DNA of 64,000 nucleotides from Ascidiella aspersa (GCA_963924565.1 OZ004608.1:15934001-15998000); one strand, 5' to 3'. Shown: positions 1 to 64,000, counted from the stretch's first letter. Notes: generated from the sequence alone by a model not told the origin. Numbers and translations are program-made.

Positions 1-1163
1 TATCAGGGACCAAACAAGTGAGGTTTTTATTGGCTTGTATATTATAAATAGTCATTGTTTAGTTGTTCTACCCTACCTGAACGAGTCTAAAGGTATAAAT
101 TCAGTACAGTAATTTTATTGTATAATGGATTTCATCCTGTGAAACAAGATATTAGTTTCGTGAAACAAGATATTAGTTTCGTGAAAATAAACCGATAAAC
201 TTAAAAAAGTCTAAATTAATAAAAACTATACTTTCTCGTGTACACGTTTTGGTAGCTTGCCATCTGAAATTGTCTATCCAGATAAAAATGTAACATTGAC
301 GAAAATATTGCTTTCAGTTGACAGCTGGGTTAAGCCACCAGAAAACAGCACCGACGTTATCGGCACCATTACGAACTATGAAGAGTACACTGAAGGGAAC
401 TCTACATACTACCTCTTTGACTTGGACGGTACAAAGTTTTCAAGTTACTTAGTTTTTTTATAGAAAATATGTTTTTTTAATGTTTATATATAACTACAGG
501 CAATAAACTAAAATCATAGCTAATAGTGTCCCAAGGGGTTACACGCGTCTGTTGGTGAATTAACAAAGTCGCAGATATTTTGATTAGCTTTTTTTGTTTT
601 CATTGGGTTGTTCTATTTATCTATAATGCACATTACATTAGTAGCCTACAACGTGCCCCAATTGGACCTATGGCCATGTTTTTAAGTATGATTACCTGTA
701 TAAACAAATTTTAAAACCAGAACATTATTATTTCGAAAGCCTAATACAGAGTTTGACTCTACAGTGTTTTTGTTGTCGTAATTCTTATTCACGATGAATT
801 AAAAACTGTGGTCCATCAAAGGTATAAAGGTGTTGTCTTACATGGAATAAAAGCTTAAAGCATAGCCCACATTTTCGTTAAAGTATATAGTTTACATTGA
901 TGGTCGGTAATGAGGCAATCATCCTTTCTAAGACAACAAAGATTCAAAATTCATAACATAAGCAATTTTTTGTTTATGCAGCTGACCCTTATGAAACGAC
1001 CAATATCGCCTCAACCAACACTCTCAAGTTCAACGCCATGAAGGTCAAATTGCGCGAAGCCAAAGCCATGGTCATACAAGCAATTGCTGACGATACTTCG
1101 GACGCCGGTAATCCGGCCAACAACGACCCGGCATCTTGGAGTCCGGGATTTTGTACAGTCTAA
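1..1163 (+). CDS. 3' end of arylsulfatase B/I/J-like gene (5' part outside window); exons 1-17, 256-428, 982-1163
   Basis: Phases match across GT-AG introns. The spliced translation ...SWVKPPEN...YYLFDLDADPYETTNIAS...KVKLREAK...GNPANNDPASWSPGFCTV* has the sulfatase C-terminal signature (W..PP; LFDL..DP.E..N.A; terminal W.PG.C). Confidence 0.85.
139..186. repeat. 21-bp tandem duplication GTGAAACAAGATATTAGTTTC x2.3 (intronic)
   Basis: Exact copies at 139-159 and 160-180, plus a partial copy at 181-186. Confidence 0.9.
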
Positions 1164-2153
1164 AAAGCTGGATACAATATGCCGCTTAAGCCTATATCCC
1201 TAAAGCGCTTCTTGCTAAAAACTTATAGTATTTACAAACATCGGTTTGCTGAGGGCTGGTATTTGTTTAAGCATTCCAAGATAAAAATCGATTCTCATCG
1301 TAAAACAGTAAACTAAATGCCGCATTTGAAACTGTGTGTATATGTTTGATTAATTGAATATGAAAAATAATATCAATTGAGTTATTTTTGCTGTATGCAT
1401 AGCTTGAAAATCATTGCGGAAAATTACTTAGATAAGGCGCTTGCATCGCAGCTTCATATATAACAAAACGTGTATTATGTAATTTTGGAGAAACGATCAA
1501 CCCATTATGGCAATCGGCATTCGGCCGATATATTTAAAAAAATTCGGCTGTGTATAATGTAATAAAAGAATAAATGAAGGATTTTAATGAGGAGTGTAAG
1601 AAAATCTACGCAGCATCGTAGGCTTCCTATAGGATTTTTCCATTTTATAAATCACGCTTTAAAATCCTACTTTTCATTTATGCTATTTTGCCGTATGTGC
1701 TCTATGCCAATAAAAGTAATTTAAAGCATAAGCAACGTGGGTATTTGTAGGAATCAAATTTAAGAGCTTTCTTTAAGACGATATTGAAAAGCGTTATATT
1801 TCAGAACGTGTAAATCCTAAATTAAAAGTGGTAAATTTAACTCTACCTAAATAAATAAAGCTAAAACAATTAAGCAACAGGTAAAACGTTGACGCTGTGT
1901 TTAGACTGATTATTCACGACAAGGTTTTGCGATTTTTCAGAAAAGTCATCCTGCAGTTTGTTAGTCCAAAAGCAAAACGAGTTTCCAACCAGTCGTAGAG
2001 AAATTCCTTTAAATCTACGTATTGTATAGTAATAAATAGTGCCTTTTGTTTAATTGTCAGGGCCTTTCAATTCTTATTTGGCTGACCATGCAAGTATCTG
2101 CTTTTTCTTGAACAATATTTTTGGGGCTGAGAAAAGTAGCCTAATTAAACATT

Positions 2154-2930
2154 ATGGACAGAAAACATTGGCGCCGCACAGGTAAAGGCAAACCAAAGCT
2201 GTATTCTTCGAAAGCAGATCGGTAACACGTTATGGTTGTTTGCTATAAAAAAAAACCTTACTCGTTTTCTGCGTGAGCATATAATAATCAAAAAGTTCCT
2301 GATTGAAGTCGTATCTAAAGAACCATAACATTTATAAAGGTGTGGCTTGCCACTTCATGCACAATTTAAAAGAGAAAGTTGTGATTGAATCGCCATTTAT
2401 GAGGCCTTCATGAGTAGCCTACTACATTTAATTAGTTTCAAACCAGATAGTTGTTTGTAACAAAAAACCGCTCGAGATAATATGAATTGAGTTGGTTTAT
2501 TAGGTATGCCCATTAGGTAACTAATAACTTAATAAGTGTATTTTATAGAAAAAATTGAACCTGTAAGATTACTTAGCTGACATAGCTGCAAAAATGGAGA
2601 ATCGCCGCTTGAACTCCATGGGACCGTCAAGCTCAACAGTCCACAGCGATTGTTTTTTTAAAGTTTTTTTTTTGTTTATGTAAAGGCAGCAATAAACTTC
2701 ATGTTGTTTAAAAAAGTACTGTATAGCCTATAACCCGTATGATCAGCCCAGAGAGCAAGTAGATGTTTTAGCGATAGTTTTTTTTAGATATAGATCTGAA
2801 CACACGTATTCCACTTGTGCCTGTTGGAGTTCATCAGTGTTTTGGTTACAGTGCAATGTGGTCTCCAGACGAAAAGGAGTGCCCTGGTACGTCTTACGAC
2901 AACCTTGTTTTGTATAAAGCCTTTTTTTAA
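2154..2930 (+). CDS. Possible small 2-exon ORF (~56 aa; exons 2154-2181, 2788-2930), unverified
   Basis: ATG...CAG|GTAAAG phase-1 donor joins in frame to a TTTTTTTAG acceptor, giving MDRKHWRRTDIDLNTRIPLVPVGVHQCFGYSAMWSPDEKECPG... No recognisable homology. Confidence 0.2.
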
Positions 2931-3450
2931 TATATTCTTTGGACACTATATAAACCTTTTATATCTTACTGCGAACTACGTAAAAAAACAACTGATTCCA
3001 ATTTGGAACATAGCCTACAGGCTACAATCCTACACAAGTTACCAGTAAAATAACTACAAACGAAAATATTTAAGAAACCTTTAATTGATGATGCCATATT
3101 AAAACCATTATAATATCATTGCTTTAATTAAAGCATTAAAAAACAAACTTTAGTTATCTTTTTAAATTAAACGTCAAATTCACTGACAATTTTTATCGAA
3201 CGGGATATACCTTAATATGTTAGAACCACTGATTTATATGAGATGAGGTGGTTAGAACTCTACGCAGCCAAGTGTTACCGATTAAAGTTATTGATAAAAT
3301 TTTGCTGTCTTTATTATTTGTTTCGTCACAAGAAAATCAATAACAGTAGCAATGTCACAGTTCTTAATTCTTACTTTAAAAAAACGCCCATAGTGTGCAA
3401 AGGGTGGTGCTGGCAGTCTGTTTTTTAGTTAGACAAGAACTAAATAAAAG

Positions 3451-4763
3451 ATGGTGTTTTTTATGCGAGTTGGTTCAACTATTTTTACTTCTTCTAAAGC
3501 TTTGGATGACCTGTTAATTGAATCAAGTTCCATCTCGCTTAAAGAAGTTCTTGACAGTCTTGTGATTCGTACATTTACGTTGCTGATGACTGCAATTTTG
3601 ATTGTTGCTTTTGTTTTTAAAGCTGGAAAACTAGTTTTTAAAAGGTGAACGCTATCTAAAGTGACCTTTATTCTCTTAACGCTTACAGTACTGTAGTAAA
3701 TAATACCGATTAATATTATATTTTTTTGGACAGTAGATTAGCGGCGTTGATTCAACGAAAGTGTAATGACTTGTCTAACGTTGGCTGTAAATCAACTATT
3801 AAGGTAAAAGGATAAAGCTGAATTTGTACTTTGATGTAAAATGTCGTGAACATTTATGTCAGTTTAGATTTCAAACGATACTGAGCAAACTTTTATCGAC
3901 AAAAATACGGTGTCGCGAAGCGACGAAAAACAGACAACAGAAGAAGTTGGCCTTGAAGGTATAGGCCTGCTTAACATATCTTTTTACTTTTGTTTTTGTT
4001 TATTTTCTAACCTACACTTGACTGTATTTCAGGTGAATCAAATGACAAAAATGAAATGCGAGCGAAGCTTTCTCCGAATTCTTCGGGCTTCCCATTTACA
4101 GCCCTAAATGAGCTGCCAAGGCAAAATAAAAGCCACACTCCAAATGCAACAAAAACAATATCTAAAAGCGGCCAGGCTCCTGTAGCGCTTGTTTCTTTCG
4201 ACACCCATGAGTCCTGTCACTGTCCGTTGCCAAAACTGACACTACCAGTGTGCACAGCAGCACAAGGCAAAAACGATTGCGTCACCAATTCGACGCAGAC
4301 CATTTTCGGTGCATTTCGAAAGCTGCCCGCATTAAAGCCGCGAACAAAGTTTAATAAAAGCACCCAAACCAAACTTGGCTCAGACCGTCGGAAAGAGGCG
4401 CAGAAAACCAAGTGCAACAAAAAGGCCAGCTCTATGCCGAACTTGGCAACATGCCTAGAGGTCAATGAAGAGTTTGCCGAGAATAAAGGCAAACCGGGTG
4501 GCCGTCATAGTGTCCTAGAAACTAGAAACGACGTATCCAGGAAGGGTAGAGCAGCCAACCCTGCAGTGGAGGACTGGCTCCGTGAATGCAATTCCAGGAT
4601 AGAAGATGTGTCTAATCGGCAAGAATACCAACTGAAAAAGGGTATTGCCATCGCCTCCCCACACAAGAGCATAACGTCTAAAGTAACCCCGCCAAGTAAT
4701 ATGGAACGATCACTGTCAAAATTGCCGCAAACAAAAATATCAAAAAAGAAACGTCAACTGTAG
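3451..4763 (+). CDS. Uncharacterised single-pass membrane protein, ~361 aa; exons 3451-3644, 3734-3803, 3868-3958, 4033-4763
   Basis: Three short GT-AG introns with matching phases (2,0,1) join ORF 3451 to ORF 4056-4763. One hydrophobic segment (TFTLLMTAILIVAFVF) is followed by a long basic, K/S/T-rich, probably disordered tail. Confidence 0.7.
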
Positions 4764-5848
4764 TTTTGTCATTTGCATCGTGTCATTTGTAGCTTTTAGC
4801 TGCTAAATGCGACTTATTATTACCATTAATAAATTGTGCAGGTTTTACACGGACGAAAGATATATTTAGGAAAGCTATTGTACAGGTATTTAGGTATAGA
4901 GTTAGAAAACAATAAATCAAATAATATTTTTCTGTATTGTATAGACTTGATTATTTTTGTTCCAGTCAGTAAGCAACGCGATTTTATTATTTCTAAGGGG
5001 TGCCAAAAAAGGTTGAAAACCACTGCTAAAAAATTAAATATGTTGTCGACAATTGTTTACGTCTACGTGTGCTTTTGGCATTTTAATTATTTTCGAAAAA
5101 ATATGTATAAGCGCAGTAAAACGGAATCAATGTATGAAATAGAATTAGCTCGACCAGGCAACATATCTTTGAGAAAAAAATAAATAGCATTGGCCATGCG
5201 ATTCGGTTTATTTTCTTGTCAGACTTGAGCCTCGAGTAAGGCTACTGCAAAATTATTAGCTACTCGAGTCCTAAGCCCTATACATGCGCTTGCGGTTTGA
5301 AACCAGTAAATCGTAAACGTGAAGCAGCATAGGATAGATTTTTCCACCATAGGCTATTGTGAATGGATGCTAAGTTGGAGCAGGACTTGGGACTCGACTT
5401 AACTTTTCTAGATTAGGAGTCTGACTTTTTTTTTTCTAGGTTAATAATCAAATTTCTTTGACGTGCACCATAGTCACTATAGTTATGATATTGCTCAAAT
5501 TAGGCCCGAGTACCAACCATTTTATAAGGCTACTGATTTTGCGTAAATTAAAGTTGACACTTTTCGGAAGGCTAGAAAGTTATTCAATATTGATTAGATA
5601 AATTTTTTAATATATTTTTTATTTTTTTTATTTACTGCAAGTACTGTATTTAAATCATTTTTTATTTGAAGTAGCATATAGTAGTCATGTAGAATTTGTA
5701 GAGTAAAAAAAATGTTAAGCCCCTCTGTTACGTCATATAAGATTGAAAACAATGGGGTTTTGGCAAATTTACTTTTTGGGAAATTTTGCGACATTCGTGG
5801 ATTGATTTTTAGTATTACTGAATAAAAAAATTAAGAGAAGCTATCAAA

Positions 5849-8800
5849 ATGGCATTTTGTGCAATCGATGCGAAAACGGTTGACAGACAATTAAACATTG
5901 AGGTAAATTATTACCATCCATTTGTTTTATGTAGAGTTTTATAGGTATTTTTAAACATAGGCCTAAATTCAAATTAAAAAAAAACGAAAGGCCTATTTTT
6001 TTCTTTTCGCTACTATTGGTGTTTTTTACAGTTGTAGTGTATCACGTTTGTCCATGATTTGTATTATAGAATAAAATGCTTGCGATAAAAAATAAATGTA
6101 ATACAAAAAAAAGTTGAAATATCAGCGCGAAAATAAATAGAAACAATTTTGTGGCCCCTAATGTTGCAAACCTAGCAAGCAAATAATTTTCAACTATACT
6201 ACTTGTTTTTTTTTTAGTTTCCGATTAACAACACAAAAAGCATTTTAAAAGGCATTCCCGGAAACAAGAAAAATCATATTCGAGATGTCGGTAACGTCCA
6301 TGCTGAAGGTATTTTGCACTAAAATTCGTAGGCCTACATTTATCTTGATTTAATTTTATTCTGGAAAATATAACTTTTATGACTTTTTGCAAAAAACATA
6401 TATGTTTATCCAGCTACATTACAGATCCGTGTATATCAGGGGTTCTTAACCTTTTTTGTATGTTTTACCCCTTTAACAAAGATGAATATCAGATTTACCC
6501 CCCATTATATAAAATAGTTCTCATCTAGTAGAAACAGTAAAGTAACAAATTACATCAGGTATAATCAATGCGACTGGTTCCCTTGCTTTTGGCAACGAGT
6601 TGTTGTCAAAACATTCCAGTTTGGTCTATTTTTTCCATTTCAGACTGGACAGTTTTGACTAAAAACTCCAGTTTTTGCTCATCATAATTGGATGGGAATT
6701 TGCTAGGAGCCGGTTTCATGGTACTGTTTAAAAATGTTTCCACGCACGAGACACACTGAGGAACTTAAAGACCATTCTCAATAAGATATGTAAATCCAAA
6801 ATTAAAATCATTTTTCTGGTACTTTCTCTTCTTTTGGGACATGTCATTTTTTTTTCACTTTTACAGACTATAATAATCAGTCAATGAGTTGTTTAAAGCC
6901 TTAATCATTGGACTAAAAAGATCAACAATAAACTAACTTGGCCAGTTAAGCCGTACCCAGTGACAAAATTAGGCAATCACATGTATAACCAGCACTGAAA
7001 TTTCAAAAAGTGTATCGGAGCTTTCAAAACTGCTCGCAGACACATTACCTTAATCCAGTGGTCTCCAATCTTTGAAACAAGCGACCCCAATTGAAATAAA
7101 ATGTAATCAGAATTTACATTGCGACCCCATTTTGAAGACAATTATAGGCAATGTTAAAACAAGTGCTATAGAATGCAGCAGAACGGGCACCTCCTTCGCT
7201 GGGGAATGTATTTATAATGACAAGTAAAAAATGTTTTTAGCGATAAATCTCTTCGCCTGTTTGTGTTTCTAAGTGGATATGCTTTCTAATTTGGCCAGTG
7301 GAATGCAACCTCAGAAAACGCGGATGTTTTACTAGAAATCAACAGCATTTGTTATGATGTTACAAATGAGGGACGATTTTAAACATCTCCGTCTACTGTC
7401 TACGTTTGACACACTGGTACATGTCACTTGGTGTGGTTTTAGAAAAAGTGCGACATTTGCTGCGCTAAATCAAAAAACACAAATTTTGTCAAATGTACGT
7501 TAACAGATATAGCAGCTCTTAAGAGCTAAAAACAGCAATTTTCATTTAGAAGATGCACTCAGTCACGTTTATTAGTGGGACCTCATTGTAAAGAAAACTA
7601 AATACACAAATCGTACTAAAACATTACGAATATGGCGAGTTATGGCGGACCCACAAAAACTTTAGGCGACCTCACTTGGGGTCGAGACCCACAGGTTGAA
7701 GACCACTGCCTTAATCTATGCCGTGATTGCCGAAGAACCTAATTTATTCAAACAGTAAATTACGTATTAATGAAGTAACTAAGAGATAAGGATATTGCCA
7801 AGAAACGAAAAAAATGATCAATTAGCGAAGCATAACGTTATCGATAAGGCGATAAAAAATCAATAGGGTACTAGGCTAGCTTCAAAAAAGCAGTTCTAGG
7901 AAACTATGCTACCAATACCTACAGCTGGCACTATTTTTCTGTCTCGTCAGCAGATGTGGATATTTTGATTGATAGCTAATTTACCCCCCAAAGTGTGGAA
8001 ATTTACCCCCAGGGGTAAATTTACCCCAGGTTAAGAAAGGCTGGTGTATAGTGTACCCAACATATCGTTCATTGCAGATAAACGACGTCCGGTTTTGGGA
8101 AAATCGTCGCTTGTCATTACCAGCTATCCGGGAGCCGAAGAATTTGGTGGACACTTGGATCCTGAGCATGAGTATTGGCTGTCTTTTTGGTCAACGAGGA
8201 AGCACCAGTTCGCAAATATACCAAGAGTTAAGTGGGAAAACGTGGCAGAAATAATCAACAATATGTCGAGCGAAGAAGTACAAGACGTACGAGAATCTCC
8301 AACCGAAGAGGACTGGCTCCGATACTGTGAGGAGGAAATAGCACAACAGAAAAAAATTAAAGATGTCTCACAACAAAAAAATATTTCGCCTGATGTGCCA
8401 GTTCCAAAAACATACGAGAAGTTTGCTCCGAAGAAAGGATCTTTGGGTGATGCGGAAAATAAAAAAATCGCTTCTAAAATCTCCAAACAGATTGATAAAA
8501 AGACTGGTATCTTAGCAAAGGTTCAAAACAACCTGGAAAGCCGTTTGCTCGAGGGAAACACCTATGTTGATGATAGTCCGTACTCATCAAATAGTTTCCC
8601 AAGTACGTCTGCAGCAAATGACAGTTTTGAGATAACTGATGTAAGTAAATCTGCCAATATTTTTTTTTATATCGTATTCAATTATTTTTATAAACTTTTT
8701 TACGGCAGGCACCAACAGACTGTGATAGTTTCGATCTACAGACCGAAGTGTTCGATTTCGTGGACGAATTTCCAGACGATTTACCGCTAATAACGAGCGA

Positions 8801-8891
8801 AGACATCAGTCAGTTGTGTTGCAGAACCTTACTGCTAAAAGCGCCGACGCCAGAAGAGTCTAAAGAAGTTGAGGAATGGCTACGCTCATAA
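5849..8891 (+). CDS. Uncharacterised protein, ~296 aa, with SILK and RVxW motifs; exons 5849-5902, 6218-6308, 8078-8640, 8709-8891
   Basis: Canonical splice sites with matching phases (0,1,0) give a continuous ORF from MAFCAIDAKTVDRQLNIE to ESKEVEEWLRS*. The C-terminus is acidic. Confidence 0.75.
6565..6842 (-). pseudogene. Buster/Charlie-type hAT transposase relic: BED-finger N-terminus close to the extreme C-terminus
   Basis: The minus strand reads MSQKKRKYQKNDFNFGFTYLIENGL*VPQCVSCVETFLNSTMKPA (KRKY..FGF..PQCV.C..MKP), then frameshifts, and ends QGNQSH*, resembling the Q..SH* end of this family. Confidence 0.75.
7056..7708. mobile_element. Non-autonomous hAT MITE nested inside the previous element
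   Basis: TIRs are CAGTGGTCTCCAA and TTGAAGACCACTG. Perfect 8-bp TSD CCTTAATC at 7048-7055 and 7709-7716. Subterminal GCGACC motifs are present. Confidence 0.93.
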
Positions 8892-10240
8892 TTTGCCAAC
8901 TATTCGGAGCAACACAACAATGTTTTAACGAAATATTTAACGTGTTCGAAACTGTGCTTTCGCACTGCGTACAGCTCCGAAGCGTTTTTTTTTTTTACTT
9001 TTTTGTGTAATAAAACTCAGATTGACATAAACGTGTTTATGTTTAACTTTATACGAAGGTTATAACTCTAGGCAGGTTCTTTATAATAAAATGGTTCAAA
9101 CAACTTTACCTTTCCATTTATAAAAAAATATTTAAAATCCGATATAGCCTTAAAAAGTTCCATATATCAGGTTAAGGTTTACAAAAGCAAGTTACACGTT
9201 GGTGTAGGGGCGGATCGAGGATTTTGTTTGGGGTATAGCATAACATTTTTCAGATATTAGGTCTCTTTTTCAGATAATATTAGGTCTTTACATATAACAA
9301 AATATCTTCCACATGCAGAAAATGTTGCATTAAAACAACACAATATTAAATTGGTCTTCGATCGGTATTGATAGCACCCTAGTATCCAAAAAGAATCGAT
9401 ACTACGACCAACCTGATGCCATCGGACACACTACTGGTAAATAAAATAAAAATAAAAGGACAAAATTGTAACATTCTCCTTAAAAGCATGTTCTGTATCA
9501 ATAATATATACCTATTGATGAAGCACAGTTTTCACGAGGATATTTAAAATGACTTTTTAATTTCACAATGAACACAACTTATTTATATTAGAGTAGACCA
9601 CGCTGTACTGCATTTATTAAGCAAATTTTCATTAAATTATAAACCCCTGTGAACCAACTAGTTTTAGGAATAATTTGATTGTAATGAACCACAGTAAAGT
9701 ACACTAAGGATACATTTTCATTTTAAAGCGAAGCACGACCAAGATTGTTGTTTAGAATGCATATTATTTATGTCTGTTTGCTTTCAGACAACTTGAAAGA
9801 TAAAAAAGATATGAATTATCACGTGAGATATGCGACCCAAATACCTATTCAAGTAAAATAAATTATAAGAAAAATGCGACTAAAGATTAATTTAAACGCC
9901 AGTATGCATACCAAATGTCAACAATTACGTCATCAGTAACGCCTGACCAACATAAAAGGAACATTTAGCATTGTATGAGAGCACCTGTTGTTTTCTACTT
10001 TTTAGTATTCAAATTGTGGCGATTTCACACACAAAAAAGTACAACATGATTTGTAGGAGAATCAATACAAAGAATAAATTAACTTCAACTATAAGTGATA
10101 TCTGAAAAAACTCAAACAAGCTTACCTTTAAAATGTTACGTCATAAAAAAATATATGGGATACCTCTTGCGCGAAGGTACGAATTAACCAAATAATAACA
10201 GTTAAAGACGGGGCTAGATCTTTAGAAAGTCTTTTTAAGT

Positions 10241-11326
10241 TCAGTTGGCAGTGCTCCACACGCTAACTCGGGCAGCTGTTAACGACTGCTTACTGCTGCC
10301 TCTTTGCCGCTTTTTCAGTTTAAAGCAGGCCGGGAAAAGTCTACATTTCCAGTCGATAAACGACATCATGATGAAAACAAATCCCAATACCAATTCCAGA
10401 TCCCAAAGACCGGTTCGGACGAAAACCGATCGCGTCGACAGAATGCTGTTCAAAACAGTGACGCCAATAAATATGGTGATACAGAGCATATCCGCCAGCA
10501 AGATCCTTTTTATTACCGCCATAAGCTCCTTGACATTTCTGTTACCGCCGGAGCCACAGTTTAGGTTGAGCGAATGGCGCCTGTGCTTTATCAGAGGATA
10601 GAGCAAGAGACCCAGAAACAGCAGCCGATATACGATTATAAGAGCAAGGGTTCCGCCTAGTATTACTGTTTCCCACAAATCCTCCATTTTGCCGCTCGTA
10701 TTCACTACACACGTCCCAGCATCGCTGTCGCGTTTAGCTGATCCGACGAGCGCGAACACCGTAAGCGTCAACAGGGTGGCAATAATCATAACGAAATAGA
10801 AGAGCCAGCTGACAAAGCTGGTGGTTGTGCTGGAGATCTGCCGCATTGCCGGGTGCATGTAAAAAATCTTCTGCCGCAGCCACAGAATCGAGTTTAGCAG
10901 GATCTCGTTGACAGCGCGTAAGGCCATGTGTACCTTAGCCAGCAAAACACATAGCGTTGGGTCGGGCACAAAAAAGTAAGCCACGGCCCCGCCGAGTCCG
11001 GTCGATGATGTTACCACTGTGAACAAAGCCGTGAACATACAAAGATACCTTAAAGACCTGCCGAACTTGGCGGTGCGCCTGCTGCCGCCACCATACTGCG
11101 ACGACTGGCTGCTATTTCTATCCACCCTGCTTCGTCGAGTGGCCAGGTACATGTAGTGGCATAAAGCGCCGGCAAGATACAGGGCGATCGTTGCAAGAAT
11201 AGCGGACGCGACAAGAACTCCAATCCACTGTTCCGTTAACTTTCCTGCAAAGTCTTTCGGTGTCGCTGTCGCATTAACTTTAATCGGAGGCCAAGGCATG
11301 TTCATTTTCATTCCAGTGTTTGCCAT
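10241..11326 (-). CDS. Intronless orphan 7-transmembrane (GPCR-like) receptor, 361 aa
   Basis: Seven hydrophobic helices, an N-terminal NAT sequon, Cys at the top of TM3 (TLCVLL) and in ECL2 (GTCVV), and a basic C-tail. WLRQ occupies the DRY position and there is no NPxxY. Confidence 0.88.
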   Translation of the reverse strand: MANTGMKMNMPWPPIKVNATATPKDFAGKLTEQWIGVLVASAILATIALYLAGALCHYMYLATRRSRVDRNSSQSSQYGGGSRRTAKFGRSLRYLCMFTALFTVVTSSTGLGGAVAYFFVPDPTLCVLLAKVHMALRAVNEILLNSILWLRQKIFYMHPAMRQISSTTTSFVSWLFYFVMIIATLLTLTVFALVGSAKRDSDAGTCVVNTSGKMEDLWETVILGGTLALIIVYRLLFLGLLLYPLIKHRRHSLNLNCGSGGNRNVKELMAVIKRILLADMLCITIFIGVTVLNSILSTRSVFVRTGLWDLELVLGFVFIMMSFIDWKCRLFPACFKLKKRQRGSSKQSLTAARVSVWSTAN

Positions 11327-13187
11327 AGCACTTTATCTGTTTGCTGCGACAGCCTCACTGCACTAGATCGACACTGCACGCCGAAAAGTGTAATGCGCAT
11401 GAATTGACAGACCGAGTTTTGTGCACGCCTTTGCGCAGACACAAATGCTGGTCACGAGCTCGGCCCGGCCGTTCGTGACAAGGCAAAAATAGCCTCGAAT
11501 TCAAGGAAACAGTAAGAGGCGTCATTCGAAGGGTCGCGAAATGCCACCGGAACAGTTACACACGTGGGTTATTCGTGTGTCTGTTCCAATTAGATATTCA
11601 TATTAAGTTTCCAACGTCTGAAAGCCTTTTAACTGTTTTTTATTTTGTATGTTTTTAGATCCACGGCTAACGGTGAAAAGCGTTCATCGTAGTACTAGAG
11701 AAAAGGTTTTCTGATCACTTCCAAAATACATAGCCAAATGTTCCACTATACAAAATACCCCATATCAAAATTTTGCGTATAAACGTTTTTTGTAATAACT
11801 CGGATGAGCAAATCGCCCACAAGAGAAACGACTGTTATGGCTCCCATAATAAAAATTGTTAAGAAATATTAGAAAATTGTTTTTATTTACATCAGAGATA
11901 AACACGAAAATACCTATAATTACACCTAGGTAATATATATTATAGCGCGCAAAAGCACCGAACAGCTTGTTTTTACATCATATTACAAGGTTAACTTCTT
12001 CGAACCGTTGAACGGAAATAAAACTGTTGACGTGATCATGTTTTCATGTGCAAGTTTGTTATTTCTGACTGGGATGACGGAAGCAATGCAATTATATATA
12101 AGTTTCCCATTTCAAACGACTTAACGCAAATAGACTGACACACAAAATAGCAGCTCATTCCAAACGACTTAATGCAAACAGACCGAAATACGTAGTAACA
12201 TATAGCGGCAACAGAACACACCCTACAAGTTTAAAATGTAATCTAGAGCGTAAGTTGCTGTTATGCATTCAAATCGGGTAGCTTCGCTTTAACTTTTTTT
12301 GAACAATTTATTAAGGGAAAACTTTGTCGAATGCAAATTTCATTTGCTTATTTTTTTAATTTTAACTAAACGACAACTTCCAAATACTAATATATTTTAA
12401 TAATAGTTTGTTTTAACCTATTCTATTTTTAATATTAACCAAGTCAAGTAAGTTTGAAACAAACTGGTATATTCGGCCCACGATTTTTGATCGTTTAGTA
12501 ATCCGGCCCGCAACCACCAGTTTTGAAATTCGGCCGACCATGTAAATAGTATTTCGTGCAGACATCGAAGCTGAGTCGGTTAACCTTAAAGTTACTCACC
12601 CTTCCGCATTTTCGACGAAGTAGACTTGCCAAGTCACAGTCCAATTAGTGTGGCTCAAGCTTTTTTTATTTTTAATGTTAGTTTGGAACATTTCAAACGA
12701 CACCGAAAAAAGCAAAAATACCGAACATATCGCAAAAGCGGATCGTACAGCAGATAAGCATGGTGGTAAAATAATACTGAAAAACAAACACAAAACGAAG
12801 ATTCCAAAACAGGCGCGATAAAAAGAAAAAACAATGCTAAATTAAATTGACGACATAATGTTAAGAAGCTGTCCATAAACATGGCGTCAAGTTCAAGTAG
12901 GATTAAGAATTAGAATCCACTATTAAGCAGTGGTTAAATAAAACAGGTTAAACGAATTAGCGAAACAAAATATAAGTGTCGCTAACAAAATACATCAGGT
13001 AATAAAGCACCAAAATAAAACAAATAATTCCGGTTGAGCATACTCGTGAAAATGGCACCAAAAGCTGTACGTGATAAAAAACGAAGGGCGGTGGTGTAGC
13101 GCTGCAAACCCGGGCTACGTCATAAAAAAGTACACAAGCGGCATGATAAGTCGAAAAACTGGAATCGCGTGGCAAAAATTTACGTGA

Positions 13188-13365
13188 TTACGGTATCTCA
13201 AAGTATCCGGACACAACTAGGTCGGTAAGGACGCTGTCATTGACGATGGAGCGGCAGTCCATTCCGTCCTCTCCAATAACAAAGGTGTCCTCCGGTTCGA
13301 AAAGGCCGTCCTTGTCCTCCAGTTGGCATAGCAACGTGTCGTCCTCGTAGGTCGGAAAGTAGTAC
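13188..13365 (-). CDS. ZNF277: ZNF277 last exon
   Basis: YYFPTYEDDTLLCQLEDKDG...GYFEIP*; acceptor TTTCAATTAG. Confidence 0.93.
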
Positions 13366-16300
13366 CTAATTGAAACACGCTAAGTTTAATTGCAGCCCCG
13401 TAAAACAATGTTCGCGATTCGACATGTAACTTAATAAGACACTTTAAACAACATTTGAAAGTTCACTTATACATTACACTAAATTTTCGATTTAGCTCTC
13501 GTAGCCTTACTTTGTTCTATTAACGAAAAGTCTTACCACTTCCTGATTTTCGGAGTGGTTTAACTTTTATATCTCGTGCGTATAAAAAACACACAAAAAC
13601 ACCTTCATTGAAACTAGCCACGCAATCCTCACTAGTAAATATTGTAATCAATGTCCGTTGAAGAAGTACTGGCCAAGGATTTGTAACAGTGGTTGGTAGT
13701 TATTTCTCGACCTAGTCACTAAGCATGGCCGAAGTTCGTTAGTACGAACCTCACCGTAGGCTACATTTTTTGAGCCTTGCTTGCTTACAATACAATACTG
13801 ATAAGGCCAACTCATTTCGGTAATAGCCTTTCCGAAAGCACCCGGGGTTATATTCGCTTGGTTGGCTCTTTACGTTTTAGTTGCTGAACGCAAGAGACAC
13901 AAATTTAGCAAAAATATTCTCTTTAAGTGTCGGTTTAAGAACTCGCTTTAAGGACCCGTCGCTACTCGCTACTTACTGCGGCTGATTCCAGTCGGTCGAT
14001 GTCTGTATCATCTTGAGCACGCTCCCAGCCAGCTTGTTGTCGTCGTCTCCGCTAACAGCGCGAAAGATACGCGCCTGGCGCCGGATGTAGTTGATGAGCT
14101 TGATCTGTTGGTAGAAGCTCATCTGCATCTCTTGGCGCATCGCCACGAAGTCGAAGCGGTGCTGGTCCTGGGTAAAGTTGACAATTATTTGCAGCTGATC
14201 GAATGGTGGTCATAGGTTAAAATACCGCGACAACAGCACAAGTGTTTGTCCAGTTTATAATCAAGCCTATGGTCACGCTTTTGTACAGTACTCACTATAT
14301 TTTTTCTCCCTGTGAATATTTTATAAACGTGAAAGGTAAGGTCAACCAGTTTTTATACGATAAATTAATATCAGCAAAATAAAGCGAAATCGAATTATAA
14401 ACGACCAATATATGAATTTCGAAGCTGCAAATATTTGGATTTAGGGTTGGGTCCGGGGTTCACACGGGTTGAAAAGCTGAATGAGTGTCAGGAGTGTTAT
14501 TCACAAATCGAACAGTAAAACTGTCACACGAAGGCGCTAGTAGCGCAATGATTTTGAACAGAAATAAAAGTTCGCGGATACGTTTATACTGGGAAAACGT
14601 AAGCTCGTGGTTAAGTATGAAACTACGACCCCCCTTAAAGCTGACTTATTAATCTTAACAAACAATGTTATTTTAAACATTCCAGAATACGAACAACAAT
14701 GAGATTAAAATATTGCACATTAACGAGACCCAAAACATAATTGGTAACACAAAAATCTACATCATTTAAAAAAATATATACAAAACATTAGCATTAGCTG
14801 ACAATGTACAACTCTACGTGACCAAACAATACGAAAATAGATTTTAACATGGCCAACCGTGTGATTAAAATCAGTCCAACCCCAGTTGCCGCACCTCGCC
14901 AATTCAACTAAAATTGAAAAACGACCACCGGCCAAAAATCTAAGAGGAGGTATCGAATACAAGTGTACAAACAGCATATGGGATACGACGAAGGAAAGTT
15001 GCAATTTGTATTGCGTCGCTAACTATAACATATTATTAAGTGACGTTTAAATAAAAAAGTGTTGAAGCTGAAGCGAAAATTGTATACAAAGTTCAAATAC
15101 GAAAAGTTAAAAAAAAAATTGCTAGAACACACTATTTTTCACTTTGCACTATGGTATCACTTTATCATTGGCAAACATATGGTGTTTCTTCATAGTTAAA
15201 ATTTTACAAGCGGATGCTTATTCAAGCATAAATCAGATTTACCAAGGAAAATCATGAATCATCGTGTGAAAATACGTTTCGTCGAACGCGGTTTGCCTAA
15301 TTACAGTTTTTAGATAAAATCGTGTATTTCGACAGCCATGTCAAATTTAACATGTCAGCAGCTTGTGCAGTTTTGAGTGTTTAAATATAGTCATATTAAG
15401 ATTTCCATTTACTGTACTTCAAATATCACCAAATTTACGTATTATTTCGTTTATATTTTGTTTACTGCTTTTGCAATGCATTGGGATGCTGCTTTATTAT
15501 TTAGAAAACAAGATTTATAACAGTCTGTATTAGTTTGAACCCAAATCTACAAACGTATAGTTTTTATTTGGGTATACACTATGCACGGATCTGTAATGTA
15601 GCTTAATAATGAATTACAAAGCTAAAAAGGTCGAGTAGATCAACATCATTTTGATTAAGACGTTGCGATACTAGCTTGTACCGTCTTTAGTTAAGTGATG
15701 ATTGAATTGCTTCTCAGACACATTATCTGAAGATGATACAAGCTCGTATCGAAACGTCTTACAAGATGATGTCGATCTACTCGACCTTTTTGGCTTTGCA
15801 ATTCATTTTTAAGGTATAGTTTTTATAAGGTTAATAAGTCGTTTTTTTGTCACGCAAGATACAACATATTTATGTGAAAGCAATTGACATATATATTTGC
15901 CTTTGGCTACAAATAACATAATTTGTGAAGTTAAAAAACTTTGAGTTCTGATCTTCTAAAAAGTCGCGTCACAATGAACAGGCAAATTAAGACCAGTGAT
16001 TGTCGATGTTGCATTGTCGTTCGCTAGTATCTTTTGGTGCAATTAAGCAAACAAACGGGAATGGCGACAAATACGTGATCCACTGTAATAACGGAAATTC
16101 CCCGGAGGCGGAAACGGCTTCGCGCGTCAACAAATGAGAAAACTGTGTCTATGGCGGTAGAACTTGCCTTCAATTAGCATCAGCGGGTATTCACGCGCAC
16201 AAAATAGTAGAAAGAAGAAAAAAGTGATGAAGTAGCCTGTAATTTTGGAGGCCATTATCGTAGACGAATTGTCAAATTAGCTCAAATACTGTTAGAAAAC

Positions 16301-19300
16301 AACACGGCATTGTCTAAGAAGCCCATTTTAGACGGATATGCGGTGTACAACAAAACAAGAGTACAAAGATAAACATACCAAAAGCCACACATGTAGTGGG
16401 TGTATTTTGAATTTTGTGACAAAAAGAAAAAACCTACACCTTAACCAACGCACCACTGATGGTTATAAAAAAAAAAAACGATGATAAATTTTGTGATCGC
16501 AAGTTGATCACAGAATCAGATCAAGATACAACAGAACTGCTCAAACAATCAGACAAGTAGTCGAAAATGTACAAAACTACTATCTCTTACTTCCACTGAC
16601 AAAACAACAAGCAATACAAACTTTATTAAATGACTAATTAAAAACGCAGTATTAATCAGAAGACGCGTGACAAAGCGGCGAAGAAATTACTGCTTAACGG
16701 CAAATAGTTTCGCTGAATTAGTTCCAATTCCTAAAGTAATATAAAGTATCTGTGGAATAAATTAAAAGGTCGCAGACAAAATTTTTCGAAACTGTTCGCC
16801 CTGGGCGCGTTGGCCATTAATTGTTCTATAACTTGTGATCATTTAAAAAGAAGCAATAGTACGATCGGGGTCATCTATAATTGTCAAGACCTAACACTTT
16901 TTTTGCTTTATTATTTTCACTGTTGTAAGTTTCTCGTAGGAAGTTAACTTTACGAGACTCTTTCTAGGACTAATACAAGTCATGTCGCAAGAAGGAGAGT
17001 CGAATAATATCAAACCGTGATCAGTAAATCATGATGTTAAGAAATCAATTTTGTTTTGAACGAAAAAAATAAAGGTGACAAAGGCAATAGATAGGATGTT
17101 ACAAATCGTTTTTAATAAAGAGAAAAATTTTCCGAGGGGTTCGTAAACAAAAAAATCATTAAGGGGGACATTGGCATCCGCAACTCAAAAAATACAGCCA
17201 AATGTTGAGAAGTTTAAAAGCCGAAATACATCATTATAAATAATCAATTGACTATAGTTTATAACGTTGCGGCATTGACAATTTGTTTATCGAAAAAAGT
17301 TAGAAAACTAACCTTCATGTGCTGGTAAGCGTCCTCGGAATGTTCGAAAGATTCTGGGCAGAAGAAGCAAACGCAGGTCTGACTTGCCTCGTACCAACCC
17401 GACCAATCTCTGCAAAAAGACGATCACGTTTTTGCTCTAAGGAAATTTAAAAGTAAGCGACGAATGCGAATAAGACACGGCCCGTTATACGGCCATCGCG
17501 TGATACCGGGAAAGTTAAGTCGGTCGAATTTGTTGCTGGATCGGTATTGTGTTGTGTACACGAGCGTAGCGTGTCGATTTAATTAAGGAAAATGATGGGA
17601 TTGGCGGTGTCCTGCTGCCGCACAATTAGGAGAATTCGCTCGGGGTATGAATGGCGCGCCTATGCGAAGATTTTCTTCCCCGTCGCTATAACTCGACACG
17701 CTTATCTGCGGTCGCCCACGATGGGAATGACGTCAAAGAAGGTATTTTGCGCGGCTGCGGCCGCACGGACACTTTTGCAGCACGTGATAATTTTCGTGCA
17801 AAGTTTGACTTTCGCATAAGCCGGTTTCTGTATGGAGAAAAGTCGGCGTTTTTGCATGGCCCTACAGAAATCGATTGACTTTCAAAGGTAGGAAAGAGAG
17901 TTAAAAGGAACTTCCTATTGTGTTTTATGCAGAAATGAAAAATTGCAAATTGGGCTAGTGGTCGTCGAGTTGGGCAGAATAAATCAACGCGATGCTGAAA
18001 AATGTACAAATTTGGTCATAGTGTGGCTTGTGGCTGCAAAGCACTGTATAAACTATATAAACTGCGTTTATACCTAGAGCACTTATTGGGTAAAGTCTAA
18101 TGTTGGGGGAGTTTTTAGAAAAATTGTATCCGATTTATAACATAATTTGACGTAGGAAAGTACTAAGAACTCGCCCGAAGTTAAAAATGTAAATAGTAAC
18201 AACGTATGACGTGGCAATGTTTGTTGTTGGCGACGTGCAACTTAAAACGACAAACGAACCACATCACTACTTCGCATCAGCTATTGAGAGCAGAAGTACA
18301 TATGATTCACGAACATCATAAATGTATATTGATTCTGCTATTTACTGTTTTCGGTAAAATAAATTTCGGAAAGAAATGTCGAGATATTGGTGACTTGCAA
18401 AGCAAGCCAAAAGTTGGCCGTAAACATCGCAACAATATGACGCAACAAACTTGAAAAATTATGTCAAAAGGAAAAATATAAAGCTTGACGACGCGAGACA
18501 AACTTCCTACTATTCCTATGTTTGTAACACACGTATATTAATTGTAACATTTGTTCTTTCTTACACATATTGGCAAGGTAAGAAGTCGGAAGTATTTCTA
18601 AACAATAAACTTTCATTTACAAAAAAAATATTAATTTTCATTTCACAAAAAGATACCTAACTTTTGATATTTAATACTTTTGTCGCATTTAGGGAAATGC
18701 CCTAAGGTCTGGTCACCTTTCGTTGTGGCCCTAAGCTCCCGTGAAAAAGTATGATTGTTTTTCAAAAAACGTGTAAGTATAAAGGCAAATATAACACACG
18801 CATTACAAAATACAAACTGGAACTGTTCAAAGTTTCTGCTTAAGCCAGGACTAGATTAAATGTTGGCCTCAGCTTCAACATCTTAATTAATAATACTGCA
18901 CAAACATTGCGATTGAAGTAATCGATAGAGGAGGTGCAAATTAGAAGGTTAGCAAAACATTGTTTGTAGGTCATTGTAGGTCAAGTACAAGAGGTTATGT
19001 ATTCACAAAGACAAACAATAGCACGAAACACTGTGGGTATAGGAGAAAACCAAAGGGTATACGGAAAAAACACCAACAAGGGGTATACCGAAAAAACTAA
19101 AAGGGAATAGGGGAAAACTTAAACGGAACATTATATAGGAATATAGTTTTTTTTTTAGAACACACTGCCATTGAATCATTGCTGATACAAAGCAAATTCG
19201 TCGAAATCGGCCAATCCTTTTCGCGCCAACGGATAGACCCAAAACAATTCTATCCATTTAAACCATAATCAGGTTCCTAACTTAACAAGGATGGGCGAAA

Positions 19301-22300
19301 ACGTACACTTTAAGATTGCTCTGTATTCAAGGGTTGTAGCGTTTTTCGCAAATTGATGTGTCTCGTATTCCTGAAAAATGCGCAACTGCGAAATATTCAA
19401 GTCTGCGAACCACAACAGACAGTTGAGAAACCTTTTTCGCGAGGTAATTTAAAGGTTTATCTTAATTAAAATGCCGCCATGAGGTGATTGACAATACTTG
19501 TCTCACTACTAATCATTAAAAGCTGCAAAAGTGAGTTTGGTTTGTTAGGCCTACCGTTGTAAGACCGTCAACCAATAAGAAAATTTAACTAACGCTCTAT
19601 TTTTGCTGTGGATGTGCCGTACCGCACAAAAGCGAATAAATTAACACAAAAAATAAAAAGAGTGTCACAGGGCCCGCCAACATGAACTATTTCATCACAA
19701 TAAAGATTCAGTGTGATAAGAATAAAAATACCAATAAAGTTTCCGTTCCACTTAATCTCAACAACTTAATATGACTATAGCCTCCTAAATAATTGGCTTC
19801 ACGATACGTCAGACCAGAAAAACATATTTGTGAGAATATGGGCGGAAAATGACACAAAACACGCACAAAGGGGGTGGAGATCGGGCCCTGCCCCGCTCAA
19901 ATGCAGACAGCTGGTTCAACGTAAAAAGGTCAAAATCGTCGCAACAAAGCGCCGCCCTTCTCCGACGTCTCATGCTAGACGGGTGGGGTAAGGAGAAGGG
20001 GTCGGCGGGAGAAGGACGGTGGGTCAGGGTGAAAGCAGCAACAATGGGGCTCCTGTGAGAAAGAGAGGCCGACTTCGGTAAAAGCGACGAACGTTAAGGG
20101 TAAACGATCGTCGGGCCTTCTACGTGTGTAGGTGCACGGCGCGATTCGGGCACCGCGGAAGTCTGGGAAACTACACTCGCGATTCGATGTCGTCGGGGAC
20201 GTTATTTTTAGCCGCTGCTGACGATTCGCCTTTCGCTTTGACTTTACGGTTTGGTGAATGCGGTTGGCTACACAACCGCATCAGACTTTACCGTATTATC
20301 TTCGTGCTATTTTGTTGGTTTTATGCCCCGGCGGAAACTTTATATTTACACCGCGTACAAAAAGCACATGCACACTTTTATAAACAAGGGTTTTCAATAA
20401 ATTTTGTCAGTCAAGTTTAAAACAGAGCGTTTTTTAATTATTCTAAATGCTTTTTCGGAGAAAAATACGGACACTTTGATAAATTATATGAAAATACTTT
20501 TCAGACAATTTTGATTTAAACAAGAATTTGTCTGTTCAATTTTATTGTCAGCGAGAGGTACATTGCGTAAGGGATCGGATGTTTTATTTCAATTAGTCGA
20601 GTTTTCATTTTACTTGGTCATCATTCGACTTTATCGAGCATCTATAAACAAGCCTTATCGTTTCTACCTCTACATATCACCAAGTGTACTACAAGACGAA
20701 GCGTGTTAATCTGGGCGTTTTTACAAATGTTTACCGGTGAGTCGAATACTGGCCCCGAGGGCTCATAAAGAAAATAAATAATCTTCAACTGATAGAGACA
20801 AGAAACGCCAATGCTATAGTTTTGTTTATATACTCAGTGTTGCCTGCGGTTTAATAAGCTAATACCTTCGGCGCCGGGGTATAATGGAAGTGTTGTGTAA
20901 GAAGGTTGCTCACGCAAACACCAAAATGCGATTGAGGGCAGTTAGGATTTGGCCAACAAACCGTTTCGAGAAATGAAAATCCATTGTTGGTTTGTTTGCT
21001 GCCTCGCGGCATTAACTATGTGTTTATTATAAAGTACAAATCGACCAAAACACCGGACGACATTAGGCACATCTCCTGAGCGGATTACAAACACGACGAA
21101 TTTACCAAACGCTCTAAAGCGCTTGAAAAAAAAACGAAAAATAAAAACCGGTTTGACCTAAAACTCAGATTATAAATCGATTCGATTGGAGTTTTTGCTT
21201 GTTCGATAAACACACTTCAGTCACAAGTTTAATTACGAGTTGGTGGCTCGTAGTTTAGATGCAAGGGTAACTTGAAATAAAGCGAGTAGAATGTGGTCAG
21301 TTACGTTAAGACAATTTCGGCTTATGTTGAAAAAGAAAAAGCGTCCTATAAATCAAGATAATACGTTTTACAAAATTGACATATCGACAAATTTCGCGCA
21401 AACATACTCGCAGCTTTAATCCTGTACATCACTAGAAAGCCACAATGCCGTCGTGTGGAATTACCAGTCGAATAATGTGGGATTTTCTGTGTATGCCAGG
21501 ATAACGGCCTCGGCAAAAATGGGTACTAACGTGGCTACTTTAAAAGTGGCCGGCACCCTTTTTTAAACTTGTTCGAGGGCATGCACGTGTCCCGAGCGAC
21601 AAAAAAAACCGATTTGGCTTGATGTGGCTCTTGAAAACTGACTTAAATGAGAAACAATTGCTCGAAAAATAGCCTAAAAACCAACCGGCCCTTTTCAAGG
21701 ATCCAAATAAACTGGCCAAGATGTACTAGGAAGACCGTAATACGTAAGTCGCTGCTAGAACGAGCGGATTTCGCGTTCGCACTTGTCTGCGATTCGGTGA
21801 CAGCCAGACGTTTATAATCCTATTTGAAAGCGAGCGCAGGGAAGGTGAGCGTGACTTTTTTCTCTCCGACATTTCTGTTGCGACGACATTGAGGAAAGGA
21901 CTGGAATCTTAGTGGAGCGATTTGAATAGCGTTAGCAGGCAAGTTGGCGTTTTCGCATATTTTGTGCCATCGTGTGTTTTTATCTTAGGGCTTTCCGCGC
22001 ATTTATTTAGCTGAAACCTTATTGCATTGTTGTTTTCAGTTGAACCACAAGGAAAGTCATCGAAATGCAAAGGCAATATAAACACAGAGTAAGGAAACCT
22101 AAGGCTTAAATTGATTTAATTTTACAGTAGTGAGTGGAACTTCTCCTGAAAGTACTACATTTTATGAGGATAGTATTTAACGTTCAGAACAGAGCTGACA
22201 ACAGCAGAAGAACTTTAAGAATGTGAATCATTGTGTATTTTAAAGGTTCATGCTAACTACACTTGGCTGCGGTTTTACGACTGCTGTGCTAACAGAAGTT

Positions 22301-25300
22301 CGCCGTTAAACTGCATTCAAAGAATGGCAATCACGTCACAATGGAAATAACCGTATCGTTAAACTTTCGACTCGGGCGTCGCCACCCTCGGTCAACCAAT
22401 ACAATCGCCCTTTTATTGCACACAGGTTACACTTAAAACGGGACAGTCTGCCTAATGTTCGGGTACAGCCAAGGGCCGCAGACGGACGCAGAGTGCGGAT
22501 TTTCGTCGCGCTTAGAGCGAGCGGCGACGCGAAAGGTGAGAGGGGCGCGCTGTCGCATACTTGGGATTTTTTTCGCAGAACCAGAAAAAAAAATGAAAAC
22601 GGAACGGCGGCTTTATCGCAAAGCCGTAATTATGAGCGCTGGCAGGGCGCGCGAGCCAGCAAGAAGCGGCTGTTGCTTCCAGCGATAGAGAGGCTGCTTT
22701 ATGTGCTGTGACGTTGGTGCAGCAGCGCGACAAAGAAGTGACTTTTCGAGTCGCATTAGCGACCAGAGCCGCAGCAAAGGCGAGACGAGGCGCTATTATT
22801 AGATGGCAGATAAAAGCACACAAGCATTAGCGAAAGGTCCGTGAGGCGGCGACTGCAAATGGTGCATATTTCTCGAGGTCGACAAAACATTCCCGGCATC
22901 ACGCCGTTGATTTTTAAGTAGAGAAAAAACAGCGCCAGGTAAGGCTTGTGCTGGCTGCAGTCGAGCGCATCCGAGGGTGGAAAGGTGTTTAGGTTTGTCT
23001 CCAGGCAAGTGATCTGCCCTTGCTTAGAAATGTATACGGACTCGACGGTTTTGTCTTTGCTTAAAGGTCGCCCGGATCGCGCCCAGTAACGCGTGTCTAT
23101 TCAAACGCGCCGAGTCGAAAACTTGAAAGCAATCCTGTCGAAAGCCGAGGCGAAGTTTGCGTGAAAAGGCGCGACAGGTCTTTGTTTACAAACCCTCTGT
23201 CGGGCAAAAGCTGAGCTTCGCCATCAAAAAAAGGTCTCAGAAAGCGGCGATTGTTGGTGCTGGGGACAATAAAGCAGGCGCTGAATCACGGTTTGGCCAT
23301 CTTGTCAACAAAACCTCGCGCTCGCTGGCATGTGAAGGTGCCATTGACAGGAAATATTTGGCGTTTCGCCTGAGCGGTTAAGGCCTCGTCGCCGGTAGGA
23401 CAGTACGGACGACGCTTGAATGTAAAAAGAGAAGCGCTGATGGCTGACTGACTGTACGCGCTAAAGTAGCTAGGTATCAGCGTAAAGCCGGCGAGGAATT
23501 GTTAACGGCGCACGCCAGACTGGACACGTATAAGGCGAAAGTGGAAGACGCATAGAAGCAGCTAGCTTGCTGCACACGCGCCCACAAGAAAGAATCGAGC
23601 CTCAAAAATGCAGTCTTTGTCTCGGAGCGCCGACGCAGCGGCAGATTAGCGATCAGTAACAACATAGCTGAACGGCTTCGGCAAGAAAAGCTAGAAAAAT
23701 TGCGGCGCGAACGGAGCTTATTTTTTGCAGGTCAGAGACAGAAGCAGGTAACTATAGCCAACTCTTTAAAGCGTGACGGCAATAACTGCACTGATGTGTT
23801 GCCTTTACCTAGAACCGTTATTGGGCTTAGGCACATTAAAATGTTTGATCGCTCGCCCGTGAATTAGCTTTTAGCGTTGATTGGCGTTAGAAGAAGCTTA
23901 ATCTGCTTCTTTAGCTTCGGTCGCGGTTCAAAGAGTATTGAGCCGATCAAGATCAACTTTTTACAAGTTGATGTAAACTGCCTGAAATAATCTCTGGTTT
24001 TAGTTGTAGAGAATGTTATAGATTACAGGATGCGGTGGTTTTACTAGTCTACATGCAAACAGAATAGAAATAACTTTAGTTTTTTGTTAGTTCAAAATAT
24101 TAAACAGGTGACTGTAGCTTAAGCAGACAATCACTCAGCAAAGTTTAACATATATTAAAACTCTTACAGTTTCTAAAGATGTTTATTTATATTCTTTATC
24201 GTGCTTCCAATTTTGAAGCAGTACAATCTTCCTAACAAAAACGTAAACGTAGTCAATGTTTTACTGTTAACAGTGGAACTTAACTAGGTTTTTGTTTCAC
24301 CATTTTCGAAATTTATAAAAAAAATAACGTAGCTGGTCACGGCCTGAAGGTCAATACACTTTTGCAGCTATCGCAAATTGGTCAATCTAAAAAAAATAGT
24401 GTATGTTACGTGACCAGGGTAGAAATTGGGACCAGTCAGGCTTTCGAGGCGACCATGCGTAAACTGGCCTAAAATAGCTAGAGGCGTAAGCGGCAGAAAA
24501 CACAGGAGATTTATGAATGGAAAGATCGCCGGACGAAGAAGGGGATAGCGGGCGGTTGATTGTGACGCGTCAATGGTCGCACCACTCCTTGAAATAAGTT
24601 CATGGTCAGGTGCGAAAGCTGAATCAGTACAAATTAGCAACGCATACTCGATCGCCTTGGTCAGGTTCCTGCTCTGACAGTTGTTTGTTGTCGTTTGACC
24701 ACCAGCCCTATGAGACCCACAGCACGCCGGCAAAAGGGGCAAGGAGTTAAGTCATGTGTAAAAATAACAAAAATGGAAAGTTTTCTAAAGTAAGAGCCTA
24801 TTTCCAAGATTTGCATGTATTCACGAGAGCGTGTAATTGGCAGACTGTTAATCCTAAAGGGCAAGCCGGCAGCGATTCGCTTAAGCCAGGACCGATTTGC
24901 AGAGTAATGAGCAGTTGGTCGAGACCTTTGCCGTAATCACTAAATTAAACCGACTCGTTTCTGTTGTGTATCATGCGTGTGTTGAGAAAAGCCTGATGCT
25001 AATACGCACAAAGATGGGTTATTTTGGAATAGAGATTAGCAGTAAATAAACATAGGTCTTTGGAAAAAAGTAGACGAAAGAAAGTTTTAGGCCGGCTTTA
25101 AACAAGAGACGCGAAACTTATTTTCCCATCTCGGACTTTTACAAATAAAGTAAGGCTATAGTTTTCCACCCTGTGTTTTCAAGCGTTTTGACATTTTAGC
25201 AAAAAAACACAGCGTGGATACGACGGCCGACCTATTTTGTTGAGCGAAGCTTGTGTGCGATTTTTCCACGGCGAAAACTTGACACCTAAGTTAGTGTCTT

Positions 25301-28300
25301 CTTTGTACGCGTCAGCATTCAAGAGGCGCAAACACAAGTTGTCAGCCACACGTAATATATACTTGCATTCTTTGCAGCGAACTAAGAACGACAGTTAGGT
25401 AACTGCTCCTGAATATTAAAAACACTCCTGCCTTGCTGAATAGGCATAAACTGTGGCTCATTTCGTCGGATTACCACCGAAAAGCAACAAAGGACACCGT
25501 CACCGGAGTATCGACGCCTCGAAGGCTTCTAACACATAGCACAGGTCTGTGACGTAGGCCGCCGTCGTCGGCATTTTTGGCGCACCTGATCCGGCGTCTC
25601 GCGCATTTCGGGCGAGCCTTAAAAAATCGTGAAAGGTGTCGGATAATAATACGCCGCTGAGGCCGGAAGGAAGATTTTGATAGGAGGCGAAAAGTCGACC
25701 GCCGAAATTAATTGCCCAAAACGAATCGGAACTCGTTTTGTTATTTCGCTGACTTGTCAGCGCTCTTGGAAATGGGGTTCGGGGAATAGGGGTAAAAAGT
25801 TTCCGGGCACAGTGACCTTTCGTGAGTTTACCTTTCGGCAACAAAACGTTTCGTGTACATCGTAAACTACCTTTGAGCTTATTTAAGTCTCGGGCTATGA
25901 CAACCTGTGATAAACCAACACGTTACAATGAAACAGAAGATGTTTGACAGTATTGGTGACCTCACTTAAACTATTTTAGAACAAAATTGAGTAAATCACT
26001 TACTCAGCACACCAACAATTAAGTATACGTTAAAAAGATTTAGACCTCGTCATACTATTTTAGTTTCAAGTTTCATTAACTACATTGATTACGTAGCGAA
26101 ATTTCGGCATACGTAACGCGATTTTCGTCCGTTCGATTTCACCAAATAAGGCCTCAAAAATTAAACTGATTACTGTCACCTTAAGATCCTTACCCGGAAA
26201 AGACAATTCCAAAGGAGAAAGCGCCAGCACTTTGTAAGCGACTAGGAGCAACACCTTCGCAATGAACAGCGCTCATTAACTTCGGCAAACAAGGAGTGTT
26301 TAAACGATTTAGTGAAAGCGGTTATAGTAGCGGAAGCAACGCATTTTTATCCGCTTAACGCTTCGACTGCATGTGACGCCCCGTGTTTGTCGCCAAACAG
26401 CGAAAGGTTCGCTGTCTGACGTCATCTTATCTAGGGCGACACGCGACACGACGGCAAAAGGCGGTCGTGACATCAGAGCTGTCGCAAATTGCACCTTTGA
26501 CCGGGATACGTGGTATTCTGGCTGAAAAACATAACTACATTTTTCGTACGTGGCAAAACATAACGAAACCGGTTACCTGCCTAAAGCATAGGTACAAAAA
26601 TTAGCTCAAACGGGTCAGTCTTTTGTTTGTTGCAAAATAGTCGCTAATATTTATGAAATAATTAACCAAACATTTTGCAAAAAAATATTAAAATAGGGTT
26701 GGTAATAAAGACCAGTGCTTCTCTTTTTCAACCTGTGGCACCGCAGAAAATAAAAAGAAATAAGCGGCATTTTTTTCACAAAAAACATAAGAATAACCAT
26801 AAACACGGTACCAGGATAAGGTAGCGAGCAAACACCGTAATGTTATCAGTTATATAATCATGGATAGTGTACATCCAAGTCTCGCTTGCTTGACTTCATA
26901 CCAATTTGTAATACAAATTGGATACTTTTTGAAATTACAAAAAGTTGTAATACTAGTTTGACGCGGCACACTGTTTGAGAATCACCGATAAAGACATTAC
27001 TATTGACAGGATTGTATGGACACGTCTTAATTAAGATAATGTCGATCTACTAGACCTTTTTAGCTTTGCAGTTCATTATTAAGCTACATTACAGATCCGT
27101 GCATAGTATATCCAACGACATTAGTATTCCTGGTTAAATTAAAACAATTGTGGTTTATCATGTTTCGCATCCAGCAAAAAATTGAGGATTAAAGCATGTT
27201 CTTAGTTCCAGATATTTAAACGTAAGACACTATAAGGTGTCAAGAGGTCACCCCAAAATTCCATCGGCACACTATAAAAGCGAAATCCGAAAAATTGCGC
27301 GAAAAGCACGTTTGCCTGAAAGGCCTGGCGGAGAAAAGTGACGGCGACTAGCAACTTAACTTTTCGCAACATGATGGGGAGAAGTGGTGAAATAGAGCTC
27401 AAGAGATTCCGTTATCTGATGTGCCAACAATGCCGAACATCGTGACAGACTGTAAGTGCGTCGGGATCGCTGGGAAATTAGCGGGCCACAAAAACAAAGG
27501 GCTCGGAGTGAGTCAGTCGCGCTTAGCTGCTGCTCGAGGCGGCTAGACTTGCCCAAGGCAAAAAGCAAGGATTGAGGCGGCCGTTACGCCCGGTTAGCTT
27601 AAAAACAAAGGAGAACAAACGTTGGGTGGTGCTGCAAGACAGGATCCTGCGGTTTAAGGTGAGACGTTCCGGCAGTCCCGCGTGCCTCGTTGACGGACGT
27701 TAGGCAAAGAGGTAAACATGATAAAACGTCGGTCTTTAGGCAAGATCAAGCGACGGGGACGATTGGTGGCACGCTGCCCCCTTTGCACTCTTCCGAGGCC
27801 CAGGTGCAATTTCGCTTTAAACCGCTGCTTCGCGCCGAGGCCGAAGCCAAACAGACGCAGAACGGATTAAGCTTTAATTAAGTGGAAACGGCGTGCGGTT
27901 GGTTCGCCTAGCATTCGAAGCTATTGAGACAGCAGCGAACTGCTGCCGAGAGTTCCCACGAGTGCGTAAACACTTCAAGTTCCAACGCTATACTTCTGTT
28001 GAAATCTGATGCGCTGCTGTAGAGCAACAACAGAGGGCCAAACACAATGTGTTCAAAAATAAAAAAAAGAAGATACATTTCGGGTAAAATAGTAGAAGAA
28101 TACTCTTACAAAGCTAGTAATTTGGGTCAGACACTTCTGCTATTACTGATCAGGAATTAAGGTCGACATTTATCTTGCAAGGGTTAGGGTGATTTCTATT
28201 ATTACATATTTAGTTCTACGTTCGGTAAAATAACACAAGCTTCGGGGTAAATACCAAAAGTGTAGCAACAATACAAATCACGTATCGTTAAAATAAAGTT

Positions 28301-31300
28301 CAGATTTAGCTCAATGCTACAAAGTGTTTAACTGCGGGAGAATGTCACCGACCTAGGTCCACACCCAAACCGCAACGCTCAAATCGCTCATAAAGTAACA
28401 AAGGTCAAGTAAACACGAAGCCCCGGCAGATAACCCACGTAGCAGTTTTCCCACAGATTGGTCTGGGGCAGTTAGCGCAAACACACCTGACCGATCTAAG
28501 AGGGCTAAGTCTATAGCATTCAGGAACGCTTAGGCGAAACGCGGTTTCCTGTAAAAAAAAGAAATGTCGCAACCTACCCGGGTTCTATACGTGTGGCCTG
28601 GCGTAAAGGAAGACAAACCGCATATTATGAGGGAAAGCATAAAGTACCTACACAGCCGCGACACGAATAGTTCGCCACAAAGTTTATGACGTAAAGTGTA
28701 AAGTTGGTCGATTTGGCATGAAACTACGATTATTTAGTCTTACGTTGCCATGACTAATGGTTCTAAACAAAAGTTGACCAGTAACAAAAATTTTTTTTAC
28801 AAAACAAAAAATAATATCTAGTTATTCTCACACGGATTTGTTCATAATGTCGAATACACGTCACTACATATTTTGTATTGAACTGAGTTTACGAGATTTA
28901 TTTTGCTCTAAAGATTTTGAATAACTTCCGAAAGGGTAAGAGTTAGTTTGTAACAACAACCCTTAAATAAAATTGGACAAAATGCGTTAAAAGTAAACTT
29001 TAGTCAGTGTTGTTCCATTCTCCCATGATCATCATTTACACGATTTACCAGATGTTGTTGTTCGTTTATTTGGACTTAGCATCGCATGGGAATGTCGCCG
29101 ATTGGGTAAAATAATGTTAATCGTCAAACGGTGCCATAACATGTCTTTGAATCAATCCTATTGACACTTCCCAGAAAAAATACACATTTGCTCTCAAGAA
29201 AAAATACAAAAGAGCAAACTAAGCCTGCAAAAAGGCAGTTTGTCCGCATTTTTGTGCGCTTTCTAAAAATCCTTATAGATGAGGTGAATTTGTTCGGACG
29301 CAACGACCCGTGATTCGGGCTTAAGCAGCAAGAAATCGCGGCGTAATTGTGCCCACGTCAAAATCGAGCCGCTCCACGGCGCCGCCGATTCGGTAACACA
29401 AACAGGGCACTGTTGGGCGCGGGGAACAAACAAACTTGTTTACGTTGGAAGTTCCTCGGCTGTTACGTCACAATTGATTGTTGCATGGTCGGGGTTTCTC
29501 CGAGGGCCGGGCTTGCCGTCTTGGGTTACAGACAAATTAAAGCTAGTCAGCGACGTCGCTGCATGTCGACAAGTGATGCAAAGTACTGAAAGCCTAGAAG
29601 CGTGGAAAATCGTCGTTAATGTTTGAGTTAGGGCTTGTACCGAGTGGCACCAAGCAACGAATAAAATGCAGGATAAATTTACAGAACGTGTGGGCAGACG
29701 GGGTATTCAGCGGTGAACTAACAGCTGCAGCAGCAAGGGTCCGCGTGGAGATTTTAGGTCAAGATTGCAGCGCAGTGAGAAAGCATCAGCGGTCCGTGTA
29801 CACGGCTTATAGGCGCGTGCGCCGCAATAGATGAGCCAGGCCGGATACGTAAATAAACGCCCTCAGCGACGCGCTATGACGAGCGACCGGTGGACTCACT
29901 AAGCCGCCTTAGTCCATTCGGCCTGGTGCTTTTAAGCCAGAGACGTAAAGCAAGCTGATTGTTAATCTTGTTTGAACCGACTATTTAAACGTGGTTCGTT
30001 TCGAAAACGCTAAACGCCACAAACGATAAAAAGTTTTGGAAGGTATGTAACATATTTTTTTTTTACAATTAGTTGGTTCTGTGATGACTGTATAGATGAC
30101 GAGTCGTAACAAACTTTGCCGACAAAAAGTACGAGGCATTTGTCTGAGAACCACCAAACTTTTCATAAAAAATAATATCTCAGTCTATAAAAAAATCAAT
30201 TCTGTAAAAAGGTAATTTGTTCTTGTCTAATTTGATAAAAAAGAATATTTTTTTTAACAGATACTGCCAATTGTAAACGCTACGCTACACCTCAAATCTT
30301 GGATCAGCATTAGGACCAATTAAGGTGAGTGTTATTTTGTTATGCACTGAAGTGATATGCTATTGTATATTAAAAAAATATTTTTGGTTGGTAGGCCTAT
30401 TGTGGTGTGTAAAAAATACAATCTAGACTAGAGCTGTGTGCTTTCTTTTAGCAAAGTCCTTAGTTACACGACCAATGAAATGTAATTACAGGAATTATAT
30501 ACGTTTGGCAAATTGACACCAAGCGGAGGTTATTAAAAAACACAGCGTCCGCACGGTGTCGCTGCGCCGACGTAACTATGTGCAAACCAGTCCGTACTGC
30601 CTATTTTTGCTTGTCGTATTGCTAATGGAAAGGAAGTGGTATGTACAGGCACGATATTGTAGTCGCTTGTCAGAAGACAACGCTCACAATTGAGTTATAC
30701 GCCTCAAAGTTCAAGGAAACACATACAGCGAAGACTGTGTGCGAAACAAGAAGGTTCAAGAGGTTAAAACACTCAAAACGCTAGTTCACCACAGCAAAGT
30801 GCCAGCGAATTTGCCTGCAATAATTAAAGCACAAACAGCGATCTTCCACTCAAGCTTACATAATCAAAGGAACCGCCTAAGTCAACAGGGTGAGACCGCA
30901 GCGGTCACGGGTCGCTTAATCCGGGTCGACAGCGTCGCCGAAACAAGATAGGCAGACTTGGTCTGGTCCAAGCAGAGCTATATCGCAGCTTTGTTGTGCA
31001 TACCGTTCCGTAAAGACCACCCTATTTCTTGCGACAACTTGATACCGCCGTCGCGGCCGGGCTCCAACGGGAAGTCCAAACATTGCGACGACTTGCGACT
31101 GATACAATAAGCCGACTGTCCTCAAGAATGGCCGTTTTGTGTGTGTAGCGTGATTCGGCCTCGGTGGGCGCGAATTCGGCCTCGGTGGGAAACGGGTGTT
31201 TGTTTGCTTGTGAAGAGATTAAATCCGCGTAATTCCGTTGTTTCATAACATAACTTGTCGGCGTTACCGTGCCAGAGGGAAGTGACAGATTGTAACACCA

Positions 31301-34300
31301 CGAGGTGTCTGTTAAGACAGCAGAAATCTGTTAAGACAGCAGAAAAATTACTTGGGTTTTTTGAAGAAAAAAAATTACACTTAGTTTTATTGTCTGCGTC
31401 TTTCCGCGTACTTTTTTACAAGATTGTTAATCGGCAATTTGCGGTAAGCGCTCAAAACTTTTATAAAACTAATCGGACAGTTGCAGGAGGAAATCACGAA
31501 AACATTAAAACTCGATTTTGTAAAAGTCGGCCTTGCGTCAAACACGAACACTTCAAAAATTAACATTTACCTCTGCACATCACACGTCATTCGAGCGACA
31601 GGCCATTTGTCACAAACAGCATGTTTCGGGAAAAGTTGGCAGACAAGCGAATCTTTGCAGAGCAAAAATGAAGTGTTTCTTTTTTTGTTGTTGATAAACT
31701 GGCAGTCACAGAGAGTGACGAGTTTGGTGGTTTCCTGTGTGCAAAACATGGGCGAATATGTTGGAATGCCACGGTATCGGGAACGGTTCATAGCCAAGCC
31801 GCAGCAATATACGCTTCGGGTTGTTATCGCGCTTTGGAGGTTAAACCGACAAAGGAGTTAATCCGACTTCGAGGATGATCAGTTAATGAGCACGATCAGT
31901 CGATCACGTCATGCGATATTTATAGCCTCGTCGCAGCGGCGCTTCATTGGTCGGAAGCAGCTGATTCGTCGACGCAGGCCGAGCGTGAAGAGGTTTACCT
32001 GAAAAAAAAAACTGCGCGTAGGATTCGGGGAGCGACCTGAAAAGCGCGCGGCGGGTAATTTTTGTCGAAGGCCGCACGAGAAAGTACGAAGGGAGAAGTT
32101 TGGTAGTGATGAACCTCCAGGCTGAGCGGCAACCGCATTGCAAGGGCTTCAATTACATCGAGGGCCAGCGATAAGCGGCGATTAGAGGCAGCGAGGGGCT
32201 TTGCCGGCTTTGGTTTCACTCGCTAGAAGGCAAAAAGTATTCGGAGGCATCTCGAAGAGCAACAGTTACAGATAGAGCTGGCGACTTGATCGATGCAGGC
32301 GAAGTCGAGTATTTTGCGCGCGAGAAGAATGGCACGATCGTGGAAGCTCGCGATTGGCCCGAGGCCCTCGTGGCATAGAGAGAGCGCATCTTCCAGCAAA
32401 CGCCGATTTGCAAGTTTACCGCACGCGCGTTCCGGCCAGTAAACAAGCGCGCAGAAGCGGCTCCTCAGATCGGACAAGCGATAATAGGAGGAGAAAGATT
32501 AACAGGGCACGTCCTTGTCGAAGCGGGAGCTAATCCGCTAGCGCTGATGATGCAACGGCACGCGCAGCGGAGCGTGGCGTGCCCTTACGTCACCGACTCT
32601 GCAGATTTCGAGTCGACAGTTCGGGTCCAAGCCCAGTTCGCGCGAACAAGGTCGCAATTTAAAGGCCCGACAATGGGAGACACTGTGGCGTTTTGTCGTG
32701 TGAGAAGGGCGCGTTTAGTTGTTGTGTAGTGGAAGCGTTATAAATCGCGAAAAGGCGTAGAAATCGCGACACAAGAGAAAGCTGAAGCCGATATAGGCCG
32801 AGTGTGACGATGTCTGGTCGGCTATGTATTCTATTATAATATTCTGGGAAGATTTTGACAGGTACAGATTTCACAGGTTAGCAAATGTTGATTGCGGAAA
32901 AAGAGTTCGCCAGTGAATGTTATCGTTATATGCCGACGGTATTTTTTGCAAGGTCATATTGAGCACCTTTTGTGGAGTGCATATTTAACTAAAAAAATCA
33001 TTGTAGTTGTGGAAGCACATTTGTTAAAAACGATTTGCAATAGGTACGAGCCGAATAGGTTGGTTTAAGCCTTGTAATATTAGGATTTAAAATTAATAAC
33101 TTCTATCTCTGCTGAGAAATGGCTGGAGCATTTCCAACAAATCTATGCGTTTTTGACGAAGACGAAGACGATAGGTAAGGCAAAATATTTTTTTTTGTAT
33201 TCCCTTGGTAAATTCATTATGCACTCTTGTGAGTTGGTATACTGCTACCTTTTCTTGTTATTCACGATAGGACAACCGCATTTTAGGCGGTGAAACTCGA
33301 AATTGAGAAGCATCCGCCCATGACTCATTTTGAGAAAGGGAAAGATTTTTTGTGGTTACGGAATTTCTGCGAAAGGTAACCTATTAATGGCAACGGGTTA
33401 TAACGAGGCACTTATTTAAATAGTAAAATTACTTGCGAAATACACATACATCTAAATTCATATAAACGTGCAATAAACAATTGTTTGATAAAACGTGTTA
33501 CCCCTGGGATCCGGCCAGAGATTATCAGCATTGACCCTCCGAACCAAAATTTCTCAAACACATTTAATATTTTTTGTTAACCCGATATTTATCAAAACAA
33601 TTTGCACAATCATCTCTAAAAGGCTCAAGCATTTCGAAGTTGTGACACGGAAATTACACGTGTTCGCATTTTTCAAGAACAGTTATATTAATTTTGAGAT
33701 CAAAAGTGGCGTTTATTCATTTGCAAAATAACTACATGCGCGGTGCATCATATTGTGACTGGCATGTATCATCAACCTTTCGAGGTGTGCAATTTTGCCG
33801 GAGCTGGAGATAGCAAATAGGCACGTTTGGAGGCAATGTGAATGTCTATAACGTGACCAAATAAGAAGAAGCCGATCACGAAATCAAACAAAACCGGCCG
33901 TCTTTTGTACTAAAAATTTGCAGAAAGAACAGTTTTCAGGTTACCGCGGGTTGCAACACAGGTCGATCAAAAACATAGATTTATGATTGCGTGCATTTAA
34001 AATCACTTTATTTTTATACTTGATTGTAAAAATACAATTTGTACCATATACACACGATAACTAGGAAAATGTAAAACAATTTTTCAACACAATTCAAGTA
34101 ATTACGCATTCCAATGTGTTTTCAAAAATCATTTTTCAACTGTACGACAATCTTTTTCATTATCAAACGTATGTTTAAACAGAACAGCTAACCTTGCCGG
34201 ACAAGCATTGGTTTAATGACATAACTGACCTTCCTGTAGCCCCTGTGCCGCGACCTTAAAATCACTTTAAATGCCCTTGAAACGAGGGGTACTTTGCACA

Positions 34301-37300
34301 GAATGAACCGAAAATAAACTGCACGAAAGGTTAATGGACCACGCAGAATACGAGGCCGAATGCGAAGCCAAAAAAGTGCGGCGGTTTTGCAAGGCAGGTA
34401 ACTGCGTCACGGCGGCGGGCTGCCTTTGTAAAACGATAGGGTCGAGCCAAATAGCAAAGATCCAAAGAAGCGTTGTGCCTGACAACATGTCATGACGTGT
34501 GGGGCGTTTTAAAGCCGACTCGGAAAACGAAAGTGGAAAAGTTTACCTCGCACAGGTTCAGAAAGAGTTCGACGCCGGCACAGACTGAACGGCACTTTGC
34601 CCAAATCGGCTGCTTTTATGTTTTCGAGGTGGTTGTTGTTGTGGTACCGTCATCTTCCAGAAAGTACATCACACCAAAACAATACGTAATGCATCGCGGT
34701 CCAACATTACGTCAACCTTTGAATAAGAACGACTGGATGGGGTGACATAATCAGGAAACACAGCCGTTTTCAATAAACCTAAAAGCATCTGACTCATCCT
34801 CGTTCAAACGTGACCGTGTACCCGTAGATTAACGGCTTCGCTGGTGCTACGTTCCAAAAAATTGCAGACCACAAGAAAGCGAAAAAGCGAAGAGGAACGT
34901 TGGCCGCTCTTACAACGCAAAAATACTCGTGAGGATTATCTTTGACAAACAGAGGCTCAGCTTCGAACTTAAAGTTGCTCGTTCGACGCAACACAAACAT
35001 GGTTAAGGGATTTGCGCATGCCGGGGCTGCTTTTGTTTTAAATTGCTGCTTCGGCGCCACTAAATTGAACACGAACGTAAATAATGTGTCGTAGTTGACA
35101 CGAACGGTTTCATCCAGGTGCAGCGGTTTTATTTGCCAGGAGATTAAACGTTTTTTTATTTTTATTTCACCGATATAGAACTATTGAATTTTGCTTCGGA
35201 ACAAATGAGACCGATGGTCGTTCCAAATCGCGTTCGTTCTAACATATTTAATTTGAAGTCGTTAAACTTAAGATTTGTAAACGTTAAGATTTTACATAAA
35301 CTTTAGATAGATTTGTAGTCGCATAGCGCACCTCACTCTCTTTTTAATTTAACCTCATTTCCAATGCACAAGGCTTGATCACAAACTAATAATTAGGCAC
35401 CCACACGGTGGCACTATAGCGCCACTAAACCAATGACGGTATAAATTCGCCTGTAGACTGACGACCGCTGAACGGCAACTAGAAAACAAACTTCATACCT
35501 TCAACACATTAAATAAAACGTTTTTGAAAATAAAAATGAGTCGAAAAGGGATAAACAACCGTGATGTGTTGTCGGATATTGTTGCCATCTTAGCGTATCG
35601 CTCAAAATGTCCGCAGCCGCTTTTCTGGTTATTAATGCGCGTTGAAAAGTCAGGCCCGATCAAGTGGTATGAGTGGACATCCGGTCAGGTGTGCCACGTG
35701 CGACCACCTGCGTTGATCTGCCACTGGGCGTCTCGGAAACGAGCACGGATTATCCGCATTCGAATAACAAGGATTAACAGTGACGTACTGTTGTGGAAAG
35801 AATGCGACGTTTTGTCTTTTATGCCGTTCCCAATCTTTTTTTTACCATAACAAATAGCAATTGAATACATTTAGTTGCGCCAACACGATATTTGAGCAAG
35901 GAGAGAAACAAATCGACCGTAATAAATTGAAATGCCATGAAAAATGTTTCGAATGCTAATCAGCTCTGCTTTTCACAACTCTGCCGATCTGACACTGGTA
36001 CCATGCAATAAGTATTTTGGTTTCCCCATGTATCGATTAATTGAACTTAACAAACATAGTTTGCTTATCAATCAGGATGTTCTTGTTCGCTGATCCTTAA
36101 TTATTAATATTAATATCATTTTAACCGCCAACCAATTGGGAAAAAAAAAACAAGTTTAAAAGACTTTCTGAAAAAAATATTTTTAAATTGTACTCATTAA
36201 TTAAGCATTAACTTCTGTCGTTCGCGTAATCCGCAAAAACAAACAGAATCCGGTGATTTACAAGTCAAATGTAGGAAACACGTCGATGCCGTGATTAAGG
36301 TTAAAATCGACCGAAAACTACAGCAGTAAAGAGCTGACAATAACACGCACGCGCTTGCTAACGACGCCAACGAACCTTTCAATTCTCGAATTGTTAATAT
36401 CCGACAAAAACAAACAAGCGTCACATCGCAGCCGCGCTAGTCGCCGGGCTGATCGCGCATCAGGCAAACCATCATCACGATCGTAGGCAGCTCTTGTTTG
36501 TCGTGATCGCTTCAATCGTTTCCGCCCTCGCCCGTTATCGCTCTACGCCTTGGAGCAGCAGCGCGAGGCTGGCGCAGATAAAATCAGCTGATCTCTTGCG
36601 CGATGCCGCGGGCGAACGCGCGCTATCGGAGTTTCGCATCTTTCGCTGCTCGCGGCCTGTACACTTTGGCATCGCAACGCTCTTCGGCGATTACCAGCAG
36701 TTGGGAAAGATTGAAGGCTGCGAACACGGAGATTCGATCGCGCGCGTACGCACTTTAGCGCAGTTTGGCGTAATTGGGCAAAGAAATCCCCTTGGCCCCT
36801 GACAATGGGTTGAAAATCGCCCTGTGCAGTTGGAAGTCGGCCGAATGCGGGCTCCATCCCCAATTTCACCGCAACATTAGAAAAGCACCCGACAATTTAA
36901 AGGCCTGAAACGGATGTGGGACTTTTGTGTAAAATCGTTAAAACTTATAATACCAAGTTCGGTTTATCCTATAAATGCAGGTTTGTCTTCTCGTCCAGGG
37001 TTTCTGTTGCCTGCACCAAGTCGGCGTGTGACTTTTGCCAAAGGGCACTATTTTGTCTGGGCGCGTATGAAACGTTGCCTGGCGAGCATTAGGGGTCCGC
37101 AACTGGAATTTACCCCTCTCTAGACCGCCACAGTCGCGACCCCGTCGTCGCCAGGAATGCGCGGGGACACAATAGGCACCCTTGTCCAATCGCGCACCTG
37201 GCCGGGGATAATGCCGGGGTGCCGGGGATGGCATTAAGTTATGGCAACACACAGCAGCGCGCACACAAACACACACACAAGGAGTGACCACGTCACCGGG

Positions 37301-40300
37301 AGTCGTTTGGCCGTGACCGGGTCTGGCGCTCCGGTATTTTTCTGTGATCAGAAGTCGAGACATCAAAGCTTTTCAGTTTAGTCGAGGAATTGGAGTGCTA
37401 AGTGCCCTCTTCTTTGACAGGGTGTTTTGCTCCTAAAATGTAGCCTCACTCCACAGCCATTCGGTGAATTAAAGCCACCATAATTGTATTATAGACACTT
37501 GTGCAAATAAAACAAAGAGTACGTAGTCTATATTTAAAAAATGGGCACATTTAGTAAAGCATTTGTAGGTAAAACAAAGTCGAGGACATTAACACTTGCA
37601 TGCAAAACAGACCACCGAAACCTGAAACCGGAATTTTGTTCCTTGGGGGAAATTGTTGGCCGATAAACCCGTGTTCACTGTTTGACGGATATTTTCGTCA
37701 GCTTGACAGCCTCTTTGAAACTTTTGTCCTCGCTGAAGAGGGCCACGTCAGCTCCAATCCGATCCCATTGTCGCATGTCGAGTGGCGTAAACAAACGCGA
37801 CAGGCGATACGCCGTGCGCGACGCGCCGACAGCGCCATGCAATTTTGAAGGACGGGCTTTCAGCCAAGAATGGTGTTTCCGCACAATTACCCGAAGTCGC
37901 CAGCACAGAGTTCTCTGGTTGCGGTGCTAGTGGCTAAAAGCTGCAAGGCCACAAATCGGATCACCAAAACACTGCGGTTGGAAGCCGCAATACAACGCTT
38001 GTGTAAGGTGTTTCAAGTGACACAAGGGCCGTGCGTGGCAAGTAGGTCAGGTTAAAACCGCAGAAACGTGCGGTGGGTGGAAATTCCGCATTTCAACCGT
38101 AATGGATGAAGTAGGATTTGTGATGAAGAAACCATTAAAACAATATTCGACAGTGGTGGTTACAATAAACTTGACCCAGATTTGTCGTTGTGGCGGGAGT
38201 ACGTGGCGAGGTACAACAAATAGTTTTAGCAAAATACCAGGCAGTGTAATTATATTGTATGCGAAGAGCGCAAACACGTTTTATCGCTATATCTGAACCC
38301 GTCGTGCAATGTACATAAAAAGGCAGGGCGGAAAGCAGGATTAGCCACACATCGGCAAAAATCATTGGGTTTCCTACGTTGGCCAAGCCGCAGGTCTGAT
38401 GCGATCTCTGCGCGCTTTGATGTCGGCGATATAGTTTGTTAGCGGACCGCAACGCACACACAACGACAAAAAGGCTGGGTGCCCCCATTTGGCGGGGCAA
38501 GGCCTGCGAGGTGACCGCCCCTTGTTTGTTGTTTTTGCGGCGATCTGAGCTCCAATATCGCGCGTAATCGCCACTAAACGGCGGAAAGCTCGGCGTCGAC
38601 TTGCGACGGACGCAAGAAGAAGGCAAATGGCTGGCTCATTGGGTCTGCGCCGCTGACAATAACTCTTGTAGAAGCGAGTGGCGTCGAAGCCGACCAAGTC
38701 GCTACATGGCGGCAAACGTCAGGTATTTTTTATGTTAGCTTTTGCGGACGGGAGTGACCGTGAGAATCTTCGGCCAGGAAAGGAGAAAACATGTGCAGCC
38801 GAGGCGTGCTGGGAATTTATAATAACTTAATTGGACTTGACAAACCTGTTGTTACTTACGCCAGGAACGCGGTTGGAAGTATTAGCGGATCTACGTTCAA
38901 ACTTAAAAAAATACTAAATAATCGAATACTATACAATTACTTTTTTTAAAGCAGTTGGACTCCTTGTTTGAATAACAAGATCACATAGTCTTAACCAACA
39001 TGGCGTTTGCATCTGTCTCAAATAAAGGAGCTTTGCAATCGATTATAACGCTCTGTTATGTTTTAACGTGACCAAAATTTTGCGTTGCCGCAATTTCACA
39101 GGTTGGCATTTTTGCGCCCAACTCGGACACATCAAAAGCCTAGCTTCGACGCGGCGAACCCGCAAGCACCTAAATCCGGTATTCGGTTTATTTGCATGAT
39201 GCTGACTTATTCAATTAGAGGTCAAGTGCAGAAGTAACCTGGGCGCGTATTTGCGTTTCGCGGTTGCGCCAAAGCAAACCGTTTCGCCTCGCAGGCAAGT
39301 TGTATAAAGCAGGTAGAAAGATTTAACCTTGAACACCGGACATGGCCGTTCAAACGTTGTATTAAGTACCAAAGCTGTGTCGATTTTAGCAAGAACACTA
39401 AAATGTTCCGCTACGATTTGGACCTTTTTGGTATCTTTGGAACGTCAATTTGGCTAATTAAAACAGCATACTGCCAATTAGAGGTTTGCCAGAATAGTTA
39501 CCTTTGCCAAACACCAAAAGGCAAGCGATGCGGGGGGAATGGCCGCCAAGTAGGTAGTACCGTTGGAATCAATCACATGTGGGGTTTAGCTGCGTGGGCG
39601 AGCACATATAGCATCAAGATCTCAGCAAGACGCTCGACTTAATTGGCTTGAGCTGTTCGGCTTCACGGGCCGCTTGCGCTGAGCTATTTCCGAGCCTTCA
39701 TCGGGCGCCAGCAATAGGTTGAGCATCAGCGCTGAATGTTGCGCCAGCTTTTTAAAGTCTTATAAAATCACATGACCGCCGCGAAAGCACGAATTGCGCA
39801 TAAAAAGAGTCTTGGTGATTCTTATTGTTTTACATGTATTTTTAAAGTGCACTTTTTAAACCCGGTTAGCGAAAAGGCAAGTAGCTTCGGCTGTTAGTAT
39901 GCGGGCCACTTAAAACTGGCCGGCCAAAAAGCGACTTCGCTCTAATAGCGGTACCTCGACCGGTGGCCATTACACGACGGCGTCTAAGCTGATTCGCTGG
40001 TCCGTGCAGTTATTTGCGTGACTTGAAGCGACCGCGCCGACCCCTTTTCGGTTAATGCGAGAACGTGACTTTCCAGGATGTCAGTCTGCTGGCGAAAGTT
40101 CGAGTCGGGCTCGGTCCTGCATTTCCAAACCAATACAGAGGAAAACAGAGTAGGCGGTTTTTGGTGCAATTTGTACTGAAAATTTAGAATCATTAGTAAA
40201 GCAGCTTTGTCTACTTTTTCGCAGTAGCATAGTAACCTTTCCAGCAAAGTTCTGATTTATATTTTTCTTTTCGGTCGATTTTAATTATTTTTTAACATTA

Positions 40301-43300
40301 ACTTCGTTTGCAGTTATGTTTAACTTTTAAACAATTATTTTAGGGACAATTATTTTAGTGATGAGAGGAACCTCGATAGTGTCTTGGCCTTTCCTTGAGG
40401 TTTATTTTTACAATTCAGGACAAAGCGCGCGGTCAACGTGTTATCGTAAAAGAAGAGTCGAACAAACAGCGTGGGAGCGATAAGTACAGCGGAGAAGGGG
40501 CCACGCGACGGGCCGTGAACAAACAAGATGGCCGCTGCGTGTTTGAGGTTGACATTTTACGAGTAGCCGACTGACACAGTTTGGCTGGACTCGAGCGCGA
40601 ATCGTACGCACGAGCAGTTGGCAGAAGTGCGCGAATCTAGGGCGGCGGTGTGAGATAGATGGCAATTCCGTCGAGGCCGCCTTCAGCAACGGCAAGGCTG
40701 CAAACCTTAACGATGTGAAACGGCTCGGCGGAGAGATTGATAGAAAAACAATCGCAAGCGCCAGGTATACGTCACGTTATGGCCGCAAATTTGTGCGCTT
40801 GGGTGGCATCGAAGATGTGGTGATTTGAGCACAAAGGATTTCGTGAAGATTTAGCTCAGGTTTACTGTTTTTCATTCGAAGCTATAAAGCAGTTTGGTAG
40901 TAAACGTGATTTCTGTTGTCACGAGCACAGGAAAACCTGCACCTTTTTAGGAGGTTAAACAGCTGCAAATTTCGAAAATCCTGCAGACACCTAAAATTCC
41001 TTGCGTAGTTACAAGTCAAACAGGAGTGGAGGTGGAGATCTTGCGATAAGATTTTAGAACAACAGATACGAGGACGGCCTTCGACCGGTCGAGTATGCAA
41101 AGGGAAAATTGCAGCCGTTTGAAAAAGTAGGATTCTTGGCATTTCAAAGCCGAGCGAAATGATAGCTGCTTCATTATTGTATCGGGTTACAGCGAGGTAT
41201 GCTCAGCAGGCCAGCGTGGCATTTCATGCACTGGCGACGGTGTTCGTTTGTACAATCCGATAAGCGCCCAAACGCAGGTCGGGTTTAGGCGCCGATAAGA
41301 ATGGTAGCCGGGATGGACGAGGTTAATTTAAAGCGTTCGGCCGCCCGAGGCAGCACAATAGTAAAGATTAGAGCGTTTTCGGATGAATCATCGCTCTACT
41401 TCCGGTTTAAAAATCAGAACTACGGTTCATTTTTTAACTTCAATTAAATGTAATAACTGTTCGACAAAAGCGCGTTACATAACAGTTGATCCATCATTGA
41501 TTATTGCTGCATTTTCAGGTGAAGTTAGCGTTTGGCAATTGTAGAATTAAAGCGCACTGCCTCAACCCAAAACCACCAGCAACAGTAGCAGAGTTCGCGT
41601 GTGCGAACCGGCCTTGTATCGAGTTGCAAAGTTAAAAGGACGGGAACGTTAGCCTTGGCAGTGTTGTTGTTTTTGCTGCTTACTGCGCGGGTTTCAGGCC
41701 AGTAATCGGGCGACCCACCGACACCCACACTCATGAGTCCGTCGAGGTTGCGGGCGCGATCGGCACCGGACTACAACATCTTCAAGGAAAACATAAGGTT
41801 TGTTCGACGAGTCCATTCGTTTCGGTATGCATTGCACTTTGAAGTATCTGTGCGGTAAAATAGTTGACGTGTGTCATTTTCTGGGTGAACTATCACGGTG
41901 GCCCCAATTTGAAGTCTGAATGCTTAGCGATGTCTTGGGTGGAGCGCCGAACCGTTTAACACGGACATTACAGTTGGGGTTTAAAGTCTTTGAATGTATA
42001 TGGCACGGTGTTGCGTTCTTTTATTCACTGTCGTCTTTGCGGTCGACCATTTGCTTGCGACGATGCGTGACGCCCGTTCTGGCTTGCCAAAGCATAACGA
42101 CCGTAGCTTTCATACATACGAGGGAATAACAGCGCCCAGTCTTCCTGCCGCAAGTTTATGAACCGGGCGCTGGAAATCGGCTCAAGTCCAGTTTGTCCGT
42201 TTAGCGTTAAACTTCAATAGTTTTCTGTTGCTCGTGAATGTTTTGTCAACAAGTGGCAAAGACGGACCACACGCAGCATGGGGTTGGTGCGTGTCAGGTA
42301 TACAGCACGATCGCCCAGGCGTGTTGGGGTCCCATTCGCACGGCTTTCGGTTGCAATAAAACCGGGGTAGGTCGGCAGCGCCGCGGGCGCTCTCCATTGC
42401 TGCCACTTGAACGAGAAACTCGTGTTTGCTCGACATTTCAAAAGCAAATAGGAGCCAAAGTAGGTCATCGCTCGGGAGCGTGAGCGGCCTCGTATACGTT
42501 GTCCTTTTTGCGCAATTTAATGAGTGTTGACATGCAAACGCACAAATCCGTCCGCGCCTGATGGCACGACGCTCACGTTCAAGTTGGGAATTTGACGGCA
42601 CGGCCGCAATGCAGTCGACCCGCAAGTTTCCGGGTCGCTGTGCGCCAAAAGCGAGCTGACAGGTTCGTCTTTCTGTTTTCGGGCGCAACAGTCGCGACCG
42701 GGGTAAGTGGCAATAGAAAAATGTTAAGCCGCAGTAATTCGACACGATCTGGGGGGATGGGGGCCAGGATCCGAACCGGACCCATAGCACAAACGCCTCA
42801 AGCGAGGGAAATCGTTAAAAGGGTGTTATTATACCGAAAACAAATTCGACGTGATAGTTGTTGGGTTTCTCCATCAAACGTTATTCCTAAAGGTGACGAA
42901 CCGTGCATGCGTATATTTTCCCAAAGTGAAACGAGGCGAAATTCAGGTATAATACGAAAGTTTTCACCGCAGTCACGCTATTTTGTGCACAAATATTGTT
43001 TAAAAACAAAGAATAAAAAACACTTAAGAACAGATGGCAAACCTTCAAGAAATATTTTCGTTGTTTGAGACAAAAAATTGGACTAGAAACCTCAATTCGG
43101 ACGACCAAATGCAAAAAAACACACTTTTATATTGCGCAGGTTCGCCGGCCACATGATGGCCAGTTCGATTGACCTGCTTACCAAGATCAACGACGAGTTC
43201 CTGACCTGTCAGATCTGCTTCGAGACCTACACCAGGCCCAAGAGCCTTAACTGCCAGCACACCTTCTGCCTGGGCTGCCTGGAGGAGTACACGCCACCTA

Positions 43301-46300
43301 ATAGCACTGAGGTGATCTGCCCGACATGCCGCTGCGAACAGCCGCTCACCACTTCGGGAATTCACGGTTTGAAGGTAGGCAATTGTTTTTTTTCTCTTTT
43401 AACTGGACCGTACAGCAAACTTTCTGCGCAATAGCTTCCAATATTGACTGTTTAGGCAATGCGTTATAAACGCGTGTTAAAATTGTCATTAAATGAGCTT
43501 TCAAAAGTGTGAAATTATACCGGGGCCTCGTTAAAACAATAAACTATACACTCTTCTTTGTTATGCACAAACAAACCCACAGTCGACAATTTGCTGCGCC
43601 AAATGGACAATGATTTGCAGAAATAAAATCTCTAGGAGAAAGCAGTTACGGACCAGTTACGGACAGTGTGATCTATATTAAGCACCCCAAGCCACGCCCG
43701 ACCATTTGGTAATTTGACGATTCGCGGTGCGGTTTATAACCTTGTTTCAAGGTAGGTGGTGTCGTAGTAAATAAGTTTTAGTTCCAGAGACAGAACATCT
43801 GAAAATGGGGCGCCGTTGTTGTGTTATGTAAGCAACTTAGAGGTAGACACAGTTTTAACAAAGCCTAAAAAAGTTTGTCGTACAATGAATTGAAGTATTC
43901 ACAGTAGTAGGTAGCATTTTGTGAACGTTTCAGGAAATTTGTTATTTATTTTCTACAAGGTGGAGTAACCACCTTTTTAAAGTATAAGTTCTGCTAATCA
44001 GATTTCGGAGAATACTAGTTTGCGGTTTAGAGTAGGGCAGGAGAAAAATATGACACTGGGTTATTTCCATTTTATACAAACAATCAAACGATTGTATTTG
44101 GCAACAATGCAAACTAATGTTTGGAGAAATGCGAGGGGGTACGCGAGTTTGGCAAGGAAACCCAACATATAATCATTTGTAAGCACCTTTAAAAAACACA
44201 TCAACAGTATGGTTTAAGCTGTAAAGTTTTTTCGCGCATTGGCCTTTCGCGTGAACAAGCTCGCTAAGCGTCTTACTACTGCTAACGAGTCACACTATCA
44301 CGTACGTCCACAGGACAATTTCTTCATCTCGAGCATGTCGGACATGCTGAAGACGGTCAAGGAGATCCGCAGCGAGGACAAGGACGGCGCATCGCTGATG
44401 TGCGACACCTGCGACCACGACAACCGTAAGGCGGCCATCTCGCGCTGCCTCGACTGCACAGACTTCCTTTGCACGGAATGCTCGACCTGGCACATCCGCA
44501 CCAAGCTCACGCGCCACCACAAGATCGTCTCGCTTAGCGAGTTTGAGTCGGGCATCCACAACCAGGAGCTCAAGAGCCGGGCCAAGATCTACTGCATGGT
44601 GAGTGTGCTGGGATTTTTTTGACTGTTTGCGCTAACAGCGGTTTGCTTAAGGGAAAAATCTTTCCCAAGTTTAGCAGTTTCGTGTCAAAGGTGTATTGCG
44701 ATCCTCATTTCGCAGGGGCCATAACAACACTTTTAACAACAAAAAAAAGATTTAAGCCCGGTAAGCAACTATATGCCGAAAACCTATGTGAAATATCATG
44801 TTTAAAATGTACGGAATTTAAAAGTGTCCGAAATTTGTCCACTGCAAGATAAGTACAATGTCCGGTATTTACACTCCAAGCGAATTCAGCTTCATTCGGG
44901 TTTTCTTTGTTTTGTCAAGTGATCCCCAGTGTACGCGAGCCTTAAATCCTTTGCGAAAACGCTGATTGCCACTAAGATAACAGAACGCCGCTGCAGTACA
45001 GCCGTTGACCACAGGCAAAGTTTAAAGTAAATCGCGGGCCTCGAAAGTCAATGAACCACAAAGCGATTTCGACTGCCGCTATGTTTTAAGTAGGCCGTGG
45101 TAAAGGTTTCGGCGGCGTGCCGACGATTAAGGCCCGAACATTCGCCAGCCGATAGTATTTGGGCGCGTACACAACTAAGTGAGCAATTACCCGCATCGCA
45201 TAACGTTTGGTAGCGAGAGCGATCAGTAATGAAATACCCCCGGATAATCCAGGAACAGTCGGTTATCCCCGAGGCGTAAACCGCCTGGAGAAGCACACCT
45301 TAGGATCTGTGTGGCTGGCTGCAAATTACTTGCAAACGTAACCACGGTTTCAGCCGCCACTACAGTGCCAAAAATCCTTAGTTTCCATGTAAACAAATAA
45401 AGGGGTATCAAAATTATGTTTTATATATTGGCATGGAGCGTGAAAATCAAGCCTAGAGGATTAGGTGAAACATTTCAGGTCGAAATTTCAATAATCCATT
45501 GCACACCGACACAGATTTACCTAGATCACTACTTGTTATTAAAATTGTTCCAAAAGTCTCAAAAACTTAATTTCCATTTTTGTTTAGATTCATGACGGTG
45601 AGGTGGCGAAGATCTACTGCCAGTCTTGCCAGTGTCCGATATGCCATGAATGTGTGGAGTGCGGGCACGCGAGGCACAGGAGGTGCTCGCTTAAGGAGGA
45701 AGTGGTCAACCAAGGTCACCAGGTAACAGTCGCTTTTGTTGTGCTGAGTTAGATGACTTACCAAATAATACGGGATACGGTGACGTTTTAATGTCAATAC
45801 ACTGAGAGAACTGCTGGGAAAATGCAAATCGTCTTTGTCCGGCGAAAGATGATAATAGGTTCAATTAAAGTGCATTGTGCAATTAAAGTGCATTGTAATT
45901 GTATTGAGCAAACGGCCGAAGATGTGAGCGTCCGCTATTCATATGAAATGTTAATAGCAAGGAAGGTATATCGAGCTCTGTGCTAAACAACACGCCAAGA
46001 GCCCACACATAAAGTTTTACTAGCTTATAAAACCGCAAACATTGAAATATATTTAGCAACCGCCTACCTTATAACATAAATCAAATCAGCGAGGCAGACC
46101 AACCGTTTGCGCTTGAAAGCCGTGGAAAGATTTACTAGTACACACTTTGACGAATGGCTTCAGCTGAACGAAGATAGGATAATTTCTTCGGGGGCCAGGC
46201 ACTGATGTAGTGTAGATCCCCGACATGTGGACAGGCGGGGGAGGTAAAGTTGCTTATGGAAATGCGCCTTGAAACCGGCCTAATCGCCTCGCGGACGTCT

Positions 46301-49300
46301 AAGTCAAACAGCAAACACCGGTCGTCTATTCAGAGGCTTCGCTAGAACGTGACTAAATCAGGTTTTCGCCCGAGCGTAGTTGAAGTCGTTTGGACTTGAT
46401 GAGGTTTACATAGCATGGGCGGACGGGCGCACAATTGCCAATGGATTGTTGTGATTGCGGCGGGCAAAGGATCATCATCGCGTAGGACTGTTGGAACGCC
46501 CTGCTGCCATAAAGAGTGAATCTGTTGTGATTCCCGAATAACTAAACCGCACACAGACGATCTTAAAAAGCAACGAGACCTTTGAAGTCACTTTCTTCTT
46601 TAGTTTCAAGTATTTTGTCGTCGCGCTTCAAGAAAGGTCTTATACTCGAAATGTGACCTAACGTGATAATATAAAAAAATCACAATAGTGTTTTTAGCTA
46701 CCATTTTTGAAAATAATTTGGATTGAAACCAAAAGCCCCATAAAGCGATTGCCAAAATGATTTTGTCATTTGACAACGGGAGTACTCAATTTGTATTCAG
46801 GTCTATGGGGGATGGCAGTTCATATATTTATTTCAGATTTCTAGTCCAAGTTGTCGTCTATTGTACAACTACTTTTCTCCAGTATACTTGATTGATCCCC
46901 AGGCCAAAAGTCAAACGTTTATTGTTTTTCTTTTAGATCGAAAACCTCCTGAAGACGGCAAAGGAGAAGACGGACGTTCTGCGCAGGATGCAGAGCACAC
47001 TCAAGGACATCAAGGTGGCCAAGAAGAACGACCGCGATCGCGCGCAAGAGGAAGTCGAGAAGACGTGTGAGGTCTTCATCAACGCCATCCACAAGGTAAA
47101 CCAGAGACACTGACGATCTCTAAACTAAATTAGGGAAGCTGTGTCAAATTTTGCACGGCCTTCAAAAGTGTTGTGGATACGAGGTATCACTGCGTCGACA
47201 CCTAATCATTCACTCTTGCGTTTGTAAGTAGCTTGCTGGGATTCGATTGTGAAAACGTGAATAGACCTTTCGCCGGGCTGAACGCTATCTTTAAAGGTAT
47301 TTTCGATCGCCAGTGTTTGCTTCGGCGACAAGGACAACGAGACGTTGTATCCCCTTACGCAATTCAAGTGTTTGCAAAAAGACAATTCGCGGCGGCCTCT
47401 CTTGTGAAGTCAGGCGGCTTAATTGAGTAAACTCCGACTGTATCGCACGGGTAGCAAGCAAACAGCGACGTAACGCAACCAGTTTAATTTGCGCGGCAGA
47501 TAACAACAACGCACCCAGCAGTTTACACAGTCTTGCAGCAAAGCAAGCACAACGAGCTTCTGCTGACAGCCGTTCACGGTTTTCAATGGCGGCCGTGCCG
47601 CGCGATCACGATAAGCCGCGACCCTGCCAGGTGTGCTGTGTACCAAACTCGATGCCTCTTCCGGCTTGCGGACGATTTGCGCTTAGCGGAGCATCGGAGC
47701 CCGCCTATAATTACAACCCAAGCGGCACGGAAACGTTGGATTGACTTTGTTTTTTTTTCAGAAGTCGGCGAATTCGAAGTATTTAAACTGCCCGGTGGAA
47801 AATTCTTTCGGTCCGGCGCGGTGTCAGTGCGCGTTCAGCTCCAAGTGTTTTCCAGCAAAGTCGTGCAATTAGGCGCAATCTTTAAATCGCTTCGTGATCG
47901 AAATAACCGTCAATTAAAATAGCGTACGGATTTTCGTCGGCGCGGATTTAAACCTGCGAAGGTGCGTTGGCCAGCAAACGCCGCTGGTCAAAATACCGAC
48001 AGTTAGAACGACAGACGCACTTCGGTAGCTAGAAGCTTCCGCCCCGGCCGTTCTGTACACTTCAAGTGGCCTAAAAAGTTCCGCTGCTTTCAACCTCCGT
48101 GTGGGAAAGTTGAAAATCGCGCTGACCACAGCACGGCGCGCGGTTAATGAGATTGCCCACAGTAGCTGGCAACAGAGCAAGCAAAACAAGTCTCCCTTAT
48201 TTTCTCATGGGGCGCTCGGGATAGGCCGACATTCCAGAGGGTCAGAGCAACTTCGAACACGTATGATGGCGAACATAATGGGCACTCCCTAAAATATGCC
48301 ACACACAGCAACGAAAACACTGTGAAAGACCAGTCAGTTTCGTTATTTTGTTACGTCAAAGAACGCTTTATTAGGTTTTACTAGGCTTGTCCAGACAACA
48401 AATAGTCATTTTAATGTTCCGCTTGTGTGCGACAGCTACTGTAATCGACCGCAAATCGACGTGTTGGCTACCCGATTCCGCCTTGTTCTAGCAACACACG
48501 GTATTTTGCATACACCTCTGAACTTGATTACAAGATCAAAAAACAGAAATCTAGTTTTTTTAGTTATAAATTATTTTTTTTATGGGCATCACGTAACTCC
48601 ACGATTCCGCCTTGTTCCAGCAACACACAGTATACTGTATACACCGTCGAACTTTGTCAGTTCTGAGCAATCTGACAACGTTTTGTCTTTCGCAGCGGAA
48701 GCAGGAGCTGGTGGACGAACTTCACAACATGCACGCGACAGAGATCAAGCGCATCAACGCCGACGAGGACTCGGTCGAGATGCAGTTCAGCTCGCTGGTT
48801 TCCTGCATGGAGTTCTCGCGAAAGGTCAGCGCGCGCAATAGACCGTCCCCGCGGCAGCCTGATCGAAATTAAGCCGCCAGCTGATACCTGTGACAAGTGC
48901 ACAGCAGTCTTGGTTTACATTCTGTGGGTGGTGGTTGGTCTGTTTATCTGGGAGGAGTAATTAACCACTGTTTTGGGCTTGCTAAAAGTGGAAGCAACGG
49001 TGCGTCTCTATCACTCGTTTAAGCTGGGCTCTTACTACCGGCCACTTGTGAAACTCGCTCGAATGACATATTTGGCTTGATTGAGCTAGGGTATAAGTGG
49101 GGCATAACTCCACGGGCCACCTATATTTCTTCATCGCCTCTCCTAATGTCACCGCAGCGAAGTTTGACGCGTTTTGCGAGTTCAACGAAACAATAGTCCG
49201 GGCGCAATTTTCATTCCCATGACCGATGAAGTTCGCAGCTGGTTTGCGCCGGGTGCCAATTTGGCGCATATTGCCGAAATGGACGTGTGAAAAATGGCCC

Positions 49301-52300
49301 GGAATTTCGGTGTAAATTGCAGTTGTGACCGACGCCAGCAGGTGCTGCGGCTCGTTTCCGACTACGAGCTTTTAAACAACTCACTTGAAGTTTAACCGCA
49401 ATGCACATGATATGGCGCGCTCATTAATAACAGGCCGTCAGACAGGCTCGCAGTGGTTGAGTGAAATGTGAAAACTGATCTGTATTTCCGAAAAGACACA
49501 ATGAAATACAACATAAATGGGTAACAAGCCTTCTCTCAAGTATTCTGCTTAACAATGAAGTAATCAAATCAAAGCAAAAATGTGTAGGAAATTCGATTTA
49601 ACAAGACGTTTGTTCAAGGACTAAATTTTTCAACTTTGAGGGACAAATAAAAACTATAAAGAGCTGTTAATGCCACTACAAACGTCTGGGCCTGTTAATT
49701 TTTTTTTTACTTTTTGTTGAAACTAGCTATGACCTATCTACTTACAAAGTAACAATCTACTTACAATCGTTTCGGATCCAGACATGAAAACAAAGTACAG
49801 GAACTCTTCTCTGTAAATAACATAACTTGGCACCAATCCATGACTTCTCCTGCTTTAACAATTTTTCATAAAAACACCCAACAAAACCACCTCTTATGCA
49901 CTCAGGTCCTAGAGTACGGCACTCCCAAGGAGGTGCTGGGACTCAACAACCAGATGACACAGATCCTCCACCAGCTCCTGGAGGCGCATCCGGCACACGC
50001 CTACCACAAGGCCGAGGAGTCCGACTCAATTAGCTTCGACACGAATGCCGACGCGAGCGTGCGCGTCATCAGGGACAACCTTGGCAAACTAAACACGATC
50101 AAGACCGCCTTCGACGAGCAAGTCAGCAAGGTGAGTGGGCGGCTAGACGCAGTGTAACGTGTTTAGGTGCAGGCTCGAGGTTGCCACTTTTATGAAATGA
50201 ATTGAATGAAAAACAAAGTCCCTTGAAAGAAGGAATATAGGTTTTCAATGACTAAAAATTGGATAATTGAACGTGTTTTGAATATAGGTCAAAAACAAAA
50301 CAGTACAATAACGACAACAACAACAACAATAAAAAATATTTAAAAATTGGTTTTACAGCGGCATTTTCTAAACACATGACATTATCTTGACATGATATAA
50401 ATTTAAAGTCGACAAAGGTTTTGAAAGATTTAAATACCGTGTGGCAAATCTGTCAGGTTAGGACCTTTGAAATTTAGAGGCAGCTTTCATAACATCCATT
50501 ATGTGGTACTAAATTCTAACTTAGATGAATTGCATTCGGTAAACGGTAAATCTATCAATTTTATTAAGTTTGGGCCAAACCTGGTATACACCAAAACACT
50601 GAATTAAAAACAAGTATACAAAAAGAGTCAACTGAGCCAATATAGATATGATCTTTATTTCACCAATGTGTCGTTGATCACACTTGCATCAAACTTCAAG
50701 CTCTGAACCCAATTTCTTCAGTATTTTACAATAGACGTTATTTTTCGATTTATTTTCGCAGATTCTGCGACAACTCGACTCGTTCTGCGTCAGCGATTCC
50801 GCGCTGGTGGTCAAGCAGAACGGCAGGGTTCACTTTCACCGCGAGGAGTCGACCGAGACCAAGCTCGTGCTACAGGTAAGCAACAAAACACACCAGCAGT
50901 AAGGGGCACACACCGCAACTAACCATTGTTCGGCAAAGGGCCTTTGGCGCCGGGGTATTTGTAGCATCAAAGGCGGCACTAGCACGCTCCGTAAACGCGC
51001 GTTTGTAGGCGGGGCCTGCAAAATGCACGCACCAGTAATCGGCTTAGAAAATTTGCTGTTATTTAAGGAAGAAGCATTGAGTCATATATCCGTGGCGCTT
51101 CGGATGATTAGCTCGATTTCCTTGCGTAAACGATTAAATCACGCGCTGCATTTTTTCTTGAAAAAGCAAAACAAAATCGAATTTAGCCGGGAGATAAGCG
51201 TGCGTTTTCGGCGGTTAAATCAAAGTTTTAAAAGTAGATCGCGCGTAATTCCGCAACCGACGTAACCCCGGTTCCGCTAATTTAACATCGGCCTTTGCAC
51301 GCAGCTCGGAAAACAGGGAATCTCTGACGGCGAGTTCGAGTCGACCCCGAATTTGGCGGTGAACTCGGTGAACGAGGTGATCACGGCCGACTTCGACGGT
51401 GCCAAGATCCAAATCTTCGACAAGCAGGGAAACTTCAAGGACTCCTTTGTCACTGAGGTAAGGCGCACTTTAATAGTTTTTAACATGCAGGCAGAATTCT
51501 AAAACTTCTTTCAGTTAAGTGTTTTTAAAATAGGAAGATTTAGGGGCTGCCTTGACTTTTCCTGAATACAGCAATAATTTCCGAACAAAACTAAGAAGTC
51601 AAATCGAAGCTCCAGTCTGGTGCAATAAATACGACCGCAGCTGTTCCCGTGGTACATTGTTTACTTTTCACTTACATGGGCATTTAGCGGGAGTGCGTGT
51701 TGACCAAATACGCGCATTTTGTTTTTGACGAGTGTCAAACCCTTCAGCATTAATGGTGTTGCGGAAACGCCGCAGTAGGTGCATTACGACTGGCGAGAAG
51801 CGGCTCGCCATTTCGGCAGCGCGTCGCATTTGTTGTTGTTGAAAACCAAGAGCGGTCCAAAACAAGGGCGGCTGTAAAGAGCCGAACTCCAGGTGCGGGA
51901 CAAAAATGCGGTTGCAGCGACCAAAGCGGGCCAGGACTCACGCACTAAAGGTTAAACCTGCAGGTCGCGGACGAGAGGCGCGTTAGAGGGCGACGGCGCC
52001 GCGGTCCTGGCCGCTCTCGGTTTACAAAACAACAACCTGCGCAAGTCGGAAAGCCCGCGCAACTCTGGGCTGATAGCGATCGCAAGCGCAGAACAACACG
52101 CGGGGACTTTTTGTTTGCCTTTCCCACATTCGCGCCACCCCTGAACCTCGGGGGGTCATTGTGGGCGCAGCGCGGCATGACAAGGGTGAGTGGCCCGTTG
52201 CCCCCGCCCTGCCCCCCCTTAGCGAACATCACCCAAAATTTTAACAGTAGAAACGTGAGCGTTTTGTTGTTGGATCTCCCGCCGTTTGTATTCGTGAAAA

Positions 52301-55300
52301 CGATGATGATGGAGCAGAAATCTCCTTAATTGTTGTGTGGCAGTAACAACTATCGCGATTTCGTGTTCTTAGCACGTGTTAAACAGTAGACGCCGATTCG
52401 CCAATGAACAATGATCGATCTGTCTTCGAATACGGGTCGAGCACGGAAACGTTGACGTTTCGAGGCCGCGAATCGCAAACACAAAAACTCTTTTGCCAAC
52501 TCCCGACAACAATCAAAATGCCGGCGTGTTCCAACACCTACTTAAGCAGACACGAATTCGTATTTCGGGGAAAGAAGGTGCGGCGTTTCGCCCAAAATAA
52601 TGCGTGAAAATCGTAGTGGCATTTACATAGCGGACCGGCGGCACGTCACATGCTTGTTGCGCCGATTTGTCGAATCCTCTGTGGAGCACACAAACAAAAA
52701 GGCCAAGTCAAAATTACCATTTACATATACAACATCGGGTTTACAAAAGTTCACACAGGCGCGTTTAAACCAGGCCCGAGTAAAGAATTTCCATCTGCGA
52801 TACTTTCTAAAACATTTATAACATCCAAAACATTGCACTCTATTTAGTTATGGTTGAAACTTATGGCAGTCAACAAACGCAAAAAAACAAAATAAAGCGG
52901 TTCCTTTACAATCCCCCCTATTAATTGCGTTCTTTAAACCCAGGGACCAGCGACAAAAACAAAAACGGCGACCAAATGTTCAATTACCGCGCTAACAAGC
53001 CTTAATTCTGCAGTTTTGTGTGTTTTTCGCAGTATACATTATACAGTCTATCGTGTTTTAAAGGGTTGCTGACGTGGTGACCTTCGGTTCTTTCGTCACC
53101 CTGCACGTTAATTTCTATGTTTATTTGCATTTTGTTTTACAAAACCAATACAAACGTGCAAATAAAACATCTATCTATCTAATTCTCCCGACGCAGGTCA
53201 ACAAGCGCATGTGCAAGCCGGCGGGTATAGCGATCCTGCACAACGACGACATAGTGGTGTGCTGCGAGGACCAGGTGCACATCTGGACGCACGAGGGCAA
53301 GAGCGTGCTGGGCTTCGGCAAGGGCCAGTTCGGCAACTGCTCGAGCATCGCGGTCGACGCTGACAACCGAATTGTTGTGGCCGACGTCGGCAAGCACTGC
53401 ATCTCCATACACACGTGAGTGGAAGCCGTTTGTTTTTACACTTTTCCCAGGCTTCTCTATTTTCTGATATAAAACTGAGCGGTGGATTAGGTCGCTCAAT
53501 TTTTATGGAACAGTTAAAAGTGGGTAAATTATCGGCAGACAAAGAGGGTCGAAACCAGACGTATCGTTGTTGATTACATTTTGAAAAAAAAAAAACTGCC
53601 ATGATTTAAAAAACAGCAACGAATGACGTTACATTTGAAATGTAACTAAAAATTACAAACCTTATTCCGTGTCAACAACAACAGGTTTGCAACACCTTTT
53701 AATGAAATAAACCTAAAGACATTCATGGGCTTTTTAAAAGAAATTTATGACTTTTTAAAGACCCAAAGCCACCACTCGTCAAGTTTTAATCCAATTCAAA
53801 AACCAAAATAAAATTTTATTTTACTGCGGGACGTTCAAAACATATACCCTAGGTTGTAAACAAATTCGAAGATTAACTATTTAGGACTTTAAAATACATC
53901 AAGATTTTATGACTTAAATTAACTGTAGCGTTGCCTTTATTTTATCGCGTTGCGTTGCTTTTATTTCATCTGTTAAACGTATAACTAGTGGGGACCTTCT
54001 TTTTGAACCTTTGTTTTCGATGCGCAGTGACGACGGCAAGCTGGTGACGCAGTTCGGTGCCCAGGGGAAGGGGGAAAGCAAGCTGGTGGAACCCCGTTAC
54101 GTGGCATGTGACTCGCAGTGCAACGTCATCGTGTCAGACGGCGGCGATTGCAGCGTAAAGAAATTCACTTCTCAGGTACGTTTTGAAATTTTGTATTAAG
54201 CAGTGGATTTGCTTTTCGCACATCTATTTGAATTCGCTTGTTTGTCGTTAAATTGTCAGTTTTCAGTTACAAAAGTTGTCAGAGAAACTTTTCTGGGACA
54301 AACAGAAAAGTGCAAAACTTCCACCCGAATTTTCCTATGTTAACTATTAAATAGACAGGCGGTCGAAACCGAAAAATAAATCCTCCTAATAATATAATGT
54401 AAAATGTGAGTTTTTATACATTTCTACCACTGATCTACTATACTATTCAACGTAAAACAGCGAGCAAAAACTGCCATTCCACTTTCCAAAACCCAAAACG
54501 ACACTTTAAATTGTCCAGGGCGAGTTTCTGCTGAGCTTCGGCGCCGAGGGACCTGAACGGGGTCAGTTCCAGGGCCCCAGGGGCGTCTGTACCGACCGCT
54601 ACGACAACATTCTGGTGGCGGACTGCTGGAATCACAGAGTGGACATTTTTACCCCGGACGGCTGCTTCATGCGTCACATCGCCACAGGTAATGTGGATAT
54701 TGAATTACTACTATAGCCGAAACACTGTAGTTGGTGATACGGAAACAGGCATATCTGCCATCCAACGGCGTTAAGGATAATGTGGAACGGTTAAATGTAT
54801 TTTATCATCGTTTCAACTTGGTAGCAACTAACAAGTATTTCACACTGATTAGTTATTAAAGCTGTGGGATGACAAAACATAGGGACGGTTAAACTGTAAA
54901 GCAAAGAGGCCTCGTTTCGATTTCGTCTTTACTTTCTGAACAAAATTAAACTCGGAAGGTTGCCTCACACTTTAGTGCACGTAGTTTGAAGATAAAGCAA
55001 ACCTGTCAATTGTAAGCATTATATCACGAGCTTGCAGAAACAATAGCTTGGACATTTAACTGTACTTGAAATAGCGCCTGAACGACGTAAGCCCAAGAAA
55101 ATATACTTGTAGTAAGATGAAAAACCGCTAACGTGTGCTAACGTGAAAACCTTAGCGTCATTCCTGTTAAGAACGTCCAACAGAGAATAATATAACTAAT
55201 TTCGCGTAGGAGCAGACAGTCTCCACTTCCCTTGGTGCATCACGCTGACCAGCAGCGGCAGGCTCGTGCTGTCCGAGGACTACAGCTGGTCGGTGAAGGT

Positions 55301-58300
55301 CTTTGAAGTTCCAGGTGAGCGGAATCTGTGTTCTAAAGTTCGCGCAAACACGCCAGGGGTGAAATACATTCCGAAAAACTAAAATAGAAACCAGGACCAG
55401 TCAAAATATTTCAGAATGCAATCCGTACACAAAGATTAATGTTTTTGTTTTAATTAACGATTTCGAAAGTATGTGCGTTAAGGAAAATACTTTTACCAAG
55501 AAATAAATTTAATACATGACGTTTAGCGGAACCCGGGGCTCATCAGTGGTGGTGGCAATTAAATGAAACTAAAGTAGCTTTTACCGCCGATTAATTCACT
55601 CAGTCGCACTGACAATTTACTCTTGAAACTGGCCCCAAACGAAGGGAACGTCAGTAACCCCAGACCCCAATATCGGGCAACGCTAACGGCCGTATATCGC
55701 TCGGCAGAATACCGCAACTCGTCTTCGATTTCGTCGATGGATGAGATAATGTCGCCGACGCCGATTATGCCCGACTTCGAGCAACTTGCGGGTCAGATCG
55801 ACCTTCCCAACCTTCTCAGCAACAAGGTCTCGTGGTGGCTCACCTCGCCAAATCACAGCGACGGCGAGCACCAAGGTAAAAAATACTGAAATCTGCATGA
55901 CCGCTACATGATTTCTAATAGCACGTTTAATGGTGAGAACAATCAAAGATCCTTACGCAATTTTTAAGTATTTTGCTAACGATTATTTTGGAAGCTAAAT
56001 TTCAGATCTACACGTTTTAAAAACTTTTCGAGACGATATATATTGTTTGACCCGGGTTTGACTACCATCCTACAGCAATATTAAAAATAAAGTGAAAATA
56101 TATCCACATTTACAAATAAGCAAACAATCTTTTCGCCAGCAGGGCATCGCCACAACGAGCTGCACAACACAATCGCAACCAGCAATGTTTCGCGCAAACC
56201 CACGCGCTGCCTTCCCAGCAAGAAGTCCTCGTCCAGCGACAGCGATCTGACGTCGGTCGCTCAGCCAACCGTGGCCTCGCCCAGCTACGTCACGCCGGTG
56301 ACGTCATACAACGGCGGCGAGGTGACGTCGAATGGGATCCGGCACGGCAGCAGCACGAGCCTGAGCAGCAGTAACAGCGGCAAGGTGTCCTTCTCCGGCA
56401 AGATAGCGCCACCCAGCGAGCAGGTGCAGCCCGGGTTGGTGAACGGATCGTAGGAAAGTTCTCGAAGCTTTCTTCGAAGAAAACAAAAAAACTACTGTCG
56501 CCAAATGGGCGCCGCAGCGACGGGCCTCGACCCGAGGAGAGAAGCGGTGTTGTACTTTGTTTATGTTGGTTTATGCAATGTTTATCGCTTTCCAAACTTG
56601 ATCTCCGTGCGTGCCGGACTAGGCAACACCAAAAACAACGACAAAAATCAGATGACGTTTTTGCTAAAACAATTATTGCCGGACACTCAAGCACAATCCA
56701 TGTTGGTCGTTGAACAGGTGTTGCTACGCGAACGCTTGTTGTTTATATGGCTGCAGTTTACTACCTTTCCCTGCAAGCGCGTTGTTTTGCTGTATATGGT
56801 CGTTTTGTTGTTGTAGTTGTTTCGGGCGGGAGTCATTTTGTTCGAAGTTGTACAGTGACTGCCGAAAATCGACACTTTATGATGCGGAAATATTGTATAT
56901 TTTGAAATTTTTGTTACTTTTTATTCGCCAAATATGCCCTTTTTTCGTTGGCTTCCTTACTAAACCAAATAAAGTACTAAATCTTAATTTGCTCGATCGT
57001 ATCAGTTCAGGCACTTCATGCAAACATGCAATTATTTATCTAGTTATGGAAAGATCTAACGAAATAAAACGAATTAGCTTTGATGTCCTCAACAATGCGC
57101 AACAAGATTAACACAAGTAATCGCGTCCGGATTGTTTATAAACCAGTATTAAGGATTTATAGTTAAAATATGTTAACGGGTAAATCATGAAGTGAAATGT
57201 TACATTTAGTAAGCAGATGGAAAACATATGGACATTATTAGTACCTCCACAGTCAGTATACAATCTGGTCATAAAAGCAGAAATGTAAAATCACTCGAGA
57301 TAGGTTGAGAATCGAACAAAATCGCTATCACCAGCTACTGTGTTAAAACACAAATAAACTTTACATTTAAACGAGAATTATTATCAAATCAAGAAAATGT
57401 CATCCCTTCAGCCATTCAACATATTCAATCCCATAGCAAAAATTTCTGTGTTTCTTGGTCAACATTTTTAAACCGACAAAAACTGAAAAAGGGTGCGATG
57501 TATACCCGTCACAAATACACTTCTATCACAAAACAGCCACAACTGAATTGGCTCAAGCATGCTTGGATTGCATGTCAATAAATCGAAACAATCTTCTATA
57601 GAATACTGAACTATTTCTGCTGTACACTAAATAAAAATGATTGATCAAGACTTACTCGTTTGGATCCAGTCGTTCAGACTCGCTTTGTAGGGTTTCCCAG
57701 TTCTTTCCCAGCTCCTGAAGGAAAACGATATTAAGCAGTGTTGTAAACAAGCCAGCAAAACTTAAGTTTAATCAAGTATAGTTAAACAAATAACAAGCAC
57801 AAGTCCCAGTTAAGTCATAATTAGAACAAGTCAATTCCAAGTCTAGTCCTTGTCGTAAAAAAGTAACTCGACCGATTATGAGGAATAACTCCCCTAAAAA
57901 ATAACAAAGGCAACATCTAGCAAGCAAATTGTTTGATGTACAAAACTTTGCTATTTCATGAATTAGCATTAAACAAATTTATTCCAGGTTTGTTAACTTA
58001 GAAAGCTAACGAGTGAGACGTTATAACTTTCCACTTTTCAGTGATGTTGTAAATTATTGTAGTCCGGTTTTAATTTAGGGCCATGTAATTACGATGCTGT
58101 AATGATTTGAGTTTCAATATGGCTCGGACCTTAATCTGATCTGGCTTTAAAGGGTGCATGTAAACGGGCTTAACTGCATCTTCACAACCAAATTAAACAC
58201 TCAATTAATTTGACCGATACTGCGGAAAATTCTGAACTAATTGAAAATTAAAATCAAATAAGACATATCTTCATTTAGGCATAAAACTTTGCACACAAGC

Positions 58301-61300
58301 CAGGTGTACCTTCTATCTAAGATTACTAATCAGAACGTTGGTCAAATAGATGAATCAGGTGGCAATATATAAAGACCAATTGTATTACCTTCTCGACAAG
58401 CTTTCGCAAAACCGTGCTTCATCAGGTCAAAGTGTGGTTGTGCGAAAGCTTGTCGAGAATTAAATACAATTTGTCTGTATATAGTGTCACTTCATGTATT
58501 TACAATTAGACAAATACGGCTATTTACAAAGATTGGTCAAACAGGTACACTTTAAAGTTTAAACGCTTCATAGTGGGTCCGTTAGGTGGCATTAACCCAT
58601 CATATGCTGTTGTGACTTAAAGTAATAATAGGCATATATATATATATATAGTGAATAGTGATTCATTTAAATTCGCAATTCTCACAATAATTTAAAATTG
58701 ATATAATAGATTCTATTAAATGGAAAAATGGAAACAATTTCTTCAGATTGTTACGTCGGCATGGGATTTAATATAGTTTTACTTTGCTGAATGGTTATGT
58801 ATGACATGGCTAGATTTAATTAGATTGATTCTGAGCAAAATTGCTCTAAAATTAAAGAAAACTGCTGAAGCAAGTTTAGCGAATGAGAGCTGTAGTTACG
58901 GGTAAGTAGGCACTGGCCCTTAAGACGAGGGGCCTAAGTCTCTTACACGTTCCTTGTAGGTATATGACTCCAAGGAGCAGGCCGCTAAAATACCTGTCCT
59001 TAACTTCTTTAAGTTCTTTAACTCTGGACAGAGTAACTTCACTCAGTTAATATTGCTCGTTGAAAATATATTCACAAACCTCAAAAAACACGCTAAAATA
59101 ACGCGGTTATTGAAGCTGTTAGTCTATAAGACGTATTGAGTAGAATGAAGTGCGAAACGCTAATCATGCTATCCGCTCTTGGCCACACGTCCGTGGACAC
59201 TAGTTACGTGCTTTATGATGTCAAATTGGGCAAAACAGTGGAATTAGATATAGAAATAACTTCCAAACTCTACACAATAGACGTCATGGCTACTATAAAT
59301 TAAATCGAACTTATTTCACTACTTACGTTTGAATTGTTCAGCTTAAAAAACAAAAAAAATACAGTGAAGAGAATATTTGAAAGGCTTTACTTTTTACTGT
59401 TATACATGCACATACGCTTAGTATTTGGGTGCAAAGAGTATAATCCTTATTTTTGTTATTACTCACTGTTACGTGTTCCCTAACACATTAAACACCTAAA
59501 TTAATTAATTGCCTTAAGCTAAATCTTAGAGTTCATTAAGTTATTTTACGAATTGATAAATAGGAAGTACGCGTTTCAGCTTTCGTTTGCCAAATATTTT
59601 CTTCAGTTAAATAATATCATATTTGATGATTTAATGTTTTCCGTATTGTGGTGTGTAAAATTCCTGAGTTTTCGTACTTCCGCTCGCCTCGTTTCAAACT
59701 TGACATGTAACCTTTAATCTCGTAATCTTATAACTGTCAGTCTTGCGGGCGGTGTTCTCACGTTCTGCAAAACAAGCCACCTATTTTGCTAGCGTCTGAC
59801 TCCCGCTGCAAATTGGCCTTAGCCGCTGTAATGCCTAGCCATGTTTTCAGAGCGCCGGCCAGTCTTATTGGCCAAATATGACGTAACTTTCGTGTTCTTT
59901 ATACATGTCGTTTCGCATTCTCTTGAAAAGTATTTTGCGCAGTCTTAGCCGACAGTCGCTGCAATAGGCCGTCGCTGTCACCGTAACTTCTAATCAAATA
60001 TACGTTCAATAATGCTATTTGACAACCTTTTACTGCACATTGTAACAATATACTTTTAATTGAAATTTTAGTTGTGGTTATGACAGGTAGCATATCTGAC
60101 CAGAAATCTTCGCCAACCAATAAGAACTCACGCGGCTGCGACCCGCCGGACAGCTGTATGGGGTCAGGGGCAAGGCCCCAGAACACAAGTCGCGGTAGGG
60201 CGTAACACTCACCAAATAGTTGATGATGTAATATTTGTCGTAGCTCTTGTTCTTAGGGTTGAGACGACGGTGCACCTTCTTCCGCATGTGTTCGCGTAGC
60301 GAGGCGCGATCCTTGAACAACTTCTCACAAAATAGACATTGTAGCCTAAAAAATAGCAAAAAACGGTAAAGGCAGCCCATTTAAAAAATGACTACATGAC
60401 AATGGCAAATTATGCAGAAATAAAAGGTCACTGTAAGAGTCAACTCAGAGATCAAAAAAAGTGTCCAAAAACTAAGCGGCAAAATATAGATATATAAGAC
60501 AAATTGTATATTTAATTAAGATGAGGATATGAGGAAAAATCAAGTTCAACTCACGCATCAAGCATCTGCTGGATTTCGTCCAAAAATTCGCGAACGTTTA
60601 CTGCAATTACAAACAAAACAGTAAAGAAAATTGTTGAAACATTTTGAACGAATTGTATGCTGCATATAATTAAAATAAGTGTAAAATAAAAAAAGCCTTT
60701 TTGTTCAAGTGCCAATTTTACCCATAGTTGGTTGAGCCACTTCTTAACCGAATTGTTTAATATTAAACGTTACTAATGGCGAGTGAATTATCACATAAAA
60801 ATTTTGTTCATTGCCAAAAATAGTTATAAATTAAATCAAAACTTAGCTTCACTGGTAGCAACTTATATTACGCCATAAATAACTTGTGAACACAACCTAT
60901 GTTGTCTGGATGTCCAATATTGAAGTTGTGATCCTCTGTCATGTGATTGAAAAGTAGAATTCTGTTTCCCTGTGGTCATACAAAATAATGATTACAATAT
61001 AGCAAATTGTAACTTACAGTTTGTGCAGGATAACCAAAACCGGCGGAATCAAAATTGCTTCATGTAATATTTTTTTACTCATACAATACTGAGAAACTAA
61101 TTTAAAGAATAGCTTTTTTTGTTTATTGTGTCACAGATAAGACAAACTATTTTAGTTATCCTGATCCAATATAATGCCATCATGCTTTAAAATGTTTTTT
61201 CTCCAAAAAAAAACCAAAACTGCAAACCAGAGTCAGGCCTAAACCATGGCTTTAAATAATGAGTAAAAATGAATAATTATCTGGAAAAATATATCTGCTA

Positions 61301-64000
61301 AATACACTGGGAAGGGGCGACAACTACTGGTAGGCAAAACTTTTTGTATACAAAGAGATTTGTGACATATGAGTTTATGCAGTTTACATCAAAGCTAAAA
61401 CCAACCTTAAAGTACTTTGTACAAAATGGGCACATTCTTTCGAATCCATCATCTTTTCTTTCAAATTCCTGGCGCAACAACAGTTTTTTCTGCAGTAACA
61501 AAAAACTATTTACAAAAAATAGGTTGAACGATCCACTGAGCATTTTTGTTAGAAAAAATTAATCAATTTATTTCTTTACAAATAAACACTTAATAGCAAC
61601 ACACCAGCTTGACCAATTGCAACTCTTCTCTGACTTTTTTGTCTTCGGGCAAAGCATCACAGAGAAGAAAAAATAGCTCGGACTCACAAATGTCTTTGCT
61701 TCCACTGTTGGTTCGAATGGTTGAGCAAAAATCTTTAAGTGATGCTTCAGCAAACCGCTTTCGCCAGTATACAGCATAGCTAGAAAAATCACTTAAATTA
61801 GTAATTTCACTGGCAATATTACTCAATTAGATATAACCCAGTTCATAGGTGCCACATTTTTTAAATTTTGGGTGCTATTTTCTACACAGTGCAAAATTGC
61901 CTAATAATGAGGTAAAAAGTTTGAGAGCTCTCCTAAATAAGAGCTGTAGCCTGATATCACTGATCCAGCTATTTCACCTTTTAAAATTTTATATTCTAAT
62001 GTTTGGGCTAAACAAGTTTCTACTTAAGTTGACAAAACGTAACAATAGCTTGAAAAAAATACATAAAACATAAAAAAACATAGTTTTGGGATTCTATATC
62101 CTCATATCTATATGGTAATTCAGGCAAGTTTAAACACTTTTCCTAAAATATGACTCTGCTACAGAAATTATTTTGTATATTTTTTTTTAACTCGGTCGAA
62201 TTGCTTGCCGTTGTGATGCCTTATGAGAAATCCAGGGCGTTTTGAAACGCTGTGCACACCAATGTTCGGCGCAAAATACTAGTCATTTCTAGCCTAACCT
62301 TGTTTACATTTATACATGTAATTTTGCATTTCCATTATAGTTTAGAAAGCATGCAAAAATTACACAGAAGATTTAATGCACACAATGGTGCTACTTTCAC
62401 TTTTCTCATCATGAAAAACAAAAAAAATAACAACCAACATTTCACCTTCTCAAATCAGCAATAAGCTTGACATCGGCAATGACAAGTTTGTGCTCGACGA
62501 TCAGATGACACAAGTACTCATCATGATTGGTTTTTACCTCAACATCAACTACAATATAGTTACACAGCATGCATGGTGTCTCATTATCGGAAAACTTTGT
62601 TCCAGTCGCGTTCACTGAAAGTGGAAGTTTTGAAATGTATATTTTTCTTTTTACTTCTAAAGTAACATGTTGTTGTTATTGTCTTTAAACTAAAAAATGA
62701 TGGAGTATTCTAGACACTTTAAAATGTTACTCAGAAAGTTGATTCTTGAGGATGCTATAATTTTATATTCTATTTTATTATTTTAGGTTGTGGTATTTGA
62801 AAAATAAAGAAGCATAACCTTTTAACTCCAACAGGCATTTTACTGAATGTATGACAATTTTTTTTTAATAACTTTAGAGAAATACAAGTTTTTATAGATT
62901 TCAACACCTATACATACCCTTAAGTGAAACATTATTGTTCTGTAGCATCAGCGGCTCCAGTATCAAACCTTGATGATTTTGCTCTTGTTCTTTTAGTTTT
63001 TCATCATACACATACTGAAAATAAAATATATACAACGCTGTATGCTCAATATCTTTAATGAAAAAATAAATGAAAAAAAAAGTTCAAAAGTACTGTAAAA
63101 GTAAACTGTCAAAAATCAATTTATTTTGCCATTTGCTATGCATATAAATACTAAATACAACTACTCACAGATTCACTTTGTAAGCATTCAGTTGGAATTG
63201 ACTGTTCTTTGACCTTTGGAAAAGTATAGATTTAGGACTACAGCCCAATTTCCATTAGCTAAATATATTTTATTAAGATCCCACACAAAAGCATAAGAAG
63301 ATTTAAACTAACAATATTACATACTAAAGCTAACTAAACTTACATGACTTTCCAGAGCAGAAAAGTTGGACATTCCTGTAAAATTTGCATTTTCATCAGG
63401 TAAGGCTTTTACAAGAGTATCTGAAGAGGAGTCATTGTCATTTTTAGGTTCATCCTTTTCTTTAGTATCATTCCTATTTGAACTTTTTTCAACAAGAATT
63501 GATTCTGTTGTACTTGAATCAGAAACAAATGTTGAGCTACTACCATTACCACCAGCAAGTGAAGAATGGTCCATCTCTTTTGAACCTATAAAATTTTCAA
63601 TCACATCTGTTTCTACTGAAGTTGATTCCAATTTGTAATTTGTTTCATCTTCTCCTTCTTTATCAGTATCAGTATTTTTTTCACAAGCAATAACTGAATC
63701 CCCAATTGATTTGTTGTCTTTAGATTCTTCTGTTTTAGAACAACTGTCCTTATTTTCAAGAGTGCCTTTTTGTGTGCTCATTACTACAGACTCATTTTTC
63801 TCGTTTAAATTTGGAGTTTGATTGACATGAATTGAACCAGAAATGGACTCAATCTTATTGGAGGCAATAATATTTTCCTCATTTGCAATGTCAGCTTCTA
63901 TGTTAGGAAAATTTGCTTCTGTCTGAACTTCTGATGTTGCTTCGTCTAAACTTGTCACTTTTTTAGACTTCACAGCCAAGTTAGGATCATCAACTGACTC
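13188..64000 (-). CDS. ZNF277: Zinc finger protein 277 orthologue, 13 exons in window, >=667 aa, 5' end outside window
   Basis: Exons 63344-64000, 63169-63213, 62918-63014, 62446-62614, 61605-61779, 61406-61489, 60897-60969, 60555-60600, 60213-60345, 57656-57714, 17313-17409, 13977-14167, 13188-13365; all introns are GT-AG with consistent phases. Diagnostic ZNF277 blocks occur in order: ILEPL, EHKLVIADVKLIAD, YWRKRF, LLCDALPED, HNFNIGHPDNIVN, LQCLFCEKLFKD, YIINYLELGKNW, DWSGW, FYQQIKLINYIRRQ, YYFPTYEDDTLLC. Confidence 0.95.
13977..14167 (-). CDS. ZNF277: ZNF277 exon
   Basis: DQHRFDFVAMRQEMQMSFYQQIKLINYIRRQ...DWNQP; donor GTAAGT. Confidence 0.93.
15568..15818. mobile_element. Fold-back (inverted-arm) repeat carrying hammerhead ribozyme motifs; probably Penelope-like-element derived
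   Basis: Arms ~15601-15695 and ~15722-15815 are reverse complements. Partial copies of the same family occur at 27015-27115 and 6412-6436/8044-8060. Confidence 0.75.
15721..15764 (+). ncRNA. Minimal type I hammerhead ribozyme motif (core intact, stem I degenerate)
   Basis: CUGAAGA-U-GAUAC[AAGCUC]GUAUC-GAAA-CGUC, with a 5-bp stem II, a palindromic ACGU stem III and a GUC cleavage triplet. Confidence 0.65.
17313..17409 (-). CDS. ZNF277: ZNF277 exon downstream of the 40-kb intron
   Basis: DWSGWYEASQTCVCFFCPESFEHSEDAYQHMK; its phase-2 acceptor matches the phase-2 donor at 57655. Confidence 0.93.
19850..20736 (+). promoter_or_regulatory. Candidate distal promoter and non-coding first exon of the nested TRIM-NHL gene
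   Basis: First GC/CpG-rich, purine-rich island upstream of the TRIM gene, with a G-tract cluster at 19981-20029, a CGGAAGT motif, and a strong donor CCG|GTGAGT at 20737. Confidence 0.35.
26713..26987. mobile_element. Non-autonomous hAT MITE
   Basis: Ends are CAGTGCTTCTC and GAGAATCACCG. Perfect 8-bp TSD ATAAAGAC at 26705-26712 and 26988-26995. Confidence 0.85.
27015..27115 (+). repeat. Single-arm copy of the 15568-15818 fold-back family
   Basis: ACGTCTTAATTAAGATAATGTCGATCTACTAGACCTTTTTAGCTTTGCAGTTCATTATTAAGCTACATTACAGATCCGTGCATAGT matches the arms at 15.6-15.8 kb. Confidence 0.85.
30261..30324 (+). other. Candidate non-coding 5'UTR exon of the TRIM-NHL gene
   Basis: TTTTTTTTAACAG acceptor and AAG|GTGAGT donor; stops in all three frames. 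Confidence 0.4.
33119..33174 (+). CDS. Candidate alternative first coding exon of TRIM-NHL (MAGAFPTNLCVFDEDEDDR)
   Basis: ATG-led, ends AG|GTAAGG in phase 2, in frame with the 43140 acceptor. Confidence 0.4.
41733..41797 (+). CDS. Candidate first coding exon of TRIM-NHL (MSPSRLRARSAPDYNIFKENIR)
   Basis: In-frame stop upstream of the ATG, C/G-ending codons like the core exons, phase-2 donor AG|GTTTGT in frame with 43140. Confidence 0.5.
43140..43374 (+). CDS. TRIM-NHL exon: RING finger
   Basis: MMASSIDLLTKINDEFLTCQICFETYTRPKSLNCQHTFCLGCLEEY...CPTCR. Confidence 0.95.
43140..56453 (+). CDS. TRIM-NHL E3 ubiquitin ligase (TRIM2/TRIM3-like; RING, B-box1, B-box2, coiled coil, 6 NHL repeats, Ser-rich tail), ~847 aa from ATG 43153
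   Basis: Exons 43140-43374, 44314-44598, 45588-45722, 46937-47095, 48696-48824, 49906-50130, 50762-50875, 51305-51457, 53197-53414, 54028-54175, 54519-54687, 55210-55314, 55708-55875, 56140-56453; all GT-AG with matching phases. C3HC4 RING: CQIC..CQHTFCLGC..CPTCR..GLKDNFF. Example NHL repeat: FGAEGPERGQFQGPRGVCTD..ILVADCWNHRVDIF. Confidence 0.95.
44314..44598 (+). CDS. TRIM-NHL exon: B-box 1
   Basis: CDTC..AISRCLDCTDFLCTECSTWHIRTKLTRHHKIV. Confidence 0.95.
45588..45722 (+). CDS. TRIM-NHL exon: B-box 2
   Basis: (YCM)IHDGEVAKIYCQSCQCPICHECVECGHARH. Confidence 0.93.
46937..47095 (+). CDS. TRIM-NHL exon: coiled coil
   Basis: IENLLKTAKEKTDVLRRMQSTLKDIK...FINAIHK; phase 0/0. Confidence 0.9.
48473..48654. 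repeat. Local ~53-bp imperfect direct repeat (48473-48525 and 48602-48654), intronic
   Basis: CGATTCCGCCTTGTTC(T/C)AGCAACACAC(G/A)GTAT...ATACACC...GAACTT occurs twice. Confidence 0.8.
48696..48824 (+). CDS. TRIM-NHL exon: coiled coil
   Basis: RKQELVDELHNMHATEIKRI...SCMEFSRK. Confidence 0.9.
49906..50130 (+). CDS. TRIM-NHL exon: end of coiled coil and linker
   Basis: VLEYGTPKEVLGLNNQMTQILHQLL...EQVSK; donor GTGAGT. Confidence 0.9.
50176..50452. mobile_element. Degenerate MITE-like element
   Basis: Imperfect inverted ends AGGTTGCCAC and GTGGCAAATCT around an AT-rich interior; no clean TSD. Confidence 0.35.
50762..50875 (+). CDS. TRIM-NHL exon: linker to NHL domain
   Basis: ILRQLDSFCVSDSALVVKQNGRVHFHREESTETKLVLQ; phase 0/0. 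Confidence 0.88.
51305..51457 (+). CDS. TRIM-NHL exon: NHL repeat 1
   Basis: LGKQGISDGEFESTPNLAVNSVNEVITADFDGAKIQIFDKQGNF. Confidence 0.92.
53197..53414 (+). CDS. TRIM-NHL exon: NHL repeats 2-3
   Basis: KPAGIAILHNDDIVV..FGKGQFGNCSSIAVDADNRIVVADVGKHCISI. Confidence 0.93.
54028..54175 (+). CDS. TRIM-NHL exon: NHL repeat 4
   Basis: GKLVTQFGAQGKGESKLVEPRYVACDSQCNVIVSDGGDCSVKKF. Confidence 0.93.
54519..54687 (+). CDS. TRIM-NHL exon: NHL repeat 5
   Basis: GEFLLSFGAEGPERGQFQGPRGVCTDRYDNILVADCWNHRVDIFTPDG. Confidence 0.93.
55210..55314 (+). CDS. TRIM-NHL exon: NHL repeat 6
   Basis: ADSLHFPWCITLTSSGRLVLSEDYSWSVKVF. Confidence 0.92.
55708..55875 (+). CDS. TRIM-NHL exon: C-terminal tail
   Basis: CTAAC branch point at 55683; phase 1/1; YRNSSSISSMDEIMSPTP...SWWLTSP. 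Confidence 0.8.
56140..56453 (+). CDS. TRIM-NHL last exon: Ser-rich tail to stop
   Basis: CAGCAG acceptor; ...KKSSSSDSDLTSV...PGLVNGS* (TAG 56451-56453). Confidence 0.85.
56968..56973 (+). terminator. Candidate polyadenylation signal of the TRIM-NHL gene
   Basis: First AATAAA after the stop, about 515 nt downstream; a second lies at 57063-57068. Confidence 0.5.
57656..57714 (-). CDS. ZNF277: ZNF277 exon upstream of the 40-kb intron
   Basis: ELGKNWETLQSESERLDPN; donor GTAAGT, phase 2. Confidence 0.92.
58359..58490. mobile_element. Second fold-back repeat family with a central hammerhead ribozyme; probably Penelope-like-element derived
   Basis: Arms 58359-58408 and 58441-58490 are near reverse complements, with a perfect core TTCTCGACAAGCTTTCGCA / TGCGAAAGCTTGTCGAGAA. 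Weak remnants lie at ~9515 and ~60490. Confidence 0.75.
58392..58431 (-). ncRNA. Minimal type I hammerhead ribozyme (core and stems intact)
   Basis: The minus strand reads UUUGAC-CUGAUGA-A-GCA[CGGUUU]UGC-GAAA-GCUU-GUCGAG: 6-bp stem I, 3-bp stem II, palindromic AGCU stem III. Predicted cut between 58398 and 58397. Confidence 0.72.
60213..60345 (-). CDS. ZNF277: ZNF277 exon (C2H2 finger)
   Basis: LQCLFCEKLFKDRASLREHMRKKVHRRLNPKNKSYDKYYIINYL. Confidence 0.95.
60555..60600 (-). CDS. ZNF277: ZNF277 exon
   Basis: VNVREFLDEIQQMLDA. Confidence 0.9.
60897..60969 (-). CDS. ZNF277: ZNF277 exon
   Basis: GNRILLFNHMTEDHNFNIGHPDNI. Confidence 0.92.
61406..61489 (-). CDS. ZNF277: ZNF277 exon
   Basis: KKLLLRQEFERKDDGFERMCPFCTKYFK. 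Confidence 0.92.
61605..61779 (-). CDS. ZNF277: ZNF277 exon
   Basis: YAVYWRKRFAEASLKDFCSTIRTNS...FLLCDALPEDKKVREELQ. Confidence 0.94.
62446..62614 (-). CDS. ZNF277: ZNF277 exon (first C2H2 finger)
   Basis: PCMLCNY...YLCHLIVEHKLVIADVKLIADLR. Confidence 0.93.
62918..63014 (-). CDS. ZNF277: ZNF277 exon (ILEPL motif)
   Basis: YVYDEKLKEQEQNHQGLILEPLMLQNNNVSLK. Confidence 0.85.
63169..63213 (-). CDS. ZNF277: ZNF277 45-nt exon in the N-terminal extension
   Basis: VKEQSIPTECLQSES; phase 0/0; donor GTGAGT. Confidence 0.7.
63344..64000 (-). CDS. ZNF277: ZNF277 large acidic low-complexity N-terminal exon (open at window edge)
   Basis: 219 uninterrupted E/S/D/N/K-rich codons ending LESH|GTAAGT, in phase with the downstream exons. 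Confidence 0.75.

What the first reader, a model, noticed from the sequence alone, without database searches (positions are those of the whole stretch)
17410..57655. A complete multi-exon TRIM-NHL gene and its ~23-kb regulatory domain are nested antisense in one 40.2-kb intron of ZNF277
Seen: the ZNF277 peptide ELGKNWETLQSESERLDPN|E|DWSGWYE is split by a phase-2 intron of 40,246 bp, while the other 11 introns are 0.1-3.1 kb. The intron holds all 14 core exons of an opposite-strand TRIM-NHL gene, its 3'UTR (poly(A) signal ~680 nt from the host exon) and its upstream islands. Nested genes exist in animals, but an intron-rich gene that fills almost the whole host intron is unusual, and gene predictors would probably split ZNF277 in two. 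Inference: convergent transcription over 36-40 kb implies polymerase interference or mutually exclusive expression. It may also give long pre-mRNA complementarity between a ribosomal-protein-associated zinc-finger gene and a probable post-transcriptional regulator.
Basis: partly seen in the sequence, partly recalled or inferred. Interest (0 to 1): 0.75.

Follow-up and report, generated by a model that had tools for sequence, protein, structure and literature searches.

The report
TRIM-NHL gene nested inside ZNF277 intron
In this sea-squirt genome a complete 14-exon TRIM-NHL gene lies backwards inside one 40-kb intron of the ZNF277 zinc-finger gene, a real but ordinary gene-within-a-gene arrangement of a kind that is common in animals.

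Summary
On the minus strand, ZNF277 exon E9 ends at 57656 (GA|GTAAGT) and E10 starts at 17409 (TTTTTGCAG|A). That gives a phase-2 intron of 40,246 nt. Full-length ZNF277 proteins of Ciona and Clavelina align in order across it, and exons E10 and E12 occur once in the 308.6-Mb genome. The intron holds a plus-strand gene with RING, two B-boxes, a coiled-coil region and six NHL blades. I chain it as 14 phase-consistent coding exons (43153-56453, 2,541 nt).

RNA-like contigs and stranded RNA reads confirm three ZNF277 introns and two 3' introns of the nested gene.

The 57656>17409 junction itself was not seen. A spliced contig stops exactly at 57656, and an unspliced contig crosses that donor.

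Host/nested pairs are common, and this scan has already noted several in other parts of this genome.

Two things are new but unproven. ZNF277 straddles a sharp CpG/GC boundary. Some host RNA may also end unspliced against the nested gene's 3' end.

Interest is low.

The parts
63344..64000 (-). ZNF277 coding exon E1, the acidic N-terminal region. The ATG lies at 64003-64001, 1-3 nt beyond the window end.
   Evidence: The ORF extends into L009 and the first M is at 64003. Donor CAT|GTAAGT at 63344/63343.
62918..63014 (-). ZNF277 exon E2
   Evidence: Acceptor tttcag| and donor AAGG|GTATGT read from the sequence. The peptide YVYDEK... resembles the same motif in the Ciona and Clavelina proteins printed.
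62446..62614 (-). ZNF277 exon E3 (first zinc-finger motif)
   Evidence: tblastn 62-71% identity; splice sites.
61605..61779 (-). ZNF277 exon E4
   Evidence: tblastn E down to 6e-25; boundaries.
61406..61489 (-). ZNF277 exon E5
   Evidence: tblastn 78-87% identity; boundaries.
60897..60969 (-). ZNF277 exon E6
   Evidence: tblastn. The donor is confirmed by the RNA joint 60600>60897, seen in 3 X4 reads and 1 X3 contig.
60555..60600 (-). ZNF277 exon E7
   Evidence: RNA joints 60600>60897 and 60344>60554; tblastn.
60213..60345 (-). ZNF277 exon E8 (C2H2 finger, PF12756)
   Evidence: Pfam zf-C2H2_2 at 35.1 bits against a cut-off of 26.9. 86-91% identity to the Ciona and Clavelina proteins. RNA joints.
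57656..57714 (-). ZNF277 exon E9, the last exon before the large intron
   Evidence: RNA joint 57713>60212, seen in 1 X4 read and 1 X3 contig. The X3 spliced contig ends exactly at 57656. tblastn 73-75% identity.
17410..57655 (-). ZNF277 intron 9: 40,246 nt, phase 2, GT..AG
   Evidence: It is 79% of the 50,816 nt from ATG to stop.
17313..17409 (-). ZNF277 exon E10 (DWSGW... and the start of the last zinc finger)
   Evidence: tblastn E 2.5e-7 to 3e-7. Single copy in the genome.
13977..14167 (-). ZNF277 exon E11
   Evidence: tblastn E down to 5e-17; boundaries.
13188..13365 (-). ZNF277 exon E12, including the stop codon at 13190-13188
   Evidence: tblastn 83% identity, E 4e-27. Single copy. ORF end.
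17410..43139 (.). 25.7 kb of the intron upstream of the TRIM-NHL start. No recognisable gene. GC 0.44, CpG o/e 1.29.
   Evidence: 0 of the 10 longest ORFs have a Pfam family. 0 Rfam hits. Only two short repeat stretches were scored. Composition.
43153..43374 (+). TRIM-NHL exon 1 (ATG, RING finger). An acceptor-like ...TATTGCGCAG| sits at 43139/43140, 13 nt upstream of the ATG.
   Evidence: Pfam RING families, E 3.2e-9. Sequence. Donor AAG|GTAGG.
44314..44598 (+). TRIM-NHL exon 2 (B-box 1). The start is approximate.
   Evidence: Pfam B-box hits below the cut-offs (21.3 and 19 bits). Donor ATG|GTGAGT. The acceptor was chosen by eye and phase.
45588..45722 (+). TRIM-NHL exon 3 (B-box 2)
   Evidence: Pfam zf-B_box at 28.4 bits against 24.1; splice sites.
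46937..47095 (+). TRIM-NHL exon 4 (coiled-coil region)
   Evidence: Splice sites and phase 0. The coiled-coil character is inferred from the sequence only.
48696..48824 (+). TRIM-NHL exon 5 (coiled-coil region)
49906..50130 (+). TRIM-NHL exon 6
   Evidence: Donor AAG|GTGAGT scores 9 of 9.
50762..50875 (+). TRIM-NHL exon 7 (linker; no filamin domain detected)
   Evidence: Pfam found nothing at E <= 1.
51305..51457 (+). TRIM-NHL exon 8 (NHL blade 1). The start is approximate.
   Evidence: PDB matches to the Thin and TRIM2 NHL domains, E 1e-26 to 4e-22. Donor.
53197..53414 (+). TRIM-NHL exon 9 (NHL blades 2-3)
   Evidence: Pfam NHL at 37.7 bits. PDB match to TRIM3, E 3e-15. Splice sites.
54028..54175 (+). 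TRIM-NHL exon 10 (NHL blades 3-4)
   Evidence: PDB match to TRIM2, E 3e-20.
54519..54687 (+). TRIM-NHL exon 11 (NHL blades 4-5). The start is approximate.
   Evidence: Pfam NHL at 29.7 bits. PDB E 9e-46. Single copy; the next-best paralogues are 38-49% identical.
55210..55314 (+). TRIM-NHL exon 12 (NHL blade 6)
   Evidence: X3 contig of 129 nt whose first 30 nt lie off the stretch I laid (taken as the previous exon) and whose remaining 99 nt lie at 55213-55311. Donor CAG|GTGAG.
55708..55875 (+). TRIM-NHL exon 13 (C-terminal tail)
   Evidence: X3 depth is 63 here, against 0-2.7 over 55301-55700 and 4.9 over 55901-56100. Acceptor and donor. The phase fits.
56140..56453 (+). TRIM-NHL exon 14, coding part (Ser-rich tail, stop at 56451-56453). 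The 3'UTR follows.
   Evidence: The X3 contig starts at 56141, with a 30-nt overlap on the unspliced contig. The in-frame ORF ends at 56450.
56968..56973 (+). AATAAA poly(A) signal of TRIM-NHL, 683-688 nt from host exon E9
   Evidence: X4 plus-strand RNA reaches 56701-56900, and there is none in 56901-57500.
56920..56925 (-). The only AATAAA or ATTAAA on the minus strand between 56.3 and 57.7 kb. It is a candidate poly(A) signal for unspliced ZNF277 transcripts.
   Evidence: The function is inferred.
56141..57685 (.). Stretch covered by one unspliced X3 contig (depth 37) that runs from the TRIM-NHL last exon across the host donor into E9
   Evidence: table 8, record 21. The strand is unknown.

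Best explanation
This is an ordinary host/nested gene pair in an ascidian genome.

ZNF277 (minus strand, 12 coding exons, 1,959 coding nt, ATG 64003 to stop 13188) is one gene. Its ninth intron (17410-57655) is 40,246 nt long.

Inside that intron, on the plus strand, sits an independent single-copy TRIM-NHL gene. It has 14 coding exons (43153-56453, 2,541 nt). Its domains are RING, two B-boxes, a coiled-coil region, six NHL blades and a Ser-rich tail of about 160 aa. The poly(A) signal is at 56968. No filamin domain was found.

What is shown: the splice sites, the collinear homology, the single-copy status, splicing of the host's upstream introns, splicing of the nested gene's last introns, and RNA from both genes in the same samples.

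What is inferred: the host pre-mRNA is transcribed through the nested gene and spliced from 57656 to 17409. Only that splice supplies the last zinc finger and the conserved C-terminus. A direct junction read is missing.
For: - GT..AG sites with good consensus and matching phase.
- 9 of 11 and 3 of 3 ZNF277 homologues have collinear HSPs on both sides of the gap. Ciona P0152 residues 379-402 map to 57729-57658 and residues 405-435 map to 17408-17316.
- E10 and E12 each occur once in the genome. There is no second ZNF277 in 7 loci that matched the E8 ORF.
- E10 has no start codon of its own, and E10-E12 keep open frames at 47-83% identity to Ciona.
- The coding lengths of both exon chains are multiples of three.
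- RNA joints 60600>60897, 60344>60554 and 57713>60212 were seen.
- An X3 spliced contig (depth 87) ends exactly at 57656. It overlaps the unspliced contig (depth 37) by exactly 30 nt. That is what a k=31 graph branch at the donor would give.
- DNA-like contigs of X1 (2,919 nt) and X2 (4,157 nt) bridge the TRIM-NHL 3' end and E9.
- The window contains no N.
- TRIM-NHL domains were confirmed by Pfam and PDB.
Against: - No read or contig joining 57656 to 17409 was seen. Only about 6% of RNA run X4 was read, the stretch I laid did not include 17409, and 177 loose ends were not shown.
- The kinds of X1-X3 are not on record, so 'RNA-like' and 'DNA-like' are my inferences.
- The left end of the intron (17.4 kb) was not checked against independent DNA contigs.
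- The host's 3' exons differ sharply in composition from its 5' exons (GC 0.54 against 0.37; CpG o/e 1.09 against 0.60). That is not expected of one uniformly treated transcription unit.
- Several TRIM-NHL exon starts (exons 2, 8, 11) were chosen by eye and phase, without a homologue or reads.
Confidence: 0.85

Rival explanations
1. The host is functionally split. Most ZNF277 transcripts do not splice at 57656. They read through (GAG TAA gives ...NE-stop) and end at a minus-strand poly(A) site near 56.9 kb, tail-to-tail with the nested gene. The product is a truncated protein without the last zinc finger. E10-E12 would then be used rarely or by another promoter.
For: - An X3 contig (depth 37) crosses the donor unspliced. 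Other ZNF277 introns have depth 2-5 and the spliced exons 87.
- The only minus-strand AATAAA in 56.3-57.7 kb lies at 56925-56920, about 45 nt from the plus-strand signal.
- X4 plus-strand RNA stops before 56901.
- CpG depletion covers only E1-E8.
- A Clavelina gene model ends with the same read-through stop.
- Nested genes are reported to induce intron retention and cryptic polyadenylation of hosts (PMC3192792, abstract read).
Against: - The strand of the X3 contig is unknown, so it could be a long 3'UTR of TRIM-NHL.
- Depth 87 against 37 leaves room for a majority spliced path.
- E10-E12 are well conserved, open and single copy, with no start codon of their own.
- X4 shows no coverage over 56901-57500.
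Confidence: 0.2
2. Assembly artefact. A 40-kb block carrying the TRIM-NHL gene was wrongly placed between two adjacent ZNF277 exons.
For: A sharp GC and CpG change lies near the right end of the block. The left junction was not checked against independent reads.
Against: - Two DNA-like runs have contigs that bridge 55101-57843 and 55101-58018 without a break.
- There is no N in the window.
- The composition change does not coincide with the intron ends. It lies at about 60 kb, and E10-E12 share the 'inner' composition.
- A Clavelina model truncated at the same junction suggests a long intron there in another genus too.
Confidence: 0.03
3. The 25.7 kb upstream of the TRIM-NHL start is not only that gene's regulatory domain. 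It holds further unannotated units, such as 5'UTR exons, an outron, lncRNAs or small genes, so the intron hosts more than one unit.
For: - An acceptor-like site 13 nt before the ATG implies cis- or trans-splicing from upstream.
- The stretch is largely unique DNA with GC 0.42-0.48.
- X4 has a few minus-strand reads inside the nested gene's intron.
Against: - 0 of the 10 longest ORFs have a Pfam family.
- 0 Rfam hits.
- No RNA data were laid on this stretch.
Confidence: 0.3

Closest known systems
Host/nested gene pairs of animals, for example TIMP genes inside a synapsin intron (conserved from Nematostella to human, including Ciona)
   Same: A complete, independently transcribed, multi-exon protein-coding gene lies in reverse orientation within one intron of an unrelated host, and that intron is the host's largest. 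PMC2825198 (passages read) shows this in Ciona. PMC11694760 (sections 4-5 read) gives 12-17% of genes as hosts, about 75% of nested genes inside one intron, and a preference for the largest intron.
   Different: The gene pair is different (ZNF277 and a TRIM-NHL). Conservation of this nest in other species was not tested. The nested gene has 14 exons against five for TIMP.
TRIM32 nested antisense in an ASTN2 intron (human 9q33.1)
   Same: A TRIM-NHL family gene transcribed from the opposite strand inside an intron of a larger host (PMC8282839, discussion passage read).
   Different: That paper calls TRIM32 'a small gene'. From recall, not from any call, its coding region is a single exon. The gene here has 14 coding exons, two B-boxes and a long C-terminal tail. 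The host is unrelated, and no orthology to TRIM32 was shown.
Transcriptional interference by nested genes: intron retention, exonisation and cryptic polyadenylation of host transcripts upstream of the nested unit
   Same: RNA that runs unspliced past the host donor just upstream (in the host's sense) of the nested gene's 3' end, with a candidate poly(A) signal there (PMC3192792, abstract read).
   Different: Here the strand and the 3' end of that RNA are unknown, so the phenomenon is not shown.

Membership tests
Host/nested gene pair (nested gene wholly inside one host intron) | The two host exons flanking the nested gene are joined in the host mRNA | tested here: inconclusive
   Collinear homology, matching phase and single-copy exons support it. 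The X3 spliced contig stops at the donor. No junction read was seen.
Host/nested gene pair (nested gene wholly inside one host intron) | The nested unit is a complete independent gene (own start, ORF, stop, poly(A) signal) with no exon shared with the host | tested here: met
   ATG at 43153, 14 phase-consistent exons, stop at 56451-56453, AATAAA at 56968, all inside 17410-57655.
Host/nested gene pair (nested gene wholly inside one host intron) | Both units are transcribed | tested here: met
   Spliced X3 contigs for both genes. X4 reads are oriented oppositely over ZNF277 exons and over the TRIM-NHL 3' part. Depth in X4 is low.
ZNF277 (uS5-associated C2H2 zinc-finger protein) | Full-length collinear similarity to proteins named ZNF277 | tested here: met
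   The window aligns exon by exon to Ciona 'zinc finger protein 277' (P0152) and Clavelina 'zinc finger protein 277-like' (P0151) over residues ~160-557/560.
ZNF277 (uS5-associated C2H2 zinc-finger protein) | C2H2 zinc fingers, including the C-terminal ones needed for uS5 binding (PMC10216425, passage read) | tested here: met
   PF12756 at 35.1 bits against 26.9 on E8. A C-x2-C...H-x3-H pattern spans E10/E11 in the alignment. Binding to uS5 was not tested.
TRIM-NHL proteins | N-terminal RING finger | tested here: met
   PF13445 at 37.1 bits against 25.2 and PF00097 at 35.8 bits against 21.
TRIM-NHL proteins | B-box zinc finger(s) | tested here: met
   B-box 2 scores PF00643 at 28.4 bits against 24.1. 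B-box 1 is below the cut-offs (19 and 21.3 bits).
TRIM-NHL proteins | Coiled-coil region after the B-boxes | not tested
   Exons 4-6 look heptad-rich and charged by eye. No coiled-coil predictor was run.
TRIM-NHL proteins | C-terminal six-bladed NHL beta-propeller | tested here: met
   Pfam NHL is above the cut-off in 2 ORFs. All 5 NHL ORFs match solved NHL domains of TRIM2, TRIM3, TRIM71 or Thin at E from 9e-46 to 1e-5. The count of six blades comes from reading the exon peptides. No structure was predicted.
TRIM2/TRIM3/TRIM71 subtype (with a filamin/Ig domain before the NHL domain) | Filamin-type Ig domain between the coiled coil and the NHL domain | tested here: not met
   No filamin family at E <= 1 in the 5 ORFs between 50.6 and 51.3 kb. 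A divergent or split domain could be missed.

The most novel reading that the evidence does not exclude
The nest makes the host gene bipartite. The nested TRIM-NHL sits in a CpG-replete, GC-richer compartment that is presumably unmethylated in the germ line. That compartment also takes in the host's last three exons, while the host's first eight exons lie in a CpG-depleted, presumably body-methylated block. The transition falls at about 57.7-60.2 kb, in the intron just before E9, and E9 itself is intermediate (CpG o/e 0.80). Just downstream, at the E9 donor, a sizeable share of host transcripts fail to splice. They end tail-to-tail against the nested gene's 3' end. The result would be a ZNF277 isoform without the last zinc finger, which in the human protein matters for uS5 binding. 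The nested gene's chromatin and transcription would then set the ratio of full-length to truncated host protein.
Probability: 0.15. Interest if true: 0.5.

Novelty: new member of a known kind. Interest (0 to 1): 0.18.

Why it matters
- **Annotation.** ZNF277 should be modelled as one gene across a 40-kb intron. A Clavelina model shows how it gets truncated. The nested TRIM-NHL has two extra 3' exons and a long tail that an ORF-based reading misses.
- **Biology.** It adds one more antisense nest to a genome that has many. It is not surprising in itself.
- **Worth a cheap follow-up.** The CpG/GC boundary inside the host, together with unspliced RNA at the host donor, makes this a compact locus for study. 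It could show whether a nested, differently marked gene changes host splicing, termination or gene-body methylation in an invertebrate chordate.

Tried and rejected
- **Junction reads.** The one read-laying run covered 55101-61100, the donor side only. It showed three upstream joints but no 57656>17409 read. X4 was thin (117 reads laid, about 6% of the run read), and 177 loose ends were not shown.
- **Synteny in relatives.** The only hint is the truncated Clavelina model.
- **Full-length TRIM-NHL homologue.** None was obtained. Exon-sized queries cannot reach 800-aa proteins through the search for homologous proteins (length rule), so I did not spend those searches. The exon chain rests on splice consensus, phases, Pfam or PDB per exon, and X3 contigs.
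- **The protein-atlas search on the B-box exon.** It gave only generic TRIM and B-box clusters (best score 0.91) and does not discriminate.
- **scan_promoters_terminators.** It uses bacterial consensus sites and is irrelevant here.
- **Rfam at gathering threshold.** 0 hits in the window.
- **Repeat content of the upstream 20 kb.** Only 39 of 1,861 first-look candidates were scored, so 'repeat-poor' cannot be claimed.
- **RNA editing as a sign of sense-antisense pairing.** The X3 differences at 57616 and 57647 are also present in DNA-like run X2, so they are polymorphisms.
- **Second ZNF277 copy.** The 148 matches are almost all to residues 50-100 of the query, which is an intronic repeat. ZNF277 proteins gave nothing below E = 0.27 in L002-L008.
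- **Literature.** 'ZNF277' plus 'nested' gave 2 papers (listing only), neither about gene nesting by its title. Supplements were closed and were not needed for any claim here.

Full report
**What the window is.** The window is G000:C2:15934001-15998000 of a 308.6-Mb assembly in 75 contigs. It contains no N. The closest ZNF277 proteins come from the ascidians Clavelina lepadiformis and Ciona intestinalis, so the genome is a tunicate's.

**The junction.** On the minus strand the exon that encodes ...ELGKNWETLQSESERLDPN ends ...AAACGA|GTAAGT, with 57656 the last exon base. The next coding sequence starts after ...TCTTTTTGCAG| at 17409 and reads (A)GATTGGTCG..., that is (E)DWSGWYE. The intron is 17410-57655, 40,246 nt, phase 2. 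A script that listed every GT/AG pair compatible in frame and length with the Ciona protein ranked exactly this pair first, 3 nt off the expected length.

**One gene or two.**
- A library-wide phmmer search with the ORF around exon E8 gave 499 hits at E <= 0.001.
- Of 11 of these proteins run by tblastn against the window, 9 had HSPs on both sides of the gap, always in order. Two (P0004 and P0036) hit only the 5' side.
- Three more proteins (Clavelina XP_076813908.1 of 560 aa, Ciona XP_026691408.1 of 557 aa, and a 612-aa protein from a 2.6-kb contig) all matched E10, E11 and E12. Two of the three matched E9.
- In Ciona, residues 379-402 fall on 57729-57658 and residues 405-435 on 17408-17316.
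- E10 and E12 each have one match in the whole genome, themselves.
- The many genome matches of the E8 ORF are to an intronic repeat. ZNF277 proteins found nothing below E = 0.27 in the seven best such loci.
- E10 has no start codon of its own.

So the two halves are parts of one single-copy gene.

**ZNF277 structure.** There are twelve coding exons:

| Exon | Coordinates (minus strand) |
|---|---|
| E1 | 64003-63344 (ATG just outside the window) |
| E2 | 63014-62918 |
| E3 | 62614-62446 |
| E4 | 61779-61605 |
| E5 | 61489-61406 |
| E6 | 60969-60897 |
| E7 | 60600-60555 |
| E8 | 60345-60213 |
| E9 | 57714-57656 |
| E10 | 17409-17313 |
| E11 | 14167-13977 |
| E12 | 13365-13191, stop at 13190-13188 |

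The lengths sum to 1,959 nt, which is 653 codons. The introns are 329, 303, 666, 115, 436, 296, 209, 2,498, 40,246, 3,145 and 611 nt. The large intron is 79% of the ATG-to-stop span.

**The nested gene.** Pfam finds the following on plus-strand ORFs:
- a RING finger (E 3.2e-9);
- B-box 2 (28.4 bits against a cut-off of 24.1);
- a weak B-box 1, below the cut-offs;
- NHL repeats (37.7 and 29.7 bits against 20).

All five NHL ORFs match the solved NHL propellers of TRIM2, TRIM3, TRIM71 or Drosophila Thin, with E from 9e-46 to 1e-5. No filamin domain appeared at E <= 1. The gene is single copy, and the next-best NHL loci are 38-49% identical.

Splice consensus and phase give a chain of 14 coding exons:

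| Exon | Coordinates (plus strand) |
|---|---|
| 1 | 43153-43374 |
| 2 | ~44314-44598 |
| 3 | 45588-45722 |
| 4 | 46937-47095 |
| 5 | 48696-48824 |
| 6 | 49906-50130 |
| 7 | 50762-50875 |
| 8 | ~51305-51457 |
| 9 | 53197-53414 |
| 10 | 54028-54175 |
| 11 | ~54519-54687 |
| 12 | 55210-55314 |
| 13 | 55708-55875 |
| 14 | 56140-56450, then the stop |

The successive intron phases are 0,0,0,0,0,0,0,0,2,0,1,1,1. The total is 2,541 nt, which is 847 codons.

That step is left out.

**Reads (stretch 55101-61100).**
- Runs X1 and X2 have even depth and contigs of 2.9 and 4.2 kb across 55101-57843 and 55101-58018. I take them as DNA. They bridge the nested gene's 3' end and host exon E9.
- Run X3 has uneven depth and spliced contigs, so I take it as RNA. 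Its kind is not on record.
- X4 is a stranded RNA run of which about 6% was read, with 117 reads laid. First mates lie on + over ZNF277 exons and on - over 55.9-56.9 kb. This fits a minus-strand host and a plus-strand nested gene.

Three host introns are confirmed: 60600>60897 (3 X4 reads and an X3 contig), 60344>60554 (X3) and 57713>60212 (1 X4 read and X3).

For the nested gene:
- X3 depth is about 50 on exon 12, falls to 0-2.7 over 55301-55700, is 63 on 55705-55876, and is 4.9 on 55901-56100.
- A new contig starts at 56141.
- With the donors CAG|GTGAG (55314) and AAG|GTAAA (55875), the acceptors at 55708 and 56140, and matching phases, this shows two further introns.
- The reading frame ends at 56451-56453.

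**What the reads do not show.** No read or contig joins 57656 to 17409. The stretch I laid could not contain 17409, and the loose-end table was cut. There is indirect support. The 268-nt X3 spliced contig (E6-E7-E8-E9, depth 87) ends exactly at 57656. The unspliced X3 contig 56141-57685 (depth 37) overlaps it by exactly 30 nt. That is what a 31-mer assembly graph produces at a branch. A second path leaving the exon at 57656 is therefore implied, with depth of about 50 by subtraction. This is my inference, not a direct observation.

**An unexplained RNA.**
- The unspliced contig at depth 37 is far above the depth of other ZNF277 introns (2-5).
- Its strand is unknown.
- One reading is that the TRIM-NHL 3'UTR runs on past the AATAAA at 56968 and overlaps host exon E9.
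- The other is that part of the host RNA reads through the donor (GAG TAA, an immediate stop) and ends near the only minus-strand AATAAA, at 56925-56920.
- X4 shows plus-strand RNA up to 56701-56900 and nothing over 56901-57500, which mildly favours the second reading.
- A truncated protein would lack the last zinc finger. In human ZNF277 the two most C-terminal fingers matter most for uS5 binding (PMC10216425, passage read).
- Nested genes have been reported to cause intron retention and cryptic polyadenylation of hosts (PMC3192792, abstract read).

**Composition.**

| Region | CpG o/e | GC |
|---|---|---|
| 8-60 kb, in 2-kb bins (0.82-0.98 over 2-8 kb) | 1.0-1.4 | |
| 60-74 kb, in 2-kb bins (down to 0.12 in 1-kb bins) | 0.2-0.8 | |
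| -30 to -26 kb and -14 to -10 kb | 0.40-0.71 | |
| ZNF277 exons E1 and E3-E8 | 0.60 | 0.37 |
| Introns among those exons | 0.41 | 0.29 |
| ZNF277 exons E10-E12 | 1.09 | 0.54 |
| Introns among E10-E12 | 1.27 | 0.35 |
| TRIM-NHL exons | 0.97 | 0.57 |

So one gene straddles a compositional boundary at about 57.7-60.2 kb. In Ciona, gene-body methylation marks broadly expressed genes and depends on genomic position rather than on the promoter (PMC3827831, abstract read). CpG depletion as a proxy for germ-line methylation is established knowledge. Methylation here is inferred.

**The upstream 25.7 kb (17410-43139).**
- GC is 0.42-0.48.
- 0 of the 10 longest ORFs have a Pfam family.
- There are 0 Rfam hits in the window.
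- Two short repeat stretches were scored (only 39 of 1,861 candidates were scored).
- An acceptor-like site lies 13 nt before the ATG, so the mRNA probably starts further upstream or is trans-spliced.
- Nothing shows that this stretch is a regulatory domain, and nothing excludes it.
- The known transcribed part of the nested gene fills about a third of the intron, not almost all of it.

**Comparison with what is known.**
- Host/nested pairs are common. 17% of human and 12% of mouse genes host one. About 75% of nested genes lie within one intron, preferentially the largest, with only a slight bias to the opposite orientation (PMC11694760, sections 4-5 read).
- Multi-exon TIMP genes lie antisense in a synapsin intron across animals, Ciona included (PMC2825198, passages read).
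- A TRIM-NHL gene, TRIM32, is nested antisense in ASTN2 (PMC8282839, passage read).
- This scan has already noted other nests on other DNA of the same genome, among them a 39-kb CEP290 intron with several genes and GPR22 in COG5. These are AI notes that I did not check.
- A search for 'ZNF277' with 'nested' gave two papers, neither on this topic by title (listing only).

**Verdict.** The arrangement is an ordinary member of a well-known kind. Mutual exclusion is not supported at sample level, and interference is unproven. The composition boundary within the host and the unspliced RNA at the host donor are the only unusual points, and both need stranded RNA and methylation data.

Noticed in passing
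window 60081-60212 (minus strand, intron after ZNF277 E8) and 57.7-60.2 kb generally: This intron is packed with high-copy repeats. The translated stretch after E8 matched at least 140 places genome-wide. Word depth in DNA-like runs reaches 76,000-137,000 at 58301-58500 against a baseline of 61-115. The scan's hammerhead note (s1-806549, 58359-58490) lies inside this very high-copy element. Rfam at gathering threshold found no ribozyme in the window.
   Followed up: partly
window 60000-64000 and G000:C2 up to +74 kb; also -30 to -26 kb and -14 to -10 kb: CpG depletion is mosaic: blocks with CpG o/e of 0.2-0.8 lie in a background of 1.0-1.4. One block boundary falls inside ZNF277. Its 5' exons have GC 0.37 and its 3' exons GC 0.54.
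   Followed up: partly
window 55708-56453 (+): The TRIM-NHL protein carries an unusual Ser-rich tail of about 160 aa after the NHL propeller. It is encoded by two extra exons that an ORF-only reading misses.
   Followed up: partly
window 10244-11332 (-): A 363-codon open frame with several hydrophobic stretches lies 1.9 kb downstream of the ZNF277 stop on the same strand, in a GC 0.44 patch. It has no Pfam family at E <= 0.01.
   Followed up: partly
window 4011-4760 (+) and 8035-8787 (+): Two open frames of 250 and 251 codons have no Pfam family. Their nature is unknown.
   Followed up: partly
window 27006-27115: A repeat of about 110 nt has at least 39 copies at 83-89% identity across the chromosomes, often in nearby inverted pairs. 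It looks like a MITE.
   Followed up: no
window 55540 and 55580: Both DNA-like runs lack 3 and 15 nt here relative to the assembly, inside a TRIM-NHL intron. Many single-base differences also separate X2 from the reference, so the population is highly polymorphic.
   Followed up: no
Clavelina lepadiformis proteins P0004 and P0151: Two annotations of the same Clavelina gene differ. The 392-aa model ends at the junction homologous to 57656 with a read-through E-stop, and the 560-aa RefSeq model continues. This hints at a long intron at the same place in another ascidian order.
   Followed up: partly
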